From: Candidatus Cloacimonadales bacterium
GTDB taxonomy: Bacteria; Cloacimonadota; Cloacimonadia; Cloacimonadales; JAFGVF01
Direction of reading: 5' to 3'
DNA: 64,000 nt
NCBI GenBank assembly: GCA_963663475.2
Contig: CAXXJV010000001.1
Coordinates: 1,376,001 to 1,440,000, forward strand
Of this stretch, positions 1 through 64,000 are shown in pieces; positions within the stretch are counted from its first letter, which is position 1, and every line of letters starts with the position of its first letter. A model generated the notes under the pieces. It saw nothing but the letters and a program-made list of their open reading frames with translations. It was not told the origin of the DNA and ran no database searches. Made by a program: the position numbers and the translations under genes.

Positions 1-18
1 CAATCCTAAATAATCAAA

Positions 19-48
19 GAGCAGGCATCAAAACCTGCTCTTTTTTTT
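19..48 (+). terminator. Rho-independent terminator for a + strand gene upstream of the window
   Basis: GAGCAGG-catcaaaa-CCTGCTC hairpin followed by T8. Confidence 0.75.
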
Positions 49-136
49 GCTTAAAATTATCTAAACTGCAATTTAATTTCTCAATCTTAGAACTAAAGGC
101 GTATTCAATACGCCCCTACATTCTCAATTCTCAATT

Positions 137-631
137 CTAAATTCTCAATTCCTGAAGTGTCATTTTCACTGCCAATTCTAAGAAAGGGCTAGGTTTTCTT
201 CCGTGTTTTTTCATATTGATAGCAATAGCCCAAGCAGTTTGGGTTATTTTTTTATCTATCAAGTCTTGTTTCTTGGGTCTTTTACTTCTTTTCATGCTTT
301 GAGCTTTAGACCAGGCACTTTTTATCTCATTTTTTACTATTCCCTTCTTGCGAACCCATTCTTTAATCTTATCAACTGGGGGCATATGGGGCTTGATTCC
401 TTCATGTAGGTACTTAGGATATTTGGTAGAACCTGAGAGTTTCCCACCTTCAGCAACATATACCAGAATATAGGTTTCAGTATCAGACACCACAGTTTTA
501 GTCTGGATAGAGTTCTTTAAATGCCCTGTAACGACCATTTTCTCACTTTCTACGATGTTTATTGCCCTTGTCCTTATCTTGTCAGCAATTAAACCTAATT
601 CTTCTTTTAAATGCCTTTTTACGCTTTCCAT
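137..631 (-). CDS. Phage neck/tail-completion protein (HK97 gp10 / Mu gpG-like)
   Basis: TGHLKNSI, YPKYLHEG and PSPFL motifs; AAGGAG RBS before ATG 631 (track start 697 runs through a repeat). Confidence 0.6.
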   Translation of the reverse strand: MESVKRHLKEELGLIADKIRTRAINIVESEKMVVTGHLKNSIQTKTVVSDTETYILVYVAEGGKLSGSTKYPKYLHEGIKPHMPPVDKIKEWVRKKGIVKNEIKSAWSKAQSMKRSKRPKKQDLIDKKITQTAWAIAINMKKHGRKPSPFLELAVKMTLQELRI

Positions 632-700
632 GTGTTTCTCCTTTAATTTATCGCCCGAAGTCCCTTGCCTAGGCCTGAGGGACTCCGGTCTTCTCACTCA

Positions 701-1063
701 CTATATATCAATAAAAGGCAAAAATCCTTCTCGTTCATTTATGATGTCATAGATAATCAGATTAGCTTCTTTGAGATAAAAGTCTTGTCTTCTCATCACA
801 TCAGCATCAGAAATTAAATGTTGAGCAGATTCACCTGTCCCCACTTGTTTAAAGACTCCTTTATTGCCTGCTATATAAGATATACGAGGTATCAGGTAAT
901 ATGCAGTTAAATACTTAAGAGCCTTGGTTATAGCATTATCTCCTGTATCTTCTACACCCTTGCGGCCGATGTATTCATAAGCATCATTTATAGCATTCTC
1001 AATCACATCGTTATTTACATCTGTAATGTTCATAAATGTTTTAATCTGGTCTGCAGTAATCAT
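701..1063 (-). CDS. Putative head-tail connector
   Basis: 120 aa, MITADQIK..IENAINDA..I helical pattern; downstream of portal. Confidence 0.5.
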   Translation of the reverse strand: MITADQIKTFMNITDVNNDVIENAINDAYEYIGRKGVEDTGDNAITKALKYLTAYYLIPRISYIAGNKGVFKQVGTGESAQHLISDADVMRRQDFYLKEANLIIYDIINEREGFLPFIDI

Positions 1064-1440
1064 AAAAGCTCCTCAAAGTGTAAGGTTTCTGTAGTTAAAT
1101 TAAAGAGGGTGGCCTTGTACTCACTTCCGTTTATAACAAGGGGTGGTGATGTTTCAAGAGAGACAAATAAGTCAGCATCAAACTGCTCAATTTTACTGAG
1201 CAATTCTAAGACAATTTGAGTATGATTTACACTAGTTTCATCTGTTTTAGTTACTATGGTAAGACTTACGTCCACCTGGTATCGGTTGAGGTTTAGAGAT
1301 TCATTTTTCTTTTTAAAGACCTTTTCCAAGGAATACAGAGCCTTTCTATGGTAAGAGGCAATATCAGTATTAATATCTACTAAAGAAAGGCCTGTGCCTG
1401 CAATTAGCTCTTCTATCACATTCCATAAGGGGTAAATCAT
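1060..1440 (-). CDS. Phage protein, possible head-closure or tail terminator
   Basis: 126 aa, overlaps portal stop and next start. Confidence 0.4.
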   Translation of the reverse strand: MIYPLWNVIEELIAGTGLSLVDINTDIASYHRKALYSLEKVFKKKNESLNLNRYQVDVSLTIVTKTDETSVNHTQIVLELLSKIEQFDADLFVSLETSPPLVINGSEYKATLFNLTTETLHFEELL

Positions 1441-2495
1441 TAAGACCTCCTAAGCAAGCTGTCCACACTTGTATTTTCTTTGATATTATAGACTAGAGGG
1501 TTAATAGTGAAGTCTGGATTATTTCCAAAAATACCAGGATATTTCTTTGCCAGTCCTCCGAATTGCCCAGATAAGACTAATTGTTTTGGATGGATGGTAG
1601 TCTGGAAGAAGATCTCCATTTGCCCTTCAGTTTCTCCTGAACCTCCCATAGCAGTAGTATTAACCATAGAGAGTAAGCGGGGTGGTACTGCATGACAAGC
1701 AATGATGTTAGTAATACATTGTTGCTCCAACTGTAAGAAAGAAGCATCTTCTCTTTGCTGTAAAGCAGTCCATTTTCCTGACATTCCTTCTTTGTAAGGT
1801 ATAACTAAAAGTTTATGAGCTCTTTCTTCTCCCTGGAACTTTTGTCTGAAGAAAGATTGAACATTATATTGAGCATTGGGTGAAATAGCTCCTCCCATTA
1901 TCTCATAAACATAGTCTGGGATAGCGTTATTATCAAAAAATCTCTCATTATAAGTCTTAATCCTTTTAATAATCCTAATATCAGGGAGTATAGGAAGATA
2001 AGAAGGTGCACCATAAATTGTAGATAAAGGTGTAGCTTGTTTAAAATGAAATACTTCATCTTCTTTAAAATCAACACTTTCTCCGTTAACTGTTTGCCTG
2101 TAACCTGTTTTAATTTTTCTCATAGTTTGAGCAGGCAAGTGAAAGATTTGTCTTTTGCTTCCTACTTTAGGTAACTCCCAGTAAGCATTTCCATACATTT
2201 CATAATCCTTAATTGTTTTTAATAATAAAGTAATTGCTGAATCTGTTGGCGTTACTTCTTCCAGGATGTCCATAATTCTCTTATCAAAGCCCTTGCCCAG
2301 GATATTGATTGCTTTCTTTTCAATACACTCAGCATGATAAGGATTGATTGTATAAGCATCAGTGAGTTCATCCATTTCAAAAGGATAGTTGAACTCGTCG
2401 TCTTTTAAATCTAAAGCCTTACTTTTAGATGCTTGAGTATCATCAGATTTACTGATAATTACAAATGGTTCGTAGTTTAATTCATTACTATTCAT
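1440..2495 (-). CDS. Phage portal protein (PBSX/P2-type)
   Basis: NPYHAECIEKK, YGNAYWE, IYGAPSY, FFDNNAIP, HAVPPRLL motifs. Confidence 0.9.
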   Translation of the reverse strand: MNSNELNYEPFVIISKSDDTQASKSKALDLKDDEFNYPFEMDELTDAYTINPYHAECIEKKAINILGKGFDKRIMDILEEVTPTDSAITLLLKTIKDYEMYGNAYWELPKVGSKRQIFHLPAQTMRKIKTGYRQTVNGESVDFKEDEVFHFKQATPLSTIYGAPSYLPILPDIRIIKRIKTYNERFFDNNAIPDYVYEIMGGAISPNAQYNVQSFFRQKFQGEERAHKLLVIPYKEGMSGKWTALQQREDASFLQLEQQCITNIIACHAVPPRLLSMVNTTAMGGSGETEGQMEIFFQTTIHPKQLVLSGQFGGLAKKYPGIFGNNPDFTINPLVYNIKENTSVDSLLRRS

Positions 2496-2527
2496 ATATT
2501 TCTCCTTTTATTCCCCTACATTCCTCA

Positions 2528-3796
2528 CTAAACAACCATCACTCCATCAATCACTCTTTCAGAATGTCTTAAATCATAAAGCATAGCTAAAGACCAAAAT
2601 TTATCTCCATGATGTTCAGTGCTTTCTGCATTATAGGAGAAGATGTTAGTACGGTTAGCAGATCTCTTTATTGATAAAATATGATTAAGCAGTGAAGGAT
2701 CATTTGGTATTAATAGTTTCTTGTCTTCGAAGCCTCTTTTTAATCTTTTGGCAAGCCTTTCTTTAACAGCAGGAGCAAAGCTATATCCCTCAATTACATT
2801 AGGATAAAGGTAAGATAAATCTTCCCAGAGATTATAACCTATACCACCTCTATCTATAGCAAATCCATCTGCATCAGATTGTCTTATCAAGTTTATAAAA
2901 AACTCTTTCTGATAGGCAAAAGTCTCTCTCTTTAAGTCCTTTATATAATTAACAACCATTAACTTATCATCATTAATAAAGGCTCCTGTGATAGCAGTTT
3001 CATCTTTCTTTCTTCCAATATCAGCAGCATAAAACATTTTAGTGTCTTCAGGGGTTGGATGTTCGTTAACATAAAGACAGGGTTCTATCAGGTTGTAAGG
3101 AATATAAGAGTCTGTAGTATCTAATGGCAGGCATTCATAAGCTTGAGCAAATTCTTCAGGTGTAAAAAGACTTCTTAATTCATCAACATTAATATCAAGT
3201 CCTTCTTCTTTGGCTGTATGAATAGTGATTAAATGCTTAGAAAAAGCATCATTCTTATCCCATATTTCCCAAAACTTATCTATCCTACTCTTAGGAGTCG
3301 AGATTACTGTTACTCTTCCTTGAGCTGCTGTAATAGCAGGAATAATAGCTTTCCATACTTCCCTGTCCTGGATAATAAAAGCAAACTCATCTAAATATAC
3401 ATCACCTGCAAAACCTCTAGCAGTCATCCAATTAGTCGCCAAAGCTTTAATACTTTTACCATTGGGCATTAAGATTTCATGTTCAGTATCATTAAAAGCT
3501 TCTATTCCCATTGCTTTAAGATGACTTCTTACATGGTTCATCACAATAACAGCATTATCTTTAGAAGCTGAAACTATTAACTGGTCCTTGTTATTAATTA
3601 ATGAACCAATAATCATCTCTAGGCCTGATAGAAAAGAAAATCCTATTTGTCTCGATTTATTAGCAATCCTATACCTGGATTTATCAGCTAAGAACTTCTT
3701 TTGATATATTCTTAAGTTCTTGATACAGTATTGCTGTATAGCAGTCCTGACAAAAGCAGGTACCTTATCTGTTGACCATATTTGCCCTTTTTTCAT
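2528..3796 (-). CDS. Terminase large subunit
   Basis: KSRQIGFS Walker A, VYLDEFAF Walker B, ISTP motif, DIGRKKD and HHGDKFWSLAM nuclease motifs. Confidence 0.93.
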   Translation of the reverse strand: MKKGQIWSTDKVPAFVRTAIQQYCIKNLRIYQKKFLADKSRYRIANKSRQIGFSFLSGLEMIIGSLINNKDQLIVSASKDNAVIVMNHVRSHLKAMGIEAFNDTEHEILMPNGKSIKALATNWMTARGFAGDVYLDEFAFIIQDREVWKAIIPAITAAQGRVTVISTPKSRIDKFWEIWDKNDAFSKHLITIHTAKEEGLDINVDELRSLFTPEEFAQAYECLPLDTTDSYIPYNLIEPCLYVNEHPTPEDTKMFYAADIGRKKDETAITGAFINDDKLMVVNYIKDLKRETFAYQKEFFINLIRQSDADGFAIDRGGIGYNLWEDLSYLYPNVIEGYSFAPAVKERLAKRLKRGFEDKKLLIPNDPSLLNHILSIKRSANRTNIFSYNAESTEHHGDKFWSLAMLYDLRHSERVIDGVMVV

Positions 3797-4003
3797 TTTT
3801 CTCCTTTAATCTATCCACGAATTACACTAATTACACTAAGAAATAGCCACCGAAAACACTGAAAACACCGAATATCTTAAATTCGTAAATTATTAAATTC
3901 TTAAATCTTCTCTGTGTTCTCTGTGTCTCTGTGGTAAAATCTTCTTTCTTCAATTCCTCACTCCTAATTCCTAACTCTTAGCTTGGTCCTGTCTACAACT
4001 TTC

Positions 4004-4065
4004 GGTATAGATGTATATATCTATACCAAAACATATTGACACCCTTTAAAAAAAGAGCAATTTTA
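4004..4065 (+). promoter_or_regulatory. Palindromic operator plus -35 in the divergent head-gene promoter region
   Basis: GGTATAGAT-N6-ATCTATACC at 4004-4027, TTGACA at 4036-4041. Confidence 0.5.
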
Positions 4066-4097
4066 TCCATGTAATTAATTTTATTAAGGAGGCTTGA

Positions 4098-4733
4098 ATG
4101 CCAAAATTAAAAGAGTTAGATGTCTCTTTTGTGTCATTGGTTAAGAACCCTGCCAATAAAAAGGATATCGTATTTAAAGCAGCTGATAAATACAATATCA
4201 CTAAAATGGTTAAAGTGGTTAAAACTGATCCTAAAGGGCTTATCTATGGAACTGTCTATGAAGCTGACACTAAGGATTCACAAGGTGACTGGGCTGATAT
4301 TGATACTATTAGAAAAGCTGCTCATGAATTTCTAATGAAAGGTAAAAATCTAAATGTTGATGAAGACCATAATGAAAAACCTTCAGGTGCTGCTATTGTC
4401 GAATCTTATGTTGATGACAAAGCTTGGAAGGTAACTATTAAGGCCGACCCGGAAAGCGAAACCTTTAAAAAAGTTATGAAAGGTGATTATGAAGGACTTT
4501 CTCTCATGGGAGTTGCTAAGAAAGTTGAAGAAGAACCACCTGCTAAAGAAGATGCTTTAGCAAAATCTATGGAAGAAATTAAACAATTAAAAGAACAGGT
4601 TGCTCAATTACAGAAAAGTATGGAAAGCCTACCTGGTACAAAGCAAATCGAATTCGATAAAGACGGTAATATCATAGCTAAAAAAAGCGATGATACCGAA
4701 CTATTCTCTGAATTCAAAACCTTGGAGGTTTAA
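4098..4733 (+). CDS. Prohead protease/scaffold (XkdF-like)
   Basis: VSLVKNPANK, DSQGD, AAHEF, H, YEGLSLMG; C-terminal coiled coil; AAGGAGG RBS. Confidence 0.85.
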   Translation: MPKLKELDVSFVSLVKNPANKKDIVFKAADKYNITKMVKVVKTDPKGLIYGTVYEADTKDSQGDWADIDTIRKAAHEFLMKGKNLNVDEDHNEKPSGAAIVESYVDDKAWKVTIKADPESETFKKVMKGDYEGLSLMGVAKKVEEEPPAKEDALAKSMEEIKQLKEQVAQLQKSMESLPGTKQIEFDKDGNIIAKKSDDTELFSEFKTLEV

Positions 4734-4735
4734 GA

Positions 4736-5569
4736 ATGGCTAAACTTTTATCAAAAAAATCTGCTGACCGCTTCATTGAGATAATGGTAGAAAACTCTCC
4801 AGTTCTCAAGAAGATTTCCTTCGCAACTCTCTCTATGCCTGTTTGTGAATATCCTCTTTTGGGAATTAGCAGATATAAGACTCGCGGGATTGCCCGTAAC
4901 TCTGTCGCATCTCTCGTAAATCCTACTGATGTAACAATTTCTTTCAACTGTAAAGAAGTTGTTTTACCTTTAGTTATTCCTGATTCTTATGCTGAAGATA
5001 TGAATACTTCACAAGAAAAAATAGCTAATTATGTTGCTCGCGTTTTTGGCCTGGATATGCAATACCTTTTCTTAGCAGGTGATACTGCTAATGAAGGAAC
5101 TGCTGATAAAGACCTTCTTGCAAAAACTCTTGATGGTTTGGTTAAGCAAGTAACTGCCAGTGGAAACACTGTTGATTATCCTGCTGATGCTACACCTTTA
5201 GACAAGCTTAAGCTCTTAATCAAGGCACTTCCCGATAACGCTTTGGCTGATCCTAAACTGGAAATCTGGATGGGTTCCTCTGATTACACTGACCTCTGGG
5301 ATTCCATTGCCAATAACTCTGCTGATAAAGCACTCTTGATGAAAGATAACAAAATCTATTATAGAACTAAAGAAGTTGTCGAAATTCCTGAACTCTCTAA
5401 GATTATTGTTCTCAATCCTGAGCATGTTGCAGCTGGTATTGTTAGAGATATGACTATCGAAACTCAGCGTTATCCTGAAGCTCGTGGTAACAAAGTTGTT
5501 CTTTCTGCTCGTGTAGATATTCAACCTGTTACTGATCACATGGTTATTGAAGGTAGCCAATCAGCTTAA
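4736..5569 (+). CDS. Major capsid protein (short, 277 aa)
   Basis: Follows protease; ADRFIEIMVENSPVLK, FGLDMQYLFLAGD, DGLVKQ resemble HK97-fold P2-type capsids. Confidence 0.8.
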   Translation: MAKLLSKKSADRFIEIMVENSPVLKKISFATLSMPVCEYPLLGISRYKTRGIARNSVASLVNPTDVTISFNCKEVVLPLVIPDSYAEDMNTSQEKIANYVARVFGLDMQYLFLAGDTANEGTADKDLLAKTLDGLVKQVTASGNTVDYPADATPLDKLKLLIKALPDNALADPKLEIWMGSSDYTDLWDSIANNSADKALLMKDNKIYYRTKEVVEIPELSKIIVLNPEHVAAGIVRDMTIETQRYPEARGNKVVLSARVDIQPVTDHMVIEGSQSA

Positions 5570-5579
5570 GGAGTTGATT

Positions 5580-5777
5580 ATGCCTGTTTGTGAGCAACAC
5601 GCACGACTTGAAGAAGATATTAAATATATCAAAAATAAACTTGATGGCAATGGTCGTCCAGGTGTCCTGGAACGGCTTAGCCGTCTGGAAACGAAATTAA
5701 CAATCATAATCTGGCTTAATGGTTTTATGGCTTCTGCTGTGATTGGAAGCATTATTAAGTCTATAATTGGAGGATAA
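5580..5777 (+). CDS. Small coiled-coil plus TM protein (holin/XhlA-like)
   Basis: AAGGAG RBS; LDGNGRPGVLERLSRLE followed by C-terminal hydrophobic helix. Confidence 0.5.
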   Translation: MPVCEQHARLEEDIKYIKNKLDGNGRPGVLERLSRLETKLTIIIWLNGFMASAVIGSIIKSIIGG

Positions 5778-5778
5778 T

Positions 5779-6189
5779 GTGGGCGAATTATTTAATCATC
5801 CTGCTGTTGTATCTGCTATTAGTGTAATCTTTACACTTTTTATTATGGGGGCTTTCTGGATTATTAAAAAGCAAAAACTTAACTTTGACTTCTTACTTCC
5901 AACAGTCACCACTATTATTGAAGCTATCTTTGCTAATGCTAAGGCAACTAATCCTGCTTTAGCTGCAAGACAAGAAGTAGAGACGCGACTGTCTCAAGAG
6001 GAATTAGCTAGACTCTCTAAACGCTTAGCTACCAACGACCCCGTCCAAACTATATATAATACTATAACAAATCCGGCCAGAGAGTCCGGGGAAAAAGATG
6101 CTTCTTCCTGGATAAGACAAATTGCAAGTGGCTTAGGTGCTTCTGCTATCTCTGGACTCGCAAAAGGATTGGCAAAGAAGTTGTTTTAG
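5779..6189 (+). CDS. Membrane protein, putative holin/lysis protein
   Basis: GGAGG then GTG start; N-terminal TM; directly before lysozyme. Confidence 0.45.
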   Translation: MGELFNHPAVVSAISVIFTLFIMGAFWIIKKQKLNFDFLLPTVTTIIEAIFANAKATNPALAARQEVETRLSQEELARLSKRLATNDPVQTIYNTITNPARESGEKDASSWIRQIASGLGASAISGLAKGLAKKLF

Positions 6190-6197
6190 AGAAAATT

Positions 6198-6647
6198 ATG
6201 ATGAGACACATTAAAATTCAATGTAAAGAAATCGCTCGTAAGATGCTGATGAAACACGAAGGTCTAAGACTTAAACCTTATTCTTGCTCAGCAGGAAAAC
6301 TAACAATTGGTTTTGGGCGAAATTTGGAAGACAAGGGAATCACTGAAGTTGAAGCACATAATCTACTTGATAATGATATTGATTCTCTTGTCTCTCAACT
6401 GATTAAAACTTATCCCTGGTTTAGGGAACTCAATGATGTGAGAAAGGCTGTTGTTATTGATATGGCCTTTAACTTAGGACTAGCAGGCTTCTCTGCTTTT
6501 AAAAAGACTATTGCTTACCTTACTCAGCATGATTACTCTAATGCTTCTCGCGAAATGCTTAACAGCAAGTGGGCTATGCAAGTGGGTTATCGTGCCAATG
6601 AGCTATCTAAGCTAATGGAGAATGGAGAATTGAGAAGTGAGAAATAA
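6198..6647 (+). CDS. Endolysin, GH24 lysozyme
   Basis: HEGLRLKPY..SAGKLTIGFGRNL, MAFNLG, SKWAMQVGYRA. Confidence 0.92.
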   Translation: MMRHIKIQCKEIARKMLMKHEGLRLKPYSCSAGKLTIGFGRNLEDKGITEVEAHNLLDNDIDSLVSQLIKTYPWFRELNDVRKAVVIDMAFNLGLAGFSAFKKTIAYLTQHDYSNASREMLNSKWAMQVGYRANELSKLMENGELRSEK

Positions 6648-6694
6648 CCGGGAACGCTGACATCTTGTCGGCACACTAAATATAAGGAGAAAAT

Positions 6695-7216
6695 ATGTTA
6701 ACTAAAATAACAACTCTTACTTATGACTTGCTAACATCAGTTAATTCTGTATTTAGCAAACAATGTAGAGTTTATGTAGCAAAAGGTTCAATGGAAGAAG
6801 CTGATATACCTACAGACAAAGCATCACTTCAAGCACTCTATTCAGGTGTTGACGCTAAGTTTGTCTTTCTGGGTAACCTTTCTGAAAGTGGATCTAAAAT
6901 TGGTTGGAAGCAAAACTCAATTGCAATTGACTTTGGTTCAATAAATACCAATACTGATATTACAGGAACACTAATTTCACTTATGTGCGATAAAAATATG
7001 CTTGGTTTCATCGAAACTCAAGTAGGAGAACATTCATTTCTTTTTATACCTGATAAAGGTGATGATACTATTCTCTGTGCTCTTTCTGGAGTAACAATGT
7101 CTCATGAAGGTGAGATTCCTGTAGTAGGAAAGAATGAAACAGCCAAAATAACCTTAAATCTAACTGCAAACGTTAATAAGGTTACTGATGCTGTTAAATT
7201 TAGCAATCTAGCATAG
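6695..7216 (+). CDS. Putative tail tube protein
   Basis: 173 aa beta-rich, strong AAGGAG RBS, position after lysis genes. Confidence 0.45.
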   Translation: MLTKITTLTYDLLTSVNSVFSKQCRVYVAKGSMEEADIPTDKASLQALYSGVDAKFVFLGNLSESGSKIGWKQNSIAIDFGSINTNTDITGTLISLMCDKNMLGFIETQVGEHSFLFIPDKGDDTILCALSGVTMSHEGEIPVVGKNETAKITLNLTANVNKVTDAVKFSNLA

Positions 7217-7226
7217 AGGTGAAATA

Positions 7227-7658
7227 ATGAAAATGATAAGAATAAAGACCGGTAGTGAACTCCATGAGTTTTACGGAACTATTGATGTTACCCCTGAAAT
7301 AAAGCATATGGTAGAAGAAGAATGTGTTTATAATACTGGTCTTTCTTATCGTTTTGGTAAGTATTTTGTTGATAAGATTCAGCTTAATCTGAGTATTTCA
7401 GCTGAGGACTACGAAAATCTCTACTATAAAGTTATGAACTTGAATGAGTGGATTATTGCCTGGGAAACCTTAAACGGCTACCAATGGAGAAAATCTCGTT
7501 CTCCTCTCCCATATCCCTCTAAAATTCGCTTTATTAACGATGCTGTTACCCTAAAAATTGAGTCTGAACCTTACACTATACCAATGCAAAACATGACTAA
7601 TATTACTATGAATACTATCTGGAATGAATCTACTCCGGATAATACTATATGGAACTAG
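7227..7658 (+). CDS. Phage tail protein (possibly Dit-like)
   Basis: 143 aa in tail cluster with RBS. Confidence 0.35.
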   Translation: MKMIRIKTGSELHEFYGTIDVTPEIKHMVEEECVYNTGLSYRFGKYFVDKIQLNLSISAEDYENLYYKVMNLNEWIIAWETLNGYQWRKSRSPLPYPSKIRFINDAVTLKIESEPYTIPMQNMTNITMNTIWNESTPDNTIWN

Positions 7659-7821
7659 GAGTGAGGAGTGAATAGAACACAATGACACAGATTAAACAGA
7701 TTTACACAGATAAGAAAGATTTAATAATTTCGGTGTATTCGGTGTTTTCGGTGGCTAATATTTTCTTATCTTAAGACTCTGTGTTAAGGAAATTTAAAAG
7801 AATATAAAAAAAGGAGAAAGT

Positions 7822-8649
7822 ATGATAAATTTACCCGGTCCTGATACTACAGATTGGGGCACTCTCTATAACAGTGCTATTAATCAACTCGAAACTATGA
7901 TTAATGCCAAAACAACAGAAATTTCATCTCTACAAACTCTTGTTAGCCAACTTCAAGCAGCTTTAAGCGAAATAGAAATGGATACGCAACATATAGATCA
8001 CAATGGTACACCACTTTCTGATGTTGTCCATAATTTGGAAGGATCTTTTAACAATCCAATAACCCCAGGAACTAAAACCAAAATAACTTATGATGCTAAA
8101 GGTTTTGTGACAGGAGGTACTAACCTAACTGAAGGAGATATTCCTGCACTTTCAATATCTAAAATCATAGGGCTTGAGGATATAATTAACATGGTGTTAG
8201 TTGATATGGATAGAGTAGAAATATCTGCTTCTATTCGTAATACAAATGGTGGAATTAGAGTCTCATGTTTTACTAATCCTCCTGTACCAGTACAATCATG
8301 GTCTGTAATGTTGGAATGGAAAGGGTCAATTTTTTATGATGTCCGTTCTTCCTCAAGTGAAAGCTTTATCAATATGGGTAATTATCCAGAAATACCTGAT
8401 GGCCAATTAGTTAATATTATGGTGGCAGCAATATCTGGAACCAGTATTAAAAAAAAGAACTATTCACATACTTATAATTATGTGGCAACTTCCATAGATT
8501 TAAGAGTAAAAGCTGTAGAACATGAACTCGCACCTCAAGCTCTCATGGACAGAATAGCTCAAGATGATAATATTCTGAATGAATTAGTTAACAAGCTTCA
8601 ACACTCTGGCACATTAGTACAGCGTCTTAGTGAGGTTCTTGCCCGATGA
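7822..8649 (+). CDS. Tail fibre-like protein
   Basis: WGTLYNSAINQLE N-terminus; TKITYDAKGFVTGGT and DIPALSISKIIGL fibre motifs. Confidence 0.65.
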   Translation: MINLPGPDTTDWGTLYNSAINQLETMINAKTTEISSLQTLVSQLQAALSEIEMDTQHIDHNGTPLSDVVHNLEGSFNNPITPGTKTKITYDAKGFVTGGTNLTEGDIPALSISKIIGLEDIINMVLVDMDRVEISASIRNTNGGIRVSCFTNPPVPVQSWSVMLEWKGSIFYDVRSSSSESFINMGNYPEIPDGQLVNIMVAAISGTSIKKKNYSHTYNYVATSIDLRVKAVEHELAPQALMDRIAQDDNILNELVNKLQHSGTLVQRLSEVLAR

Positions 8650-8885
8650 CAAAGACCTTAAGAGACCTCAATGTTTATGAGTGGATGCAAGGCAAAACTG
8701 TAGCCACTAAACGCATTGATATTAGCCTTGAATATAAAGCTCCTATCTACTCCCTTGTAGATAAAAAGGAAGAAATTAACATCTTCGATAAAAATATAAT
8801 CACTGAATCTGATGACTTTCCTGCTACACCTGAACCAGGTCAAATTGTTAGAAAAAATGGAATAACATACATTTACCGCCCTTAA
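8646..8885 (+). CDS. Small tail-fibre-associated protein
   Basis: C-terminus FPATPEPGQIVRKNGITYIY similar to that of 9149..9733. Confidence 0.5.
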   Translation: MTKTLRDLNVYEWMQGKTVATKRIDISLEYKAPIYSLVDKKEEINIFDKNIITESDDFPATPEPGQIVRKNGITYIYRP

Positions 8886-8948
8886 TTCCCCTCTGCGGAG
8901 GGGTGCCTGTAAAGGCGGGGTGGTATAACAAGAAATAAGGAGAAAAAA

Positions 8949-9149
8949 TTGAATTTAACCGAATATCTCGAACAAAAAAGACAAAGCTTAATAGCTACCA
9001 ACAAGAACCTATCAGATGAAAAACTAAGAGTTGAAGGTGCCTGGTTAATCTTACAAGAGATTGAAGAGATAATAACAACCCCTAAATCCCCTAAAGGGGA
9101 CTTTGAGGAAGAGAAACCCAAAACAAAGAAAACAAAGAGAGGTAAATAA
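8949..9149 (+). CDS. Small phage coiled-coil protein
   Basis: AAGGAG RBS with TTG start; stop overlaps next ATG. Confidence 0.5.
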   Translation: MNLTEYLEQKRQSLIATNKNLSDEKLRVEGAWLILQEIEEIITTPKSPKGDFEEEKPKTKKTKRGK

Positions 9150-9733
9150 TGGCTTGGAAGAAAATAGTAGATTCATCATTTACTATTAATGGTAAGGCAC
9201 TAGAAGGTCCAATTGAATTAACAAAAGAAGATGTTGGACTTAGTAATGTAGATAACCTTTCCAGAGAACAACTAATTGCAGGACTTACAGCTGATGATAT
9301 TCCTGTAATTACTATAAGTAAAGTAACAGGTCTCCAAGGTGCATTAGATGCAAAAGTTCCTACTAGCAGAACTATTGCCGGTAAGCCCTTAACAGCTGAT
9401 ATATCTCTTGCTAAGGCTGATGTAGGACTGGCAAACGTAGAAAATAAATCACCTGAAGAACTTTCATCACTTATCAGAAGTCAAATTGTGGCTGATGATA
9501 TACCACTACTTGAAATAACAAAAATAAATGGATTAGTTGATTTACATGTGTTTCTAGCCTCTGAAATTAGCTCTAAAGTGTCTAAAACCACTACCATTAA
9601 TGGAAAGGCTTTAGATGCTAATATCTCTCTTGGCGGACAAGATATCATTAGGCCAGAGTCTTCTCTCCCTGCATCTGGTTCCCCTGGTGAAATGATTAGA
9701 TTCTCAGGTAATACCTATATATGGAAGGCTTAA
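9149..9733 (+). CDS. Tail fibre protein with repeats
   Basis: Repeats TINGKAL..DVGLxNVxN and ADDIP..ISKVTGL. Confidence 0.75.
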   Translation: MAWKKIVDSSFTINGKALEGPIELTKEDVGLSNVDNLSREQLIAGLTADDIPVITISKVTGLQGALDAKVPTSRTIAGKPLTADISLAKADVGLANVENKSPEELSSLIRSQIVADDIPLLEITKINGLVDLHVFLASEISSKVSKTTTINGKALDANISLGGQDIIRPESSLPASGSPGEMIRFSGNTYIWKA

Positions 9734-9734
9734 T

Positions 9735-10373
9735 ATGTGGGTAAAAGTAGCTGATAGAGAAGAAATTGCTAAGTTTGAGATTACGCCTCAAGCTAACAAA
9801 GTTACTAGTCTAATTGGTGAAACACCAGATAGTTTTATGGCCTCTGAAGATGATTTAGGCCTTATGCTTCTTTGCAAAGTTCCTCTTAAAATTTCCTCTT
9901 TGGATATCCAATTAGAAGATGATGCTGAAATTAACCTAGAGTGTTGGCAATATGAGGGACAGAACTCTCATTTAATCTTTTCTAAATCAGGCTTTACTGG
10001 TATTCTAGGTCTTAATACTATTCCTTGTGATATTATGCTTAGTCCTGGTAAATACTTTCTAAGAGTGATTAGTAGAGGTATCTTGCTTAAAAATACTACA
10101 AAAATCTCTACAAGTCATCACTTCCTGTCAGTTGTTGGAGGCTCAAGCGTAACAAATGACCTTATTCCTGATTATCAAGAACTTTTAAATCCTACTGTTT
10201 GGTTTGGTATTTATAATATCCAAATACAAGTAGCAAATAAATCCTTATATCTAGGTATAACTGATGATCTTCTAAATAATGATGATCTCATACTAGGAGC
10301 TTTTTATCACTGTATTAAAAGTGGCTCATTAACTATGTATGTCTTTGACGGTACTCAACAATATTCAAAATAA
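9735..10373 (+). CDS. Putative tail fibre tip / receptor-binding protein
   Basis: 212 aa, coupled to the fibre gene. Confidence 0.4.
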   Translation: MWVKVADREEIAKFEITPQANKVTSLIGETPDSFMASEDDLGLMLLCKVPLKISSLDIQLEDDAEINLECWQYEGQNSHLIFSKSGFTGILGLNTIPCDIMLSPGKYFLRVISRGILLKNTTKISTSHHFLSVVGGSSVTNDLIPDYQELLNPTVWFGIYNIQIQVANKSLYLGITDDLLNNDDLILGAFYHCIKSGSLTMYVFDGTQQYSK

Positions 10374-10416
10374 CTGGGAATGTGGGCATCCTTGCCCGCA
10401 TCTTAAAGGAGAAATA

Positions 10417-10755
10417 ATGCAATATAAAACAAATATCAAGACTCTTAAAAGAGTATATGCAATTGCTAAAGAAGTAGGATTGGAAAACATTATCATGGGT
10501 TCCAATGAAGAAAAAGAAGTGAAATTTGACCTTAAAACCATCTTAAACGGTGTTTTCGAAAAGGGTTTAATCAACGAATTCTGTCAAACTGTTACAGGAG
10601 AGACTAAAGACTTCGAAGAAGTAAGCTTAACTGAAGTGGAGAGTGTCATACTGGGTTTTTTCGATGCTATCAAAGGGGACTTGCAAGAATCAAGATTACT
10701 AAAAGCAATGATAGTAACTCAACAGAAGAATCAGATAACCCCTTCTACGACATAA
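10417..10755 (+). CDS. Tail assembly chaperone (gpG-like); -1 frameshift extends it to 10835
   Basis: AAGGAG RBS at ATG 10417; slippery G GGT TTT TTC at 10653-10662; -1 frame open to TAA 10835; precedes tape measure. Confidence 0.8.
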   Translation: MQYKTNIKTLKRVYAIAKEVGLENIIMGSNEEKEVKFDLKTILNGVFEKGLINEFCQTVTGETKDFEEVSLTEVESVILGFFDAIKGDLQESRLLKAMIVTQQKNQITPSTT

Positions 10756-10892
10756 GCTTTGTCTTATGGCAAAACAATATTAACCCGGATAACTTAGAGA
10801 TTGATGAAGCATTTCATTATTTGGAAAAGATTTAATTTACTTGTAGGGGCGTATTGCATACGCCCTTCCATTGGCGGTGTGGTTTCATTCCA

Positions 10893-11000
10893 TCACCTTA
10901 AATATTTATCTATCGGATTACTTCCATCATCTGATAAGATAAACCAAATGATAAAAGCTATAGGTACTAAAAATACTAATATCGCGATTATAAGCCACAT
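10893..11000 (-). CDS. 35-aa single-TM protein (moron-like), not in ORF track
   Basis: MWLIIAILVFLVPIAFIIWFILSDDGSNPIDKYLR*; AAAGGAG RBS at 11007-11013 on minus strand. Confidence 0.65.
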   Translation of the reverse strand: MWLIIAILVFLVPIAFIIWFILSDDGSNPIDKYLR

Positions 11001-11099
11001 GGGTAACTCCTTTCTTCTCTGTGTCCTCTGTGTCTCTGTGGTGAGTTCTTCATTCCTGACTCTTAACTCCTAACTAAATAATAACCAAGTAGGTATAAT

Positions 11100-13979
11100 A
11101 TGCAAGATTTAAAATTAATGATAAGATTTAACTTCGACGGTAAGAACGAATTAGAAAAGATTATCGATGAAGTTGCTAAGAAACATAACCTGGAAGTAAA
11201 GAGTAATCTGGGTCAAGTAAAGGTGGATGTAGATAGTATTGGTAAAGGTTTTACTAATATAACCAATAAAATAACTACTGCTGTTACTAAATTTGGTTTC
11301 TTTACTCAAGGTCTTTCTCAGGCAGGTGTAATATTAAGAATGCTGGCTGATGAAACTGTTAACTTAGGTAGAGAACAAATAAGATCTGATAAATTAGTTG
11401 AAGGTGCTGTTAAAGCTACTGGTGCGGCCGCTGGATTTACTACTGCTGAACTTAAACGCATGGCAAACCAACTTCAAGATGATACTAACTTCGGTGATGA
11501 AAAGCTTCTTGCTAAAGTTACCTCTGTTTTACTCACCTTTAAACAAGTTCAAGGTGATGTATTCCGGGAAGCTCAATCTCTTATCCTGGATATGTCAGAA
11601 GCTCTTGACCAAGACCTCCAGCAAGCATCAATCCAAGTAGGTAAAGCCTTGCAAGACCCAATTCAAGGAGTTACTGCCCTTCGCCGTGTTGGTGTTCAAC
11701 TATCTGAACAACAAGAACAGCAAATTAAAGACTTCATGGCTGTCAATAAAGTAGCTAAAGCTCAAAAAATTATCCTACAAGAACTAAATTCTCAGTTTGG
11801 AGGACAAGCTAAGAATGTCGCAGACCCTTTTATTCAGCTCAAAAACACTTTTGGAGATATTAAAGAAATTATTGGTATTGCCTTACTTCCTGGTCTTAAT
11901 GCTATTGCCTCCTCTACCAAAAATTGGCTTGAATCTCTTAAACCTGCTACTTCTGAACTAGAAAAAGTTACTGATGAATCCCAAAACCAACAAGCTGAAT
12001 TCTTTAGCTTAACCTCTGCCTATGAAACACTTCGCTTTAAACAAGGCGAAACCCTTGAATCTAGCACTGCCCTTAAAGATATTATCGATACTCTTAATTC
12101 TAAATATGGTGATTACCTAGGTAATATTGACCTGGCCACTACTAAATACCAAGACTTTAAAACTGCTGTTAGTAATGCGACTCTTGAACTACAAAAAGAG
12201 GCAATGACTAAAGCCTTTCTTGCTAAAAGACAAGATATTACTGATAAAATAACTGATGTGTCTGCTGACCTTGTTAATGATATAATGAAGAAAAGAAAAA
12301 AATTAGAGATTGCACAAAAACAACTCCAAAAAGCAATGGCAGAACAAAAAGTCGCAGAAACAAACTGGGAAGCAGACCAGGGTAATAATCCACAATTAGA
12401 AAGTGATCTAGAAGATGCAATATGGTGGACTGAACGAAAACAAAAACAATTAGAACAAGAACAAGAAGATTTTGACCAAGCTGTAGAAGATTTAAACAAT
12501 AAAGCCAAAGCTAAACTAACCGGCTTAGAATTAGAACTTAGTTTATTCGATGACTCCTCAACTTCTTTATTAAAACAACTTCTCGGTGAAGAAGAAGATG
12601 ATGATAAGGGCAAAGGTAAGGGTAAGGGAGGAAATACTGTTATTGCTAACCCAGATGAAATAGATAAACAACTACAAGCCCTTAAAGATAGCTTCAAAAC
12701 CAAACAGCAACTTCTTACTGATAACTACAATGCTCAAACAGAGCTTATCAATAAGAACGTCGCTGATGAAACAGAAAGGACTAACCTCTTAACAGCTTTA
12801 GATGAAAAATATGCTAATGATTCCAAAGCTCTTAAACACCAGGAATTTCAAGAAGAGCTTGCTATTGCTGAGAATAAGAAACAACTGGGTATTCTTACCT
12901 ACCAAGAACTTAAAACTACTGTAGATGAATACTATAACTGGGTTAAAGCTAATTATGATAAAGATTCTAAAGAATATGTCCAAGCCCTTAATATGAAACA
13001 TAATGCAGACCTTCGTTATGGCCAAGAAACTAAAAAACTTAACGATAAGCTGCTTAAAGATACTAAAGATACCTGGCAAACTGCTCTGAAAATGTTTGAC
13101 TTAGACTTAATACCTTACCAACAGCTTCAAACTGCCTACCAGAACTATAAAAACATGCTTCAATCTACTTCTGAAGATGCTGATCTAACTGAAGACCAAA
13201 TTAATAAGATTACCATAGCTGTTAAAGAACTCGATAACCAAATGGAGAAAATATCTCAAAATCAGAACTGGCTCTCTAAATGGGTTAATAACACTAACGA
13301 AGCTTTTGATGAAGTTAATGATCAGTCGTGGGGAGTTGCCGGCAATGTTGCCTCCTCCTGGGCTAATACCTTTACTAAAATACAAAAAGAAGGTATGGAC
13401 TTTAAAAAAGATATGGAAGCCATCTGGAAAGGCTTAGCATATGCTGTTATAGAAGAGATAAACAGAATGATTGCCCGTTGGCTTGTGCTTATGGCTATTA
13501 AAGGGATTGGTAAGCTTTTTGGATTGGATTCAGTCTTCGGTATAGCAGTGAATAAAGCCGAAGGTGGTTATATCTCAGGACCAGGCGGACCAAAAGACGA
13601 TGTTATCCCTGCCTGGCTATCTAACGGAGAGTTTGTAATCAATGCAGAAAAAACAGCCATTTTTAGACCTCTCTTAGAGTATCTTAACTATACTCCTATG
13701 GCTTCTCTTAAAACTAGCTTATCACTCCCTAAAGTTAATATGCCTGCTATTCCTAAAGTAGCTTACTCTTCAGGTGGATATGCTAATCACCCAGGATTTG
13801 ACCTGTCTCGAATAGAAGAAAAATTAGATAAACTTGATAAATTAGAAAAAGTAATTAATGAACTGCAAGAACTTAAGAAAAAAGACTACACTGTCCAGGT
13901 TTCTACTAAATTTAGAGGTGTAGAGTTCGCTAAAGAAGTAAATAAAGCCCAATCACAATACCAAAGGATTATGAGATGA
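11100..13979 (+). CDS. Tape measure protein
   Basis: 959 aa helical; QVGKALQDPIQGVTALRRVG; C-terminal AEGGYISGPGGPKDDVIPAWLSNGEFVI. Confidence 0.92.
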   Translation: MQDLKLMIRFNFDGKNELEKIIDEVAKKHNLEVKSNLGQVKVDVDSIGKGFTNITNKITTAVTKFGFFTQGLSQAGVILRMLADETVNLGREQIRSDKLVEGAVKATGAAAGFTTAELKRMANQLQDDTNFGDEKLLAKVTSVLLTFKQVQGDVFREAQSLILDMSEALDQDLQQASIQVGKALQDPIQGVTALRRVGVQLSEQQEQQIKDFMAVNKVAKAQKIILQELNSQFGGQAKNVADPFIQLKNTFGDIKEIIGIALLPGLNAIASSTKNWLESLKPATSELEKVTDESQNQQAEFFSLTSAYETLRFKQGETLESSTALKDIIDTLNSKYGDYLGNIDLATTKYQDFKTAVSNATLELQKEAMTKAFLAKRQDITDKITDVSADLVNDIMKKRKKLEIAQKQLQKAMAEQKVAETNWEADQGNNPQLESDLEDAIWWTERKQKQLEQEQEDFDQAVEDLNNKAKAKLTGLELELSLFDDSSTSLLKQLLGEEEDDDKGKGKGKGGNTVIANPDEIDKQLQALKDSFKTKQQLLTDNYNAQTELINKNVADETERTNLLTALDEKYANDSKALKHQEFQEELAIAENKKQLGILTYQELKTTVDEYYNWVKANYDKDSKEYVQALNMKHNADLRYGQETKKLNDKLLKDTKDTWQTALKMFDLDLIPYQQLQTAYQNYKNMLQSTSEDADLTEDQINKITIAVKELDNQMEKISQNQNWLSKWVNNTNEAFDEVNDQSWGVAGNVASSWANTFTKIQKEGMDFKKDMEAIWKGLAYAVIEEINRMIARWLVLMAIKGIGKLFGLDSVFGIAVNKAEGGYISGPGGPKDDVIPAWLSNGEFVINAEKTAIFRPLLEYLNYTPMASLKTSLSLPKVNMPAIPKVAYSSGGYANHPGFDLSRIEEKLDKLDKLEKVINELQELKKKDYTVQVSTKFRGVEFAKEVNKAQSQYQRIMR

Positions 13980-15043
13980 GAATAGATTTTATAGATAATA
14001 ATACCGTCGTTGCCTCTACTGATAAACTTATTGATATCGACCTATCTTACTACGATAATGTCCTGGTCTCTAAACCTGTTGCCCCTGAAGTAAGATTTAC
14101 CATAGCTTATAACCACCTCGATAACAACGACCCCTTTGTTACCTGGTGGAAAACTATCACTCAAGGCGAAATACCCGAAAATGTCTTTGCTGTTATCTAC
14201 GACGGAAATGGTTATGAAGTCGCTTCTGGAGACCTCTTTGAATACGATGAAGACCTACAAAACTTCGCTCTCGAAATCCTTATTGTGCCAGGGTTTACTC
14301 AAATTCTTGATGAAGAGAAGAATAAATCTGGAGAAATTGTTAAGCCTATTACTCATGATGCATCTCTTAACTATATAACTGGCTTACTCAGAGAAGTATT
14401 TCTTAATATGTGGAACAAATTGAATATTCCTTATTCTTGCATTTTAAATGATCCTACTCCAAACGGTGTCATCTGGATGGATTTTATTGATGTTGCTAAC
14501 ATTATTCACTACTTTTGCCAATCCAGGCTATTATCTGGTAACGCGTACTTCCTGCGGATTAATTATGTATTAAATGGGACAAAAGCTAATTCTATCAATA
14601 GTTTGGGCTTCAGCAATCTCCTAAAATTATTTTATTCTAGAAAATCAAACTCTTTCTCTTCATGGAATCCTCAGCAAACTAAACAAGTTCAAGGTTTTGT
14701 TACTGGTACTTCATATAATGAACTTGATACAGATGATTTCTCTCCTTTATATAGACTTCGTGTATATGATTATGGTGGTGATGATGAAATAGGTGATTTA
14801 GACTCTCTATACAAAGCTAAGATACAACAAAAAGTTAATTCCTTAAAAGTAAGAAAAAATTATCATATCCAAGGAAATGTAGCTTTTACATGGCTTTACC
14901 CGGGAGACTCAATAAGCCTTAATGGACAAACTTATATCATCAAAGAAATTAATTACGATCCTGTATCATTAAATACTATATCTCACATGGGTTCAAATTT
15001 AAACCTAAAATTCTTCAATGCTGTATGTGTCAAAGGTAGTTAA
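13976..15043 (+). CDS. Putative tail tip/hub protein
   Basis: Follows tape measure; C-terminal LYPGDSISLNGQTYIIKEI. Confidence 0.5.
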   Translation: MRIDFIDNNTVVASTDKLIDIDLSYYDNVLVSKPVAPEVRFTIAYNHLDNNDPFVTWWKTITQGEIPENVFAVIYDGNGYEVASGDLFEYDEDLQNFALEILIVPGFTQILDEEKNKSGEIVKPITHDASLNYITGLLREVFLNMWNKLNIPYSCILNDPTPNGVIWMDFIDVANIIHYFCQSRLLSGNAYFLRINYVLNGTKANSINSLGFSNLLKLFYSRKSNSFSSWNPQQTKQVQGFVTGTSYNELDTDDFSPLYRLRVYDYGGDDEIGDLDSLYKAKIQQKVNSLKVRKNYHIQGNVAFTWLYPGDSISLNGQTYIIKEINYDPVSLNTISHMGSNLNLKFFNAVCVKGS

Positions 15044-15196
15044 ACTGCAAAATAATTTCTAAATCTTAGAACTAAACTGCAAAATAATTTCTCATTAAGT
15101 GATTTACCACTGCAAAATAATTTCTAAATCTTAGAACTAAACTGCAAAATAATTTCTCATTCACTGCAATTTAATTTCAAAGTGCATAATTAAACA
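15041..15196. repeat. Array of ACTGCAAwwTAATTTC repeats, putative transposase-binding end
   Basis: Copies at 15044, 15076, 15109, 15141, 15163 plus a degenerate one at 15181 ending ACA; another at 65. Confidence 0.8.
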
Positions 15197-15381
15197 GTGC
15201 ATGATAATAATATACATGATTTAACAATAATATAAATAAAACGATTTATTATATAATAATTTTAATTTAAATGCTTGCAACTTATTTGTTTAAAAATATT
15301 TTATTCCATTTCAATAATTATCTTCTTGACAGCTAAAAGATATTTTACTTAAATTACATTATAAAGATTAAGGAGTTTGAA

Positions 15382-16110
15382 ATGAAAGTTTTTCTAAACA
15401 TAATACTAATACTAGTTTTACTATTATCTATTGCTTGTAGTGCCAAGGTATCAGGACGTGAAGATGCTTTACAAAAGCTACAAGAGAAAAATTATGAGAA
15501 GACAATCTACTGGATGCCTATGGCTAATCAGAAGATTCAAATGGTCTATGATGAAGATGAAAGTAACCTCATGATAGTATCTTATATCACAATTGATAAA
15601 TCTAAGTTAAATGATACTAGAGAGTTAAGTTTTATTCTTGATGAAGATACAAAGATGAAAGCTTTCACTATCAACCAGGAACCAAGACCTATAGATAGAA
15701 TACTTCAGTACGATGAAAGCAATTTCAAAGAAAATCTTGAGTATGCTTTTGTTGAGAGAATGAGATTTTTTGCAAATTTATGGAAAATAACTCTTACAGA
15801 AGAAGACCTAGCTCAAGATGAAATTAACCTAATGATAAAATATACAATTTCCAATCAATCAGAAGATGACGCTTATGCTAAGAATAAAGAAGGCTTTACA
15901 TTAAATGGTGAACTATGGTGGTATCCTTCAACTATGATTAATGGAGGTACTATTCAATTAGATTTAAGTATTAAGGATAATTATGAAGTTACTTCTTCTG
16001 GAAAATCTTTACCAGCAAAACGTGTAAGATCTTATAAATTCTATGACCATTTAGTTCAGAACCTTTTTGATAATCCGCTTTCACTTGAAGCAAAGAAAAT
16101 AAAAGATTAG
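15382..16110 (+). CDS. Hypothetical lipoprotein
   Basis: Signal peptide with LSIAC lipobox; AAGGAG RBS. Confidence 0.65.
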   Translation: MKVFLNIILILVLLLSIACSAKVSGREDALQKLQEKNYEKTIYWMPMANQKIQMVYDEDESNLMIVSYITIDKSKLNDTRELSFILDEDTKMKAFTINQEPRPIDRILQYDESNFKENLEYAFVERMRFFANLWKITLTEEDLAQDEINLMIKYTISNQSEDDAYAKNKEGFTLNGELWWYPSTMINGGTIQLDLSIKDNYEVTSSGKSLPAKRVRSYKFYDHLVQNLFDNPLSLEAKKIKD

Positions 16111-16121
16111 AAAATAATACT

Positions 16122-16712
16122 ATGAAAATGCAAGAACTTGTTAAAAAAAATAGGTCAATTAGAAGATTTGATAATTCTTATAGAATTTCAGAAAATGACT
16201 TAAACTATTTGATTGATAATGCGACAAAGGTTGCATCTGCAGCCAACTTGCAGAATATAAGATATATCTATTCAAATAGCAAAAAGACTAATGATGAAAT
16301 ATTCCGTTGTTTAAACTGGGCTGGTTATCTAGAAGATTGGCCAGGTCCAGATATTGCCCAACGTCCTAGTGCTTATATAATTATGGTTATTAAGTCTTCG
16401 ATAGAGAAGTATGCTCATTTTGATGCAGGAATTGCAGCTCAGACTATTAGCTTATCTGCTTGTGAGATGGGACTTGGTGCATGTTTAATAGCTTCAATCA
16501 ACAAACCACTACTCAGCACTGTCTTAGAATTATCTGATGAAGATTATTCAATTCTCTTATGCATAGCTTTGGGGAAAGCAGACGAAAAGGTAGTTGTTGA
16601 ATCAGCTGAAGCTGATAAAATTCAATATTGGAGAGATGATCAAGGCCTTCATCATGTGCCAAAATATGATAGACAACAAGTCACTTTAAAAAAATTTATT
16701 GAAAATGATTAG
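16122..16712 (+). CDS. Nitroreductase family protein
   Basis: NRSIRRF, SAANLQ, DAGIAAQTI..GLGAC. Confidence 0.9.
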   Translation: MKMQELVKKNRSIRRFDNSYRISENDLNYLIDNATKVASAANLQNIRYIYSNSKKTNDEIFRCLNWAGYLEDWPGPDIAQRPSAYIIMVIKSSIEKYAHFDAGIAAQTISLSACEMGLGACLIASINKPLLSTVLELSDEDYSILLCIALGKADEKVVVESAEADKIQYWRDDQGLHHVPKYDRQQVTLKKFIEND

Positions 16713-17452
16713 AATGAAATACTTTTCAAATTAATGTCTTTATGTAATGAGTGAGATAAATGGGATAACAATATTCTGTTTATCTCTTTTTTTGATTCAT
16801 CATCAATAGTAAGCTCATTAATAATGTTGCCGACATTAGGAAGTTTTTGTAAAATAGCATAGGCTTTTTGAGAAATTATCCTGGTCTTATGATTTTGGGC
16901 ACATTCTTCACAAATCAAATTATTATTATCCAGAGAGTAAAATATGGCTTCACCATAACTTCTCTTACACTCATTACACTTACTTATTTCCAAAGGAATT
17001 CCTAATATGTAATAATAACGGATTAAGAATCTCCAGAATATAGCAATATGGTTTTTCTTAAGACTTGGTATGTAATTCAGATAATTAAGCAGGAGCTTGA
17101 ATAAAGCTAAATAATCTTCTTCAAGATAGGAATCAATTTTACAGAATAGCTCACAACCAGCACTCTGATACTTTATACTTTCATAGTTATTGACATCTGC
17201 TAAAGCCGTTATTAAATGGGCTCCTTTGAGACTATATATATCATTTTGAGGAACTTTACTCAGCTCTAGATTAAGGTAATTTAAGTTAGATATAGTGCCA
17301 GTTAAGTTACTTTTTTTGTTATTTAAACCTTTTACAGAACATTGGATTACTCCCAAATCAGGTGTGATAAATTTAAAAATAGCATGACTATTCTTGTATT
17401 TAATTACTCTGAGAACAATCCCTTCACAAGTAATATTAGCCTGTTTATTCAC
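16709..17452 (-). CDS. recO: DNA repair protein RecO
   Basis: EGIVLR..YK N-terminal OB fold; CxxC..CxxC zinc finger. Confidence 0.85.
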   Translation of the reverse strand: MNKQANITCEGIVLRVIKYKNSHAIFKFITPDLGVIQCSVKGLNNKKSNLTGTISNLNYLNLELSKVPQNDIYSLKGAHLITALADVNNYESIKYQSAGCELFCKIDSYLEEDYLALFKLLLNYLNYIPSLKKNHIAIFWRFLIRYYYILGIPLEISKCNECKRSYGEAIFYSLDNNNLICEECAQNHKTRIISQKAYAILQKLPNVGNIINELTIDDESKKEINRILLSHLSHSLHKDINLKSISF

Positions 17453-18911
17453 CTTTTATTCCTAAGATTTTCATGGCTTCTCTAAAGTCTATCGGATTAA
17501 CATAAAGAGTCTTTTGATTTTTATAGGTAACATAACCAGGAGCAGAACCACGAGGTTTTCTCACAAATCTAATCTGAGTATAATCAACTGGAACATTTTC
17601 TGATTTCTTGGCTTTACTATAATAGGCTGCTAATTGGCAACATATAATTCTATATTGATCAGGAAGTTGCTTGTTGGCATAGTTTCTTAAGACAACATGA
17701 GTACCCTGAAAGACTCTAGTATGAAACCACCAGTCTCTCCCTTTAGCTACCCGACAGGTAAGCAGATCGTTCTCACTGGAAGACCTACCAATATAAATTT
17801 CCCAATTATCATCTATTTTTATTCTTCTAAACAAAATTTTGTTATCTGCTTGTCGTTTGATATGCCTTTTTTGATTTGTTTCTTCCAGTAAATGAAGATA
17901 GCTTTCTTCCTCTCGAATATCTTCTATATCAGCAGAAATATCTTTAATCTCATGTTTTGTCTTTTCGATTTGCTCTGCTATTAATTTTTGACCAACTTTA
18001 GCCTTCTTATATTTCTTAAAATAATAATTGCTATTTTCCACCGGGCTTTTATCAGTCTGTAAAGGAATAGTAATAAGTGGGAAATTTTCTACATAATAGT
18101 TAGCTAGACTAATCTGATCCATGCCTTTGTCAATTTTGCTAATTGATGCTTTGAGAAGTTCTGCATAGTGTAACCATTTATCTTCATCTTGGGCAATGAC
18201 TAACTCCTCTTCTTGTTTTTTAAGCTTCTTCTCTGCTTTTTTTAATTTCTGTTGTAAGTTACTAATTAGATTCTTTTTTAGATTAGCTATTTTCTTTGAG
18301 ATTATTTCCTGGTAGTAAAGACTCTCAAAGAGAGAGTTGATATCACTAAAACCTTGGTTTTCATTCTCCTGTATTTTTCCCTTGTTAATTGAAAGCTTAT
18401 AATGGACTTTATCCTCTTCTGGTTTGAAGTTATTAGCTGGAGGCATCCATTCCATCTTAGGAATGATTTGCCTTTGGTTATTATCTGCAAAGGAAAATTT
18501 TTTTAAAGAATCTATGATTATTAGTTTTTCCTCAAGCCTCTGGCAGAGAATAATATTCTCAAAATTAGCTGCTAACTCACAAACAAGGACATAACTTTTA
18601 GTCTCATTATAAATATCAGTCTTCTCAATATTGATGAGATAGATTCTATCACTGGCCATTAGCTCAATTGACTTGATTATTCCCTTGTTCAAAACCTGAT
18701 TAAAAATGGTCAAGTTTCTATCTTCAGCCCAAGGTAGTAAGTCATTATCAGTGAAAAACATAAAGGAATTTCCCTGGTTTAAAGAAATCTGTAATCTATT
18801 TTTATTCTTAAAAAAAGTAAGTATGTATTGGTCATGGAATCGTTGCATGCTTTTAATTTCATAATCAATCAAACTTGCTCCATTCCATTCTTTAAGGTAT
18901 TTATATTTCAT
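17445..18911 (-). CDS. rqcH: NFACT / RqcH (FbpA-like) ribosome quality-control protein
   Basis: DRI motif, YFKKYKKAK, IGRSSSENDLL, WWFH..GTHVV, VDYTQIRFVRKP. Confidence 0.85.
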   Translation of the reverse strand: MKYKYLKEWNGASLIDYEIKSMQRFHDQYILTFFKNKNRLQISLNQGNSFMFFTDNDLLPWAEDRNLTIFNQVLNKGIIKSIELMASDRIYLINIEKTDIYNETKSYVLVCELAANFENIILCQRLEEKLIIIDSLKKFSFADNNQRQIIPKMEWMPPANNFKPEEDKVHYKLSINKGKIQENENQGFSDINSLFESLYYQEIISKKIANLKKNLISNLQQKLKKAEKKLKKQEEELVIAQDEDKWLHYAELLKASISKIDKGMDQISLANYYVENFPLITIPLQTDKSPVENSNYYFKKYKKAKVGQKLIAEQIEKTKHEIKDISADIEDIREEESYLHLLEETNQKRHIKRQADNKILFRRIKIDDNWEIYIGRSSSENDLLTCRVAKGRDWWFHTRVFQGTHVVLRNYANKQLPDQYRIICCQLAAYYSKAKKSENVPVDYTQIRFVRKPRGSAPGYVTYKNQKTLYVNPIDFREAMKILGIKGE

Positions 18912-19031
18912 ATCATCTCCTAGAGAAGTACTAATTATAAAGCAAAAAAAATGTCAAATTATTTCTTGACATTAAGGCAATTCATATTATAGTATAGATT
19001 AGTTAAATTAATTATAAAAAAAGGAGAGAAA

Positions 19032-19925
19032 ATGAAAGCTACAAACATCATTTTAATTGTATTAATTGTTGTTTCTGCTGGCTTAGCAGTTATGTTGGTA
19101 TCAACATCAAACAAGCTTGGAAAACATGATTCTGTGGTTGCTGATTACGAAGAAAGAATTGCTGAGTTAGAAGCTACCCATAACAATATGTTAGATGAAA
19201 AAGACAACCTAATGCAAACAATAGCAGATTTACAACAAAAAGAAAAGAATTATTTAAGGGTCCAGGCACAATTATATGAGATAGCTGAAATTACTAAATC
19301 TAACAAAAAATCTCTAGCAAATGTTGAAATAGACCCTGATTATGCAACTAATCAGTCTCTTGAAACTTTAGAGAAAAATCAAAATGAACTCAAGAAATTG
19401 AGAAATGAAAGAGGGCTTTTATACTCAGAAATCAATTCTTTAAAGAAAAGTTTAAACTCTTCTAATGCTGATAAGGAAAAAATCCAAGCACAAATCGACA
19501 GATTACAAGCAGAAATTGATAGAACTGATGTAATGATAGCTAATTTAGAGCAATCAATTGCCCAAAGTCAAGATCTTATCGCTAAGCAAAAAGCTGAACT
19601 TAACACTATTTATTATGTAATTGGAAGTAAAGATCAACTAAGAGAAATGGGTGTTACTTCTAAGGAAGGTGGAGTTCTTTGGGGATTGCTTGGTGCAACT
19701 GAACAAGTTAGAAATGACTTTAACAAAGAAAACTTTACACCTATGAATCTTGCTGACAATGATGAAATTGAAATCAATGCTTATATTGATGATATTACTA
19801 TTCATTCAAAACAGCTTAAATCTGCTTATGAACTAGTTGAAGTTAGTGATGATATGACTGTTCTAAAGGTTAAAGACCATGAACAATTTAGAGAAAACAA
19901 ACACTTAGTTATAGAAATTAATTAA
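19032..19925 (+). CDS. Membrane-anchored coiled-coil protein
   Basis: N-terminal TM, long coiled coil, C-terminal YYVIGSKDQL domain. Confidence 0.6.
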   Translation: MKATNIILIVLIVVSAGLAVMLVSTSNKLGKHDSVVADYEERIAELEATHNNMLDEKDNLMQTIADLQQKEKNYLRVQAQLYEIAEITKSNKKSLANVEIDPDYATNQSLETLEKNQNELKKLRNERGLLYSEINSLKKSLNSSNADKEKIQAQIDRLQAEIDRTDVMIANLEQSIAQSQDLIAKQKAELNTIYYVIGSKDQLREMGVTSKEGGVLWGLLGATEQVRNDFNKENFTPMNLADNDEIEINAYIDDITIHSKQLKSAYELVEVSDDMTVLKVKDHEQFRENKHLVIEIN

Positions 19926-19945
19926 GATGAATTACTAATAAAATT

Positions 19946-19978
19946 AATGGGCTACTTGTTAAGTAGCCCAATTTTTTT
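19946..19978. terminator. Terminator between convergent genes
   Basis: TGGGCTACTT-gtt-AAGTAGCCCA followed by T tract. Confidence 0.7.
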
Positions 19979-19981
19979 ATA

Positions 19982-20620
19982 TTAAACCCCTTGCTTATTA
20001 GGGTCCCAGATATACTTGTGAATTTGAAGTTGAAATCTAACATTAAGTTTATCTTCAACAATCCAAGATACTAAAACATCTGCAGCAATTCTGTTGAAAA
20101 CAGGGGAGAAGATAATCTTTCTACCAAGTAGATTATTAGTAAAAATAAAATCCTTACTCCATAAATAATCTTCATAGTCTGAAATAACAAATTTAAGCTC
20201 ATCAGTCTCATTCATAATCTCTAAATTAGTCATGCAAAAACTATTCTTAGAACCACTATTAATAGTTTTAACATCAATAATCTTATGAACTCTTTGATCT
20301 ATCTTCTCTAGGGATAATGAACCATTTGTTTCAAGTAAGACTTTATAACCATTGGTAAGAAGTGCATCAATCAATTGAGAAATTTCAGCTTGTAAGAGTG
20401 GTTCTCCTCCAGTAATTTCAACCAGCTTTATTGGATGGTATTTTCTTATATCATCTAAAATGTCTTCAATATTCATGGAGAAATTTGCCCTATAACTATA
20501 CTGGGTATCGCAATAATTACATCTTAAATTACATTCAGCAAAACGGATAAATATGCAAGGGTAACCAATATAAGATGATTCACCTTGAATACTGCAAAAT
20601 ATTTCTATCAATTTAATCAT
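19982..20620 (-). CDS. queE: 7-carboxy-7-deazaguanine synthase, radical SAM
   Basis: EIFCSIQGE, CNLRCNYCDT, TGGEPLLQ, LQIHKYIW. Confidence 0.88.
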   Translation of the reverse strand: MIKLIEIFCSIQGESSYIGYPCIFIRFAECNLRCNYCDTQYSYRANFSMNIEDILDDIRKYHPIKLVEITGGEPLLQAEISQLIDALLTNGYKVLLETNGSLSLEKIDQRVHKIIDVKTINSGSKNSFCMTNLEIMNETDELKFVISDYEDYLWSKDFIFTNNLLGRKIIFSPVFNRIAADVLVSWIVEDKLNVRFQLQIHKYIWDPNKQGV

Positions 20621-20658
20621 TATTTCTTTTCTTTTTTATTATAAGTTGCTTGTATTTA

Positions 20659-21867
20659 TTATTGTGGCAAGTAAGGGAAAGTTTTCTGATAATCAAGAAA
20701 ACTATTTATGTAGTTGGTTAGTTTTTGGTAGTTACCAATCACAAATTTCTTTCTCTTTCCAACATTATAGAAAGAATAATCTTCTGCTTTATAGTCGAAG
20801 TTATCTAGAAACTCAAGATCCCCTAAAAGTGGTTTATTTTTATGTAGTAATAATTTAATGTTTTCTGATTTAGCATTTATTATATTCTCAAATGGCTGCT
20901 TATGGCATTTATCAATAACTAAAAGCTGAGAACTGGCATTTTCTAATGAACCATATTCTTTGGGCAGGTATAAAGCTTTAGCAGGTCTGCTAGTTACCAT
21001 CTCAAAAATATCCTTGCTAGAAACTTGAGGAAAATGATCTCTCGAAAACTTCATTTCTGCAAAGAGGTTAATGCTACCTGAAAGAGTTGAATCTGTAGCA
21101 ATTACTACATTAGCATTGTATTCTAGGCAAGCATCTATATCTAGGTGTGCACCTATTAGATTATCATTTGAGACAGGACACCAACAAATGCTTGCTCCAA
21201 CTTGGGCAATCTCCTTTATCTCTTGTCTGGTTAAAGCAATTCCATGAATCATAAGTGTATTCTTTGCTAATAACCCTCTTGCTTTCAAATCTGAAAATTC
21301 ATTAGCTGTAATCTCATCAGTACCTTCGCCAAGATGAACTATGAAAGGCATAGAACTCTTACTCTTAGCAAACTCTTCTTCAGCACTACCTCCTCCCCAC
21401 CAATTACCTAAGGGAAGAGAATGGCACTGAGTATAATCTCTTATAACATTTATAGGAAATGAATCATAATAAATATCTGCTTGCTTAGGAGCATGATCTT
21501 GAACTGCTACTACTCCAGAAAATAGATTCTTATAAACTCCTAATTGGCACAAGACCATTTCCTTGTCTTTTGTTAGGATAAAAGAACCATCATTTTTCCA
21601 ATACTTATTTCTATCTAAATAAGTAGGATGATCTTTCATTTGCTCAACCCAAATGTGAGAATTAGGAAATTTCTGGGGTGATATAGCAGGTGGGTACCAA
21701 TTACCAACTAAATGGTCATGGGCATTAATTAATGCAGGATAGATGATTGCATTCTCGAATAATATATCTTTTTTACTTGCTTTGATATAGTCAGAATCAA
21801 GACTTACCCAAGCTTTATCTTGAATATTATCAGACGAGAATACAATCTTATCCGCAAAAAGTCTCAT
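20659..21867 (-). CDS. Amidohydrolase family protein
   Basis: PALINAHDHL, HLGEG, IHG, WCPVSN, ATDS. Confidence 0.85.
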   Translation of the reverse strand: MRLFADKIVFSSDNIQDKAWVSLDSDYIKASKKDILFENAIIYPALINAHDHLVGNWYPPAISPQKFPNSHIWVEQMKDHPTYLDRNKYWKNDGSFILTKDKEMVLCQLGVYKNLFSGVVAVQDHAPKQADIYYDSFPINVIRDYTQCHSLPLGNWWGGGSAEEEFAKSKSSMPFIVHLGEGTDEITANEFSDLKARGLLAKNTLMIHGIALTRQEIKEIAQVGASICWCPVSNDNLIGAHLDIDACLEYNANVVIATDSTLSGSINLFAEMKFSRDHFPQVSSKDIFEMVTSRPAKALYLPKEYGSLENASSQLLVIDKCHKQPFENIINAKSENIKLLLHKNKPLLGDLEFLDNFDYKAEDYSFYNVGKRKKFVIGNYQKLTNYINSFLDYQKTFPYLPQ

Positions 21868-21868
21868 C

Positions 21869-23056
21869 TTAATCAGCTTTTTTCAAATTCTTTATCATTA
21901 GAGGGATAATCTCAAATAAATCACCAACAACTCCTAAATCAGCTACCTTAAAGATAGGAGCATCTGCATCTTTATTAATAGCAATAATATAATCAGATGA
22001 AGACATTCCTGCTAAATGCTGAATTGCTCCTGATATACCTACTGCTATATATATAGAAGGTTTTACTGTTTTACCTGTTTGACCTACTTGGTGAGGATAA
22101 GCTATCCATTCATTATCAACAGCAGCTCGAGAAGCACCTACCGCTCCACCTAGTAATCCAGCTAATTCTTCTAACATCTTGAAGTTCTCAGCATTTTTTA
22201 AGCCTCTACCACCAGCTACAATGATATTGGCATCTACTATATTGGCTAAATTGCCTTCTTCTTTTACCTTCTTAATGAACCTAGTTAATCTCTCACTAAG
22301 CTCAAGATTTAATGTCTCTTCTATAAGTTTACCTTTTCTAGAAGTATCCATCTTTAATGGATCCATAACCTTATAACGTACTGTTGCCATTTGAGGTCTA
22401 TGGTTTGGTGTTTCAATTCTTGCCATGATGTTTCCACCAAAAGCGGGACGGGTCTGAATTAAATTGCTTGTTGCTGGATCTATCTTCAAACCTGTACAGT
22501 CTGCTGTAAGACCAGTATTCATAGCAGTAGCAACCCTAGGTAAGAAGGATCTTCCAGTATTAGTAGCTCCTGTTAGAATTATTTCAGGCTTATATTTCTT
22601 AATTAACCCTTGTAATGCTTCTGCATAAAGATCATCTGTAAAATCCTTCAATAAAGGATCATCTATTAATATAACTTCTTCTGCTCCATGATGATAAAGC
22701 TTATCAACTAAACCTTTAACCTCATGGCCAAATAAAATAGCAGATAATTTTGATTCTCTATCTTCTGCTAATTCCTTACCCTTACCTAAAAGTTCATAAA
22801 CTACTGGGGCTATGTCATTGTCTTGCTGTTCTGCAAAAACCCATACCCCTTTATAATCATCTTTATTTATATTTGTTTGGGCAGCTTTTCTAATTAAAAT
22901 TGCTTCAAAAGGACATGCAGAAACACAAGCTCCACATAGTACACATTTATCAGCATTAATCTCTGCTACTTTATCAGTAATCGTGATTGCTCCGTAGGCA
23001 CAGGCTTTTAAACATTTACCACATCCTACACATTTTTCTCTAATTACTTCAATCAT
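21869..23056 (-). CDS. etfA: Electron transfer flavoprotein alpha with N-terminal 2x[4Fe-4S]
   Basis: Two CxxCxxCxxxC motifs; GLTADCT; QVGQTGKTV; GISGAIQH. Confidence 0.92.
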   Translation of the reverse strand: MIEVIREKCVGCGKCLKACAYGAITITDKVAEINADKCVLCGACVSACPFEAILIRKAAQTNINKDDYKGVWVFAEQQDNDIAPVVYELLGKGKELAEDRESKLSAILFGHEVKGLVDKLYHHGAEEVILIDDPLLKDFTDDLYAEALQGLIKKYKPEIILTGATNTGRSFLPRVATAMNTGLTADCTGLKIDPATSNLIQTRPAFGGNIMARIETPNHRPQMATVRYKVMDPLKMDTSRKGKLIEETLNLELSERLTRFIKKVKEEGNLANIVDANIIVAGGRGLKNAENFKMLEELAGLLGGAVGASRAAVDNEWIAYPHQVGQTGKTVKPSIYIAVGISGAIQHLAGMSSSDYIIAINKDADAPIFKVADLGVVGDLFEIIPLMIKNLKKAD

Positions 23057-23379
23057 GTTTTCTCCATTATAATTTTATCTTATTACTTATGTATTATTTT
23101 TAATTCAGGATTTTTTAATATTTCTCCTCATAATCAACATTGTATGATTTTAGGAAATTAGGCAAGGATTTTTTTAACTTTTTTTAATTCATTATCCTTT
23201 GACAAGTTTTTAGGCACAAAAAAATGCTAATTTCTAAGCTTATTATATATATAAGGAATAAAAAGCTTCTTATTATCCCGAATGCGCTACTAGGTTTTTA
23301 TGAATATAAGATTCTGCATTCTCCCCTAAAACCCTACTACACTATTTTGGATTATATTACTTCTCAGCTTATCTAAAAA

Positions 23380-24705
23380 TCTGGGAACACCAGCATATCT
23401 GCCTGCCAAAACTGAGATAGCCAGCATCCCTGCTGGCATTTTCCTATTACTGGGAGCGCCAGCATCCCTGCAGGTATTTTCCTTTCTGCCAAGCACCCAA
23501 ACTGCCATATCTTTACATTGCTAAAGCCCTACCCGCCTTTGGGTCGCGGGATTCCAGCCCGCGGTTACTCAGATAACAAGCGGTTACGGGATTGGGTCGC
23601 GGGATTCCAGCCCGCGGTTACTCAGAAGACAAGCGGTTACGGGATTGGGTCGCGGGATTCCAGCCCGCGGTTACTCAGATAACAAGCGGTTACGGGATTG
23701 GGCCGCGGGATTCCAGCCCGCGGTTACTCAGATAAAAAGTGGTAATGGGATTGGGTCGCGGGATTCCAGCCCGCGTTTACGCTGGTTGCAAGTGGTTACG
23801 GGATTGGGTCGCGGGATTCCAGCCCGCGGTTACGCAGAAGACAAGCGGTTACGGGATTGGGTCGCGGGATTCCAGCCCGCGTTTACGCTGGTGACAAGTG
23901 GTTACGGGATTGGGTCGCGGGATTCCAGCCCGCGTTTACGCTGGTGGCAAGTGGTTACGGGATTGGGTCGCGGGATTCCAGCCCGCGGTTACTCAGATAA
24001 AAAGTGGTAATGGGATTGGGTCGCGGGATTCCAGTCCGCGTTTACGCTGGTGGCAAGTGGTTACGGGATTGGGTCGCGGGATTCCAGCCCGCGGTTACTC
24101 AGATAACAAGCGGTTACGGGATTGGGTCGCGGGATTCCAGCCCGCGTTTACGCTGGTGGCAAGTGGTTACGGATCCTAGTCTGCCCACCAAAACTAGGAG
24201 CGCCAGCATCCCTGCTGGCATCTTCCTCACACTGGGAACGCCAGCATCCCTGCTGGCATTTTCTCTTCTGCTAGACTGAAAAAAGACTTACTCACTCCCT
24301 CTCTTCTAAGCAAGATAATTTTCTATTATACCTAATAATAGAAAATATAAAAATACCCTTACCATCATCTATCCTTCCTTTACACTCTTTCGATGAAAAG
24401 CGGACTTTCATCGAAAGACTGTAAAGGAAGGATAGTGAAAGAAAGGGTAACAGAATACTAAAATTTATTCTCAACAGTTGAACAGCTTTGTCGGACGGTG
24501 GGCAAGAAAAAACTAGGAGAGCCAGCATTCCTTCTAGCATCTTCTTCTCTCACCTGGCACCAAAACTGCAAATTCCTACTTTGCTAAAGCCCTACCCGCC
24601 TTTGGGTCGCGGGATTCCAGCCCGCGTTTACGCTGGTGGCAAGTGGTTACGGATCCTAGTCTGCCCACCAAAACTAGGAGCGCCAGCATTCCTGCTGGCA
24701 TTTTC
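23380..24705. repeat. Cluster of REP-like GGGAGCGCCAGCATCCCTGCTGGC palindromes
   Basis: Copies near 23381, 23420, 23450, 24195, 24232, 24515, 24675. Confidence 0.75.
23538..24172. repeat. 53-bp tandem array (12 units) with REP-like hairpin; 13th unit at about 24601-24653
   Basis: GGGTCGCGGGATTCCAGCCCGCG recurs at an exact 53-bp period from 23541 to 24124. Confidence 0.92.
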
Positions 24706-24909
24706 TTTTCCTCACTCTTTTTCCTGTTTTTTCTCTCAGCATTAGCATTTCTCACTCACTCATTTTTAAAAAAGCAGACGAAAAACTGTTAATATCAAAA
24801 AAAATATCAGATAAAAATAACATAGCATATATGACCATTTTTCAGTAGCTAAAAAGACCAAAATGTCTATGCATTTATCAAGAAAAATTAAAAAAGATAA
24901 AAAAAGGTA

Positions 24910-24992
24910 TTGACAAGAATACCCTCTCCAGTAGTTTGACGGAACCAATGCACGGGAATGAAAGTTCCAAAGCAAAGGAAATGATCTTTGAA
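24910..24992 (+). promoter_or_regulatory. rRNA promoter and boxA-like element
   Basis: TTGACA at about 24910 with TAGTTT -10; TGATCTTTGAA at about 24982. Confidence 0.55.
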
Positions 24993-25069
24993 TAATTTTA
25001 AAAAGTTAAAAAGTTATAGAGTGAATGAATGAAGTAAACTTGCGAGAGACAGGAACACGATTTATTATA

Positions 25070-26606
<1,537 letters not shown>

Positions 26607-26709
26607 TAAAGGAGAAATAGTTTCTTGATAAGTTTACTTTTTCATTCTATAACAAAACATAAAATTTTACAGTAAATAGAGTGCAATAGAGTGTGTATAA
26701 TTAATTTTT

Positions 26710-29826
<3,117 letters not shown>

Positions 29827-29986
29827 TATTTTTTATATACACTCTATTATCTCTTACTGTTTAACAACAGTAAGAGAAATGAAGAATTAATAATGAAAAA
29901 TGAAAAATGAAAGAATATGAATCATTTTAAAATTAATTATTCAGGCACGACAAACTAAGTAAAATAAACATTTTTGACAGGGGTCA

Positions 29987-30106
<120 letters not shown>

Positions 30107-30396
30107 TGACCCCTGTTGTATTTCAACAGGGGACAAAGATGAACTACTTCAGGCTGGCCATCTTTGACCCCTGCTTTTTTTTAGTGAAAAATGAAGAATG
30201 AAAAGTGAAAAGTGACGGGAGTTGCTCACGGAGTAGCGACTTCCGACAACTTTTCTTTCTTTCACCCGAAGTCCCTTGCCTAGGGCTGAGGAACTCCGGT
30301 CTCCAATTGTAGATGGAAGTTTAAACTGGTACACAAATGGCAGTTTAATCTGGTACAGTTTTCAGGAGTAAAAAAGTAAAAATTCCTGGAGACAAT

Positions 30397-31878
30397 ATGA
30401 AAGGAGCCAAAGTGTATCATGCAATCAAGTCGTTAAGCAAAGCAGGTAATAGTGTAAGAGATATAGCCAAGCAGTTAAAAGTATCTAAAACAACTGTTTT
30501 ACGCTATTTAAATGTACCTGATAATGAAGTAGAAGAGCTTTTAACAAAAGTTAGAAGACCGAGTGTTTTAGAAGTTCACAGAGAAGCAATAACTCAGAAA
30601 ATATCATCAAATCCAAAGATGAGACTAAGCAAATTATACAAAATATTTAAGAGAGATTATGAAGATTTACAGATAAGTCAAAGAGGTTTTTTTAATTTTT
30701 CTAAAAGAATTAAAGAGAGCTTAGAACTACCAACAAAAAGATATTACAAAGTCGTAAGTTATAAGCCAGGGATTCAGATGCAAGTAGATCCTGGAGAATG
30801 TTATATTAAACTATCAAATAAAGAGCGGAAAAAGATATATTTTTGCGTGTTTAAATATTGCTATTCAAGAATGACTTTTGTGCATTTCCAGTTTAAGCCA
30901 TATAATACAGATGATTTTATTAGTGCTCATAAAGAATGTTTTGAATATTACGGATATATACCAGAGACAATGATTTATGATCAAACAAAACTAGTAGTAA
31001 TCAAAGAAATATATAGAGAGGTTACTTATAATAGTAAGTTTTTCCAATTTATGAACAATCTATCAATAAATCCATATTCTTGTGAGGGTTATGATCCTGA
31101 GAGTAAGGGATTAGTTGAAAGAGCAGTTAGAGAAGTAAAAGAAGATTTTCTTTATGGTGAAGTTTTTAGTGGTTTGTCAGAAGTAAGAGTTAGAGCAAAA
31201 GATTGGTTTGAAGAGGTTAATAATCGAATTCACAGTTCCTTAAATGAAACTCCACGCAATATGTTTAAAGAAGAAGAGAAGATCCTTAGATCCTATAATT
31301 TATATATCGAAGAACTTAGAAAAGTAGATAAAACAGGATTAATATCCTGGAAAAGAAATAAATATTCTGTACCTTATCTCTATCAGCAAAAGAGTGTATA
31401 TGTAAGAGAGAATGGAACTTCTTTGGAAATATTAGATACTAAGAGTAGAAAAAAAGTTGCTTCTCACAGATTATCACAAGAAAAAAGAAGACCTATTATA
31501 TCTCAATGTCATTATATCGATTATTCTCAAACAATTGAGAAATTAAAAGAAGAAATTAAGGCATTATTCCCCAATAAGATTAATATCTCCATTTTGCTAG
31601 ATTCTCTTATTTCAAACAACAGCAAAAATCCAAGAGAGCAACTTTTAGCATTACTTAAATTTATTAATAATAATAAACATCTTAATTGGTCAATAATAAT
31701 TTCCAAAGTTCTTAAATTAGAAGATATAAGAGCAACTAAAATTGAAAGTATAGTTAATGAAGAAAACAAAAAATACAAATTGCTAAACATCAAAAAGGCT
31801 AATTCATACAATCAAGAAAACACTAAAAAATCTTTAATTCAAAGAGATTTATCAATATATGATAGGATAATAAAATGA
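30397..31878 (+). CDS. istA: IS21 transposase IstA
   Basis: N-terminal HTH, QVD..YDQTK..KGLVE DDE, NKYSVP. Confidence 0.95.
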   Translation: MKGAKVYHAIKSLSKAGNSVRDIAKQLKVSKTTVLRYLNVPDNEVEELLTKVRRPSVLEVHREAITQKISSNPKMRLSKLYKIFKRDYEDLQISQRGFFNFSKRIKESLELPTKRYYKVVSYKPGIQMQVDPGECYIKLSNKERKKIYFCVFKYCYSRMTFVHFQFKPYNTDDFISAHKECFEYYGYIPETMIYDQTKLVVIKEIYREVTYNSKFFQFMNNLSINPYSCEGYDPESKGLVERAVREVKEDFLYGEVFSGLSEVRVRAKDWFEEVNNRIHSSLNETPRNMFKEEEKILRSYNLYIEELRKVDKTGLISWKRNKYSVPYLYQQKSVYVRENGTSLEILDTKSRKKVASHRLSQEKRRPIISQCHYIDYSQTIEKLKEEIKALFPNKINISILLDSLISNNSKNPREQLLALLKFINNNKHLNWSIIISKVLKLEDIRATKIESIVNEENKKYKLLNIKKANSYNQENTKKSLIQRDLSIYDRIIK

Positions 31879-32603
31879 TAGAAAATTTAAGGAAAAATTT
31901 ATTAAGAATTAGATGCAGACATACAATTAATAATTTAGAATCATATTTAAAATATGCACAAGATAAAGAATTATCATATCTTAGTTTTTTATCTTATGTT
32001 ATTGAAAATGAATGCAATAGCAGAAATCAGACATTGATATCTTTGCAATTAAGAAGGGCAAATTTCCCAATATTAAAGAATTTTGATGAGTTCGATTTTA
32101 AATATCAGCATTCAGTAACTAAAAGAATGATAACAGAGTGGAAGGAGTTTAATTGGATCGATAACAGAGAAAACAAAATATTAATGGGACCTCCAGGGGT
32201 TGGTAAGACGCATATATCTATTGCCTTGGGATATGAAGCTATTTTGAAAGGATACAAGGTAATATTTTACAATATGAATGAATTAATCGATGAAATGATT
32301 ATAGCCAATAATGAAAATGATTTTAAAAAGTGGATATCTAAATTAGTAAAAAATGATTTAATCATTATTGATGAAATAGGATATTTACCTATTAAGGCAG
32401 TTAATGCAAGTTTATTCTTTAAGCTTGTTAATGAACTTTATGAATTCAGATCAGTCATAATAACCTCAAACAGACTTTTTCAAGAATGGGGAGAATCTTT
32501 TGGAGATAATGTTATCACTACAGCAATAGTCGACAGATTAGTCCATCATGCTGAAACTATCCTGATCGATGGAAATAGCTATCGAATGAAAGGAAAAATG
32601 TAG
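31875..32603 (+). CDS. istB: IS21 helper ATPase IstB
   Basis: GPPGVGKT, LIIIDEIGYLP, AIVDRLVHH, SYRMK. Confidence 0.96.
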   Translation: MIENLRKNLLRIRCRHTINNLESYLKYAQDKELSYLSFLSYVIENECNSRNQTLISLQLRRANFPILKNFDEFDFKYQHSVTKRMITEWKEFNWIDNRENKILMGPPGVGKTHISIALGYEAILKGYKVIFYNMNELIDEMIIANNENDFKKWISKLVKNDLIIIDEIGYLPIKAVNASLFFKLVNELYEFRSVIITSNRLFQEWGESFGDNVITTAIVDRLVHHAETILIDGNSYRMKGKM

Positions 32604-32678
32604 AAAAAAAATGTTTACAACAGTGTACCAGTTATGACTTCCAAAAGTGTACCAGTTTAAACTTCCATTGACACCAAT

Positions 32679-32878
32679 TAAGCGACTTCCGACAAGTTTG
32701 CCCACGGCTGAGGAACTCGGTCTCCAATTCAGCCATTTCCGACAAGTTTCTTCGCCCGAAGTCCCTTGCCTAGGGCTGAGGAATTCCGGTCTCCAATTAA
32801 GCGACTTCCGACAAGTTTTTTCTTTCTTTCTTTCGCCCGAAGTCCCTTGCCTAAGGCTGAGGAACTCAGGTCTCCCAC
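32679..32878. repeat. Tandem copies of an approximately 70-bp repeat (also at 30235-30307 and 651-692)
   Basis: CCCGAAGTCCCTTGCCTAGGGCTGAGGAACTCCGGTCTCC core. Confidence 0.85.
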
Positions 32879-32959
32879 ATGGCAGTTTAAATAAGTCAAA
32901 AATGGCATTTTAAAAGTGCCAAAACTTGTCAAGTACCAATATAGTGGAAACCTTTTTTA

Positions 32960-33335
32960 TGTATCCTGAGGGGATAAGTCTTGAATCCCCAAAAGGGGAT
33001 AAATAGTTTAGCCCAGGGTAAATTCCTGAAGGGAATGCAACCCTGGGTACTGGTGATGAAAAACAAAGCCTAACCCTGAAAGGGTTAAATAACATCATAT
33101 ATACCATAGACTTATTTTAATTCCAAATAATGCATTATTTATCATTTTATTAAACCCTTACAGGGTAATATCTTTGGGCTAGCCATCATAACCCAGGGTT
33201 GCGATACTTTCAGCATCTTACCCTGGGCTAAATTATTTTATCCCTTTCAGGGATTTTTGATGAATCAATATTCTAATGAAACATTCTCATTCTCCTATAT
33301 TATTCCCACACCAGACTTGAACTTGAGCCTAATAA
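32960..33335. repeat. REP-like composite (CCCTGAAAGGG / CCCAGGG..CCCTGGG); inverted copy at 50833-51068, partial at about 53793-53905
   Basis: 33128-33335 is the reverse complement of about 50830-51066. Confidence 0.8.
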
Positions 33336-33581
33336 ACACAAATTAACACTAATAATCAATATCTTAAAATCCTTAACATAGAGTTTTTAAGAGAAGGAAA
33401 AGAAGAAGGAAGTAAATTGCCACCGAAAACACTGAAAACACCGATATTAATGTCTCCCCGTCTTTGAGTAAAAGCTCTTTCATTTTTCACTTTTAGCGAA
33501 AAACTTTTTAAAAAAGTGACTATTTGAGGGAAAATGGACTCTATATATAAGTGAAGGGTATAAATATATTTTCAGGATTTA

Positions 33582-33743
33582 ACCTCGATAATGCAGTAGC
33601 TTTTTGTTAATCGCTCAATATTATTCAGCAAAAGTAAGATCCATAATTTCTTCCAATATATATATTATATGCATTAAAATTCTATAACTATTTTTTCTAG
33701 AATAATCTGCACTCTTCATCAAAGTTCTACAGCATCTTAAGAT
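33582..33743. mobile_element. Approximately 162-bp MITE copy
   Basis: Homologous to 54582, 56018 and 57785 copies; degenerate terminal IRs. Confidence 0.75.
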
Positions 33744-33939
33744 TAAAATACATAATGACCCAAAAAAAGTAACCGCCTTAGTAACAACATTTTAAGGCTT
33801 TAAGGTTTGGATGAAGTATGACTAAAATTCAACTAGGCTAGCAGTCTATATATCCTTTTTTAGGAGTAAAAGCAAAAAAAATATTAGCAAACGAACTTTT
33901 TGTTTGACAGTTTTTATAAATAAATTATTTTGTCATTAA

Positions 33940-33966
33940 TTAGCAGATAATTAAAAGGATTGCTAA
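33940..33966 (+). promoter_or_regulatory. CIRCE-like HrcA operator
   Basis: TTAGCAGAT-N9-GATTGCTAA just upstream of hrcA; TTGACA at 33904. Confidence 0.8.
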
Positions 33967-33975
33967 AGAGGTGAT

Positions 33976-35025
33976 ATGAAAAAAAATGAAATAAGATTGA
34001 ATGTTACTTTAAAGAACCTGATAGATGAATATATCTTGAATAACGAAGAGATATCTTCAAGAATCTTGTTTGAGAAGTATATGAATAATGTTAGCTCAGC
34101 CACTTTAAGAATTGATTTAAATAAATTAGAGCAATGTGGCTATATATGGCAACCTCATACTTCCGCTGGGAGGATTCCGACAGTGAAAGGATTCAAGAAG
34201 TATGTTGAGATGCTTGGAGATGATTTATCAGAGATAGCTTATCCTAGGTTAGAAAATTTAAGGGAGCTTTTAATAAATAATTATAAAGATACTCCTTTAG
34301 GCCTTCATTATATAATTCAGATCTTAGCACAGGAATCAGATCAACTTTCTTTCGTAGCAGAACCTGAAATATCAAATGGAACACTTTCCAACATCGAAGT
34401 CTTTAATATAGGCAAGAATAAATTATTATTTGTTGTTAGTTTAGATTCTGGTATGGATAAAACAGTAATTTTAAACTGTAAATATGACATCAATGAGCAA
34501 CAGCTAAAGAAGTTAGTCAAATATGTGAGAGATGAGTATTTAGGTTTAAGAATCTATGATATCATAAATAAATACTTATCTGAAATGTTAGAAGAGAAAG
34601 ATGAACCAGCTAGTTTATTAAATCTTTTCTTAACTGAGCTTCATAAAGCATTAGTTGAAATAAGTGGTTATTTCATTCATTTCGATGGCAACATGGCCTT
34701 TATAGAACAGCCTGAATTTGATAGTAAGGAGAATATTATGAAGTTTTTCAATATTATTCAAAGACAGGATTTATTAATTAATACAATGCAAGAAAATGAT
34801 GATAATAATGAATATGAAGTTTTAATGGGAGATTCTTTAAACGATGGATTATGGCATGAGTTTGTTTTAATCTATGCTAAATATGAACTCTTTGATATTC
34901 CTGGATATTTAGGAATAATAAGTCCACTCCGAAATGATTATAGAAAGAACATTTCTATGGTTAGAGATATTGCTAAAACTATTACAGAGACTACTAGGAG
35001 AGGTAGGATTGTACCGAAGTTTTAA
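33976..35025 (+). CDS. hrcA: Heat-inducible repressor HrcA
   Basis: SSATLR.DL..LE..GY..QPHTSAGRIPT. Confidence 0.95.
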   Translation: MKKNEIRLNVTLKNLIDEYILNNEEISSRILFEKYMNNVSSATLRIDLNKLEQCGYIWQPHTSAGRIPTVKGFKKYVEMLGDDLSEIAYPRLENLRELLINNYKDTPLGLHYIIQILAQESDQLSFVAEPEISNGTLSNIEVFNIGKNKLLFVVSLDSGMDKTVILNCKYDINEQQLKKLVKYVRDEYLGLRIYDIINKYLSEMLEEKDEPASLLNLFLTELHKALVEISGYFIHFDGNMAFIEQPEFDSKENIMKFFNIIQRQDLLINTMQENDDNNEYEVLMGDSLNDGLWHEFVLIYAKYELFDIPGYLGIISPLRNDYRKNISMVRDIAKTITETTRRGRIVPKF

Positions 35026-35109
35026 CCCATGTAATGTTTTAGAAACTTATAAAGGGTAGAATATTCTTCAGTAAAATAATTTTAATAATATTGATTAAGG
35101 AGAAAAGAG

Positions 35110-35760
35110 ATGGCAAAAAAGAAAGTTAAGAAAAAGAAAGAAGATAAAAAAATAATAAATAAGGATAGAGAAGCTAAAATGGTGGATGAAAAAGAGAAAA
35201 AGGCTAAAGATTTAGATTCTCAAATTGAGGATCAGGAAATCAGAGAAGAACAAGAACCTGAAGAAGTTGATAGGGAAAAACAGCTTGAAGATGATATAGC
35301 TCATTGGAAAGATAAATATGTTAGATCTATGGCTGAGTTTGAAAACTATCGCAAAAGAACCTTAAAAGAGAAATCAGATTGGATTAAGAGTTCAAATGAA
35401 AGTATCTTATTATCAATATGTGATATTATGGATAACTTTGAAAGAGCAATGAGTCAGATGAAAGAAAATCATCAAGATGATCCATTTATAAAAGGAATTA
35501 TCCAGATAAAGCAACAGTTAGATAATCTTTTAGAAAAAGAACATGTTCAAAAGATTGAAACTGAAGGAAAGGATTTTAATCCTGCTTTACATGAAGCACT
35601 TGCACACATTCCTTCAGATTTAGAAGAAGATAAAATTGTAGCAGTTATTCAAAATGGCTACAAATTATATGATAAAGTTATAAGAACAGCAAGAGTAGCT
35701 GTTTCCAATGGACAAACAGTCCAAGCCCAAAACCCAGAAAATAATAAAAATAATGAATAA
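35110..35760 (+). CDS. grpE: Nucleotide exchange factor GrpE
   Basis: AEFENYRKR, DNFERA, FNPALHEA, GYKL..VIR. Confidence 0.95.
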   Translation: MAKKKVKKKKEDKKIINKDREAKMVDEKEKKAKDLDSQIEDQEIREEQEPEEVDREKQLEDDIAHWKDKYVRSMAEFENYRKRTLKEKSDWIKSSNESILLSICDIMDNFERAMSQMKENHQDDPFIKGIIQIKQQLDNLLEKEHVQKIETEGKDFNPALHEALAHIPSDLEEDKIVAVIQNGYKLYDKVIRTARVAVSNGQTVQAQNPENNKNNE

Positions 35761-35773
35761 ATGGAGGTAGAAA

Positions 35774-37732
35774 ATGGGAAAAATAATAGGAATAGATTTA
35801 GGAACAACTAATTCATGTGTTGCAGTTGTTGAAGGTGGAAAACCAGTAGTTATTACAAATGCTGAAGGTTCAAGAACAACTCCTTCAGTAGTTGGTTTTA
35901 CTAAAGATGGAAACAGAGTAATAGGTAAGTTAGCTAAAAACCAAGCAATTACAAATCCGCATAACACTGTTTATTCAATCAAGAGATTCATGGGTAGAGG
36001 ATTTGATGAAGTTTCAAATGAAATTGCCCAAGTTCCTTATAAAGTAAAATCTGGAGTTAGAAATCAAGCTGCTGTACATGTAGATGTAGAGAATAAAGAT
36101 TTTACACCTCAAGAAATTTCTGCCTTAATCTTAACTAAAATGAAAGAAACTGCTGAAGAATATCTAGGTGAGAAAATTACTGAAGCAGTAGTAACAGTAC
36201 CTGCTTATTTCAATGATGCCCAACGTCAAGCAACGAAAGATGCAGGTAAGATTGCTGGATTAGATGTAAAGAGAATTATCAATGAACCTACTGCTGCAGC
36301 TTTAGCTTATGGTGTAGAAAATAAAAAAGAACAGAAAATTGCTGTATATGACCTTGGTGGCGGTACCTTCGATATTTCTATTTTAGATATTTCAGATGGT
36401 GTTGTAGAAGTTCTTTCAACTAATGGTGATACTCATCTTGGTGGAGATGATTTTGATAAAAGAGTAATTGACTGGATGCTTTCAGAATTCAAGAAACAAG
36501 AAGGCATTGATTTAGCAAGTGACGCAATGGCTATGCAAAGATTGAAAGAAGCTGCAGAAAAAGCAAAGATTGAATTATCAGGAACTCAATCAACTAATAT
36601 TAATCTTCCATTTATCACAGCTGATGCTTCTGGTCCTAAGCACTTGAATCTAAACTTAAGTAGAAGCGAGTTTAATAGATTAGTGTCTGATCTTGTTGAT
36701 AGATCACTTGAGCCTTGTAAAAAAGCTATGAAAGATGCAGGTATTTCAATTAGTGAAGTAAATGAAGTTCTTTTAGTTGGTGGATCAACTCGTATTCCAG
36801 CAGTGCAAGAAGCTGTTGAAGGATATTTTGGAAAGAAAGCTAACAAAAGTGTTAATCCAGATGAAGTTGTAGCTATTGGTGCTGCTATTCAAGGTGGTAT
36901 CCTTGGTGGTGACTCTAATATGAATGATGTGCTTCTTCTTGATGTAACTCCACTTTCTTTAGGTATTGAAACTCTAGGTGGAATCTCAACAGTTCTTATC
37001 CCTAGAAATACTACTATCCCAACCAAGAAAAGTCAAGTATTCTCAACTGCAGTAGATAATCAACCTGCTGTTGACATCAGAGTTCTTCAAGGTGAAAGAA
37101 AGATGGCTAATGATAATAAGGTACTTGGTAATTTCCAATTGGTAGGTATTGCACCTGCTCCACGTGGAGTACCTCAAATCGAAGTTACCTTCGATATTGA
37201 TGCTAATGGAATCATTAATGTAACTGCTGCTGATAAGGGTACAGGTAAAAAACATTCAATAAAGATTGACAGAGCAGGTACTCTTTCAGAAGATGATATC
37301 GAAAAAATGGTTAAAGATGCAGAGTTACACGCTGATGAAGATAAAAAGAAAGCTGAAAAAATTGTTGCCCGCAATGAATTAGATTCTGTTATCTTCTCAA
37401 CTGAAAAAGCTATCAAAGATTATGGTGACAAAGTTTCTCCTGAAGATAAGAAACAAGCTGAAGATGCCGTAGCAGAAGCTAAAAAGGTACATGATAATGC
37501 AGACTTATCAGTTGAGGACTATACTAAAGCTAAAGAAGAATTAGCTCAAAAAGCTCAAAAGATAGGTGAAGCAATGTATGCTGATATGCAACAACAGCAA
37601 GGTGGACAAGGTGGAGTAAACCCTGAAGATTTCGCCCAACAACAACAGCAACAACAAGCTGATCAATCTGAAAAAGATGGACCTATGGATGCTGAATATG
37701 AAGTTGTTGATGACGACGAAGATGATAAATAA
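35774..37732 (+). CDS. dnaK: Chaperone DnaK
   Basis: [17 protein letters not shown]. Confidence 0.98.
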
Positions 37733-37749
37733 ATAAATTATAGATTATT

Positions 37750-37782
37750 TCAGAGAAGGGTCTTATGATCCTTCTCTGATTT
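37750..37782 (+). terminator. Hairpin after dnaK
   Basis: TCAGAGAAGGGTC-ttat-GATCCTTCTCTGA. Confidence 0.6.
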
Positions 37783-37965
37783 CAACAAATCATTAATGAT
37801 GAATAATGATAAGAAAATTGATGGTTTGTTTATCAATATTCATTAAACCAAGAAAAGACTGTAGTCCTTTGAGAACAGCAGAAGATTCTTACTTGTATTG
37901 GTGTAATTAAAAAGTAGGTTCTTAAAGGTACTATAAGTTAATTTAGGTTAAAAAAGTGAGGAAAG

Positions 37966-39126
37966 ATGGCAAAAAGAGATTATTATGAAGTTCTGGGAGT
38001 GGAAAAAAATGCTTCCGATTCTGAGATAAAAAAAGCTTATAGAAAATTAGCAATGAAATACCATCCTGATAAAGCAGGAGACGATAAAGAAGCAGAAGAA
38101 AAATTTAAAGAGGCCTCAGAAGCTTATGAGGTGCTAAGTGATAAAGATAAGAAAGCAAGGTATGATCAATATGGTCATGCAGGGCTAGAAGGAGCCTTTG
38201 GTCAAGGTGGTTTCTCTTGGAGTGATTTTACTCATGCTAGTGATTTCTCTGATTTATTTGGAGAAGGTGGATTCTCTAGTATCTTCGAACAATTCTTTGG
38301 AGGTTTCGGAGGTGGTAGCGGAAGAAGCAGAAGTCAGAGAAGAAATAGGGGTGAAGATCTCCAACTAGAAATTTCCATATCCTTAAAAGAAGTTAATGAT
38401 GGTGCTGAAAAAAAATTAAAAATAAAAATAAAAGATACTTGTGATAGCTGTAATGGTTCAGGTTCAGCAGATGGTTCATCTGAAACTTGTCCACAATGTA
38501 ATGGCCAAGGTCAAGTAAGACAGGTAAGGCAATCACTTTTTGGTCAAATCCAAACTGTGGGAGAGTGTCCTACTTGCCATGGAAAAGGTAAAATAATCAA
38601 GAACAAGTGTAGTAAATGTAATGGATCAGGTAGAGTTGATACATTTAAAGAGATTAAGATAAAAATACCTGCTGGAATTGATGACGGACAATATTTCCGT
38701 CTAAGAGGTCAAGGTAATGTTGGACTAAACAATGGGGAAAGAGGTGATATAATAGTTTTAGTACATGTCAAGGAACATGACCTGTTCGAGCGTGAAGGAG
38801 CAAACCTAATACTTGAATACCCAATATCTTTCTCACAAGCTGCTCTTGGTGATGAAGTGAAAGTTCCAACTATCAATGGAAAAATTAAACTTAAAGTACC
38901 TGAAGGTACTCAATCTGGAAAGGTATTGAGATTACGTGGACAGGGATTACCTCATGTTAATTCTACCTATAAAGGTGATTTGTATATTAAATTGATGGTA
39001 ATTACCCCTACCAAACTTTCCTCAAAGGAAAGAGAATTACTCAAAGAACTACAAGCTTTCGATAGTGAAAAAAAACTTAAACCAGGGAAAGGCTTCTTTG
39101 ATAAACTAAAAGAATTCTTATTCTAG
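37966..39126 (+). CDS. dnaJ: Chaperone DnaJ
   Basis: HPD J-domain, four CxxCxGxG repeats. Confidence 0.98.
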
Positions 39127-39198
39127 TAATAATTTGATACCCTTGCCCAGTTCTTATATTGGCAAGGGTCTCTTTTTCAAACAAGCTAAGGATATATT

Positions 39199-39915
39199 AT
39201 GCCATGTTTTTATGCAGCCAACTTAACCAAGCAAAGCAAGCTGATTGAAATATCTGCCTCTGAACACCACCATATTACAAGAGTATTTAGATTTACTGAA
39301 GGTAAAGAAATTTTCCTTAATTCTGGTAAAGGTGTTTATGCAAAAGCTCTGATAAAAGAGATAAGTAAAAAACATTTGACTTGTCAGATCTTAGATTTTA
39401 TTCCTAAAGAAAAATATCAGCCGGATATTGCTCTTGCTTTCTCTCTACTTAGAAATAAAAATGACCATCTGCTTGTGGAAAAGCTTACTGAGCTGGGAGT
39501 GGCTGAATTATTCCCCTTTGAATCAGATTATTCTGTTAGAAAGGCATCCAATAATACAATTGAAAAGTTCAATATAAGTGCAATTGAAGCAATAAAACAG
39601 TGTGATAATGGATATTTACCTCTGATCAATCAAGTTAAGAAGCTGAAAAATCAGATTGAAGAAATTCAAAATAAAGGTTATGAAATTCTAATTGCTTCTG
39701 AAAAAGAAAAAAAAATTAGCCTAAAAGATATAGTGACAAAAGAGAATCTAAAACCTATCTGCATTCTTATCGGGCCAGAAGGTGGCTTTTCTCAAGAAGA
39801 ATTTGACTATTTTGCTGAAAAGAACTTCAAACAATACAAGCTAGGGTTAAATATTTTAAGGGCTGAAACTGCAGGAATTTGTGCTGTTTCACAAGTAATC
39901 AATATATTACTTTAA
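39199..39915 (+). CDS. rsmE: 16S rRNA m3U1498 methyltransferase
   Basis: EKLTELGV, IGPEGGFS, LGLNILRAETA. Confidence 0.93.
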   Translation: MPCFYAANLTKQSKLIEISASEHHHITRVFRFTEGKEIFLNSGKGVYAKALIKEISKKHLTCQILDFIPKEKYQPDIALAFSLLRNKNDHLLVEKLTELGVAELFPFESDYSVRKASNNTIEKFNISAIEAIKQCDNGYLPLINQVKKLKNQIEEIQNKGYEILIASEKEKKISLKDIVTKENLKPICILIGPEGGFSQEEFDYFAEKNFKQYKLGLNILRAETAGICAVSQVINILL

Positions 39916-40542
39916 GGTATTTAAGTTTCTTACTTTTCCTAAAAGGGCAGCTAGTGTGGGGTAGATGTCCATATTCTCAACTACTACATTATCTGGTACT
40001 TCCAGCTTTTTAGGAGTAAAATTCCAGATTCCTTGAATTCCTGCTGCTATCATTTCGTTAGTTAGTTTTTGTGAATTTTTGGCTGGAGTAGTTAAGATTG
40101 CTATCTTAACTTCTAAAATTTCTATTACATCTTTCAGTTTTTCAATTGGATAGATTTTTATATTGTTAATTCGCTTATCTACCTTCTCTGGGTCATTATC
40201 AAAGGCAGCTACTATTTGCAGGCCAGATTGGGCAAAACCTTCATAATTTAATAAGGCATTTCCCATGTTTCCAACACCTACTAAGCAGGCATCTGTAAGA
40301 TTATCCCAATCAAGAAACTCTATACAAGCTTTAAGCAATGAATCAACTTGATGTCCGCGTTTAGGAATACCACGAACTCCTGTTAATGCTAGATCTTTTC
40401 TTATCTGGGTATGATGAATATCTAAAAAACGAGATAACTCTGATGCAGAAGTATATTCTTGACCTTTTCTCTGCATGGAGCGTAATATATATATATATTT
40501 TGGAAATCTTCTTAATGTTAAATCTGAAATTTCTTGAGACAT
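39907..40542 (-). CDS. rex: Redox-sensing repressor Rex family
   Basis: TLRRFPKY, QIRKDLA, VGVGNMGNAL, GIWNFTP. Confidence 0.9.
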   Translation of the reverse strand: MSQEISDLTLRRFPKYIYILRSMQRKGQEYTSASELSRFLDIHHTQIRKDLALTGVRGIPKRGHQVDSLLKACIEFLDWDNLTDACLVGVGNMGNALLNYEGFAQSGLQIVAAFDNDPEKVDKRINNIKIYPIEKLKDVIEILEVKIAILTTPAKNSQKLTNEMIAAGIQGIWNFTPKKLEVPDNVVVENMDIYPTLAALLGKVRNLNTLK

Positions 40543-40817
40543 AAGTTGAGTACTCCTTTTGTTAATTATAAGAATTATATATCGATATTATATGTCAAGA
40601 ACTTTTTTAAACTTTTACTCAAAGAATAATCACTCTTGTCTTTAGTTCTACTGATTATTTATCACAAATAGCCTAGTAGACCGTTAATGAATAGTGCTGA
40701 AGAAGATGTAGCTATTTTCAAAGACCTACTGAATTATTTGGACTGATATAGAAACTAAGATAAAAACCTATATGCCAAAATGGCATATAGGTAACTAACA
40801 AGAGAGATTTATTCGAA

Positions 40818-42029
40818 TTAACTCATTGGAGATAAACTTTTACGATATATATCTCTGATTATATCGTCGCTTGCTTCAATAGGAGCAATAGCGATTAATC
40901 CACCCAATGAAGGAGTTTCTTTTACTAATTGAACAAGTTTATCAAGATTATCTTCACTAAAGCCTTCATCAGAAAGTTTTTGAGTTACTCCCATTGAGAA
41001 TAACCATTCTTCAACACCTTTGGCTAATTCATGAGCTTCCTCAGCTTTACCTTCTAAGTTTGGAACAATAGGCCTATATATATCAGCTAAGACTTCTGGG
41101 CATGCTGGATAAATTGTTTCCAAAACTGCTGGAAGTATCATTGCTAAGCCTAAGCCATGAGCTAAGTCTGGTTTTAAGGCACTTAGTGGGTGTTCAAGCG
41201 CATGGGTAAAGTGGAGTAAACCATTATCAAAAGATATTCCGCCTAAAGCTGAAGCATAAGTTAAGAAATAACGAGCTTCCATATTAGTAAGATCTTCTTT
41301 TATAACAGGAAGGTATTTATGAACTAATCTAATTGTTTCTTGTGCAGTTAAAATTGAGTATGGACTTGCAACTTTTGTAGTAGCAGATTCTGTTACGTGA
41401 TTAAGTGCATCAATGGAAACATAGAGAGTTTGATGAAGTGGTAAATCTTTCATTAAACCTGGATCATCAATAGCCCAAGTTGGATAAATACAATCGTAAG
41501 CTATTGCTGGCTTATAGTCTTTAGCAGTGATAGTAACAACAGCAAATCTGTTTACTTCTGTACCAGTTCCATGGGTTGTGTTTATTGCTAAAATTGGAGC
41601 AGCTTTACTTGGTGTAAATACTGCTTCATATAGCTCAGCACAGGTGTTTGAAGGATATTCCATCATAATTGCTACACTTTTAGCTGTATCAATTGGAGAA
41701 CCACCACCAATACCTATCACAGCTTGTGCACCGAAATCTAAGGCTAGTTTTGTTGCTTCATCTACAGCTGTATCTGTTGGGTTAGGAGTGACTTTAGCGA
41801 AATTAATATATTCAATGTTATGTTCTTTTAATGACTTTTCAATAACATCCCAAGCTCCACAAGTTTTGTATGAGCTTCTACCTGAAATTACGATAACTTT
41901 ATTAATTCCTCTAGCTATCATTTCATCTGCAATAGTGTCAATTTTGTTAATAGCTCCAACACCAAAATAGTCTTTAACGGCTGTTCTGAGTTCAAACACG
42001 GCATTGATATCAGTCTTTTTTTCGTACAT
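40818..42029 (-). CDS. Iron-containing alcohol dehydrogenase
   Basis: GGGSPIDTAK, TTHGTGTEV, HALEHPLS, HGLGL. Confidence 0.92.
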   Translation of the reverse strand: MYEKKTDINAVFELRTAVKDYFGVGAINKIDTIADEMIARGINKVIVISGRSSYKTCGAWDVIEKSLKEHNIEYINFAKVTPNPTDTAVDEATKLALDFGAQAVIGIGGGSPIDTAKSVAIMMEYPSNTCAELYEAVFTPSKAAPILAINTTHGTGTEVNRFAVVTITAKDYKPAIAYDCIYPTWAIDDPGLMKDLPLHQTLYVSIDALNHVTESATTKVASPYSILTAQETIRLVHKYLPVIKEDLTNMEARYFLTYASALGGISFDNGLLHFTHALEHPLSALKPDLAHGLGLAMILPAVLETIYPACPEVLADIYRPIVPNLEGKAEEAHELAKGVEEWLFSMGVTQKLSDEGFSEDNLDKLVQLVKETPSLGGLIAIAPIEASDDIIRDIYRKSLSPMS

Positions 42030-42283
42030 TTTGCACTCCTTTTTATCTTTTAATATTATTTAATCAATATCTATATATCGAAAAAACTAAGTTATAGAAT
42101 TTCTGTCAAGAAAAATAATTGCATAAAATACATTTATTTAAGGGGATATATCAGAAAAGCTTTAGTTAAGCACTTTCATAAGATAAATATAAAAGAATAA
42201 TTATATATCGATATAAGAATATGAGTTAGTAAATACAGTAAATAATCTATTGACTAATTAAAATCAGATAATATTTTGATAAA

Positions 42284-43051
42284 ATGAAAATAAATTATTT
42301 AGATGAGTATATTAATATAAGAGTAGATGAGCTAGAAATCCCTATTCAAATCAAGAGGTTTTCTTCTTCTAGAGGGTTAAAAATCCTAGGTAAGGGTAAG
42401 AATATCAGAGTTACTGTACCGATGAATTTATCTCAGGCGAGGATTGCTGAAATACTAAGACCTTACTTCGGACATATAAAAAAACTGTATATTGAAGGTT
42501 TAGCTCAAGAGAGTCAGCTTGAAGACAAGAAGAAAAATCTTGATTTAAAGGTATATCTAGAAGGGATAATAGTACCACTTCGTTATCTTAATGATGAAAG
42601 GCAAAGTCCAGGACTTCTTTTTGATGAAGATTGTCTTAATATTAATCTAGGGCCTGAAGCTTTAAATTATGAAAATGTTTATTATTATTTAGACAAGTTA
42701 TTTGAAGTTTTAGCTAAGCAATACTTAACAGAGTCTTTTGATGAGATGTTAGAGTTTTTTTCATTAGCAGAAAAACCTAAGCTCATTCTGAAAAAGCTGA
42801 AGACACAGTGGGGAAACTGCAAGAAATCTGCAAGTAGGATAGTTTTAAATTCACATTTGATTAAAATACCTCCGACTTTAAGAGATTATGTAATATTTCA
42901 TGAGATAAGTCATTTAATCCATGCAAACCATGGTCCTGGATTTTATCAGATTATAAATAGTGTTTTTCCTAATAGGGAAGAACTTGATCAAGAGTTAAAA
43001 AAATGGGCTTTTGTCTTAAGAGATAATTATGTAGAGGAGTATTTAGGATGA
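42284..43051 (+). CDS. YgjP/DUF45 metallopeptidase-like protein
   Basis: KTQWGNC, YVIFHEISHLIHANHGPGF. Confidence 0.85.
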   Translation: MKINYLDEYINIRVDELEIPIQIKRFSSSRGLKILGKGKNIRVTVPMNLSQARIAEILRPYFGHIKKLYIEGLAQESQLEDKKKNLDLKVYLEGIIVPLRYLNDERQSPGLLFDEDCLNINLGPEALNYENVYYYLDKLFEVLAKQYLTESFDEMLEFFSLAEKPKLILKKLKTQWGNCKKSASRIVLNSHLIKIPPTLRDYVIFHEISHLIHANHGPGFYQIINSVFPNREELDQELKKWAFVLRDNYVEEYLG

Positions 43052-43920
43052 AGAATCCCACTAAGAAAGTTTGTGCTATTCATGATTTAGCAGGACTAGG
43101 TCATGTATCATTGAATGAAGTAATATCAATTTTAAGTTCCATGGGGCAGCAGGTAGTATCATTACCTACAGCAGTTTTATCATCAAACACAGCCTATAAA
43201 AACTATAGGTTTTTAGATTTAACAGATCAGATGCCAGGTTTTATAGAGCATTGGAAAGAGTTAGGAATAGTTTTTGATGCTATTTATAGTGGTTTTTTAG
43301 GTTCACCTCGCCAGATAGAGATAGTAAAAAACTTAATCAGGGATTTTAAGAATCCTAATATGTTTGTAGTTGTTGATCCTGTATTTGGAGATGATGGTGA
43401 ATTATACTCTTCATTTGGTTTAGAGATGGTTGAGGAGATGCGGAAATTAATTGAAGTAGCTGATATTATCACGCCTAATATTACCGAAGCCTCCTTCATA
43501 TTAAAAGAAGAATACCCCAGAACAATCTCGGTTGAAAAAGCTAAGCAATGGTGCAAACAATTAGCAGATAAAGGGCCTAAGGTTGTTGTACTGACAAGTC
43601 TTCCTGATGAATGTGTTAAAAATAGAACAGGAGTTATAGCTTATAATAGGGAAGAAAAGAGGTTCTGGAAAGTCTCATGTGATTATATTCCTGCAAGTTA
43701 TCCAGGGACAGGAGATGCTTTTACTAGTGTTTTATTAGGTTCTTTGTTACAAGGAGATAGTTTACCTATAGCTTTAGATAGGGCTGTTCAATTTATCTCT
43801 ATAGGAATTCGTTCCACCTATGGTTTCAAGCATGATATAAATGAAGGCATATTAGTAGAAAGAGTTTTAAATTATCTCAAAGCACCTATACCAATGAGTT
43901 CCTTCGAGGTATTGGATTAA
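43048..43920 (+). CDS. pdxK: Pyridoxal/pyridoxamine kinase
   Basis: LPTAVLS, YSGFLGS, DPVFGDDG, TPNITEA, GTGDAF. Confidence 0.9.
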   Translation: MKNPTKKVCAIHDLAGLGHVSLNEVISILSSMGQQVVSLPTAVLSSNTAYKNYRFLDLTDQMPGFIEHWKELGIVFDAIYSGFLGSPRQIEIVKNLIRDFKNPNMFVVVDPVFGDDGELYSSFGLEMVEEMRKLIEVADIITPNITEASFILKEEYPRTISVEKAKQWCKQLADKGPKVVVLTSLPDECVKNRTGVIAYNREEKRFWKVSCDYIPASYPGTGDAFTSVLLGSLLQGDSLPIALDRAVQFISIGIRSTYGFKHDINEGILVERVLNYLKAPIPMSSFEVLD

Positions 43921-43922
43921 TT

Positions 43923-44744
43923 ATGAAAAAGATTGTATTTACTGATTTAGATAGAACACTTTTTACACAAGACTCTCAGATATCTCAAAGGAATTATGAT
44001 TCTTTAGTTAAACTCGGACAGGCAGGTATTATAAGAGTAATAGTGACAGGTAGGAATCTTTATTCTGCTCAATCTGTTTTGCCTTCAGATTTTCCCATAG
44101 ATTATTTGGTGATATCTTCTGGGGCGGGAATAATAGATTTCAAGACACAAAAATTAATTACTAAAAATGAGATAGACAATAAATTAGTGAGGAGAGTTAT
44201 CCTATTTTTGCAGGAATTAGATGTTGACTTTATGATTCATCATCCTATTCCTCAGAATCATTTTTTTCATTATTATAAAGCTACAAATCCTTGTCGAGAT
44301 TCAGCTAAAAGAATCAACCATTATCAAGGATTTGCTTATGAGATAAAAGGAGAATATGACCAGAATGCAAGTCAATTATTGGCTATAGTTGAAGAAGACA
44401 AGGAAGATTTAGTAGAGCATGTCATAGAGAATTTACCAGATCTTTCCATAATTAGGGCTACTTCTCCCTTAGATCACAAATCAGTTTGGATAGAAATATT
44501 TCCTAAGGGAATTAATAAAGGATATGCTTGTAATAAATTATTAAGCGATTTAGGATTAGCTACAAGTCAGGCCCTAGCAATTGGTAATGATTATAATGAT
44601 ATCGCTATGTTAGAGTCATTTACAGATTCATATGTAGTTGGAAATGCTCCTCAGATTATGAAGGATATTTATAAACTAGTAGCTAGAGATAGAGATGATG
44701 GTTTTACAGAAATGCTAAGCAAACATTTTAATTTTATAAAGTGA
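43923..44744 (+). CDS. Cof-type HAD hydrolase
   Basis: DLDRT, VTGR, NKG, GNDYND. Confidence 0.88.
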   Translation: MKKIVFTDLDRTLFTQDSQISQRNYDSLVKLGQAGIIRVIVTGRNLYSAQSVLPSDFPIDYLVISSGAGIIDFKTQKLITKNEIDNKLVRRVILFLQELDVDFMIHHPIPQNHFFHYYKATNPCRDSAKRINHYQGFAYEIKGEYDQNASQLLAIVEEDKEDLVEHVIENLPDLSIIRATSPLDHKSVWIEIFPKGINKGYACNKLLSDLGLATSQALAIGNDYNDIAMLESFTDSYVVGNAPQIMKDIYKLVARDRDDGFTEMLSKHFNFIK

Positions 44745-44751
44745 GGTAAGG

Positions 44752-45834
44752 ATGAAAATAAGAGAGTTAAGCAGTGAGTTAGCAAAAATAATGCCTACTA
44801 ATATTGCTTTTGAATGGGATAATGTTGGTCTTTTAATTGGGGATGGACAGAATCAAGTCAAGAAGGTTCTGTTAACTTTAGATGTTACAGAAAATGCTGT
44901 AAAGAAAGCCATTGAACAAGATTGCAATTTAATAATATCTCATCATCCAATTATTTTTGGTAAGCTATCTTCTTTAAATAATCCTTTACATCTTAAATTA
45001 ATCAGAGCAAATATTGATGTGATATCTATGCATACTAATTTAGATTCAATAGCAAGTGGAGTAAACAGAATTTTATCTGAGAGGTTAAACTTAAAGAATC
45101 TTAGATTTATAAGTTCTGAGGGGGGAAATAAGGTATATTGGGTAAAAGTATTTGTTCCCGTATCCCACTCCGAGATTCTCCAACAAGAGATTATCAATGC
45201 AGGAGGAGGGCTTTATGAAAAGTATGATTCTTGCATGGTAAGTAAGGAAGTCAGGGGCTCATTTGTGGCTAAAGAAGGAGCTAAACCTCATATTGGTCAG
45301 ATAGATAAAAGACAAGTGGTTGATGAAATTGAATTGCAATTTAGGGTAGATAAGGCGAATTTAAATCAGGTAATTACTCGTATAAAGTCTATTCATCCTT
45401 ATGAAAGACCAGTTTACCATTTTTATGAAATTACAGATGATAATATAAATTATGGTTCAGGAATGGTGGGTGACTTAGATAGAGAATATTCCTTAGATGA
45501 ATTTGCTAATCATGTTAAAGCTAGATTAAAAGCACCTTTTGTTAAATTATGGACTGCTGGTTTGGCAGATAAAAAAATTAAAAGAGTTTCTGTATGTGGA
45601 GGTTCAGGTTCATTTTTAATTAAGAGGGCTAGTGCAATTAGTGATCTTATTGTAACAGGTGATGTTACTTATCACACAATGCTAGATTCTCCTTTACCTA
45701 TTGTAGATGCAGGTCATTTCTTTACTGAGAATCCAGTATTAGATTATCTAGGTGAATTACTTAAATCATTCAATATTGGCTATTGCCTTCTAAGTCAAGA
45801 AGAGCATGAGATCAAAAACCTCAGTATAAAGTAA
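44752..45834 (+). CDS. Nif3-like dinuclear metal protein
   Basis: WDNVGL, SHHP, HTNLD, HPYE, DAGHFFTE. Confidence 0.92.
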   Translation: MKIRELSSELAKIMPTNIAFEWDNVGLLIGDGQNQVKKVLLTLDVTENAVKKAIEQDCNLIISHHPIIFGKLSSLNNPLHLKLIRANIDVISMHTNLDSIASGVNRILSERLNLKNLRFISSEGGNKVYWVKVFVPVSHSEILQQEIINAGGGLYEKYDSCMVSKEVRGSFVAKEGAKPHIGQIDKRQVVDEIELQFRVDKANLNQVITRIKSIHPYERPVYHFYEITDDNINYGSGMVGDLDREYSLDEFANHVKARLKAPFVKLWTAGLADKKIKRVSVCGGSGSFLIKRASAISDLIVTGDVTYHTMLDSPLPIVDAGHFFTENPVLDYLGELLKSFNIGYCLLSQEEHEIKNLSIK

Positions 45835-45844
45835 GGATTAGTAT

Positions 45845-47026
45845 ATGAAAAGAATGTTTAAAATGGTGAATAAAATTCAGGACTATGAGTGGGGAACACA
45901 GGATTATATAGCTGAGTTAATAGCTCTTGAGAAAAAAGATGATAAGCCTTGGGCTGAACTTTGGATGAGCTCTCATGAAAAAGCACCATCTTACCTTCCA
46001 GAGCTTGATATGACTTTGGATAAAGCTATAGCCAGGAATCCCCAATACTTCCTTGGTAAGGAGACTGCTGAAGAATATAATATGAAGTTACCTTATCTTT
46101 TTAAAGTGCTTAGTTCAAGTAAAGCTTTGTCTATCCAAGCCCACCCGAATTTAGATCAAGCTAAGACTGGTTATAAAAAAGAGAATGAACATGGAATTGC
46201 TTTGGGTGATTATAAGCGCAACTATAAAGACGATAATCATAAACCGGAATTAATTTGTGCTTTAACTGATTTTCATGCTATGTGTGGCTTTAGACCAAGC
46301 TGGGAAACAATTAATTATTTCTCTGAGTTAGATTTACCTTCTATTTTTGAAAATTTTTATCAGTTTAAAAAGCTGGGTGATTCTGTTAGCTGGGCAAAGC
46401 TATTTAATGAAATCTTACGGGTATCAGGAGATAAAAAGCAAGCAATTCTTGAGAGAGTAAGAAAAAACCTGTCTTCATTAACTGATCAATATACTAGTAG
46501 TTGGTTAGCTAAATTATTAGATTTTTATCCTAATGATATTGGTGCTATCTCTCCTCTTTTCTTAAACACTTTTATGCTGAAACCAGGTCAGGCTATTTTT
46601 CTAGAAGCTGGTCTTCTTCATGCTTACTTGCAAGGAAGTGGAATCGAGATAATGGCAAATTCAGATAATGTACTAAGAGGTGGACTTACTCCTAAGAATA
46701 TTGATGTAGATGAATTAACTTCAATATTAAAATGGGATATGAAGAAAGCAGATATCCAAAATTATCCTAGTGAGCAAGAATTAATCAATTATGAAATACC
46801 CATTAGCGAGTTTAGTTTGAGAAAACTTAATTTACATGGGATTTACAAGCTTGTAAATGGAAAACCAACCATGCTCTTACTTGTCTCAGGCAACTTAGTT
46901 GCTAAAACTGCTTCTGAAATACTAAGAGTTGAAAAAGGAGAATCAATATTTCTCACTGGTCAAGCTAAAGATGTTGAATTATCTGGACAAGCTTTGGTAT
47001 TTATAGCATCAACTGGAACTAACTAA
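45845..47026 (+). CDS. manA: Mannose-6-phosphate isomerase class I
   Basis: YEWG, AELWM, LSIQAHP, NHKPE, HAYL, NSDNVLRGGLTPK. Confidence 0.93.
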   Translation: MKRMFKMVNKIQDYEWGTQDYIAELIALEKKDDKPWAELWMSSHEKAPSYLPELDMTLDKAIARNPQYFLGKETAEEYNMKLPYLFKVLSSSKALSIQAHPNLDQAKTGYKKENEHGIALGDYKRNYKDDNHKPELICALTDFHAMCGFRPSWETINYFSELDLPSIFENFYQFKKLGDSVSWAKLFNEILRVSGDKKQAILERVRKNLSSLTDQYTSSWLAKLLDFYPNDIGAISPLFLNTFMLKPGQAIFLEAGLLHAYLQGSGIEIMANSDNVLRGGLTPKNIDVDELTSILKWDMKKADIQNYPSEQELINYEIPISEFSLRKLNLHGIYKLVNGKPTMLLLVSGNLVAKTASEILRVEKGESIFLTGQAKDVELSGQALVFIASTGTN

Positions 47027-47040
47027 AAACTATTCAAATA

Positions 47041-47080
47041 AAAAAAAGAGGACTTAGCTAGCTAAGTCCTCTAGTTTTTT
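47041..47080. terminator. Bidirectional terminator
   Basis: A tract-AGAGGACTTAGCTAGCTAAGTCCTCT-T tract between convergent genes. Confidence 0.7.
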
Positions 47081-47132
47081 AAATAATTCTTTATCAAAAT
47101 CTCACTTCTGAGCGAGATAAACAAATTCTAAA

Positions 47133-47408
47133 TTAATATCTGTTTGTTCTGCGTCTTGGTCTTTCTTCTCTAGGACGAGCTTCATTAACTTTGATGCCTC
47201 TTCCCATTATTTCTTTGTCATTTAAACTGTCGATAGCTTCTTGACCAGCTGCATTGTCAGCCATTTCAACGAAACCAAAACCTTTAGGACGACCAGTTTC
47301 TCTGTCTTCAATAATTTTAACTGAAGTAACTTCACCAAATTCCGCAAATAATTCTCTTAATTCTTCTTGTGTCATAGTATATGACAAGTTTCCAACGTAA
47401 ATATTCAT
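47133..47408 (-). CDS. RRM RNA-binding protein
   Basis: MNIYVGNLSY (RNP2), KGFGFVEM (RNP1); start at 47408 with GAGG RBS. Confidence 0.92.
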   Translation of the reverse strand: MNIYVGNLSYTMTQEELRELFAEFGEVTSVKIIEDRETGRPKGFGFVEMADNAAGQEAIDSLNDKEIMGRGIKVNEARPREERPRRRTNRY

Positions 47409-47741
47409 TAATTCCTCACATTCTAACTTCTTATACAGAAGTCTATTTGACCTAAAAATATAAAAGTGTAATTTACTGTCAATCTTTATTTTATTTATTT
47501 TCTGTAAATTGATAAAAATGTGAGTAAAAAGTTGGCGATAGGTGGTATTAATCATATGTTAGACACAAGTCTAAGGAATTAGAGAAAAACAAAAAATATA
47601 TTTTCTTAAGGAGGTTTAATACTTGTTTTTAAATTAATATACTTCTTAATCTCCAAAATTTAATCAAGATGGCACTTATAGCAAAAAGGATATTGATAGA
47701 GATGTTTCTTGACATAATAGACCCAATATTTGGAATGGTCT

Positions 47742-47895
47742 AGTAACTGGTTCACAAATGTGCTAAGATGGAATTCGGTGAAAAACCGAAACAGCCCCCG
47801 CTACTGTAATTAGGAACGAAATAGTCGAGACCACTCTCTTTGGAGGGGAAGGTACTAGAGTAGGTAGCCTATTAGTCAGGAAACATGCCAGAGAC
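47742..47895 (+). promoter_or_regulatory. Cobalamin riboswitch
   Basis: GGAATTCGGTGAAAAACCGAAACAGCCCCCGCTACTGTAA ... CCACT..GGGAAGG ... AGTCAGGAAACATGCC (B12 box). Confidence 0.9.
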
Positions 47896-47991
47896 AATAC
47901 TATAAAATAACTTTCGGGTGGAAGGTTAGATTTATTACCCTTTGTAATACAATCTATAATTTTCATCTGGAGAAGTAAGGAGTTTGTACCT

Positions 47992-50667
47992 ATGTGTAGT
48001 ACTTTGGACTTTTCTGGATTTATGAAATCCAAATTCATGATTTTACTGTTACTTTTGAACCTTAGTTCATTGTTTTCTTTCTCATTTGACGATGTCCAGT
48101 TTTGGGCAGGTCAGGGTTCTTCTCAAGCAATTCTGGTTATTGATTGGCAAGATGATTATCCAGCTCTTGTTTGGGGTTACAGGTTTTCCTACATGACCTC
48201 AGGAGCTGATATGCTTAATGCAATTGCTGAAGCTGATGAGAGACTTTCTTTTAATGGTTCAAGTTTTGTTAATGATTTATCTTACATTGTTGAAGGGGTG
48301 AACCAGCATTCTGGAATGCATGGTGATCCTAATTACTGGAGTCTTCACCAGGCTACAGTTGAAGGAGATTCTTTAGACTGGTCACACTTAGCTGGTTTAA
48401 ATTTTACAATTCAAGCAGGACAAGCTTTAGGCTGTTCTTATGGAATTGACAATCCCACAAATGATTATAACAACTTAGAAATAGTCCAAGTTCCATATGA
48501 AATACCAGAAGAACCTACAATGGCTGATATTGATTATTGGGTAGGAAGTGGAAGTAATGAGGCAGCTTTAGTTATTGACTGGTTTGATGGTTTAAATCCA
48601 CGCTCCTTAGTTTGGGGGTATCGTTGGGATGGAGAAGCTAATGGACTGGATATGATTAATGCTATTGCTGAAGCAGATATCCGTCTCTCTGGAGATTTTG
48701 ATGCAATGGTATCCCAAGTTCAATACGATTTGGACAATAATGGATTAATTGATGAAAGTGACCATAATATGGGAATGAATGAATATCCATCAGGCTATTG
48801 GAGTTATTTTTTAAAGGCAGAATCCACGCAAGATTGGACTTATGCTTCTACTGGTGTAGCAGGTAGAATTCTCACTGATGGTTGTTGGGATGGTTGGGTG
48901 TTTGTTACAGATTGGTCAATTTCTGAGTTTCCATATCCTGCACTCCCCGCTGAAGCTCCAATTACAAATGAAAGTCCTATTAGTTTTGAAGAAATTAACT
49001 ACTGGATTGGAGAAGGTAATCAAGCTGCCCTCTTAATCATTGACTGGAATGATGATAGTACTAACCCTTCTTTAGCCTGGGGTTATAGATTTAATTCTGG
49101 AGATAGTGCAAGTGGGGCAAGTATCTTAGAAGCTATCTCTGCAGTAGATAATAGACTTGATGTTGAGATGACTTCAATGCTGGATGAAATAACTTATAGT
49201 GTAGATGGACAAGTAGAAAATACTTCAATTGATGGGGGAGATTGGTGGTCAACATGGACCTGGACAGAAGATTCAGCTTGGGAAATGAATTCAGGTATAT
49301 CAGCTAATATTTTAGATGGTCAAATATTTGCTTGCTCATACGGCTTTACTCCTCACGCAAGTGCGCCTGATAATCCTATAGCAGTTGACGAGTATATTAT
49401 TCAGGGGGATAGTCCTCTTGCAGTTGATGATAACTATTATATCCAGAATGACATCATGTATCAACTTCACATTCTTAATAATGACTCTGATGATATTGAA
49501 ATCAATCCGACATCTATTATTATTGTTAATGATGCTAGTTATGGTAACTTAACTGTGACTACTGATGGCCATATTGAATATATTAGTGAAGTAGCTTATG
49601 AAGGTCAAGATAGTTTTTCATATCAAATTTATGATTATGATAACATGGTTTCAAATGAAGCTGTAGTGAATCTACATATATATGCTGCTTTTACAGGAAA
49701 TGCAGATGCTGAAAACACTTTAGCTATTTCAAATGAGTCTGCAGAGATTAAAGCTTGGGCAAGTGGTATTGAACTAGTCAGAGGTCCTCAAAATATCTCA
49801 GATGAAAATTCTCCTTTAGCTTCTTACGGGTCAGAAGAAAATGCCTTAGGTTTTGCAGAAGGTAGCTCAACTGAAGTAGTCTCTCTAGGTGATGGAGGTA
49901 GTGCAACACTTACTTTTACTAATCCTATTATTGATGGTCCAGGTCCTGATTTTGCTGTTTTTGAGAATGCTTTTTTGGATACTAGTCTTGAGTTAGCTTT
50001 CGTAGAAGTAAGCTCTAATGGCATTGATTTTGTTAGGTTTCCTGCTATTTCTCTGACTCAGAATGAAGTTCAATTAGGTAATTCTGATGGTATTGATTGT
50101 AGGTCAATTCATAATTTAGCGGGAAAATATAGACAAGGTTATGGCACTCCTTTTGATTTAGCTCAACTCGCAGAGTTTCCTGAATTAAATCTTAACAATA
50201 TAATGTATGTTAGAATTATTGATGTTGTAGGTTCAATCACACCTGAATATGCTAGTTATGATTCAAATGGTAATATTATAAATGATCCATTTCCAACAGA
50301 CTTTGAATCTGCTGGATTTGACTTAGATGGAATAGCTGTTATTAATGAATGGGAAGAAGTTTCTAATGACAACAATATTATTGGATCTTTAGTAACTACT
50401 TTAGGAGATGCCTATCCAAATCCTTTTAATCCTGAAACTACAATTAGTTTCTCTATCCCAGAAAGTCAAAAGTGTATTCTGCAAATATATAACTTAAAAG
50501 GACAGTTAGTTAAAAACATTGTTAATAATCATTTAACTAAAGGAAGTCATGCTTACACCTGGAATGGTAAGGATAATAAAGGTAAAACTGTTAGCTCTGG
50601 TATTTATTTGTATGAATTAAAAACTACCAATAGGTCTTTTGTTAAAAAGATGATTCTGCAAAAATAG
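47992..50667 (+). CDS. B12-regulated secreted multidomain protein with C-terminal sorting/FlgD-like domain
   Basis: Signal peptide, three W.G.G..A.LVIDW..L.WGYR repeats, Ig/cadherin-like unit, SLGDGG..DFAVFEN domain, YPNPFNPET tail. Confidence 0.8.
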   Translation: MCSTLDFSGFMKSKFMILLLLLNLSSLFSFSFDDVQFWAGQGSSQAILVIDWQDDYPALVWGYRFSYMTSGADMLNAIAEADERLSFNGSSFVNDLSYIVEGVNQHSGMHGDPNYWSLHQATVEGDSLDWSHLAGLNFTIQAGQALGCSYGIDNPTNDYNNLEIVQVPYEIPEEPTMADIDYWVGSGSNEAALVIDWFDGLNPRSLVWGYRWDGEANGLDMINAIAEADIRLSGDFDAMVSQVQYDLDNNGLIDESDHNMGMNEYPSGYWSYFLKAESTQDWTYASTGVAGRILTDGCWDGWVFVTDWSISEFPYPALPAEAPITNESPISFEEINYWIGEGNQAALLIIDWNDDSTNPSLAWGYRFNSGDSASGASILEAISAVDNRLDVEMTSMLDEITYSVDGQVENTSIDGGDWWSTWTWTEDSAWEMNSGISANILDGQIFACSYGFTPHASAPDNPIAVDEYIIQGDSPLAVDDNYYIQNDIMYQLHILNNDSDDIEINPTSIIIVNDASYGNLTVTTDGHIEYISEVAYEGQDSFSYQIYDYDNMVSNEAVVNLHIYAAFTGNADAENTLAISNESAEIKAWASGIELVRGPQNISDENSPLASYGSEENALGFAEGSSTEVVSLGDGGSATLTFTNPIIDGPGPDFAVFENAFLDTSLELAFVEVSSNGIDFVRFPAISLTQNEVQLGNSDGIDCRSIHNLAGKYRQGYGTPFDLAQLAEFPELNLNNIMYVRIIDVVGSITPEYASYDSNGNIINDPFPTDFESAGFDLDGIAVINEWEEVSNDNNIIGSLVTTLGDAYPNPFNPETTISFSIPESQKCILQIYNLKGQLVKNIVNNHLTKGSHAYTWNGKDNKGKTVSSGIYLYELKTTNRSFVKKMILQK

Positions 50668-50748
50668 CTTGGATCTGTTTTATTAATTAGAATAATAATC
50701 CTTTAAGAGAGTATTGAGAAAATCAGTACTCTCTTTTATTAACCTTTA

Positions 50749-51114
50749 ACCCCGATAGTGCAGTAGAGCTTTGCGAATAGCAGAATCTTTTTTTGCAAGA
50801 GTAAGCTACATAATTTTCATGAATATATATATTAGGCTCAAGTTCAAGTCTGGTGGGAATAATATAGGAAAATGAGAATATTTCATTACTATATTGATTC
50901 ATCAAAAATCCCTGAAAGGGATAAAATAATTTAGCCCAGGGTAAGATGCTGACTTGTGAAGGCGTAGCTTTAGCGAAGACTCAAAGTATCGCAAGCCTGG
51001 ATAATGATTGCTAGCCCAAAGATATTACCCTGTAAGGGTTTAATAAAATGATAAATAATGTATTATCCCAAATAATCTGCACTCTTCACCAAAGCTCTAC
51101 TACACTATCTGGGT
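50749..51114. mobile_element. MITE copy interrupted by a REP composite
   Basis: MITE left arm 50749-50832 and right arm 51071-51114 flank an approximately 235-bp insert. Confidence 0.75.
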
Positions 51115-51280
51115 TTTAAAATAAAGATTCCTGATAAAGTAATGGAGAAGAAAGTCTTATTACCGAAAATCAATGCCCTATTCGAGTTTAACTGACTTTC
51201 CAAAGAACTTTATAGCTACTAAACTAGTTAGATATTGACATATTTTATTAAGAAAAAAACATAGCAAAAAGGAAGGTAAA

Positions 51281-51775
51281 ATGGAAAATACAAATGATTT
51301 GGCAAAAAAAGCTTATGATTTAGCAAGTAAATATTACTTAGAACATGGTGGCTGTCCTCAATGTGTTCTAATGGCAGTAAAAGAAACCATAGGTTTTGTG
51401 ACTGATGATTTGATTAAGGCTTCTCATCCTCTTTCTGGAGGGGTAAGTCTGCTTGGTAAAGGAACATGTGGAGCTTTAACTGGTGGTCTGTTAGCTCTTG
51501 GTAGCAAGTATGGAAGAGATTTAGCTAAAGCAAGTCATGTTAAAACTAAGAAAAGCTTAGAAATGGGGAAAGAGCTTATTGAACGTCACGAAAAGGAACT
51601 TGGCTCATTTACATGTCATGGCTTTCAAAAACAAATTCACAATAAAACTTTCGATATGTGGAATCCTGAAGAGCTTGAGCAAGTGAAAAATGATAAGTTT
51701 GTTAAAAATTGTGCTCATATTACTGGAAAAGTTGCTCAGTGGTGTGTGGAGATGATATTGCAAGAATCAAGATAA
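51281..51775 (+). CDS. C-GCAxxG-C-C family redox protein
   Basis: GCPQCV, GTCGALTGG, TC, NC cysteine pattern. Confidence 0.85.
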   Translation: MENTNDLAKKAYDLASKYYLEHGGCPQCVLMAVKETIGFVTDDLIKASHPLSGGVSLLGKGTCGALTGGLLALGSKYGRDLAKASHVKTKKSLEMGKELIERHEKELGSFTCHGFQKQIHNKTFDMWNPEELEQVKNDKFVKNCAHITGKVAQWCVEMILQESR

Positions 51776-51887
51776 TAAGCTAATGCTAAAAAATCTAAAA
51801 AAATAGCTATCATAATATCTGAATGATTTGTTACTTGACATTAATAAAAACAAAAGTATTGTGGATACAAAATAAGTGGGAGATACA

Positions 51888-52967
51888 ATGATAGATAAAA
51901 TATCTGTTTCTGGTTATAAATCTATTAAAAAAACTGAGTTATTACTTAAAAACTTAAATGTTCTAATTGGACCTAACGGAGCTGGTAAAAGTAATTTTTT
52001 ATCTATCTTTAAAATGGTTAAAAGTATTATTAATGAGGATTTCCAGAAATGGGTTATTAAAAATGGAGGAGCTAATAGGATATTACATTTTGGAGAGAAG
52101 GTTACTAGTCAGATATCCCTTGAACTATGTTTCGGGAGGGATAAATACCAGGCAGACCTGATTCCTGCTAGAGATACTCTTTTGATAGGTAAAGATACTC
52201 TGTATTATACATTTTTTAGTGGTTATGAATATGATATACCATCTACGAAACAAGCTCCTGAAAGTTGTATCCGTAAAGAAGCTCTTTTACACCCGAATAA
52301 GATTGCTGATAAAATGTTAAAAAAGATGAGTGATTGGCAAATTTTCCACTTTCATGATACTAGTGATTCTTCTCCAATGAAAAGATATAATGACATAGTT
52401 GGTAATGATAAACTCCTAAGCGATGCTGGAAATATTTCAGCATACCTATATTTTTTAAAAAGAAAATATCCTAAGAATTATTTTTTAATTGAAAATACTA
52501 TCCAATTAATCGCTCCCTATTTTAAGAGATTTGTAATAGAACCAACTTTAGAAAATGATAATTTGGTAAGGCTAAAATGGATCAGTCATTCTTATGATTA
52601 TGTAATGGATATTGATGATTTTTCAGATGGTACTTTAAGATTTATATGTTATGTAGTTCTACTACTTCAACCTTCAGAATTAATTCCAGAGACTATTATT
52701 ATTGATGAGCCAGAATTAGGTCTGCACCCTAAAGCCCTCGAAACTCTAGTATCAATGTTAAAAGTAGTTGCTGAAAACAAACAAGTGATTATTTCAACCC
52801 AGTCTGTTGAACTAATCAACTATTTCGATATTGAAGATTTGATTGTTGTTGATAGACTTAGAGAAGATAGTAACTTTAAGAGATTGAAGAAAGCAGATTT
52901 TGAAGCTTGGCTAGAAGATTATTCTTTAGGAGAGATGTGGAACAAGAATATAATTGGAGGACAATAA
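51888..52967 (+). CDS. AAA_21/AAA_15-type ABC-like ATPase
   Basis: GYKSI, GPNGAGKSN, FSDGTLR signature, IIIDEPELGLHP, STQS. Confidence 0.88.
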   Translation: MIDKISVSGYKSIKKTELLLKNLNVLIGPNGAGKSNFLSIFKMVKSIINEDFQKWVIKNGGANRILHFGEKVTSQISLELCFGRDKYQADLIPARDTLLIGKDTLYYTFFSGYEYDIPSTKQAPESCIRKEALLHPNKIADKMLKKMSDWQIFHFHDTSDSSPMKRYNDIVGNDKLLSDAGNISAYLYFLKRKYPKNYFLIENTIQLIAPYFKRFVIEPTLENDNLVRLKWISHSYDYVMDIDDFSDGTLRFICYVVLLLQPSELIPETIIIDEPELGLHPKALETLVSMLKVVAENKQVIISTQSVELINYFDIEDLIVVDRLREDSNFKRLKKADFEAWLEDYSLGEMWNKNIIGGQ

Positions 52968-53642
52968 ATGCTCAGACTTGCAATTCATGTTGAAGGTCAA
53001 ACTGAAAGGAGCTTTGTAAGTGAACTTTTAGCCCCATATTTTCTCCAATTTAATATTTTTGTCCAACCTATAATCATTTGTACTAGTAAAGATCATTGTG
53101 GTAAAAAGCATCTTGGTGGACTTACCAGAAAATCATACAACAATAATGTAAGGAAAGAACTGATAAGACTTCTAAATAGCTTCGATTTTGTTACAACTTT
53201 ATATGATTATTATGGTATTCCTAGTGATTTCCCTGGTTTTGATAGCCAAGAAAAAAATGCAGATAAACAAATTGATAACATTTGTAAGGCTTTAGAAAAA
53301 GACCTTAACAAAAAGAATTTCTTTCCTTTTCTAATTAAACATGAATTTGAAAGTTTATTGTTCACAAAACCAGAATCTGCCAGTCTTATAGATGAAGACC
53401 TTGCTTTAGAAATGAAAAAAATATTAATGGAATTTAATAATCAACCTGAAATGATAAACAATAATAAAAATACTTCACCATCTCATAGGATAATAGCAAC
53501 ATTCCCTTCATATAAAAAGGTTTTACATGGCAACTTAATTGCCAAAGATATTGCACTTGATAATATGCTAAACATGTGCCCACATTTCTCTTCTTGGATT
53601 GAAAAAATTAAAGATTTAGCTAATCAAATCACTTATCTATAG
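52968..53642 (+). CDS. DUF4276-like (TOPRIM-related) protein
   Basis: VEGQTE, TTLYDYY, HEFESLLF, PEMIN..TSPS.RI, CPHF..W. Confidence 0.8.
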   Translation: MLRLAIHVEGQTERSFVSELLAPYFLQFNIFVQPIIICTSKDHCGKKHLGGLTRKSYNNNVRKELIRLLNSFDFVTTLYDYYGIPSDFPGFDSQEKNADKQIDNICKALEKDLNKKNFFPFLIKHEFESLLFTKPESASLIDEDLALEMKKILMEFNNQPEMINNNKNTSPSHRIIATFPSYKKVLHGNLIAKDIALDNMLNMCPHFSSWIEKIKDLANQITYL

Positions 53643-54034
53643 CAAGTGCAACCTTTGTTATTGTCTTGCTACTTAATCTTGCTTGAAAGCTGATTCTAAA
53701 ATAAGAAATATCTATTAAATAAAAAAGGTGATAAGCCATCTTTCAATCTATGTCTTACCACCGAAAACTACTGCACCATTTGGTTAAAAACTATTGACTC
53801 AAGTTCAAGTTTGGTGGAAAAAACTCAAGTAAATCAGAATGTTTTATTAGAATTGAGATTTAACAAAAATCCCCCTTGGGGAATTAAGACTTATCCTTTC
53901 AGGATTGCGTTTTTTTCGCAAGCAAAACCTACTCCTATCAGTAAAATTATACTTGTAACATTTTATCATTCAATTAATATGCCATACTAAAAGTCTCTTT
54001 TTAACCATCAGTCTTGAACTTGGGCCAAACTATT

Positions 54035-54451
54035 TTATCTTTTTATCACTAAGCAGTTAGCCATTTTATCATGAAGAGCTTGTTTTTGGTCAGTAAAGGC
54101 TGCCATAAGATAGCCAATCATAAGGATAAAAGCTGAAACTATTTTACCAAAGTGTCTACCTGTAGCCCTTAAGAAACCTATTCTCCTACCATAAATATCA
54201 ACAACTTTAAGTCCCAGAATGAATTTTCCTAGAGAGGCTTGCATAGGAGAGCTTTCCAAGATAGAGAAATATAACCAGAAGATTAAAGTGTTCATTAAAG
54301 TAATTGGTGAATTTAAGGCATCAAAATAAGTTTGATCAATACTAAAAGCTGGGGCATCAAATCCCATTAAGAGAAGTCTTGAAATTAAGGTAATAATAAT
54401 TGAATCAATGATTGCTGCAAAAAATCTAAGCCAAAAGCCTGCATATTTCAT
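54035..54451 (-). CDS. RDD family membrane protein
   Basis: YAGFWLRFFAAIID, QASLGK, QALHDKMA. Confidence 0.92.
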   Translation of the reverse strand: MKYAGFWLRFFAAIIDSIIITLISRLLLMGFDAPAFSIDQTYFDALNSPITLMNTLIFWLYFSILESSPMQASLGKFILGLKVVDIYGRRIGFLRATGRHFGKIVSAFILMIGYLMAAFTDQKQALHDKMANCLVIKR

Positions 54452-54581
54452 AGTAATACTCCATATTTTTTTAACAAACTTAAGGTTTATTTTTATTTTG
54501 TCAAGTATAAAAGCAAGTAATTCAGATTTTTTTCAAGAAATACTTTATATCTTTAACTCAAATAATTAAGTAGGTCTTTGA

Positions 54582-54744
54582 ACCCAAATAATGCAGTAGA
54601 CCTTTGTGAACAGCACTATATTCTTCTGCAAAAGTAACTTCCATAATTTCTCCGAATATATAAAATACATGCGTCAAAATTCTGTAAGCTATTTTGCTAG
54701 AATAATCTGCACTCTTCACTAAAGCTCTACTACACTATCTGGGT
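54582..54744. mobile_element. Approximately 163-bp MITE copy
   Basis: ACCCAAATAATGCAGTAGA...CTACTACACTATCTGGGT. Confidence 0.8.
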
Positions 54745-54982
54745 TGAAAATAATTGAATATTCATTTGTAAAACTAACTTTTATAAATCTCCCTACTATA
54801 TATTTTGTCTGCATTTAAACTCTTCAAGTTATTTTTTACAAGAACTTGCATTTTTCTCTAAAGCTCGAATGCCTAATTTGGGATTATAGTAAATTCATTC
54901 TGCTGTAATCCAACTATGCCGTAATTTGGGGAAAGAAAAAACCCTTCCTGAGAAGGGTTTATATAATCCGGGAAATATCATC

Positions 54983-55300
54983 CTATAAATAGGCTTGAAT
55001 TTTCTTAATAAGCGTACTTTTATTGACTAAGCCAACAGTCTGTTCCTTAATTTGGCCATCTTTAAATAAGATAAGGGTAGGGATAGACATAACAGAATAT
55101 TTTCCTGCTATTGCTGGAGCTTCATCAATATTAATTTTAACTACTTTAAGTTTTCCTTCTAATTCTTGAGCTATTTTTTCTACAGTAGGGGTTAAAGCCT
55201 TACAAGGACCACACCAGGGAGCCCAAAAATCTACTAAAACAGGGATATCTGAATTTTCAACGATTTCGGTAAAGTTTGTTTCGTTTACTTCAATCATCAT
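54983..55300 (-). CDS. trxA: Thioredoxin
   Basis: WCGPC. Confidence 0.96.
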   Translation of the reverse strand: MMIEVNETNFTEIVENSDIPVLVDFWAPWCGPCKALTPTVEKIAQELEGKLKVVKINIDEAPAIAGKYSVMSIPTLILFKDGQIKEQTVGLVNKSTLIKKIQAYL

Positions 55301-55572
55301 TACTCCACGATAGCAAGAATATCTGAACGGGAAATGATTAGATATTTCTCACCATCAAGTTCAACTTCGTTTCCACCATACTTAGCGTAAAGTACAGTAT
55401 CTCCAACTTTAACAATTTCTTGCAAATCTTCGTCATTACCAACAGCAATGATTTCACCCATTTGTGGTTTTTCTTTTGCACTGTCTGGAATGTATAAATT
55501 TCCAACTTTTTTCTCTGTAGGTTTTTGATCTAATTTAATCACTACACGATCATCAATAGGTTTAAGTATCAT
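55300..55572 (-). CDS. groES: Co-chaperonin GroES
   Basis: LKPIDDRVVI, IPDSAKEKP, VKVGDTVLYAKYGG, DILAI. Confidence 0.95.
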   Translation of the reverse strand: MILKPIDDRVVIKLDQKPTEKKVGNLYIPDSAKEKPQMGEIIAVGNDEDLQEIVKVGDTVLYAKYGGNEVELDGEKYLIISRSDILAIVE

Positions 55573-55618
55573 CTTATACCTCCGTTTTTTTGATTTATTT
55601 TTATTTAAAGTTCATTAT

Positions 55619-55645
55619 TTAGCAAACATATTTTCAGACTGCTAA
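55619..55645 (-). promoter_or_regulatory. CIRCE-like operator upstream of groES
   Basis: Minus strand TTAGCAGTC-N9-GTTTGCTAA; TTGACT -35 adjacent. Confidence 0.8.
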
Positions 55646-56017
55646 ATTTAGTCAAGATTTTTTTTAGTTAAATTTTAAATTCTTTTTTATTCTTATGCAT
55701 CCCTAATACTTCCTTTACACTCTTTCGATGAAAGGCGGACTTTCATCGAAAGAGTGTAAAGGAAGGCTTAAGGATCCTAGAGGCAAAATTGCTAAGAAAT
55801 ATTAGAAATTTAAGTCTAGCAAAAATCTCAAGAATCATGAGTGAATCTTTATGAAGTCGAGTTTTTTCTAATAAGAGAGGAAGAATAAAATCAGTCTTTA
55901 TTTCAAAAATATAAGATAAAAATAAATCTAACTCCCTATATTGAAGAATGTTAACTGATTAGCAATAGTGGGAAAATAAGGTTTGACATTAGGTTAAAAT
56001 TGAGTATCTTATATTTA

Positions 56018-56208
56018 ACCTAAATAATGCAGTAGATCTTTGTGAAATGCAGAATATTCTTATGCAAAAGCATCTTACATAATTTTCATGAATATATATT
56101 ATATGCTTTCAAATTTTGCAAATTATTTTGCTATAATAATCTGCACTCTTCACCTGTGATACCTAGCTTTAGCCAAGTATTACTAAAGTTCTAAGCATCA
56201 TCTAGGAT
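56018..56208. mobile_element. MITE copy carrying a 30-bp insert
   Basis: Homologous to other copies; extra CTGTGATACCTAGCTTTAGCCAAGTATTAC at 56154-56183. Confidence 0.75.
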
Positions 56209-56229
56209 TAATTTCGTAAAGGAGAAAAA

Positions 56230-57693
56230 ATGCCTAAAGAAAAAAATAATACAAAAGCTGAGATTAAAACAAAAGATAATAAGAAGGTTGATCAAATAAA
56301 GCAAGCTGTCTTGGAAAATGATGAAATTTTGTTACACACTCGTGATCATGCAGAATTTCATAATGCTTATACTTTGGAATCTGTAAAGAAAGGGATTAAG
56401 TTTCTAAAGGTAGTATATGGAGAAAAACTCAAGTTAGATGAAAATAATGTTGATCATAATATGATTGACCAGCTTAGAACAATTGGAAAGGATATTTACT
56501 TCTTTATTTCTTCTCTTACAGCAGGCACAACTCCTGAAATATATATCAAGAGGAAATATGAATTTATTCGTAACCTATCTCAAAAAGCTCAAATAGGTGC
56601 TAATAATAAAGAAATGTTCTATCTTGCTTGGAATGGTCTTATCACAAACGATAGTTTTAAAAGATTAATTAGACAAAAGTTTGGTCTTGAACAATTTTGG
56701 GATGATTTATGCCCACAAAACATACCTTCACGAGGTAGTGAATTAACCAGATATAGGACAAAATTCGTTTTAGCCTTAGATATGGCTAGTAGGCAAGATG
56801 GTAGTCGTCGTCTGGAAGGTAGGCAATTAGATGATGGATCAGGTTTGATAATGAAGGAGAGGATAATTTGGCTACCTAACGGTAAGGCTATGCCCTTATA
56901 TCCTAACGCTTATGTCCCATTGAATCAAACCCAGGTCATATTGATTAGACATGGTAAATCTATTCATGAATCTGGAGGTTCTAATCCTGAATTTGTTGGT
57001 TCTGGCTATTGGGATTCTTGGCATAACAATAGAAGGGTTTCTTATTCTGTGGGAAATTCACTTAAAGAAGAAGGGATTGAAACTGCTAAGTCTTTAGGCT
57101 TAGATTTCAAAGTGGCAGTTGATGCTTTGCAGAATGAAGGATATCGTTTTTGGGCATATTCTAAAGAAAACCCCATAAATGTATTTGGAAGTGAATCTGA
57201 GAATACTGAACAAACTTCCCGATATTTTCTCTCTGGAGCTGAATACACAAACATTAATTTTAAGGCTATTTACGGGCTTAACTCTCAAAAGTATGGAGCT
57301 TTGACTCATAAATATAAGAATGATATTTTTAAGGAAGTAGTAGATATATATGGTCAAGACTGGCCTGGAAACGAGTCTGATAAAATCAAGAAAGCTAAGG
57401 CTATGTTAAAAAATAGATTTTATCATTATCCTGAAGGAGAGACCTTAATAGAGGCTGACTGGAGAATTGGCTATAGTTTTATTCAGCTTTTGAAAGAAAA
57501 TCAAGGTAAGAGAATCCTGCTTTGTGATCATTCTGGTGCTATCAGAGTCTTTGAAGCTATTATTAGAACCCTTGATTTTGCTGATTATTCTTCATTAAAA
57601 GAGGGACAAGATTCTATTATGGCTCTTATATATCAGCCAGGAATGAATATTCGCTATGATTATTTACAGAAGAAAGAATTCAAACTTAGGTAA
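56230..57693 (+). CDS. Histidine phosphatase superfamily protein with unknown N-terminal half
   Basis: ILIRHG, YPEGET, DHSGAIR motifs in the C-terminal half. Confidence 0.7.
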   Translation: MPKEKNNTKAEIKTKDNKKVDQIKQAVLENDEILLHTRDHAEFHNAYTLESVKKGIKFLKVVYGEKLKLDENNVDHNMIDQLRTIGKDIYFFISSLTAGTTPEIYIKRKYEFIRNLSQKAQIGANNKEMFYLAWNGLITNDSFKRLIRQKFGLEQFWDDLCPQNIPSRGSELTRYRTKFVLALDMASRQDGSRRLEGRQLDDGSGLIMKERIIWLPNGKAMPLYPNAYVPLNQTQVILIRHGKSIHESGGSNPEFVGSGYWDSWHNNRRVSYSVGNSLKEEGIETAKSLGLDFKVAVDALQNEGYRFWAYSKENPINVFGSESENTEQTSRYFLSGAEYTNINFKAIYGLNSQKYGALTHKYKNDIFKEVVDIYGQDWPGNESDKIKKAKAMLKNRFYHYPEGETLIEADWRIGYSFIQLLKENQGKRILLCDHSGAIRVFEAIIRTLDFADYSSLKEGQDSIMALIYQPGMNIRYDYLQKKEFKLR

Positions 57694-57784
57694 ATAAGTT
57701 TTAAAAAATGTTTGAATAAACAACTTGAAAAGATTGGAAAAAAAAGCCTCTATCGAATAAGATAGAGGCTTAAATTATTATTTA

Positions 57785-57946
57785 ACCCAAATAATGCAGT
57801 AGACCTTTGCGAATAGCACTATCTTCTTTTGCAAAAGTAAGCTACATAATTTTCAGGAATATATATTATATGCCTTCAAATTCTGTAACTTATTTTGCTA
57901 AAAGAATCTAGCACTCTTCATCAAAGTTCTACTGCACCATTCGGGT
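57785..57946. mobile_element. 162-bp MITE copy (best-preserved IRs)
   Basis: ACCCAAATAATGCAGTAGA...TCTACTGCACCATTCGGGT. Confidence 0.82.
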
Positions 57947-57954
57947 TTAACAAT

Positions 57955-59289
57955 CTAATTTTTTAATTCTTTGATTAGAGATTCTAAATCTACTCTTAAA
58001 TCATTATCTTTATTGAACTTATTTTCTATCATTCTCTTGGCATGGAGAACAGTAGTGTGGTCTTTTCTATTAAAGTACAAGGCAATTTCTTTTAAAGATG
58101 TTTGAGGAATTAAGAGACAGATTAGATACATGGCAACCTGACGCGGGAAGGCAATTGTTTTAACTCTAGTTTTATCCATAATCTGTTTTCTGGTAATACT
58201 ATAAAACTTGCAAACTTTATCAATAATAGAATCCATGTTAATATCTTTAGGCTTATCAGTAATCATGTCTCCTAAAATATCTAGTACCATAGTTTTATTG
58301 ATATCTAGAGGGTTGACTTTATTATAAGATGCATAGGCTAAGATTCTAATAAGAGAACCTTCCAAGGCTCGAACTGAGCTTGTAATACCTTCAGCAATAA
58401 ATTCAATTATATCATTCTGTAAGACAATATTTTGATTATCAGCTTTCTTCTTGAGAATAGCAACTCTTGTTTCAAAGTCAGGATTTTTTAAATCTGCCAG
58501 AAGGCCTGATTCAAAACGAGTAACTAATCTATTTTCAAGATCAGGAATATCCTTAGGAGGGCGGTCACTAGTCAAGATAATTTGCTTTTTTGAGGATAGA
58601 AGGGCATTAAAAGTATGGAAGAACTCCTCCTGAGTCCCTTCTTTCTTAGCTAAAAAATGAATATCATCCACTAAGAGGACATCTACATGACGAAACTTCT
58701 GTCTGAATGTGGTCATACTATTGCCCCTAATAGATTCAATCATTTGATTAGTGAATTCTTCTGAACTAATATAATAGATGGTTTTGTTTTTATCAATTTC
58801 AAGGAGATAATGGCCAACAGCTTGCATTAAATGAGTTTTGCCCATTCCCGATTCACCGTAGATGAAGAGAGGATTATATGTAGAACCAGGAGATTCGGCA
58901 ACTGCCATGGCAGCAGAATAAGCAAAATTGTTATTCTTACCAACAACAAACTGGTCAAATGTATAAAACTCATTTAGAGGAGGTAGGTCGTAATTGTCTC
59001 CTAATCCACTCTTTTTGATTTTATGAGTAGGTCTTTTTTTCAAGGAAGAATCATCATTAAGGAAACGAATATCAAACTTCTTATGATATAGATTAAATGC
59101 CAGTTCAGAAATCATACTAGCATAATTCTTGTTAAGAAAATCTGAGGCAACTTTTGTAGGTGTCATTATATAAAGTGTTTCATCCTCAAATTTAACTAGT
59201 TTAGTTTCGCTAAACCATGTATTAAAACTCTGTTTTGCTACATGTTCTTCTAATTCATCTAATATATTTTGCCAAATATCTTGATCCAT
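57955..59289 (-). CDS. dnaA: Chromosomal replication initiator DnaA
   Basis: YTFDQFVVG, NPLFIYGESGMGKTHL, QEEFFHTFN, PRQVAMYL, KDHTTVLHA. Confidence 0.98.
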   Translation of the reverse strand: MDQDIWQNILDELEEHVAKQSFNTWFSETKLVKFEDETLYIMTPTKVASDFLNKNYASMISELAFNLYHKKFDIRFLNDDSSLKKRPTHKIKKSGLGDNYDLPPLNEFYTFDQFVVGKNNNFAYSAAMAVAESPGSTYNPLFIYGESGMGKTHLMQAVGHYLLEIDKNKTIYYISSEEFTNQMIESIRGNSMTTFRQKFRHVDVLLVDDIHFLAKKEGTQEEFFHTFNALLSSKKQIILTSDRPPKDIPDLENRLVTRFESGLLADLKNPDFETRVAILKKKADNQNIVLQNDIIEFIAEGITSSVRALEGSLIRILAYASYNKVNPLDINKTMVLDILGDMITDKPKDINMDSIIDKVCKFYSITRKQIMDKTRVKTIAFPRQVAMYLICLLIPQTSLKEIALYFNRKDHTTVLHAKRMIENKFNKDNDLRVDLESLIKELKN

Positions 59290-59331
59290 ATCTACCTTTT
59301 CTGTGTTTTAAAAAATTATTATTTATCTATC

Positions 59332-59441
59332 TTATCCACGATATGTGGATAAGTATTTTTTAGTGTATAAAATTCCTCTATTTCAAGTATTTAACTGAGT
59401 TATCTTGTGGTTATTATAAATTTATCCACAAGTTATCCACT
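59332..59441. promoter_or_regulatory. DnaA-box cluster (oriC candidate or dnaA autoregulation)
   Basis: TTATCCACG 59332, TGTGGATAA 59344, TGTGGTTAT 59406, TTATCCACA 59422, TTATCCACT 59433; AT-rich tract to about 59880. Confidence 0.8.
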
Positions 59442-59883
59442 TAGTGAAAAGCAAACTTACATATCACCCCAGATTACTTATTTATGAGAGGTAGGATTTA
59501 AAATATTCTGAACTTTTATCTTGTCAAGTATCTATATTTAAGCTTAATTCTTAAGAAATTATAGTAACTTAAAAATTAATAGTGATTTACTAGAATTACC
59601 AGCTAACTAAGGATAAGTAATAGTGATTCTTTAATTAGTTATGAGATAATTATTTAAGAAATTGTTAATTATTTTTTAAGAAATAACATTTTCTTATTCT
59701 TTTTATGATTTATTTTAGAATAAACTTATTTGACTTTTGGAAAATTTACTATAAAATAGAAATTACTAAAAACAATCTTGTCACTTTGTCTATCAGACTC
59801 TACTTAAAAAATAAAATAATCACTTGCCAAGAATCTTCATATTAATATTTTTCATTTATATGATAATTTTTTAGGAGTCATTT

Positions 59884-62757
59884 ATGAAGAAAGTTTTTAT
59901 CCTTGTAGCACTAACTTTATGTATAATTAGTATATATTCCCACCCCAGATTAGACCTTAGTTCAAGAAGATTTTTTGATCAAAATAAAGAAAATACTAGA
60001 ATAGATTCCTTACATGGTTTTGATGTAATTAGCTATTATGTCGATATTGAAATAGATGATCAAGAAAACTATATAGAGGGTTATGTACAAACAGAACTCC
60101 TAGCCCAAGAAAACTTAGAGTATGTTGAATATAATTTGGTTGGTCTTGAAGTTGAAAGTGTGCTTATTGATGGTGTTAATGCCAACTATACCTATGAGAA
60201 TGATATTATTTCTATACCTGTTGATGTGGAAAATAATCAACAGTTTACTAGTAAAGTTTTCTACTCTGGTTATCCTCAACTTTCAGATGATGGCTATAAT
60301 ATTGGAATGGTATTCAGACCTAACATGGTCTTTACTATTTCTGATCCTAACGCAACAAGAAATTGGTTCCCTTGTTATGATCATCCCTGGGATAAGGCTA
60401 TTGTAAGTTTTAATGTTACTTGTAGAGATGATTGGGTAGCTGCTTGTAATGGACTTCAGGGTCAAACAATTGATAATGGCGATGGTACTAAAAGCTATGA
60501 ATGGCTAGGAGAAAATCCTATGTCCACATATCTAGCGGTTATTCATATTGCTCCCTATTCCTTAATTGAACAAACTTTTACTAAAGAAAATGGACAAGTT
60601 ATCCCAATCCAACACTTTGTCCAAAATAATATTTATGAAGATTGCTTGGTTGATTTTGAAAGAGTTCCTGAAATGATGCAGGCTTATAGTGATGCTTACG
60701 GAGAATATCCCTTCGAAAAGTATGGACAAGCTATAGTTAACATGCAAACCTATGGGGCTATGGAACACCAAACAATGACAACTTTAGGAGTTTCATATAT
60801 AGATGGTTCTCCTAATGATCCTGAATATACTGTTGCCCACGAACTTTCTCATCATTGGTTTGGTAATTGTCTTACTCCTTTTACCTGGAAAGATGTTTGG
60901 CTATCAGAAGGATTTGCTACCTATTCAGAAGCTGTCTGGGCTAATTATTTGCTTGGTTATGATGCAATGATTGAGTATGTTAATATTAATATTCAGAATT
61001 ATTATAAAAATTGGCAAAACTCTGCAGGACCTCAGGTAATTTATGATCCTGAATATCTAGAATATTTTACTCCACCATCTTACGAAAAAGCAGCCTCTGT
61101 TTTGCATATGTTAAGACTGGAATTAGGAGATGAAGTATTTTGGAATATGATTCAGACTTGGTATGCAGATAACCAATATGGAAATATTGTTACCGAAGAA
61201 TTTATTGCACATTGCCAAGATATCTCAGGACTAGACTTAAGCCAGTTCTTTGAGCAATGGATTTATTCATCAGGTATTCCCTCTTATGAGTATGCTGTTT
61301 TAAGAAATCCAGAAACAAATCAGATAAAATTCTATAATAATGTTACTTCTGATAGTGGAAATGACTTCTATCTTACAATTCCTTTTCATCTTGGACAGGA
61401 TTCAGATTCTCTGAGAACAGTCTTTACGCCTGGTTTTAGTATGACTCCTGCCATTTCAGTATCAAATGTAGATTTACCAGTACATGTAGATCCAGATTCA
61501 TGGAATCTAATCGAAGGTTCACAGGAATTAACCTTAGAAATGATAAGTGCTTACGCTGGAGATGGCCAGGCTTTAATAACTTGGAATTCCTTTGCTAATG
61601 AAGAAGACTTTGCAGGATATAAGCTATATATGAAGGAAGTTACCGAGAGTCAATGGACTTTAGTCAATCAAGAAGTTATTAATGCTAGATCATACTTAGT
61701 TGATAATCTTGAAAATGGTATAGATTATCATTTTTATGTAGTTATTGTTGATGCTACTGGTTTTGAATCTTATCCAACAAATAGTTTAGATATGATAGTC
61801 ACTCCTCAAGCAATAGAAGCTAGTCAGTCAATTCTAATTATTGATGATAGTGCTGATGGAATAGGGGCTTTATTAAGTCCTTCTGATCAAGAAATAGATA
61901 ATTACTATAATAATATGATTTTTCAAGGTTATCAAGTATCTAACCTAGATTTAAACCAAGAAGAACTTACTTACCCAGTTTTGGCTGATTATGATGTTGT
62001 TATCTGGCATAATGATACTGTCTCTTCAAGTGATTTACCTGATTATGAGAACATGCTTGGTAATTATTTACTCTCTGGTGGTAAATTAGTAATTTCAGGT
62101 TGGAAGACAGTTTTAGATTTATCCCCATCATTCCTTGAACTCTTTATGGGAGTTACAGGTTTTGAACTTTATAATTCACCTATAATGAATTCAGCTCAAT
62201 CTACAAGTGATTTATATCCTGATTTGGTAACAGATAGTAGTCTGTTACCTGGTCCTTGGAATGGTAATATTTCTATGATAACAAGTTTTGAAGTTGCTTC
62301 TGCTAGTGAACTCTATACTATCTCTGATCCTGAAGCAATTGTTGCAGTGACTTCTGGCTCAGATAATACTTGGGAAACTTACTTCTTTGGCTTTCCTCTC
62401 TATTATTTCAATGCCCAAGAGGTAAGAACTATGATGCTATCAATTCTAAGCAACACTAATCCTCCTGTTGATAATGAAAATAATGAGGTTGAACTTGCTC
62501 AAGAAACTTATATGATATATCCTAATCCAGTTGGAAAAGACTTAAATATTCAATCTAATATAAAATCAGACAAAAGTTTAAATATCACACTCTATAATAT
62601 TAGAGGTCAGAAAGTGCTTACTGAAAACAATAGCTACATGAAAAATGGCTTATTAAGATTAAGCTTTGCAGAAAAAAAATTAGCAAATGGAGTATATTTT
62701 ATTAAAATTTCAAGTAAAGATAATGAAGAATTAAGAAAACTTCTAATTTTAAAATAA
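59884..62757 (+). CDS. Secreted M1 family aminopeptidase with FN3-like and C-terminal sorting domains
   Basis: GAMEH, HELSHHW..WLSEGFATY, IYPNP tail, signal peptide. Confidence 0.9.
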   Translation: MKKVFILVALTLCIISIYSHPRLDLSSRRFFDQNKENTRIDSLHGFDVISYYVDIEIDDQENYIEGYVQTELLAQENLEYVEYNLVGLEVESVLIDGVNANYTYENDIISIPVDVENNQQFTSKVFYSGYPQLSDDGYNIGMVFRPNMVFTISDPNATRNWFPCYDHPWDKAIVSFNVTCRDDWVAACNGLQGQTIDNGDGTKSYEWLGENPMSTYLAVIHIAPYSLIEQTFTKENGQVIPIQHFVQNNIYEDCLVDFERVPEMMQAYSDAYGEYPFEKYGQAIVNMQTYGAMEHQTMTTLGVSYIDGSPNDPEYTVAHELSHHWFGNCLTPFTWKDVWLSEGFATYSEAVWANYLLGYDAMIEYVNINIQNYYKNWQNSAGPQVIYDPEYLEYFTPPSYEKAASVLHMLRLELGDEVFWNMIQTWYADNQYGNIVTEEFIAHCQDISGLDLSQFFEQWIYSSGIPSYEYAVLRNPETNQIKFYNNVTSDSGNDFYLTIPFHLGQDSDSLRTVFTPGFSMTPAISVSNVDLPVHVDPDSWNLIEGSQELTLEMISAYAGDGQALITWNSFANEEDFAGYKLYMKEVTESQWTLVNQEVINARSYLVDNLENGIDYHFYVVIVDATGFESYPTNSLDMIVTPQAIEASQSILIIDDSADGIGALLSPSDQEIDNYYNNMIFQGYQVSNLDLNQEELTYPVLADYDVVIWHNDTVSSSDLPDYENMLGNYLLSGGKLVISGWKTVLDLSPSFLELFMGVTGFELYNSPIMNSAQSTSDLYPDLVTDSSLLPGPWNGNISMITSFEVASASELYTISDPEAIVAVTSGSDNTWETYFFGFPLYYFNAQEVRTMMLSILSNTNPPVDNENNEVELAQETYMIYPNPVGKDLNIQSNIKSDKSLNITLYNIRGQKVLTENNSYMKNGLLRLSFAEKKLANGVYFIKISSKDNEELRKLLILK

Positions 62758-62793
62758 ATAGTTTAATTCATTTTAGCAAAAAGGGGATTTTCT

Positions 62794-64000
62794 ATGCAAG
62801 ATGAAAAAAAGATTCCACGGACTTTACCTGTTTTGGTAAATCCTAACTTGGTATTATTTCCATTTATGATAATGCCACTAATTGTTGCTGATCCAGAGAA
62901 GATAGCAGTAGTTGATTATGCCTTAACCCATGATAAATCTCTTGGACTTTTTCTCCAAAAGGAGAATCAAGAAAGTGAGGATGTTGAAGTTTATGAATAT
63001 GGAACTGCAGCTTCAATAATAAAGATGGTTAGAAACAAAGATGGATCACTTTCAATTCTTTTACAGGGTAATTCTAGGATTAGGATAGAGAAAATTATCC
63101 AACATGAACCAATCCTTATGGTAGAAGTTGAGTCTCTTGGCGAAAGAAGTGATGATTCACCTAAAATACAAGCCTTAAGGAAGATAGCTTTAGAACTTTT
63201 AGAAACTGTGGCTAATGAGAGTAATCTTCCAGGTAAAGAATTCCTTCCCTCTATAAAACAGATTCCTCAAACAAGTAGGGTAGCTGATTTAATTGCTGAG
63301 AATACTGATATCAAAACACTAGAGAAACAGGATATTCTATCAACTTTAGATTTAGTTTTTAGATTAGAAAAGCTCAATAAGTATTTAGCAGATTTAATAA
63401 AACAGTTACAGCTAGAGAATAGAATTCGTTCTAATGTCGAGCTAGAAATGTCTGAAGATCAACGGAAATACTACTTGCGTGAACAGTTAATGGCTATTCG
63501 TAAAGAGTTGGGTGAGAGTGATGAGGTTGAACAGGAAATTGGTTCTTGGGAAGAGAAAATTAAAAAGGCTAAATTACCTGATTATGTCCTAGAAGCTGCA
63601 GAAGAAGAGCTTACAAAGATGAAGACTATGCAACCAGCTTCTAGTGAATATAGTGTGATAAGAAATTATCTAGACTGGATAGTAAACATTCCTTGGAGTA
63701 AGAAAACTAAGGATAATTTTAATTTAGATAAGATAGACAAGATTCTTACTAAAGACCATTATGGTTTAGATAAAGCCAAAGAAAGAATTATTGAATTTAT
63801 TGCTGTGAAGAAACTTAAACAGGAAATAAAAGGCCCAATCTTATGCTTTGTTGGTCCTCCTGGTGTAGGTAAAACATCAATAGGAAGATCTGTAGCTAGA
63901 GCACTTAATCGAAAGTTTATCAGAATGTCCTTAGGTGGTGTGCATGATGAAGCAGAGATTAGAGGTCATAGAAGAACTTATATAGGAGCAATGCCTGGAA
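62794..64000 (+). CDS. lon: ATP-dependent protease Lon (truncated by window end)
   Basis: Translated by eye: TLPVL..LVLFP N-domain; DHYGLDKAKERIIEF; ILCFVGPPGVGKTS; DEAEIRGHRRTYIGAMPG. Confidence 0.95.
   Translation, partial: MQDEKKIPRTLPVLVNPNLVLFPFMIMPLIVADPEKIAVVDYALTHDKSLGLFLQKENQESEDVEVYEYGTAASIIKMVRNKDGSLSILLQGNSRIRIEKIIQHEPILMVEVESLGERSDDSPKIQALRKIALELLETVANESNLPGKEFLPSIKQIPQTSRVADLIAENTDIKTLEKQDILSTLDLVFRLEKLNKYLADLIKQLQLENRIRSNVELEMSEDQRKYYLREQLMAIRKELGESDEVEQEIGSWEEKIKKAKLPDYVLEAAEEELTKMKTMQPASSEYSVIRNYLDWIVNIPWSKKTKDNFNLDKIDKILTKDHYGLDKAKERIIEFIAVKKLKQEIKGPILCFVGPPGVGKTSIGRSVARALNRKFIRMSLGGVHDEAEIRGHRRTYIGAMPG

What the first reader, a model, noticed from the sequence alone, without database searches (positions are those of the whole stretch)
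62..15196. 15-kb structure-only phage module with P2-like head layout, sheath-less tail and a transposon-like end
Seen: terminase and portal are divergent from protease and capsid (as P/Q versus O/N in P2), but there is no sheath or baseplate set. There is a tube candidate, fibres, a frameshifting chaperone and a tape measure. No small terminase, integrase, repressor or replication gene lies in the span, and all ORFs look intact. A 36-bp motif at 62-97 matches 15041-15076 with 3 mismatches, bracketing the module. Inference: either the late half of a non-Mu transposable phage whose DDE transposase lies left of the window, or a domesticated gene-transfer-agent-like particle in a poorly studied lineage.
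Basis: partly seen in the sequence, partly recalled or inferred. Interest (0 to 1): 0.78.

Follow-up and report, generated by a model that had tools for sequence, protein, structure and literature searches.

The report
Small Mu-like transposable prophage, three copies
The 15-kb block is the late half of a complete 27-kb phage that inserts by transposition like phage Mu, sits three times in this genome, and lacks several genes thought typical of such phages.

Summary
The genes described are there, but the block is not a stand-alone, structure-only module. It is the right half of an element spanning window -13083 to 15188. That is 28,272 bp here, and 26,881 bp in a copy without the IS insertion. 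The left half encodes an HTH repressor, a Ner/Cro-like protein, a 681-aa MuA/TnsB-type transposase, DUF3164 and a Mu F-like protein. The element has about 50-bp perfect terminal inverted repeats carrying 4-5 copies of a 16-bp motif. Three mosaic copies each have a different 5-bp target duplication. Two sister genomes and wastewater metagenome contigs show the site empty.

The GTA and integrase-prophage readings are refuted. The 36-bp match is real, but its left partner is an internal copy of the end repeat, not an end.

Unusual features:
- The genome is small.
- No TnpB-type ATPase, Mor or GemA was found.
- The transposase clade is very rare, with E in place of the second catalytic D.
- This copy's transposase is split by an IS3-family element.
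- Each transposase gene holds an array of a DNA motif that co-varies with its N-terminal HTH. This may be an enhancer-like site.

The tail tube gene was not identified.

The parts
20..50 (+). Hairpin plus T-run that ends the rightward early/middle operon. That operon (repressor, Ner-like, transposase, DUF3164, Mu F-like, OMP-like moron) lies left of the window, from -13083 to about 0.
   Evidence: Sequence read. Left-half genes.
62..97 (+). Single internal copy of the 33-bp end-repeat unit (16-bp core ACTGCAATTTAATTTC), in the orientation of the right-end repeats. It lies in the convergent intergenic gap near the middle of the element.
   Evidence: In one search every other genomic match to this motif falls at a prophage end. 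It is also kept in wastewater variants (loose ends at 15041/15076).
97..117 (-). Hairpin, the likely terminator of the leftward head operon.
   Evidence: (I3).
137..631 (-). Neck / tail-completion-like protein, 164 aa.
   Evidence: phrog_5, E 2.3e-6. Start set by RBS and ATG.
651..691 (.). Host REP-like dispersed repeat inserted between two phage genes.
   Evidence: 38 matches outside the prophage copies. Copy B has 153 nt here instead of 38.
701..1063 (-). Virion structural (connector-like) protein, 120 aa.
   Evidence: phrog_302, E 1.2e-4.
1060..1440 (-). 126-aa protein of unknown family, conserved in relative L027.
1440..2495 (-). Portal protein.
   Evidence: PF04860, E 6e-24. phrog_12, E 7e-30.
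2528..3796 (-). Large terminase.
   Evidence: Terminase_6N E 4.5e-19 and Terminase_6C. phrog_2. Best phage matches are about 30% identical.
3797..4097 (.). Divergent control region between the two late operons. It holds short repeats that are shared with other genomic sites and with 11013-11055.
   Evidence: (D3, I1).
4098..4733 (+). Head maturation protease, XkdF type.
   Evidence: PF14550, E 2.4e-20. phrog_3017, E 8e-31.
4736..5569 (+). Major capsid protein candidate.
   Evidence: phrog_1623, E 5e-32. Six weak phage matches, two of them annotated as capsid.
5580..6189 (+). Two small membrane proteins (about 65 aa and 140 aa, overlapping). They are candidates for holin or lysis accessory proteins.
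   Evidence: One hydrophobic segment each. The role is inferred from their position next to the lysozyme.
6198..6647 (+). Endolysin (lysozyme).
   Evidence: PF00959, E 5e-14. phrog_7, E 6e-23.
6695..7658 (+). Two proteins (173 aa and 143 aa) of no known family. They are untested candidates for the tail tube or tail terminator.
   Evidence: No hits.
7822..9733 (+). Fibre-like proteins (275 aa and 194 aa) with a 79-aa ORF between them. They share a DIPxLxISKIxGL-type repeat. Copy B differs from copy A here (94-95% identity).
   Evidence: (D4).
9735..10373 (+). It is more likely a fibre-tip or receptor-binding type protein.
   Evidence: Low-confidence model. Weak matches to fibre and collagen-repeat proteins. 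In relative G041 its homologue follows the fibres at the right end, far from the tape measure.
10417..10838 (+). Tail assembly chaperone candidate: 112 aa in frame 0, ending at 10755. It has a -1 slippery heptamer at 10653-10659 and a -1 extension to 10838.
   Evidence: No family hit. The role is inferred from position and the frameshift signal.
10887..11000 (-). Antisense 37-aa hydrophobic peptide ORF with an RBS. Its upstream 43-nt repeat also stands upstream of the terminase gene.
   Evidence: (D3). Function not tested.
11100..13979 (+). Tape measure protein, 959 aa.
   Evidence: phrog_27166, E 8e-48. TMP_2.
13976..15043 (+). 355-aa last gene, a tail-tip protein candidate. Its middle part (14297-14854) is replaced by unrelated sequence in wastewater variants.
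   Evidence: Weak PF18994 hit, E 0.005. Replacement seen, table 5.
15044..15188 (+). Right end. It carries five copies of the 16-bp repeat ACTGCAAWWTAATTTC. The last 50 or so bp are a perfect inverted copy of the left end. The terminus is ...GTGCATA.
   Evidence: (D2).
15189..15193 (.). Target-site duplication ATTAA. The second copy lies directly left of the left end, outside the window.
   Evidence: A single copy stands in the empty site of metagenome contigs.

Best explanation
The region is the late (virion and lysis) half of a complete temperate phage that inserts, and presumably replicates, by Mu-type DDE transposition. The prophage runs from window -13083 to 15188.

Shown:
- Its ends are about 50-bp perfect inverted repeats carrying 4 (left) and 5 (right) copies of a 16-bp repeat.
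- Each of three copies in the genome is flanked by its own 5-bp duplication.
- The site of this copy is empty in relatives.
- The left arm encodes a CI-type repressor, a divergent Ner/Cro-like protein and a 681-aa transposase with a MuA/TnsB fold.

Inferred:
- The transposase binds the 16-bp repeats, pairs the ends, and joins them to target DNA cut 5 bp apart.
- Virions are long-tailed and non-contractile. They are filled by a headful terminase whose closest phage matches are only about 30% identical.
- The three copies carry different repressor DNA-binding domains and operators, so they are probably heteroimmune.
- The copy in the window cannot make its own transposase, because an IS3-family element splits the gene. 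It could still be moved in trans.

The lineage differs from Mu/B3-type phages. It has a 26.9-kb genome. No TnpB-type ATPase, Mor or GemA was detected. Its transposase has E363 (or D365) where the second catalytic Asp is expected.
For: EXTENT AND COPIES
- Megablast of the flanks found the element at C1:1362917-1391188, at C2:304099-330979, and split over the starts of both contigs.
- The ends are identical in all three copies. The target duplications are ATTAA, AAAAC and TAATG.
- The third copy's two halves lie on different contigs but share TAATG. They overlap by 10,658 nt with 0 mismatches and one gap.

EMPTY SITE
- In G006 and G004 the homologues of C1:1355233-1358091 and C1:1391314 onward are about 100 nt apart.
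- In two wastewater metagenome runs from two studies, a 15.6-15.8-kb contig runs from the right flank (15191-17000) straight into the homologue of this copy's left flank. Another contig joins the phage right end to a different flank.

GENES
- Repressor HTH_19/HTH_3 and a Ner-like HTH.
- Transposase phrog_310, E 3.6e-37.
- DUF3164 and Mu F-like protein.

TRANSPOSASE FAMILY
- A profile of 27 relatives hits TnsB (1.5e-78) and MuA 4fcy (4.6e-43).
- 17 of 27 members carry Mu-transpos_C and 16 of 27 carry rve.
- The AF2 model (pLDDT 76.5) matches TnsB, MuA and IstA structures.
- D292 and E398 align with the catalytic residues.

NOT DOMESTICATED
- A near-full-length relative (residues 105-681 of 681, 87% identity) was found in 1 of 40 other genomes searched, G005.
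- The right flank is conserved in 6 of 6 same-genus genomes.

ARCHITECTURE
- The order is kept in distant relatives whose transposase is 46-48% identical. It runs transposase, DUF3164 and Mu F rightward, then neck, portal and TerL leftward.
Against: - No TnpB-type ATPase was found. No Walker A motif occurs in any frame over 30 aa of copies A and B. There was no AAA hit even at E up to 1 and no Phage-MuB_C hit, though that control rang nowhere.
- There was no Mor hit in the whole genome. GemA hits lie only in other prophages.
- The passages read of PMC8705779 call TnpA plus TnpB signature proteins and 36-39 kb a conserved length. On those criteria this element fails.
- The transposase alone reaches no Pfam rve or Mu-transposase threshold and no PDB sequence.
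- Its second catalytic position is E, not D, so activity is not certain.
- The three copies are mosaic rather than identical. They may be three separate acquisitions rather than recent transposition within this cell.
- No virion, induction or packaging data exist. Depth in the isolate run fits three copies with no excess.
Confidence: 0.9

Rival explanations
1. A domesticated gene-transfer-agent-like particle: a structural cluster kept by the host that packages random host DNA.
For: Seen alone, the window part has no integrase, repressor or replication gene, and no small terminase was recognised.
Against: - The cluster continues into a full regulatory and transposition arm.
- It has inverted ends and target duplications in three copies.
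- It is missing from the same site in G004, G006 and metagenome contigs.
- A near-full-length relative of its transposase was found in only 1 of 40 other genomes searched.
- It carries its own lysis genes.
Confidence: 0.02
2. An ordinary integrase-type prophage cut by the window edge.
For: It is a temperate-looking element with a CI-type repressor.
Against: - No integrase family was hit by any ORF scanned across the 26.9 kb.
- There is no tRNA in the window.
- The ends are inverted repeats, not direct att repeats.
- The three insertion sites are unrelated and each has its own 5-bp duplication.
Confidence: 0.02
3. A transposable phage that is not self-sufficient. Lacking a TnpB-type ATPase, it relies on the ATPase of one of the three canonical Mu-like prophages in the same genome, or on a host factor, for efficient target capture.
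For: - The genome holds three other MuA-type transposases.
- Each is followed directly by a 237-262-aa ORF with a Walker A motif and has a GemA match nearby.
- Our element has none of these.
Against: - The transposases are only distantly related. In the own genome the element's transposase matched only its own three copies and the small paralogous ORFs.
- Relatives from other samples (L025, L027, L026) also lack an ATPase between the transposase and DUF3164. Absence therefore looks like a lineage trait.
- Whether canonical Mu-like prophages co-reside with those relatives is unknown.
Confidence: 0.15
4. The three copies are decaying relics. Gene conversion keeps them similar, and none still forms phage.
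For: - Copy A's transposase is split by an IS.
- Host REP-like repeats have invaded intergenic gaps.
- Depth in the isolate run shows no excess over three copies.
Against: - All late ORFs are open in all copies, and copies B and C keep full-length transposases of 681 and about 678-680 aa.
- In two wastewater runs the phage-body contigs are 5-9 times deeper than the host flank, and the phage end is joined to another flank. Depth is not a copy number.
- The site is polymorphic in nature.
Confidence: 0.12

Closest known systems
Bacteriophage Mu (Escherichia coli)
   Same: - DDE transposase with the MuA fold.
- Several transposase-binding repeats in inverted orientation at both ends.
- A 5-bp target duplication.
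- Repressor and Ner-like genes at the left end, followed by the transposase.
- A Mu F-like head protein.
   Different: - No sheath or baseplate, so a non-contractile tail.
- 26.9 kb against about 37 kb.
- No MuB-type ATPase, Mor/C, GemA or Gam found.
- The portal is HK97-type (PF04860), and the protease and capsid are of other families.
- The repressor is CI-type, not Mu c-type.
- The ends read TA...TA outside TGCAC...GTGCA.
- The second catalytic residue is E/D-shifted.
Pseudomonas phages B3 / D3112 (siphoviral transposable phages, 'saltoviruses')
   Same: Long non-contractile tail type, CI-type repressor, transposase-driven lifestyle, DUF3164-type early gene. That B3 and D3112 carry DUF3164 is recalled, not tested here.
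   Different: - Those phages are 37-40 kb and encode TnpB. Per the passages read of PMC8705779, B3 makes a 6-bp duplication.
- No match to this transposase exists among 50,697 phage records.
Leptospira transposable prophages with TA-TA ends (PMC8705779)
   Same: TA dinucleotides at both ends. Several different transposable prophages in one genome, and copies on two replicons or contigs. These come from passages read.
   Different: The Leptospira elements are 35-40 kb, have sheath proteins and TnpB, and make 6-bp duplications. Their TnpA is said to lack an enhancer-binding domain.
Rhodovulum phage vB_RhkS_P1, Thiobacimonas vB_ThpS-P1, Pelagibaca vB_PeaS-P1, Pasteurella AFS-2018a
   Same: These are the best large-terminase matches (28-32% identity over 88-91% of the protein). 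The search listing of PMC5488378 shows 91 uses of 'Mu-like' for the two roseophages (listing only).
   Different: No similarity was found for the transposase. The capsid matched none of these phages.
Phage P2 head-gene layout (Q-P divergent from O-N)
   Same: Terminase and portal are read leftward, protease/scaffold and capsid rightward, from one control region. P2-like phages such as Pasteurella F108 are among the weaker terminase matches.
   Different: - No sheath or baseplate, and no P2-type capsid family hit.
- In relative G041 the protease-to-tape-measure block lies in the opposite orientation. The layout is therefore not fixed in the lineage.
TnsB of type V-K CRISPR-associated and Tn7-like transposons
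   Same: These are the best structural and profile matches to the transposase.
   Different: No TnsC-like ATPase, TniQ or CRISPR effector is present. The element is a phage with virion genes.

Membership tests
Transposable (Mu-like) phages | MuA/TnsB-type DDE transposase | tested here: met
   The profile hits TnsB at 1.5e-78 and MuA at 4.6e-43. The fold matches TnsB, MuA and IstA. D292 and E398 align. The second acidic position is E363, with D365 two residues on.
Transposable (Mu-like) phages | Inverted ends with repeated transposase-binding sites | tested here: met
   About 50-bp perfect inverted repeats. The 16-bp repeat occurs 4 times at the left end and 5 times at the right. Binding itself was not tested.
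Transposable (Mu-like) phages | Short (5-6 bp) target-site duplication at unrelated sites | tested here: met
   3 of 3 copies have one: ATTAA, AAAAC and TAATG. The empty site with a single copy appears in metagenome contigs.
Transposable (Mu-like) phages | TnpB/MuB-type target-binding ATPase next to the transposase | tested here: not met
   No Walker A in any frame over 30 aa of copies A and B. No AAA family at E up to 1. No PF09077 hit, though that control rang nowhere. Positive control: the three other Mu-like prophages in the genome each have a Walker A ORF after the transposase.
Transposable (Mu-like) phages | Mor/C late activator and GemA | tested here: not met
   PF08765 gave 0 matches in the genome. 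The 4 PF06252 matches all lie outside the element.
Transposable (Mu-like) phages | Genome of about 36-40 kb | tested here: not met
   26,881 bp (copy B) and 26,782 bp (copy C, reconstructed from the two contig starts). Copy A is 28,272 bp with the 1.45-kb IS.
Transposable (Mu-like) phages | Virion DNA carries variable host DNA at its ends (headful packaging from integrated copies) | not testable with these tools
   Only contigs were available. Virion DNA sequencing is needed.
Gene transfer agents | Structural cluster without its own regulation or mobility genes, fixed at one locus across related genomes | tested here: not met
Integrase-type temperate prophage | Tyrosine or serine recombinase and direct att repeats | tested here: not met
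   No recombinase family in any ORF scanned. The ends are inverted.
P2-like phages | Contractile tail genes and P2-type capsid/scaffold families | tested here: not met
   No sheath, tube, baseplate or P2 capsid family hit. Only the divergent head-gene layout is shared.

The most novel reading that the evidence does not exclude
The transposase gene carries its own transpositional enhancer. Directly after the N-terminal winged-HTH domain, from about nt 155 of the gene (about 1.0 kb from the left end), lies an array of 4-13 copies of a 7-12-nt DNA motif inside a disordered linker.

Support for a DNA-level role:
- In 6 of the 11 arrays with four or more copies, the top repeated 7-mer is read in two or three reading frames. 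Selection therefore seems to act on the DNA.
- The motif co-varies with a residue at the start of the recognition helix. xRT goes with GTGCC/GTGCA (6 of 6). xKT goes with TGGACA (4 of 4 genes that have arrays). xST goes with a third motif.
- This holds across unrelated MuA-type transposases of the host lineage.

Together with the single mid-genome copy of the end repeat, which relative G041 also has at a non-homologous place, inside its terminase gene, this would be a self-contained cis and trans system for pairing the ends. It might replace the helper ATPase.
Probability: 0.35. Interest if true: 0.78.

Novelty: new variant of a known kind. Interest (0 to 1): 0.62.

Why it matters
Transposable phages are defined in practice by four things: TnpA, the TnpB ATPase, Mor/GemA, and a 36-40-kb genome. 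Searches built on those markers would miss this lineage.

- It shows that a Mu-type lifestyle can apparently run on 27 kb without a recognisable target-capture ATPase.
- Its transposase clade is so rare that only 8 of 1.84 billion representative proteins match below 1e-30.
- The host belongs, by the label of a 100%-identical contig in a same-genus genome, to Cloacimonadales. This group is hardly studied, and no genetic tools for it are known to me (recalled, not searched). An active, small transposable phage would be a natural starting point for mutagenesis tools.
- If the motif arrays in the transposase genes are enhancers, they would be the first outside Mu. They would also offer an easy system for studying how the specificity of such sites evolves.

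Tried and rejected
- Tube identification failed. Pfam, PHROGs and NCBIfam, PDB sequence searches of the 173-, 143- and 355-aa proteins and the protein atlas gave nothing usable. The 212-aa model was of low confidence and its fold matches are weak.
- Searching the transposase as a single protein gave nothing in the phage collection, in PDB sequences or in viral contigs.
- The internal end-like site is not kept at the same place in relative L013.
- The transposase-array motif does not occur in the repressor/Ner operator region. I therefore dropped the idea that the arrays are repressor operators.
- The left flank of this copy has no counterpart in 6 same-genus genomes, so the empty site had to be shown by fetching the sister loci instead.
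- Depth ratios from contigs are not copy numbers and are not used as proof of induction.
- Supplementary tables of the papers read were not available. Table S2/S4 of PMC8705779 might list TnpB-less or small prophages.
- Literature searches found no description of a Cloacimonadota transposable phage or of enhancer arrays inside transposase genes. These searches cover only the held open-access library.
Full report
WHAT IS IN THE SPAN

- On the minus strand lie a neck/tail-completion-like protein (137-631), two small virion proteins, the portal (1440-2495; PF04860, E 6e-24) and the large terminase (2528-3796).
- On the plus strand, from a 300-bp divergent control region, lie an XkdF-type protease (4098-4733) and a capsid candidate (4736-5569; phrog_1623, E 5e-32).
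- Next come two small membrane proteins and a lysozyme (6198-6647), then two proteins of no known family.
- After those lie two fibre-like proteins, a 212-aa protein and a chaperone candidate.
- The block ends with a 959-aa tape measure (11100-13979) and a 355-aa last gene.

Nothing resembles a sheath or baseplate protein, so a non-contractile long tail is the reasonable reading.

The chaperone gene has an in-frame G_GGT_TTT heptamer at 10653-10659. Its -1 frame is open to 10838, just before a hairpin. Both features persist in the diverged copy B. The tube gene was not found: the 212-aa protein gave a poor model with weak fibre-tip-like matches. The block also contains lysis genes, so it is not structure-only.

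THE 36-BP MOTIF

The match 62-97 to 15041-15076 with 3 mismatches is real (0 of 100 shuffles).
- The right-hand partner is the first of five copies of a 16-bp repeat (ACTGCAAWWTAATTTC) that fill 15044-15178.
- In the whole genome the motif occurs only at the prophage copies: at their ends and at this one internal place.
- 62-97 is therefore a single internal copy of an end repeat. It sits between two terminator hairpins where the rightward and leftward operons converge.

THE WHOLE ELEMENT

The window is C1:1376001-1440000. Megablast of the surroundings shows the repeated unit reaches 13 kb further left. The exact ends are window -13083 and 15188.
- Copy A, the one in the window, is 28,272 bp.
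- Copy B, at C2:304099-330979, is 26,881 bp.
- Copy C is split over the starts of the two contigs. The two contig starts overlap by 10,658 nt with no mismatch and one gap.

All copies begin TATGCACTTTGAAATTAAATTGCAGT... and end with its exact reverse complement. The inverted repeat is perfect for about 50 bp.

Each copy is flanked by a different 5-bp direct repeat: ATTAA, AAAAC and TAATG. For copy C the two TAATG copies lie on different contigs, which also ties the contigs together. At this base composition a 5-bp match has a chance of roughly 0.002 per copy (my estimate).

THE LEFT ARM

I read the left arm in copy B, which has no IS insertion. It encodes:
- a 163-aa HTH_3/CI-type repressor, read leftward;
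- a divergent 93-aa HTH protein in the place of Ner/Cro;
- a 681-aa transposase (phrog_310, E 3.6e-37);
- a run of small genes of unknown function;
- DUF3164 (E 7.5e-49);
- a Phg_2220_C protein;
- a Mu F-like head protein;
- a 181-aa protein with a signal peptide and a C-terminal aromatic residue, as in outer-membrane barrels. This is my reading of the sequence; no family hit supports it.

No integrase is present. In copy A the transposase gene is split after codon 318 by a 1,453-bp IS3-family element (HTH_Tnp_1 plus rve), which has at least eight further copies in the genome.

THE TRANSPOSASE

Alone it reaches no Pfam catalytic family and no PDB sequence. It also finds no match among 50,697 phage records. 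It is rare:
- 64 representatives at E up to 0.001, and 8 below 1e-30, among 1.84 billion;
- 10 clusters at E up to 1e-5 among the 8,000 candidates scored from 5.8 billion.

A profile of 27 relatives links it firmly to TnsB (1.5e-78) and MuA (4.6e-43). Of the 27 members, 17 carry Mu-transpos_C and 16 carry rve. The AF2 model (mean pLDDT 76.5, core above 85) matches TnsB, MuA, Tn7 TnsB and IstA structures.

In the alignment D292 and E398 stand at the first and third catalytic positions. The second is E363, in the motif YLECDK, where relatives have DNGK. D365 follows two residues later. E363, D365 and E398 are invariant in the close clade of 8. Which residue binds metal is not settled.

WHAT IS MISSING

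No Walker A motif occurs in any open frame over 30 aa of copies A and B. The one hit in copy C lies in its repressor's HTH. No AAA family appears even at E up to 1.

As a positive control, the same genome holds three other MuA-type transposases. Each is followed directly by a 237-262-aa ORF with a Walker A motif and has a GemA match nearby.
- Mor has no match in the genome.
- The Phage-MuB_C search found nothing, but its control rang nowhere.
- Relatives of our element from other samples also go from the transposase through two small conserved genes to DUF3164 without an ATPase.

The passages I read of PMC8705779 call TnpA and TnpB signature proteins. They list Mor/C and GemA as search markers and 36-39 kb as a conserved length. 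On those criteria this lineage is atypical.

MOBILITY IN NATURE

- A near-full-length relative of the transposase (residues 105-681 of 681, 87% identity) is found in 1 of 40 other genomes searched, G005. Nine further genomes match only short N-terminal parts.
- The right flank is conserved in 6 of 6 same-genus genomes, starting about 126 nt beyond the end. The 2-kb left flank is found in 0 of 6.
- In G006 and G004 the homologues of C1:1355233-1358091 and C1:1391314 onward are about 100 nt apart. G000 therefore has 33.2 kb extra there. This is the prophage plus a 4.8-kb gene for a 1,560-aa SF1 helicase with a restriction-endonuclease-like domain.
- In contigs of two wastewater metagenome runs from two studies, a 15.6-15.8-kb contig covers 15191-17000 (29 differences). 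It continues leftward as the homologue of copy A's left flank, giving a precise empty site with one copy of the duplicated pentamer, which differs at one base.
- In the same runs another contig joins the phage right end to a different flank.
- There the phage-body contigs have depth 431-455 against 49-85 for the host flank. In an isolate run the figures (188-203, 94, and 591-696 for the terminal repeat) fit three copies. Contig depth is not a copy number.

THE THREE COPIES ARE MOSAIC

Most of the length is 100% identical, but some blocks differ:
- the immunity region: 62-87% identity between all three copies;
- some early genes (copy B differs);
- the fibre to chaperone region: A equals C, while B is 93-97% identical;
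- the tape measure: A equals B, while C is 86-98.6% identical.

The repressors are 39-51% identical in their first 85 residues and 95-100% identical in the rest. The operator regions differ too. I infer three immunity types. I also infer either separate acquisitions or exchange with other variants, followed by homogenisation.

RELATIVES AND LAYOUT

Contigs L025/L028 (the 21.9-kb record G041) and L027 have transposases 46-48% identical. They keep the order transposase, small genes, DUF3164 and Mu F rightward, then neck, portal and TerL leftward. The P2-like divergence of terminase/portal from the rest is thus old in this lineage.

In G041, however, the protease-capsid-lysozyme-tape-measure block is inverted, and the fibres plus the 212-aa homologue sit at the right end. 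G041's right end carries three copies of its own repeat (CAGTCTCATTTAATTTCAAA). One further exact copy lies inside a variable loop of its terminase gene. Both phages therefore keep one internal end-like site near mid-genome, at non-homologous places. I cannot explain this. A role in pairing the ends, as the central gyrase site has in Mu (background from passages of PMC5977238), is one idea.

AN UNEXPECTED FEATURE OF THE TRANSPOSASE GENES

Directly after the N-terminal winged-HTH domain (residues 1-50, pLDDT about 90) comes a disordered linker (residues 56-109, pLDDT 31-39). It is encoded by an array of a short DNA motif.
- In copy B the array is 4.5 perfect 33-nt units.
- The motif differs between copies: GAGTGCCAA in A, CAGATGGACA in B, and CAGAGTG[AC]CA in C.

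Of 14 MuA-type transposase genes examined, 11 have a 7-mer repeated 4-13 times within nt 141-520. The set is the three copies, five relatives, the three other prophages of this genome, and genes from G003, G004, G012 and G033.
- L012 has 2 copies and a frameshift in the array.
- L018 has none.
- X2, which lacks the MWLT-type N-terminus, has none.
- In 6 of the 11 arrays with four or more copies the top 7-mer is read in two or three reading phases. This is hard to reconcile with selection on the peptide.

The motif tracks a residue at the start of the putative recognition helix:
- xRT with GTGCC/GTGCA: A, C, L012, L023, X1, X3;
- xKT with TGGACA: B, L016, L017, L019;
- xST with CAGATG.TCA: L013.

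Several of these genes are close kin (A/L023, L016/L017, X1/X3), so the number of independent cases is smaller. L018 is an xKT gene without an array.

The array lies about 1.0 kb from the left end. That is where Mu has its enhancer, which MuA's N-terminal domain binds (recalled knowledge). The passage read of PMC8705779 says the enhancer-binding domain so far appears specific to Mu. I therefore propose, as inference only, that these arrays are enhancer-like sites bound by the transposase's own N-terminal domain. The rival reading is that they are slippage-prone linkers without a DNA-level role.

HOST

The locus from same-genus genome G005 is 100% identical over 4,731 nt to a named contig labelled Candidatus Cloacimonadales bacterium. 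Searches for Cloacimonadota prophages and for transposable siphoviruses found no description of such a phage. I read one passage set from the Cloacimonadota preprint, and it says nothing on prophages beyond a category label.

VERDICT

The transposable-phage reading is right, and the GTA reading is wrong. The element is a new, compact variant of the transposable phages. Its open questions are how it does without a helper ATPase, what its catalytic triad is, and what the arrays and the internal end-like site do.

Noticed in passing
window 651-691 (also 10351-10410, 3781-3960, 7711-7770, 10981-11070): Short host-wide dispersed repeats (REP-like hairpins) sit in the prophage's intergenic gaps. Segment 631-690 has 38 matches outside the prophage copies and segment 10351-10410 has 23. 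Copy B has 153 nt where copy A has 38.
   Followed up: partly
G000 C1:158000-172000, C1:1920000-1934000, C1:2679000-2693000: Three further canonical Mu-like prophages. Each has a MuA-type transposase (675-919 aa) followed by a Walker A ORF, with a GemA match nearby. That makes six transposable prophages in one 3.3-Mb genome.
   Followed up: partly
L010:9531-9803 (copy B; left of the window in copy A): A 90-aa ORF is 55% identical to transposase residues 359-398. It keeps the LECD motif but lacks the catalytic E. It may be a truncated paralogue acting as a regulator.
   Followed up: no
G000 C1:1-10632 and C2:1-10658: The starts of the two contigs overlap (0 mismatches, one 26-nt gap) inside prophage copy C, and the copy's two ends share one target duplication. 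Contig C2 (403 kb) is probably joined to C1 and not a separate replicon.
   Followed up: partly
L009:119-4801 (C1:1358119-1362801), directly left of the prophage: A strain-specific 1,560-aa gene encodes an SF1 helicase (AAA_11/AAA_12), an MTES_1575 restriction-endonuclease-like domain and a GreA/B-like C-terminus. It looks like a defence gene. It is absent from 6 of 6 same-genus genomes but present in the wastewater contigs.
   Followed up: partly
window 10887-11000 (-): An antisense 37-aa hydrophobic peptide ORF with a good RBS lies between the chaperone and the tape measure. Its upstream 43-nt sequence is repeated upstream of the terminase gene (3906-3948). It may be a shared late promoter or activator site, or a small toxin-like moron.
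   Followed up: no
window 14297-14854: The middle of the 355-aa last gene is replaced by 544 unrelated letters in wastewater variants, as expected for a host-range determinant.
   Followed up: no
L012:3369-3600 / L015: In the G005 relative the transposase reading frame shifts within the two-copy motif array. Array slippage can therefore switch the gene off.
   Followed up: no
G000 C1:1346620-1355560 (20-30 kb left of the window): Four to five copies of a 300-800-nt block at 92-99% identity, spaced 2.4-3.1 kb apart and partly shared with G006 and G004. Their nature was not examined.
   Followed up: no
window 25070-30105: An rRNA operon (16S, 23S, 5S) with only about 100 nt between 16S and 23S. 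No tRNA occurs anywhere in the window.
   Followed up: no
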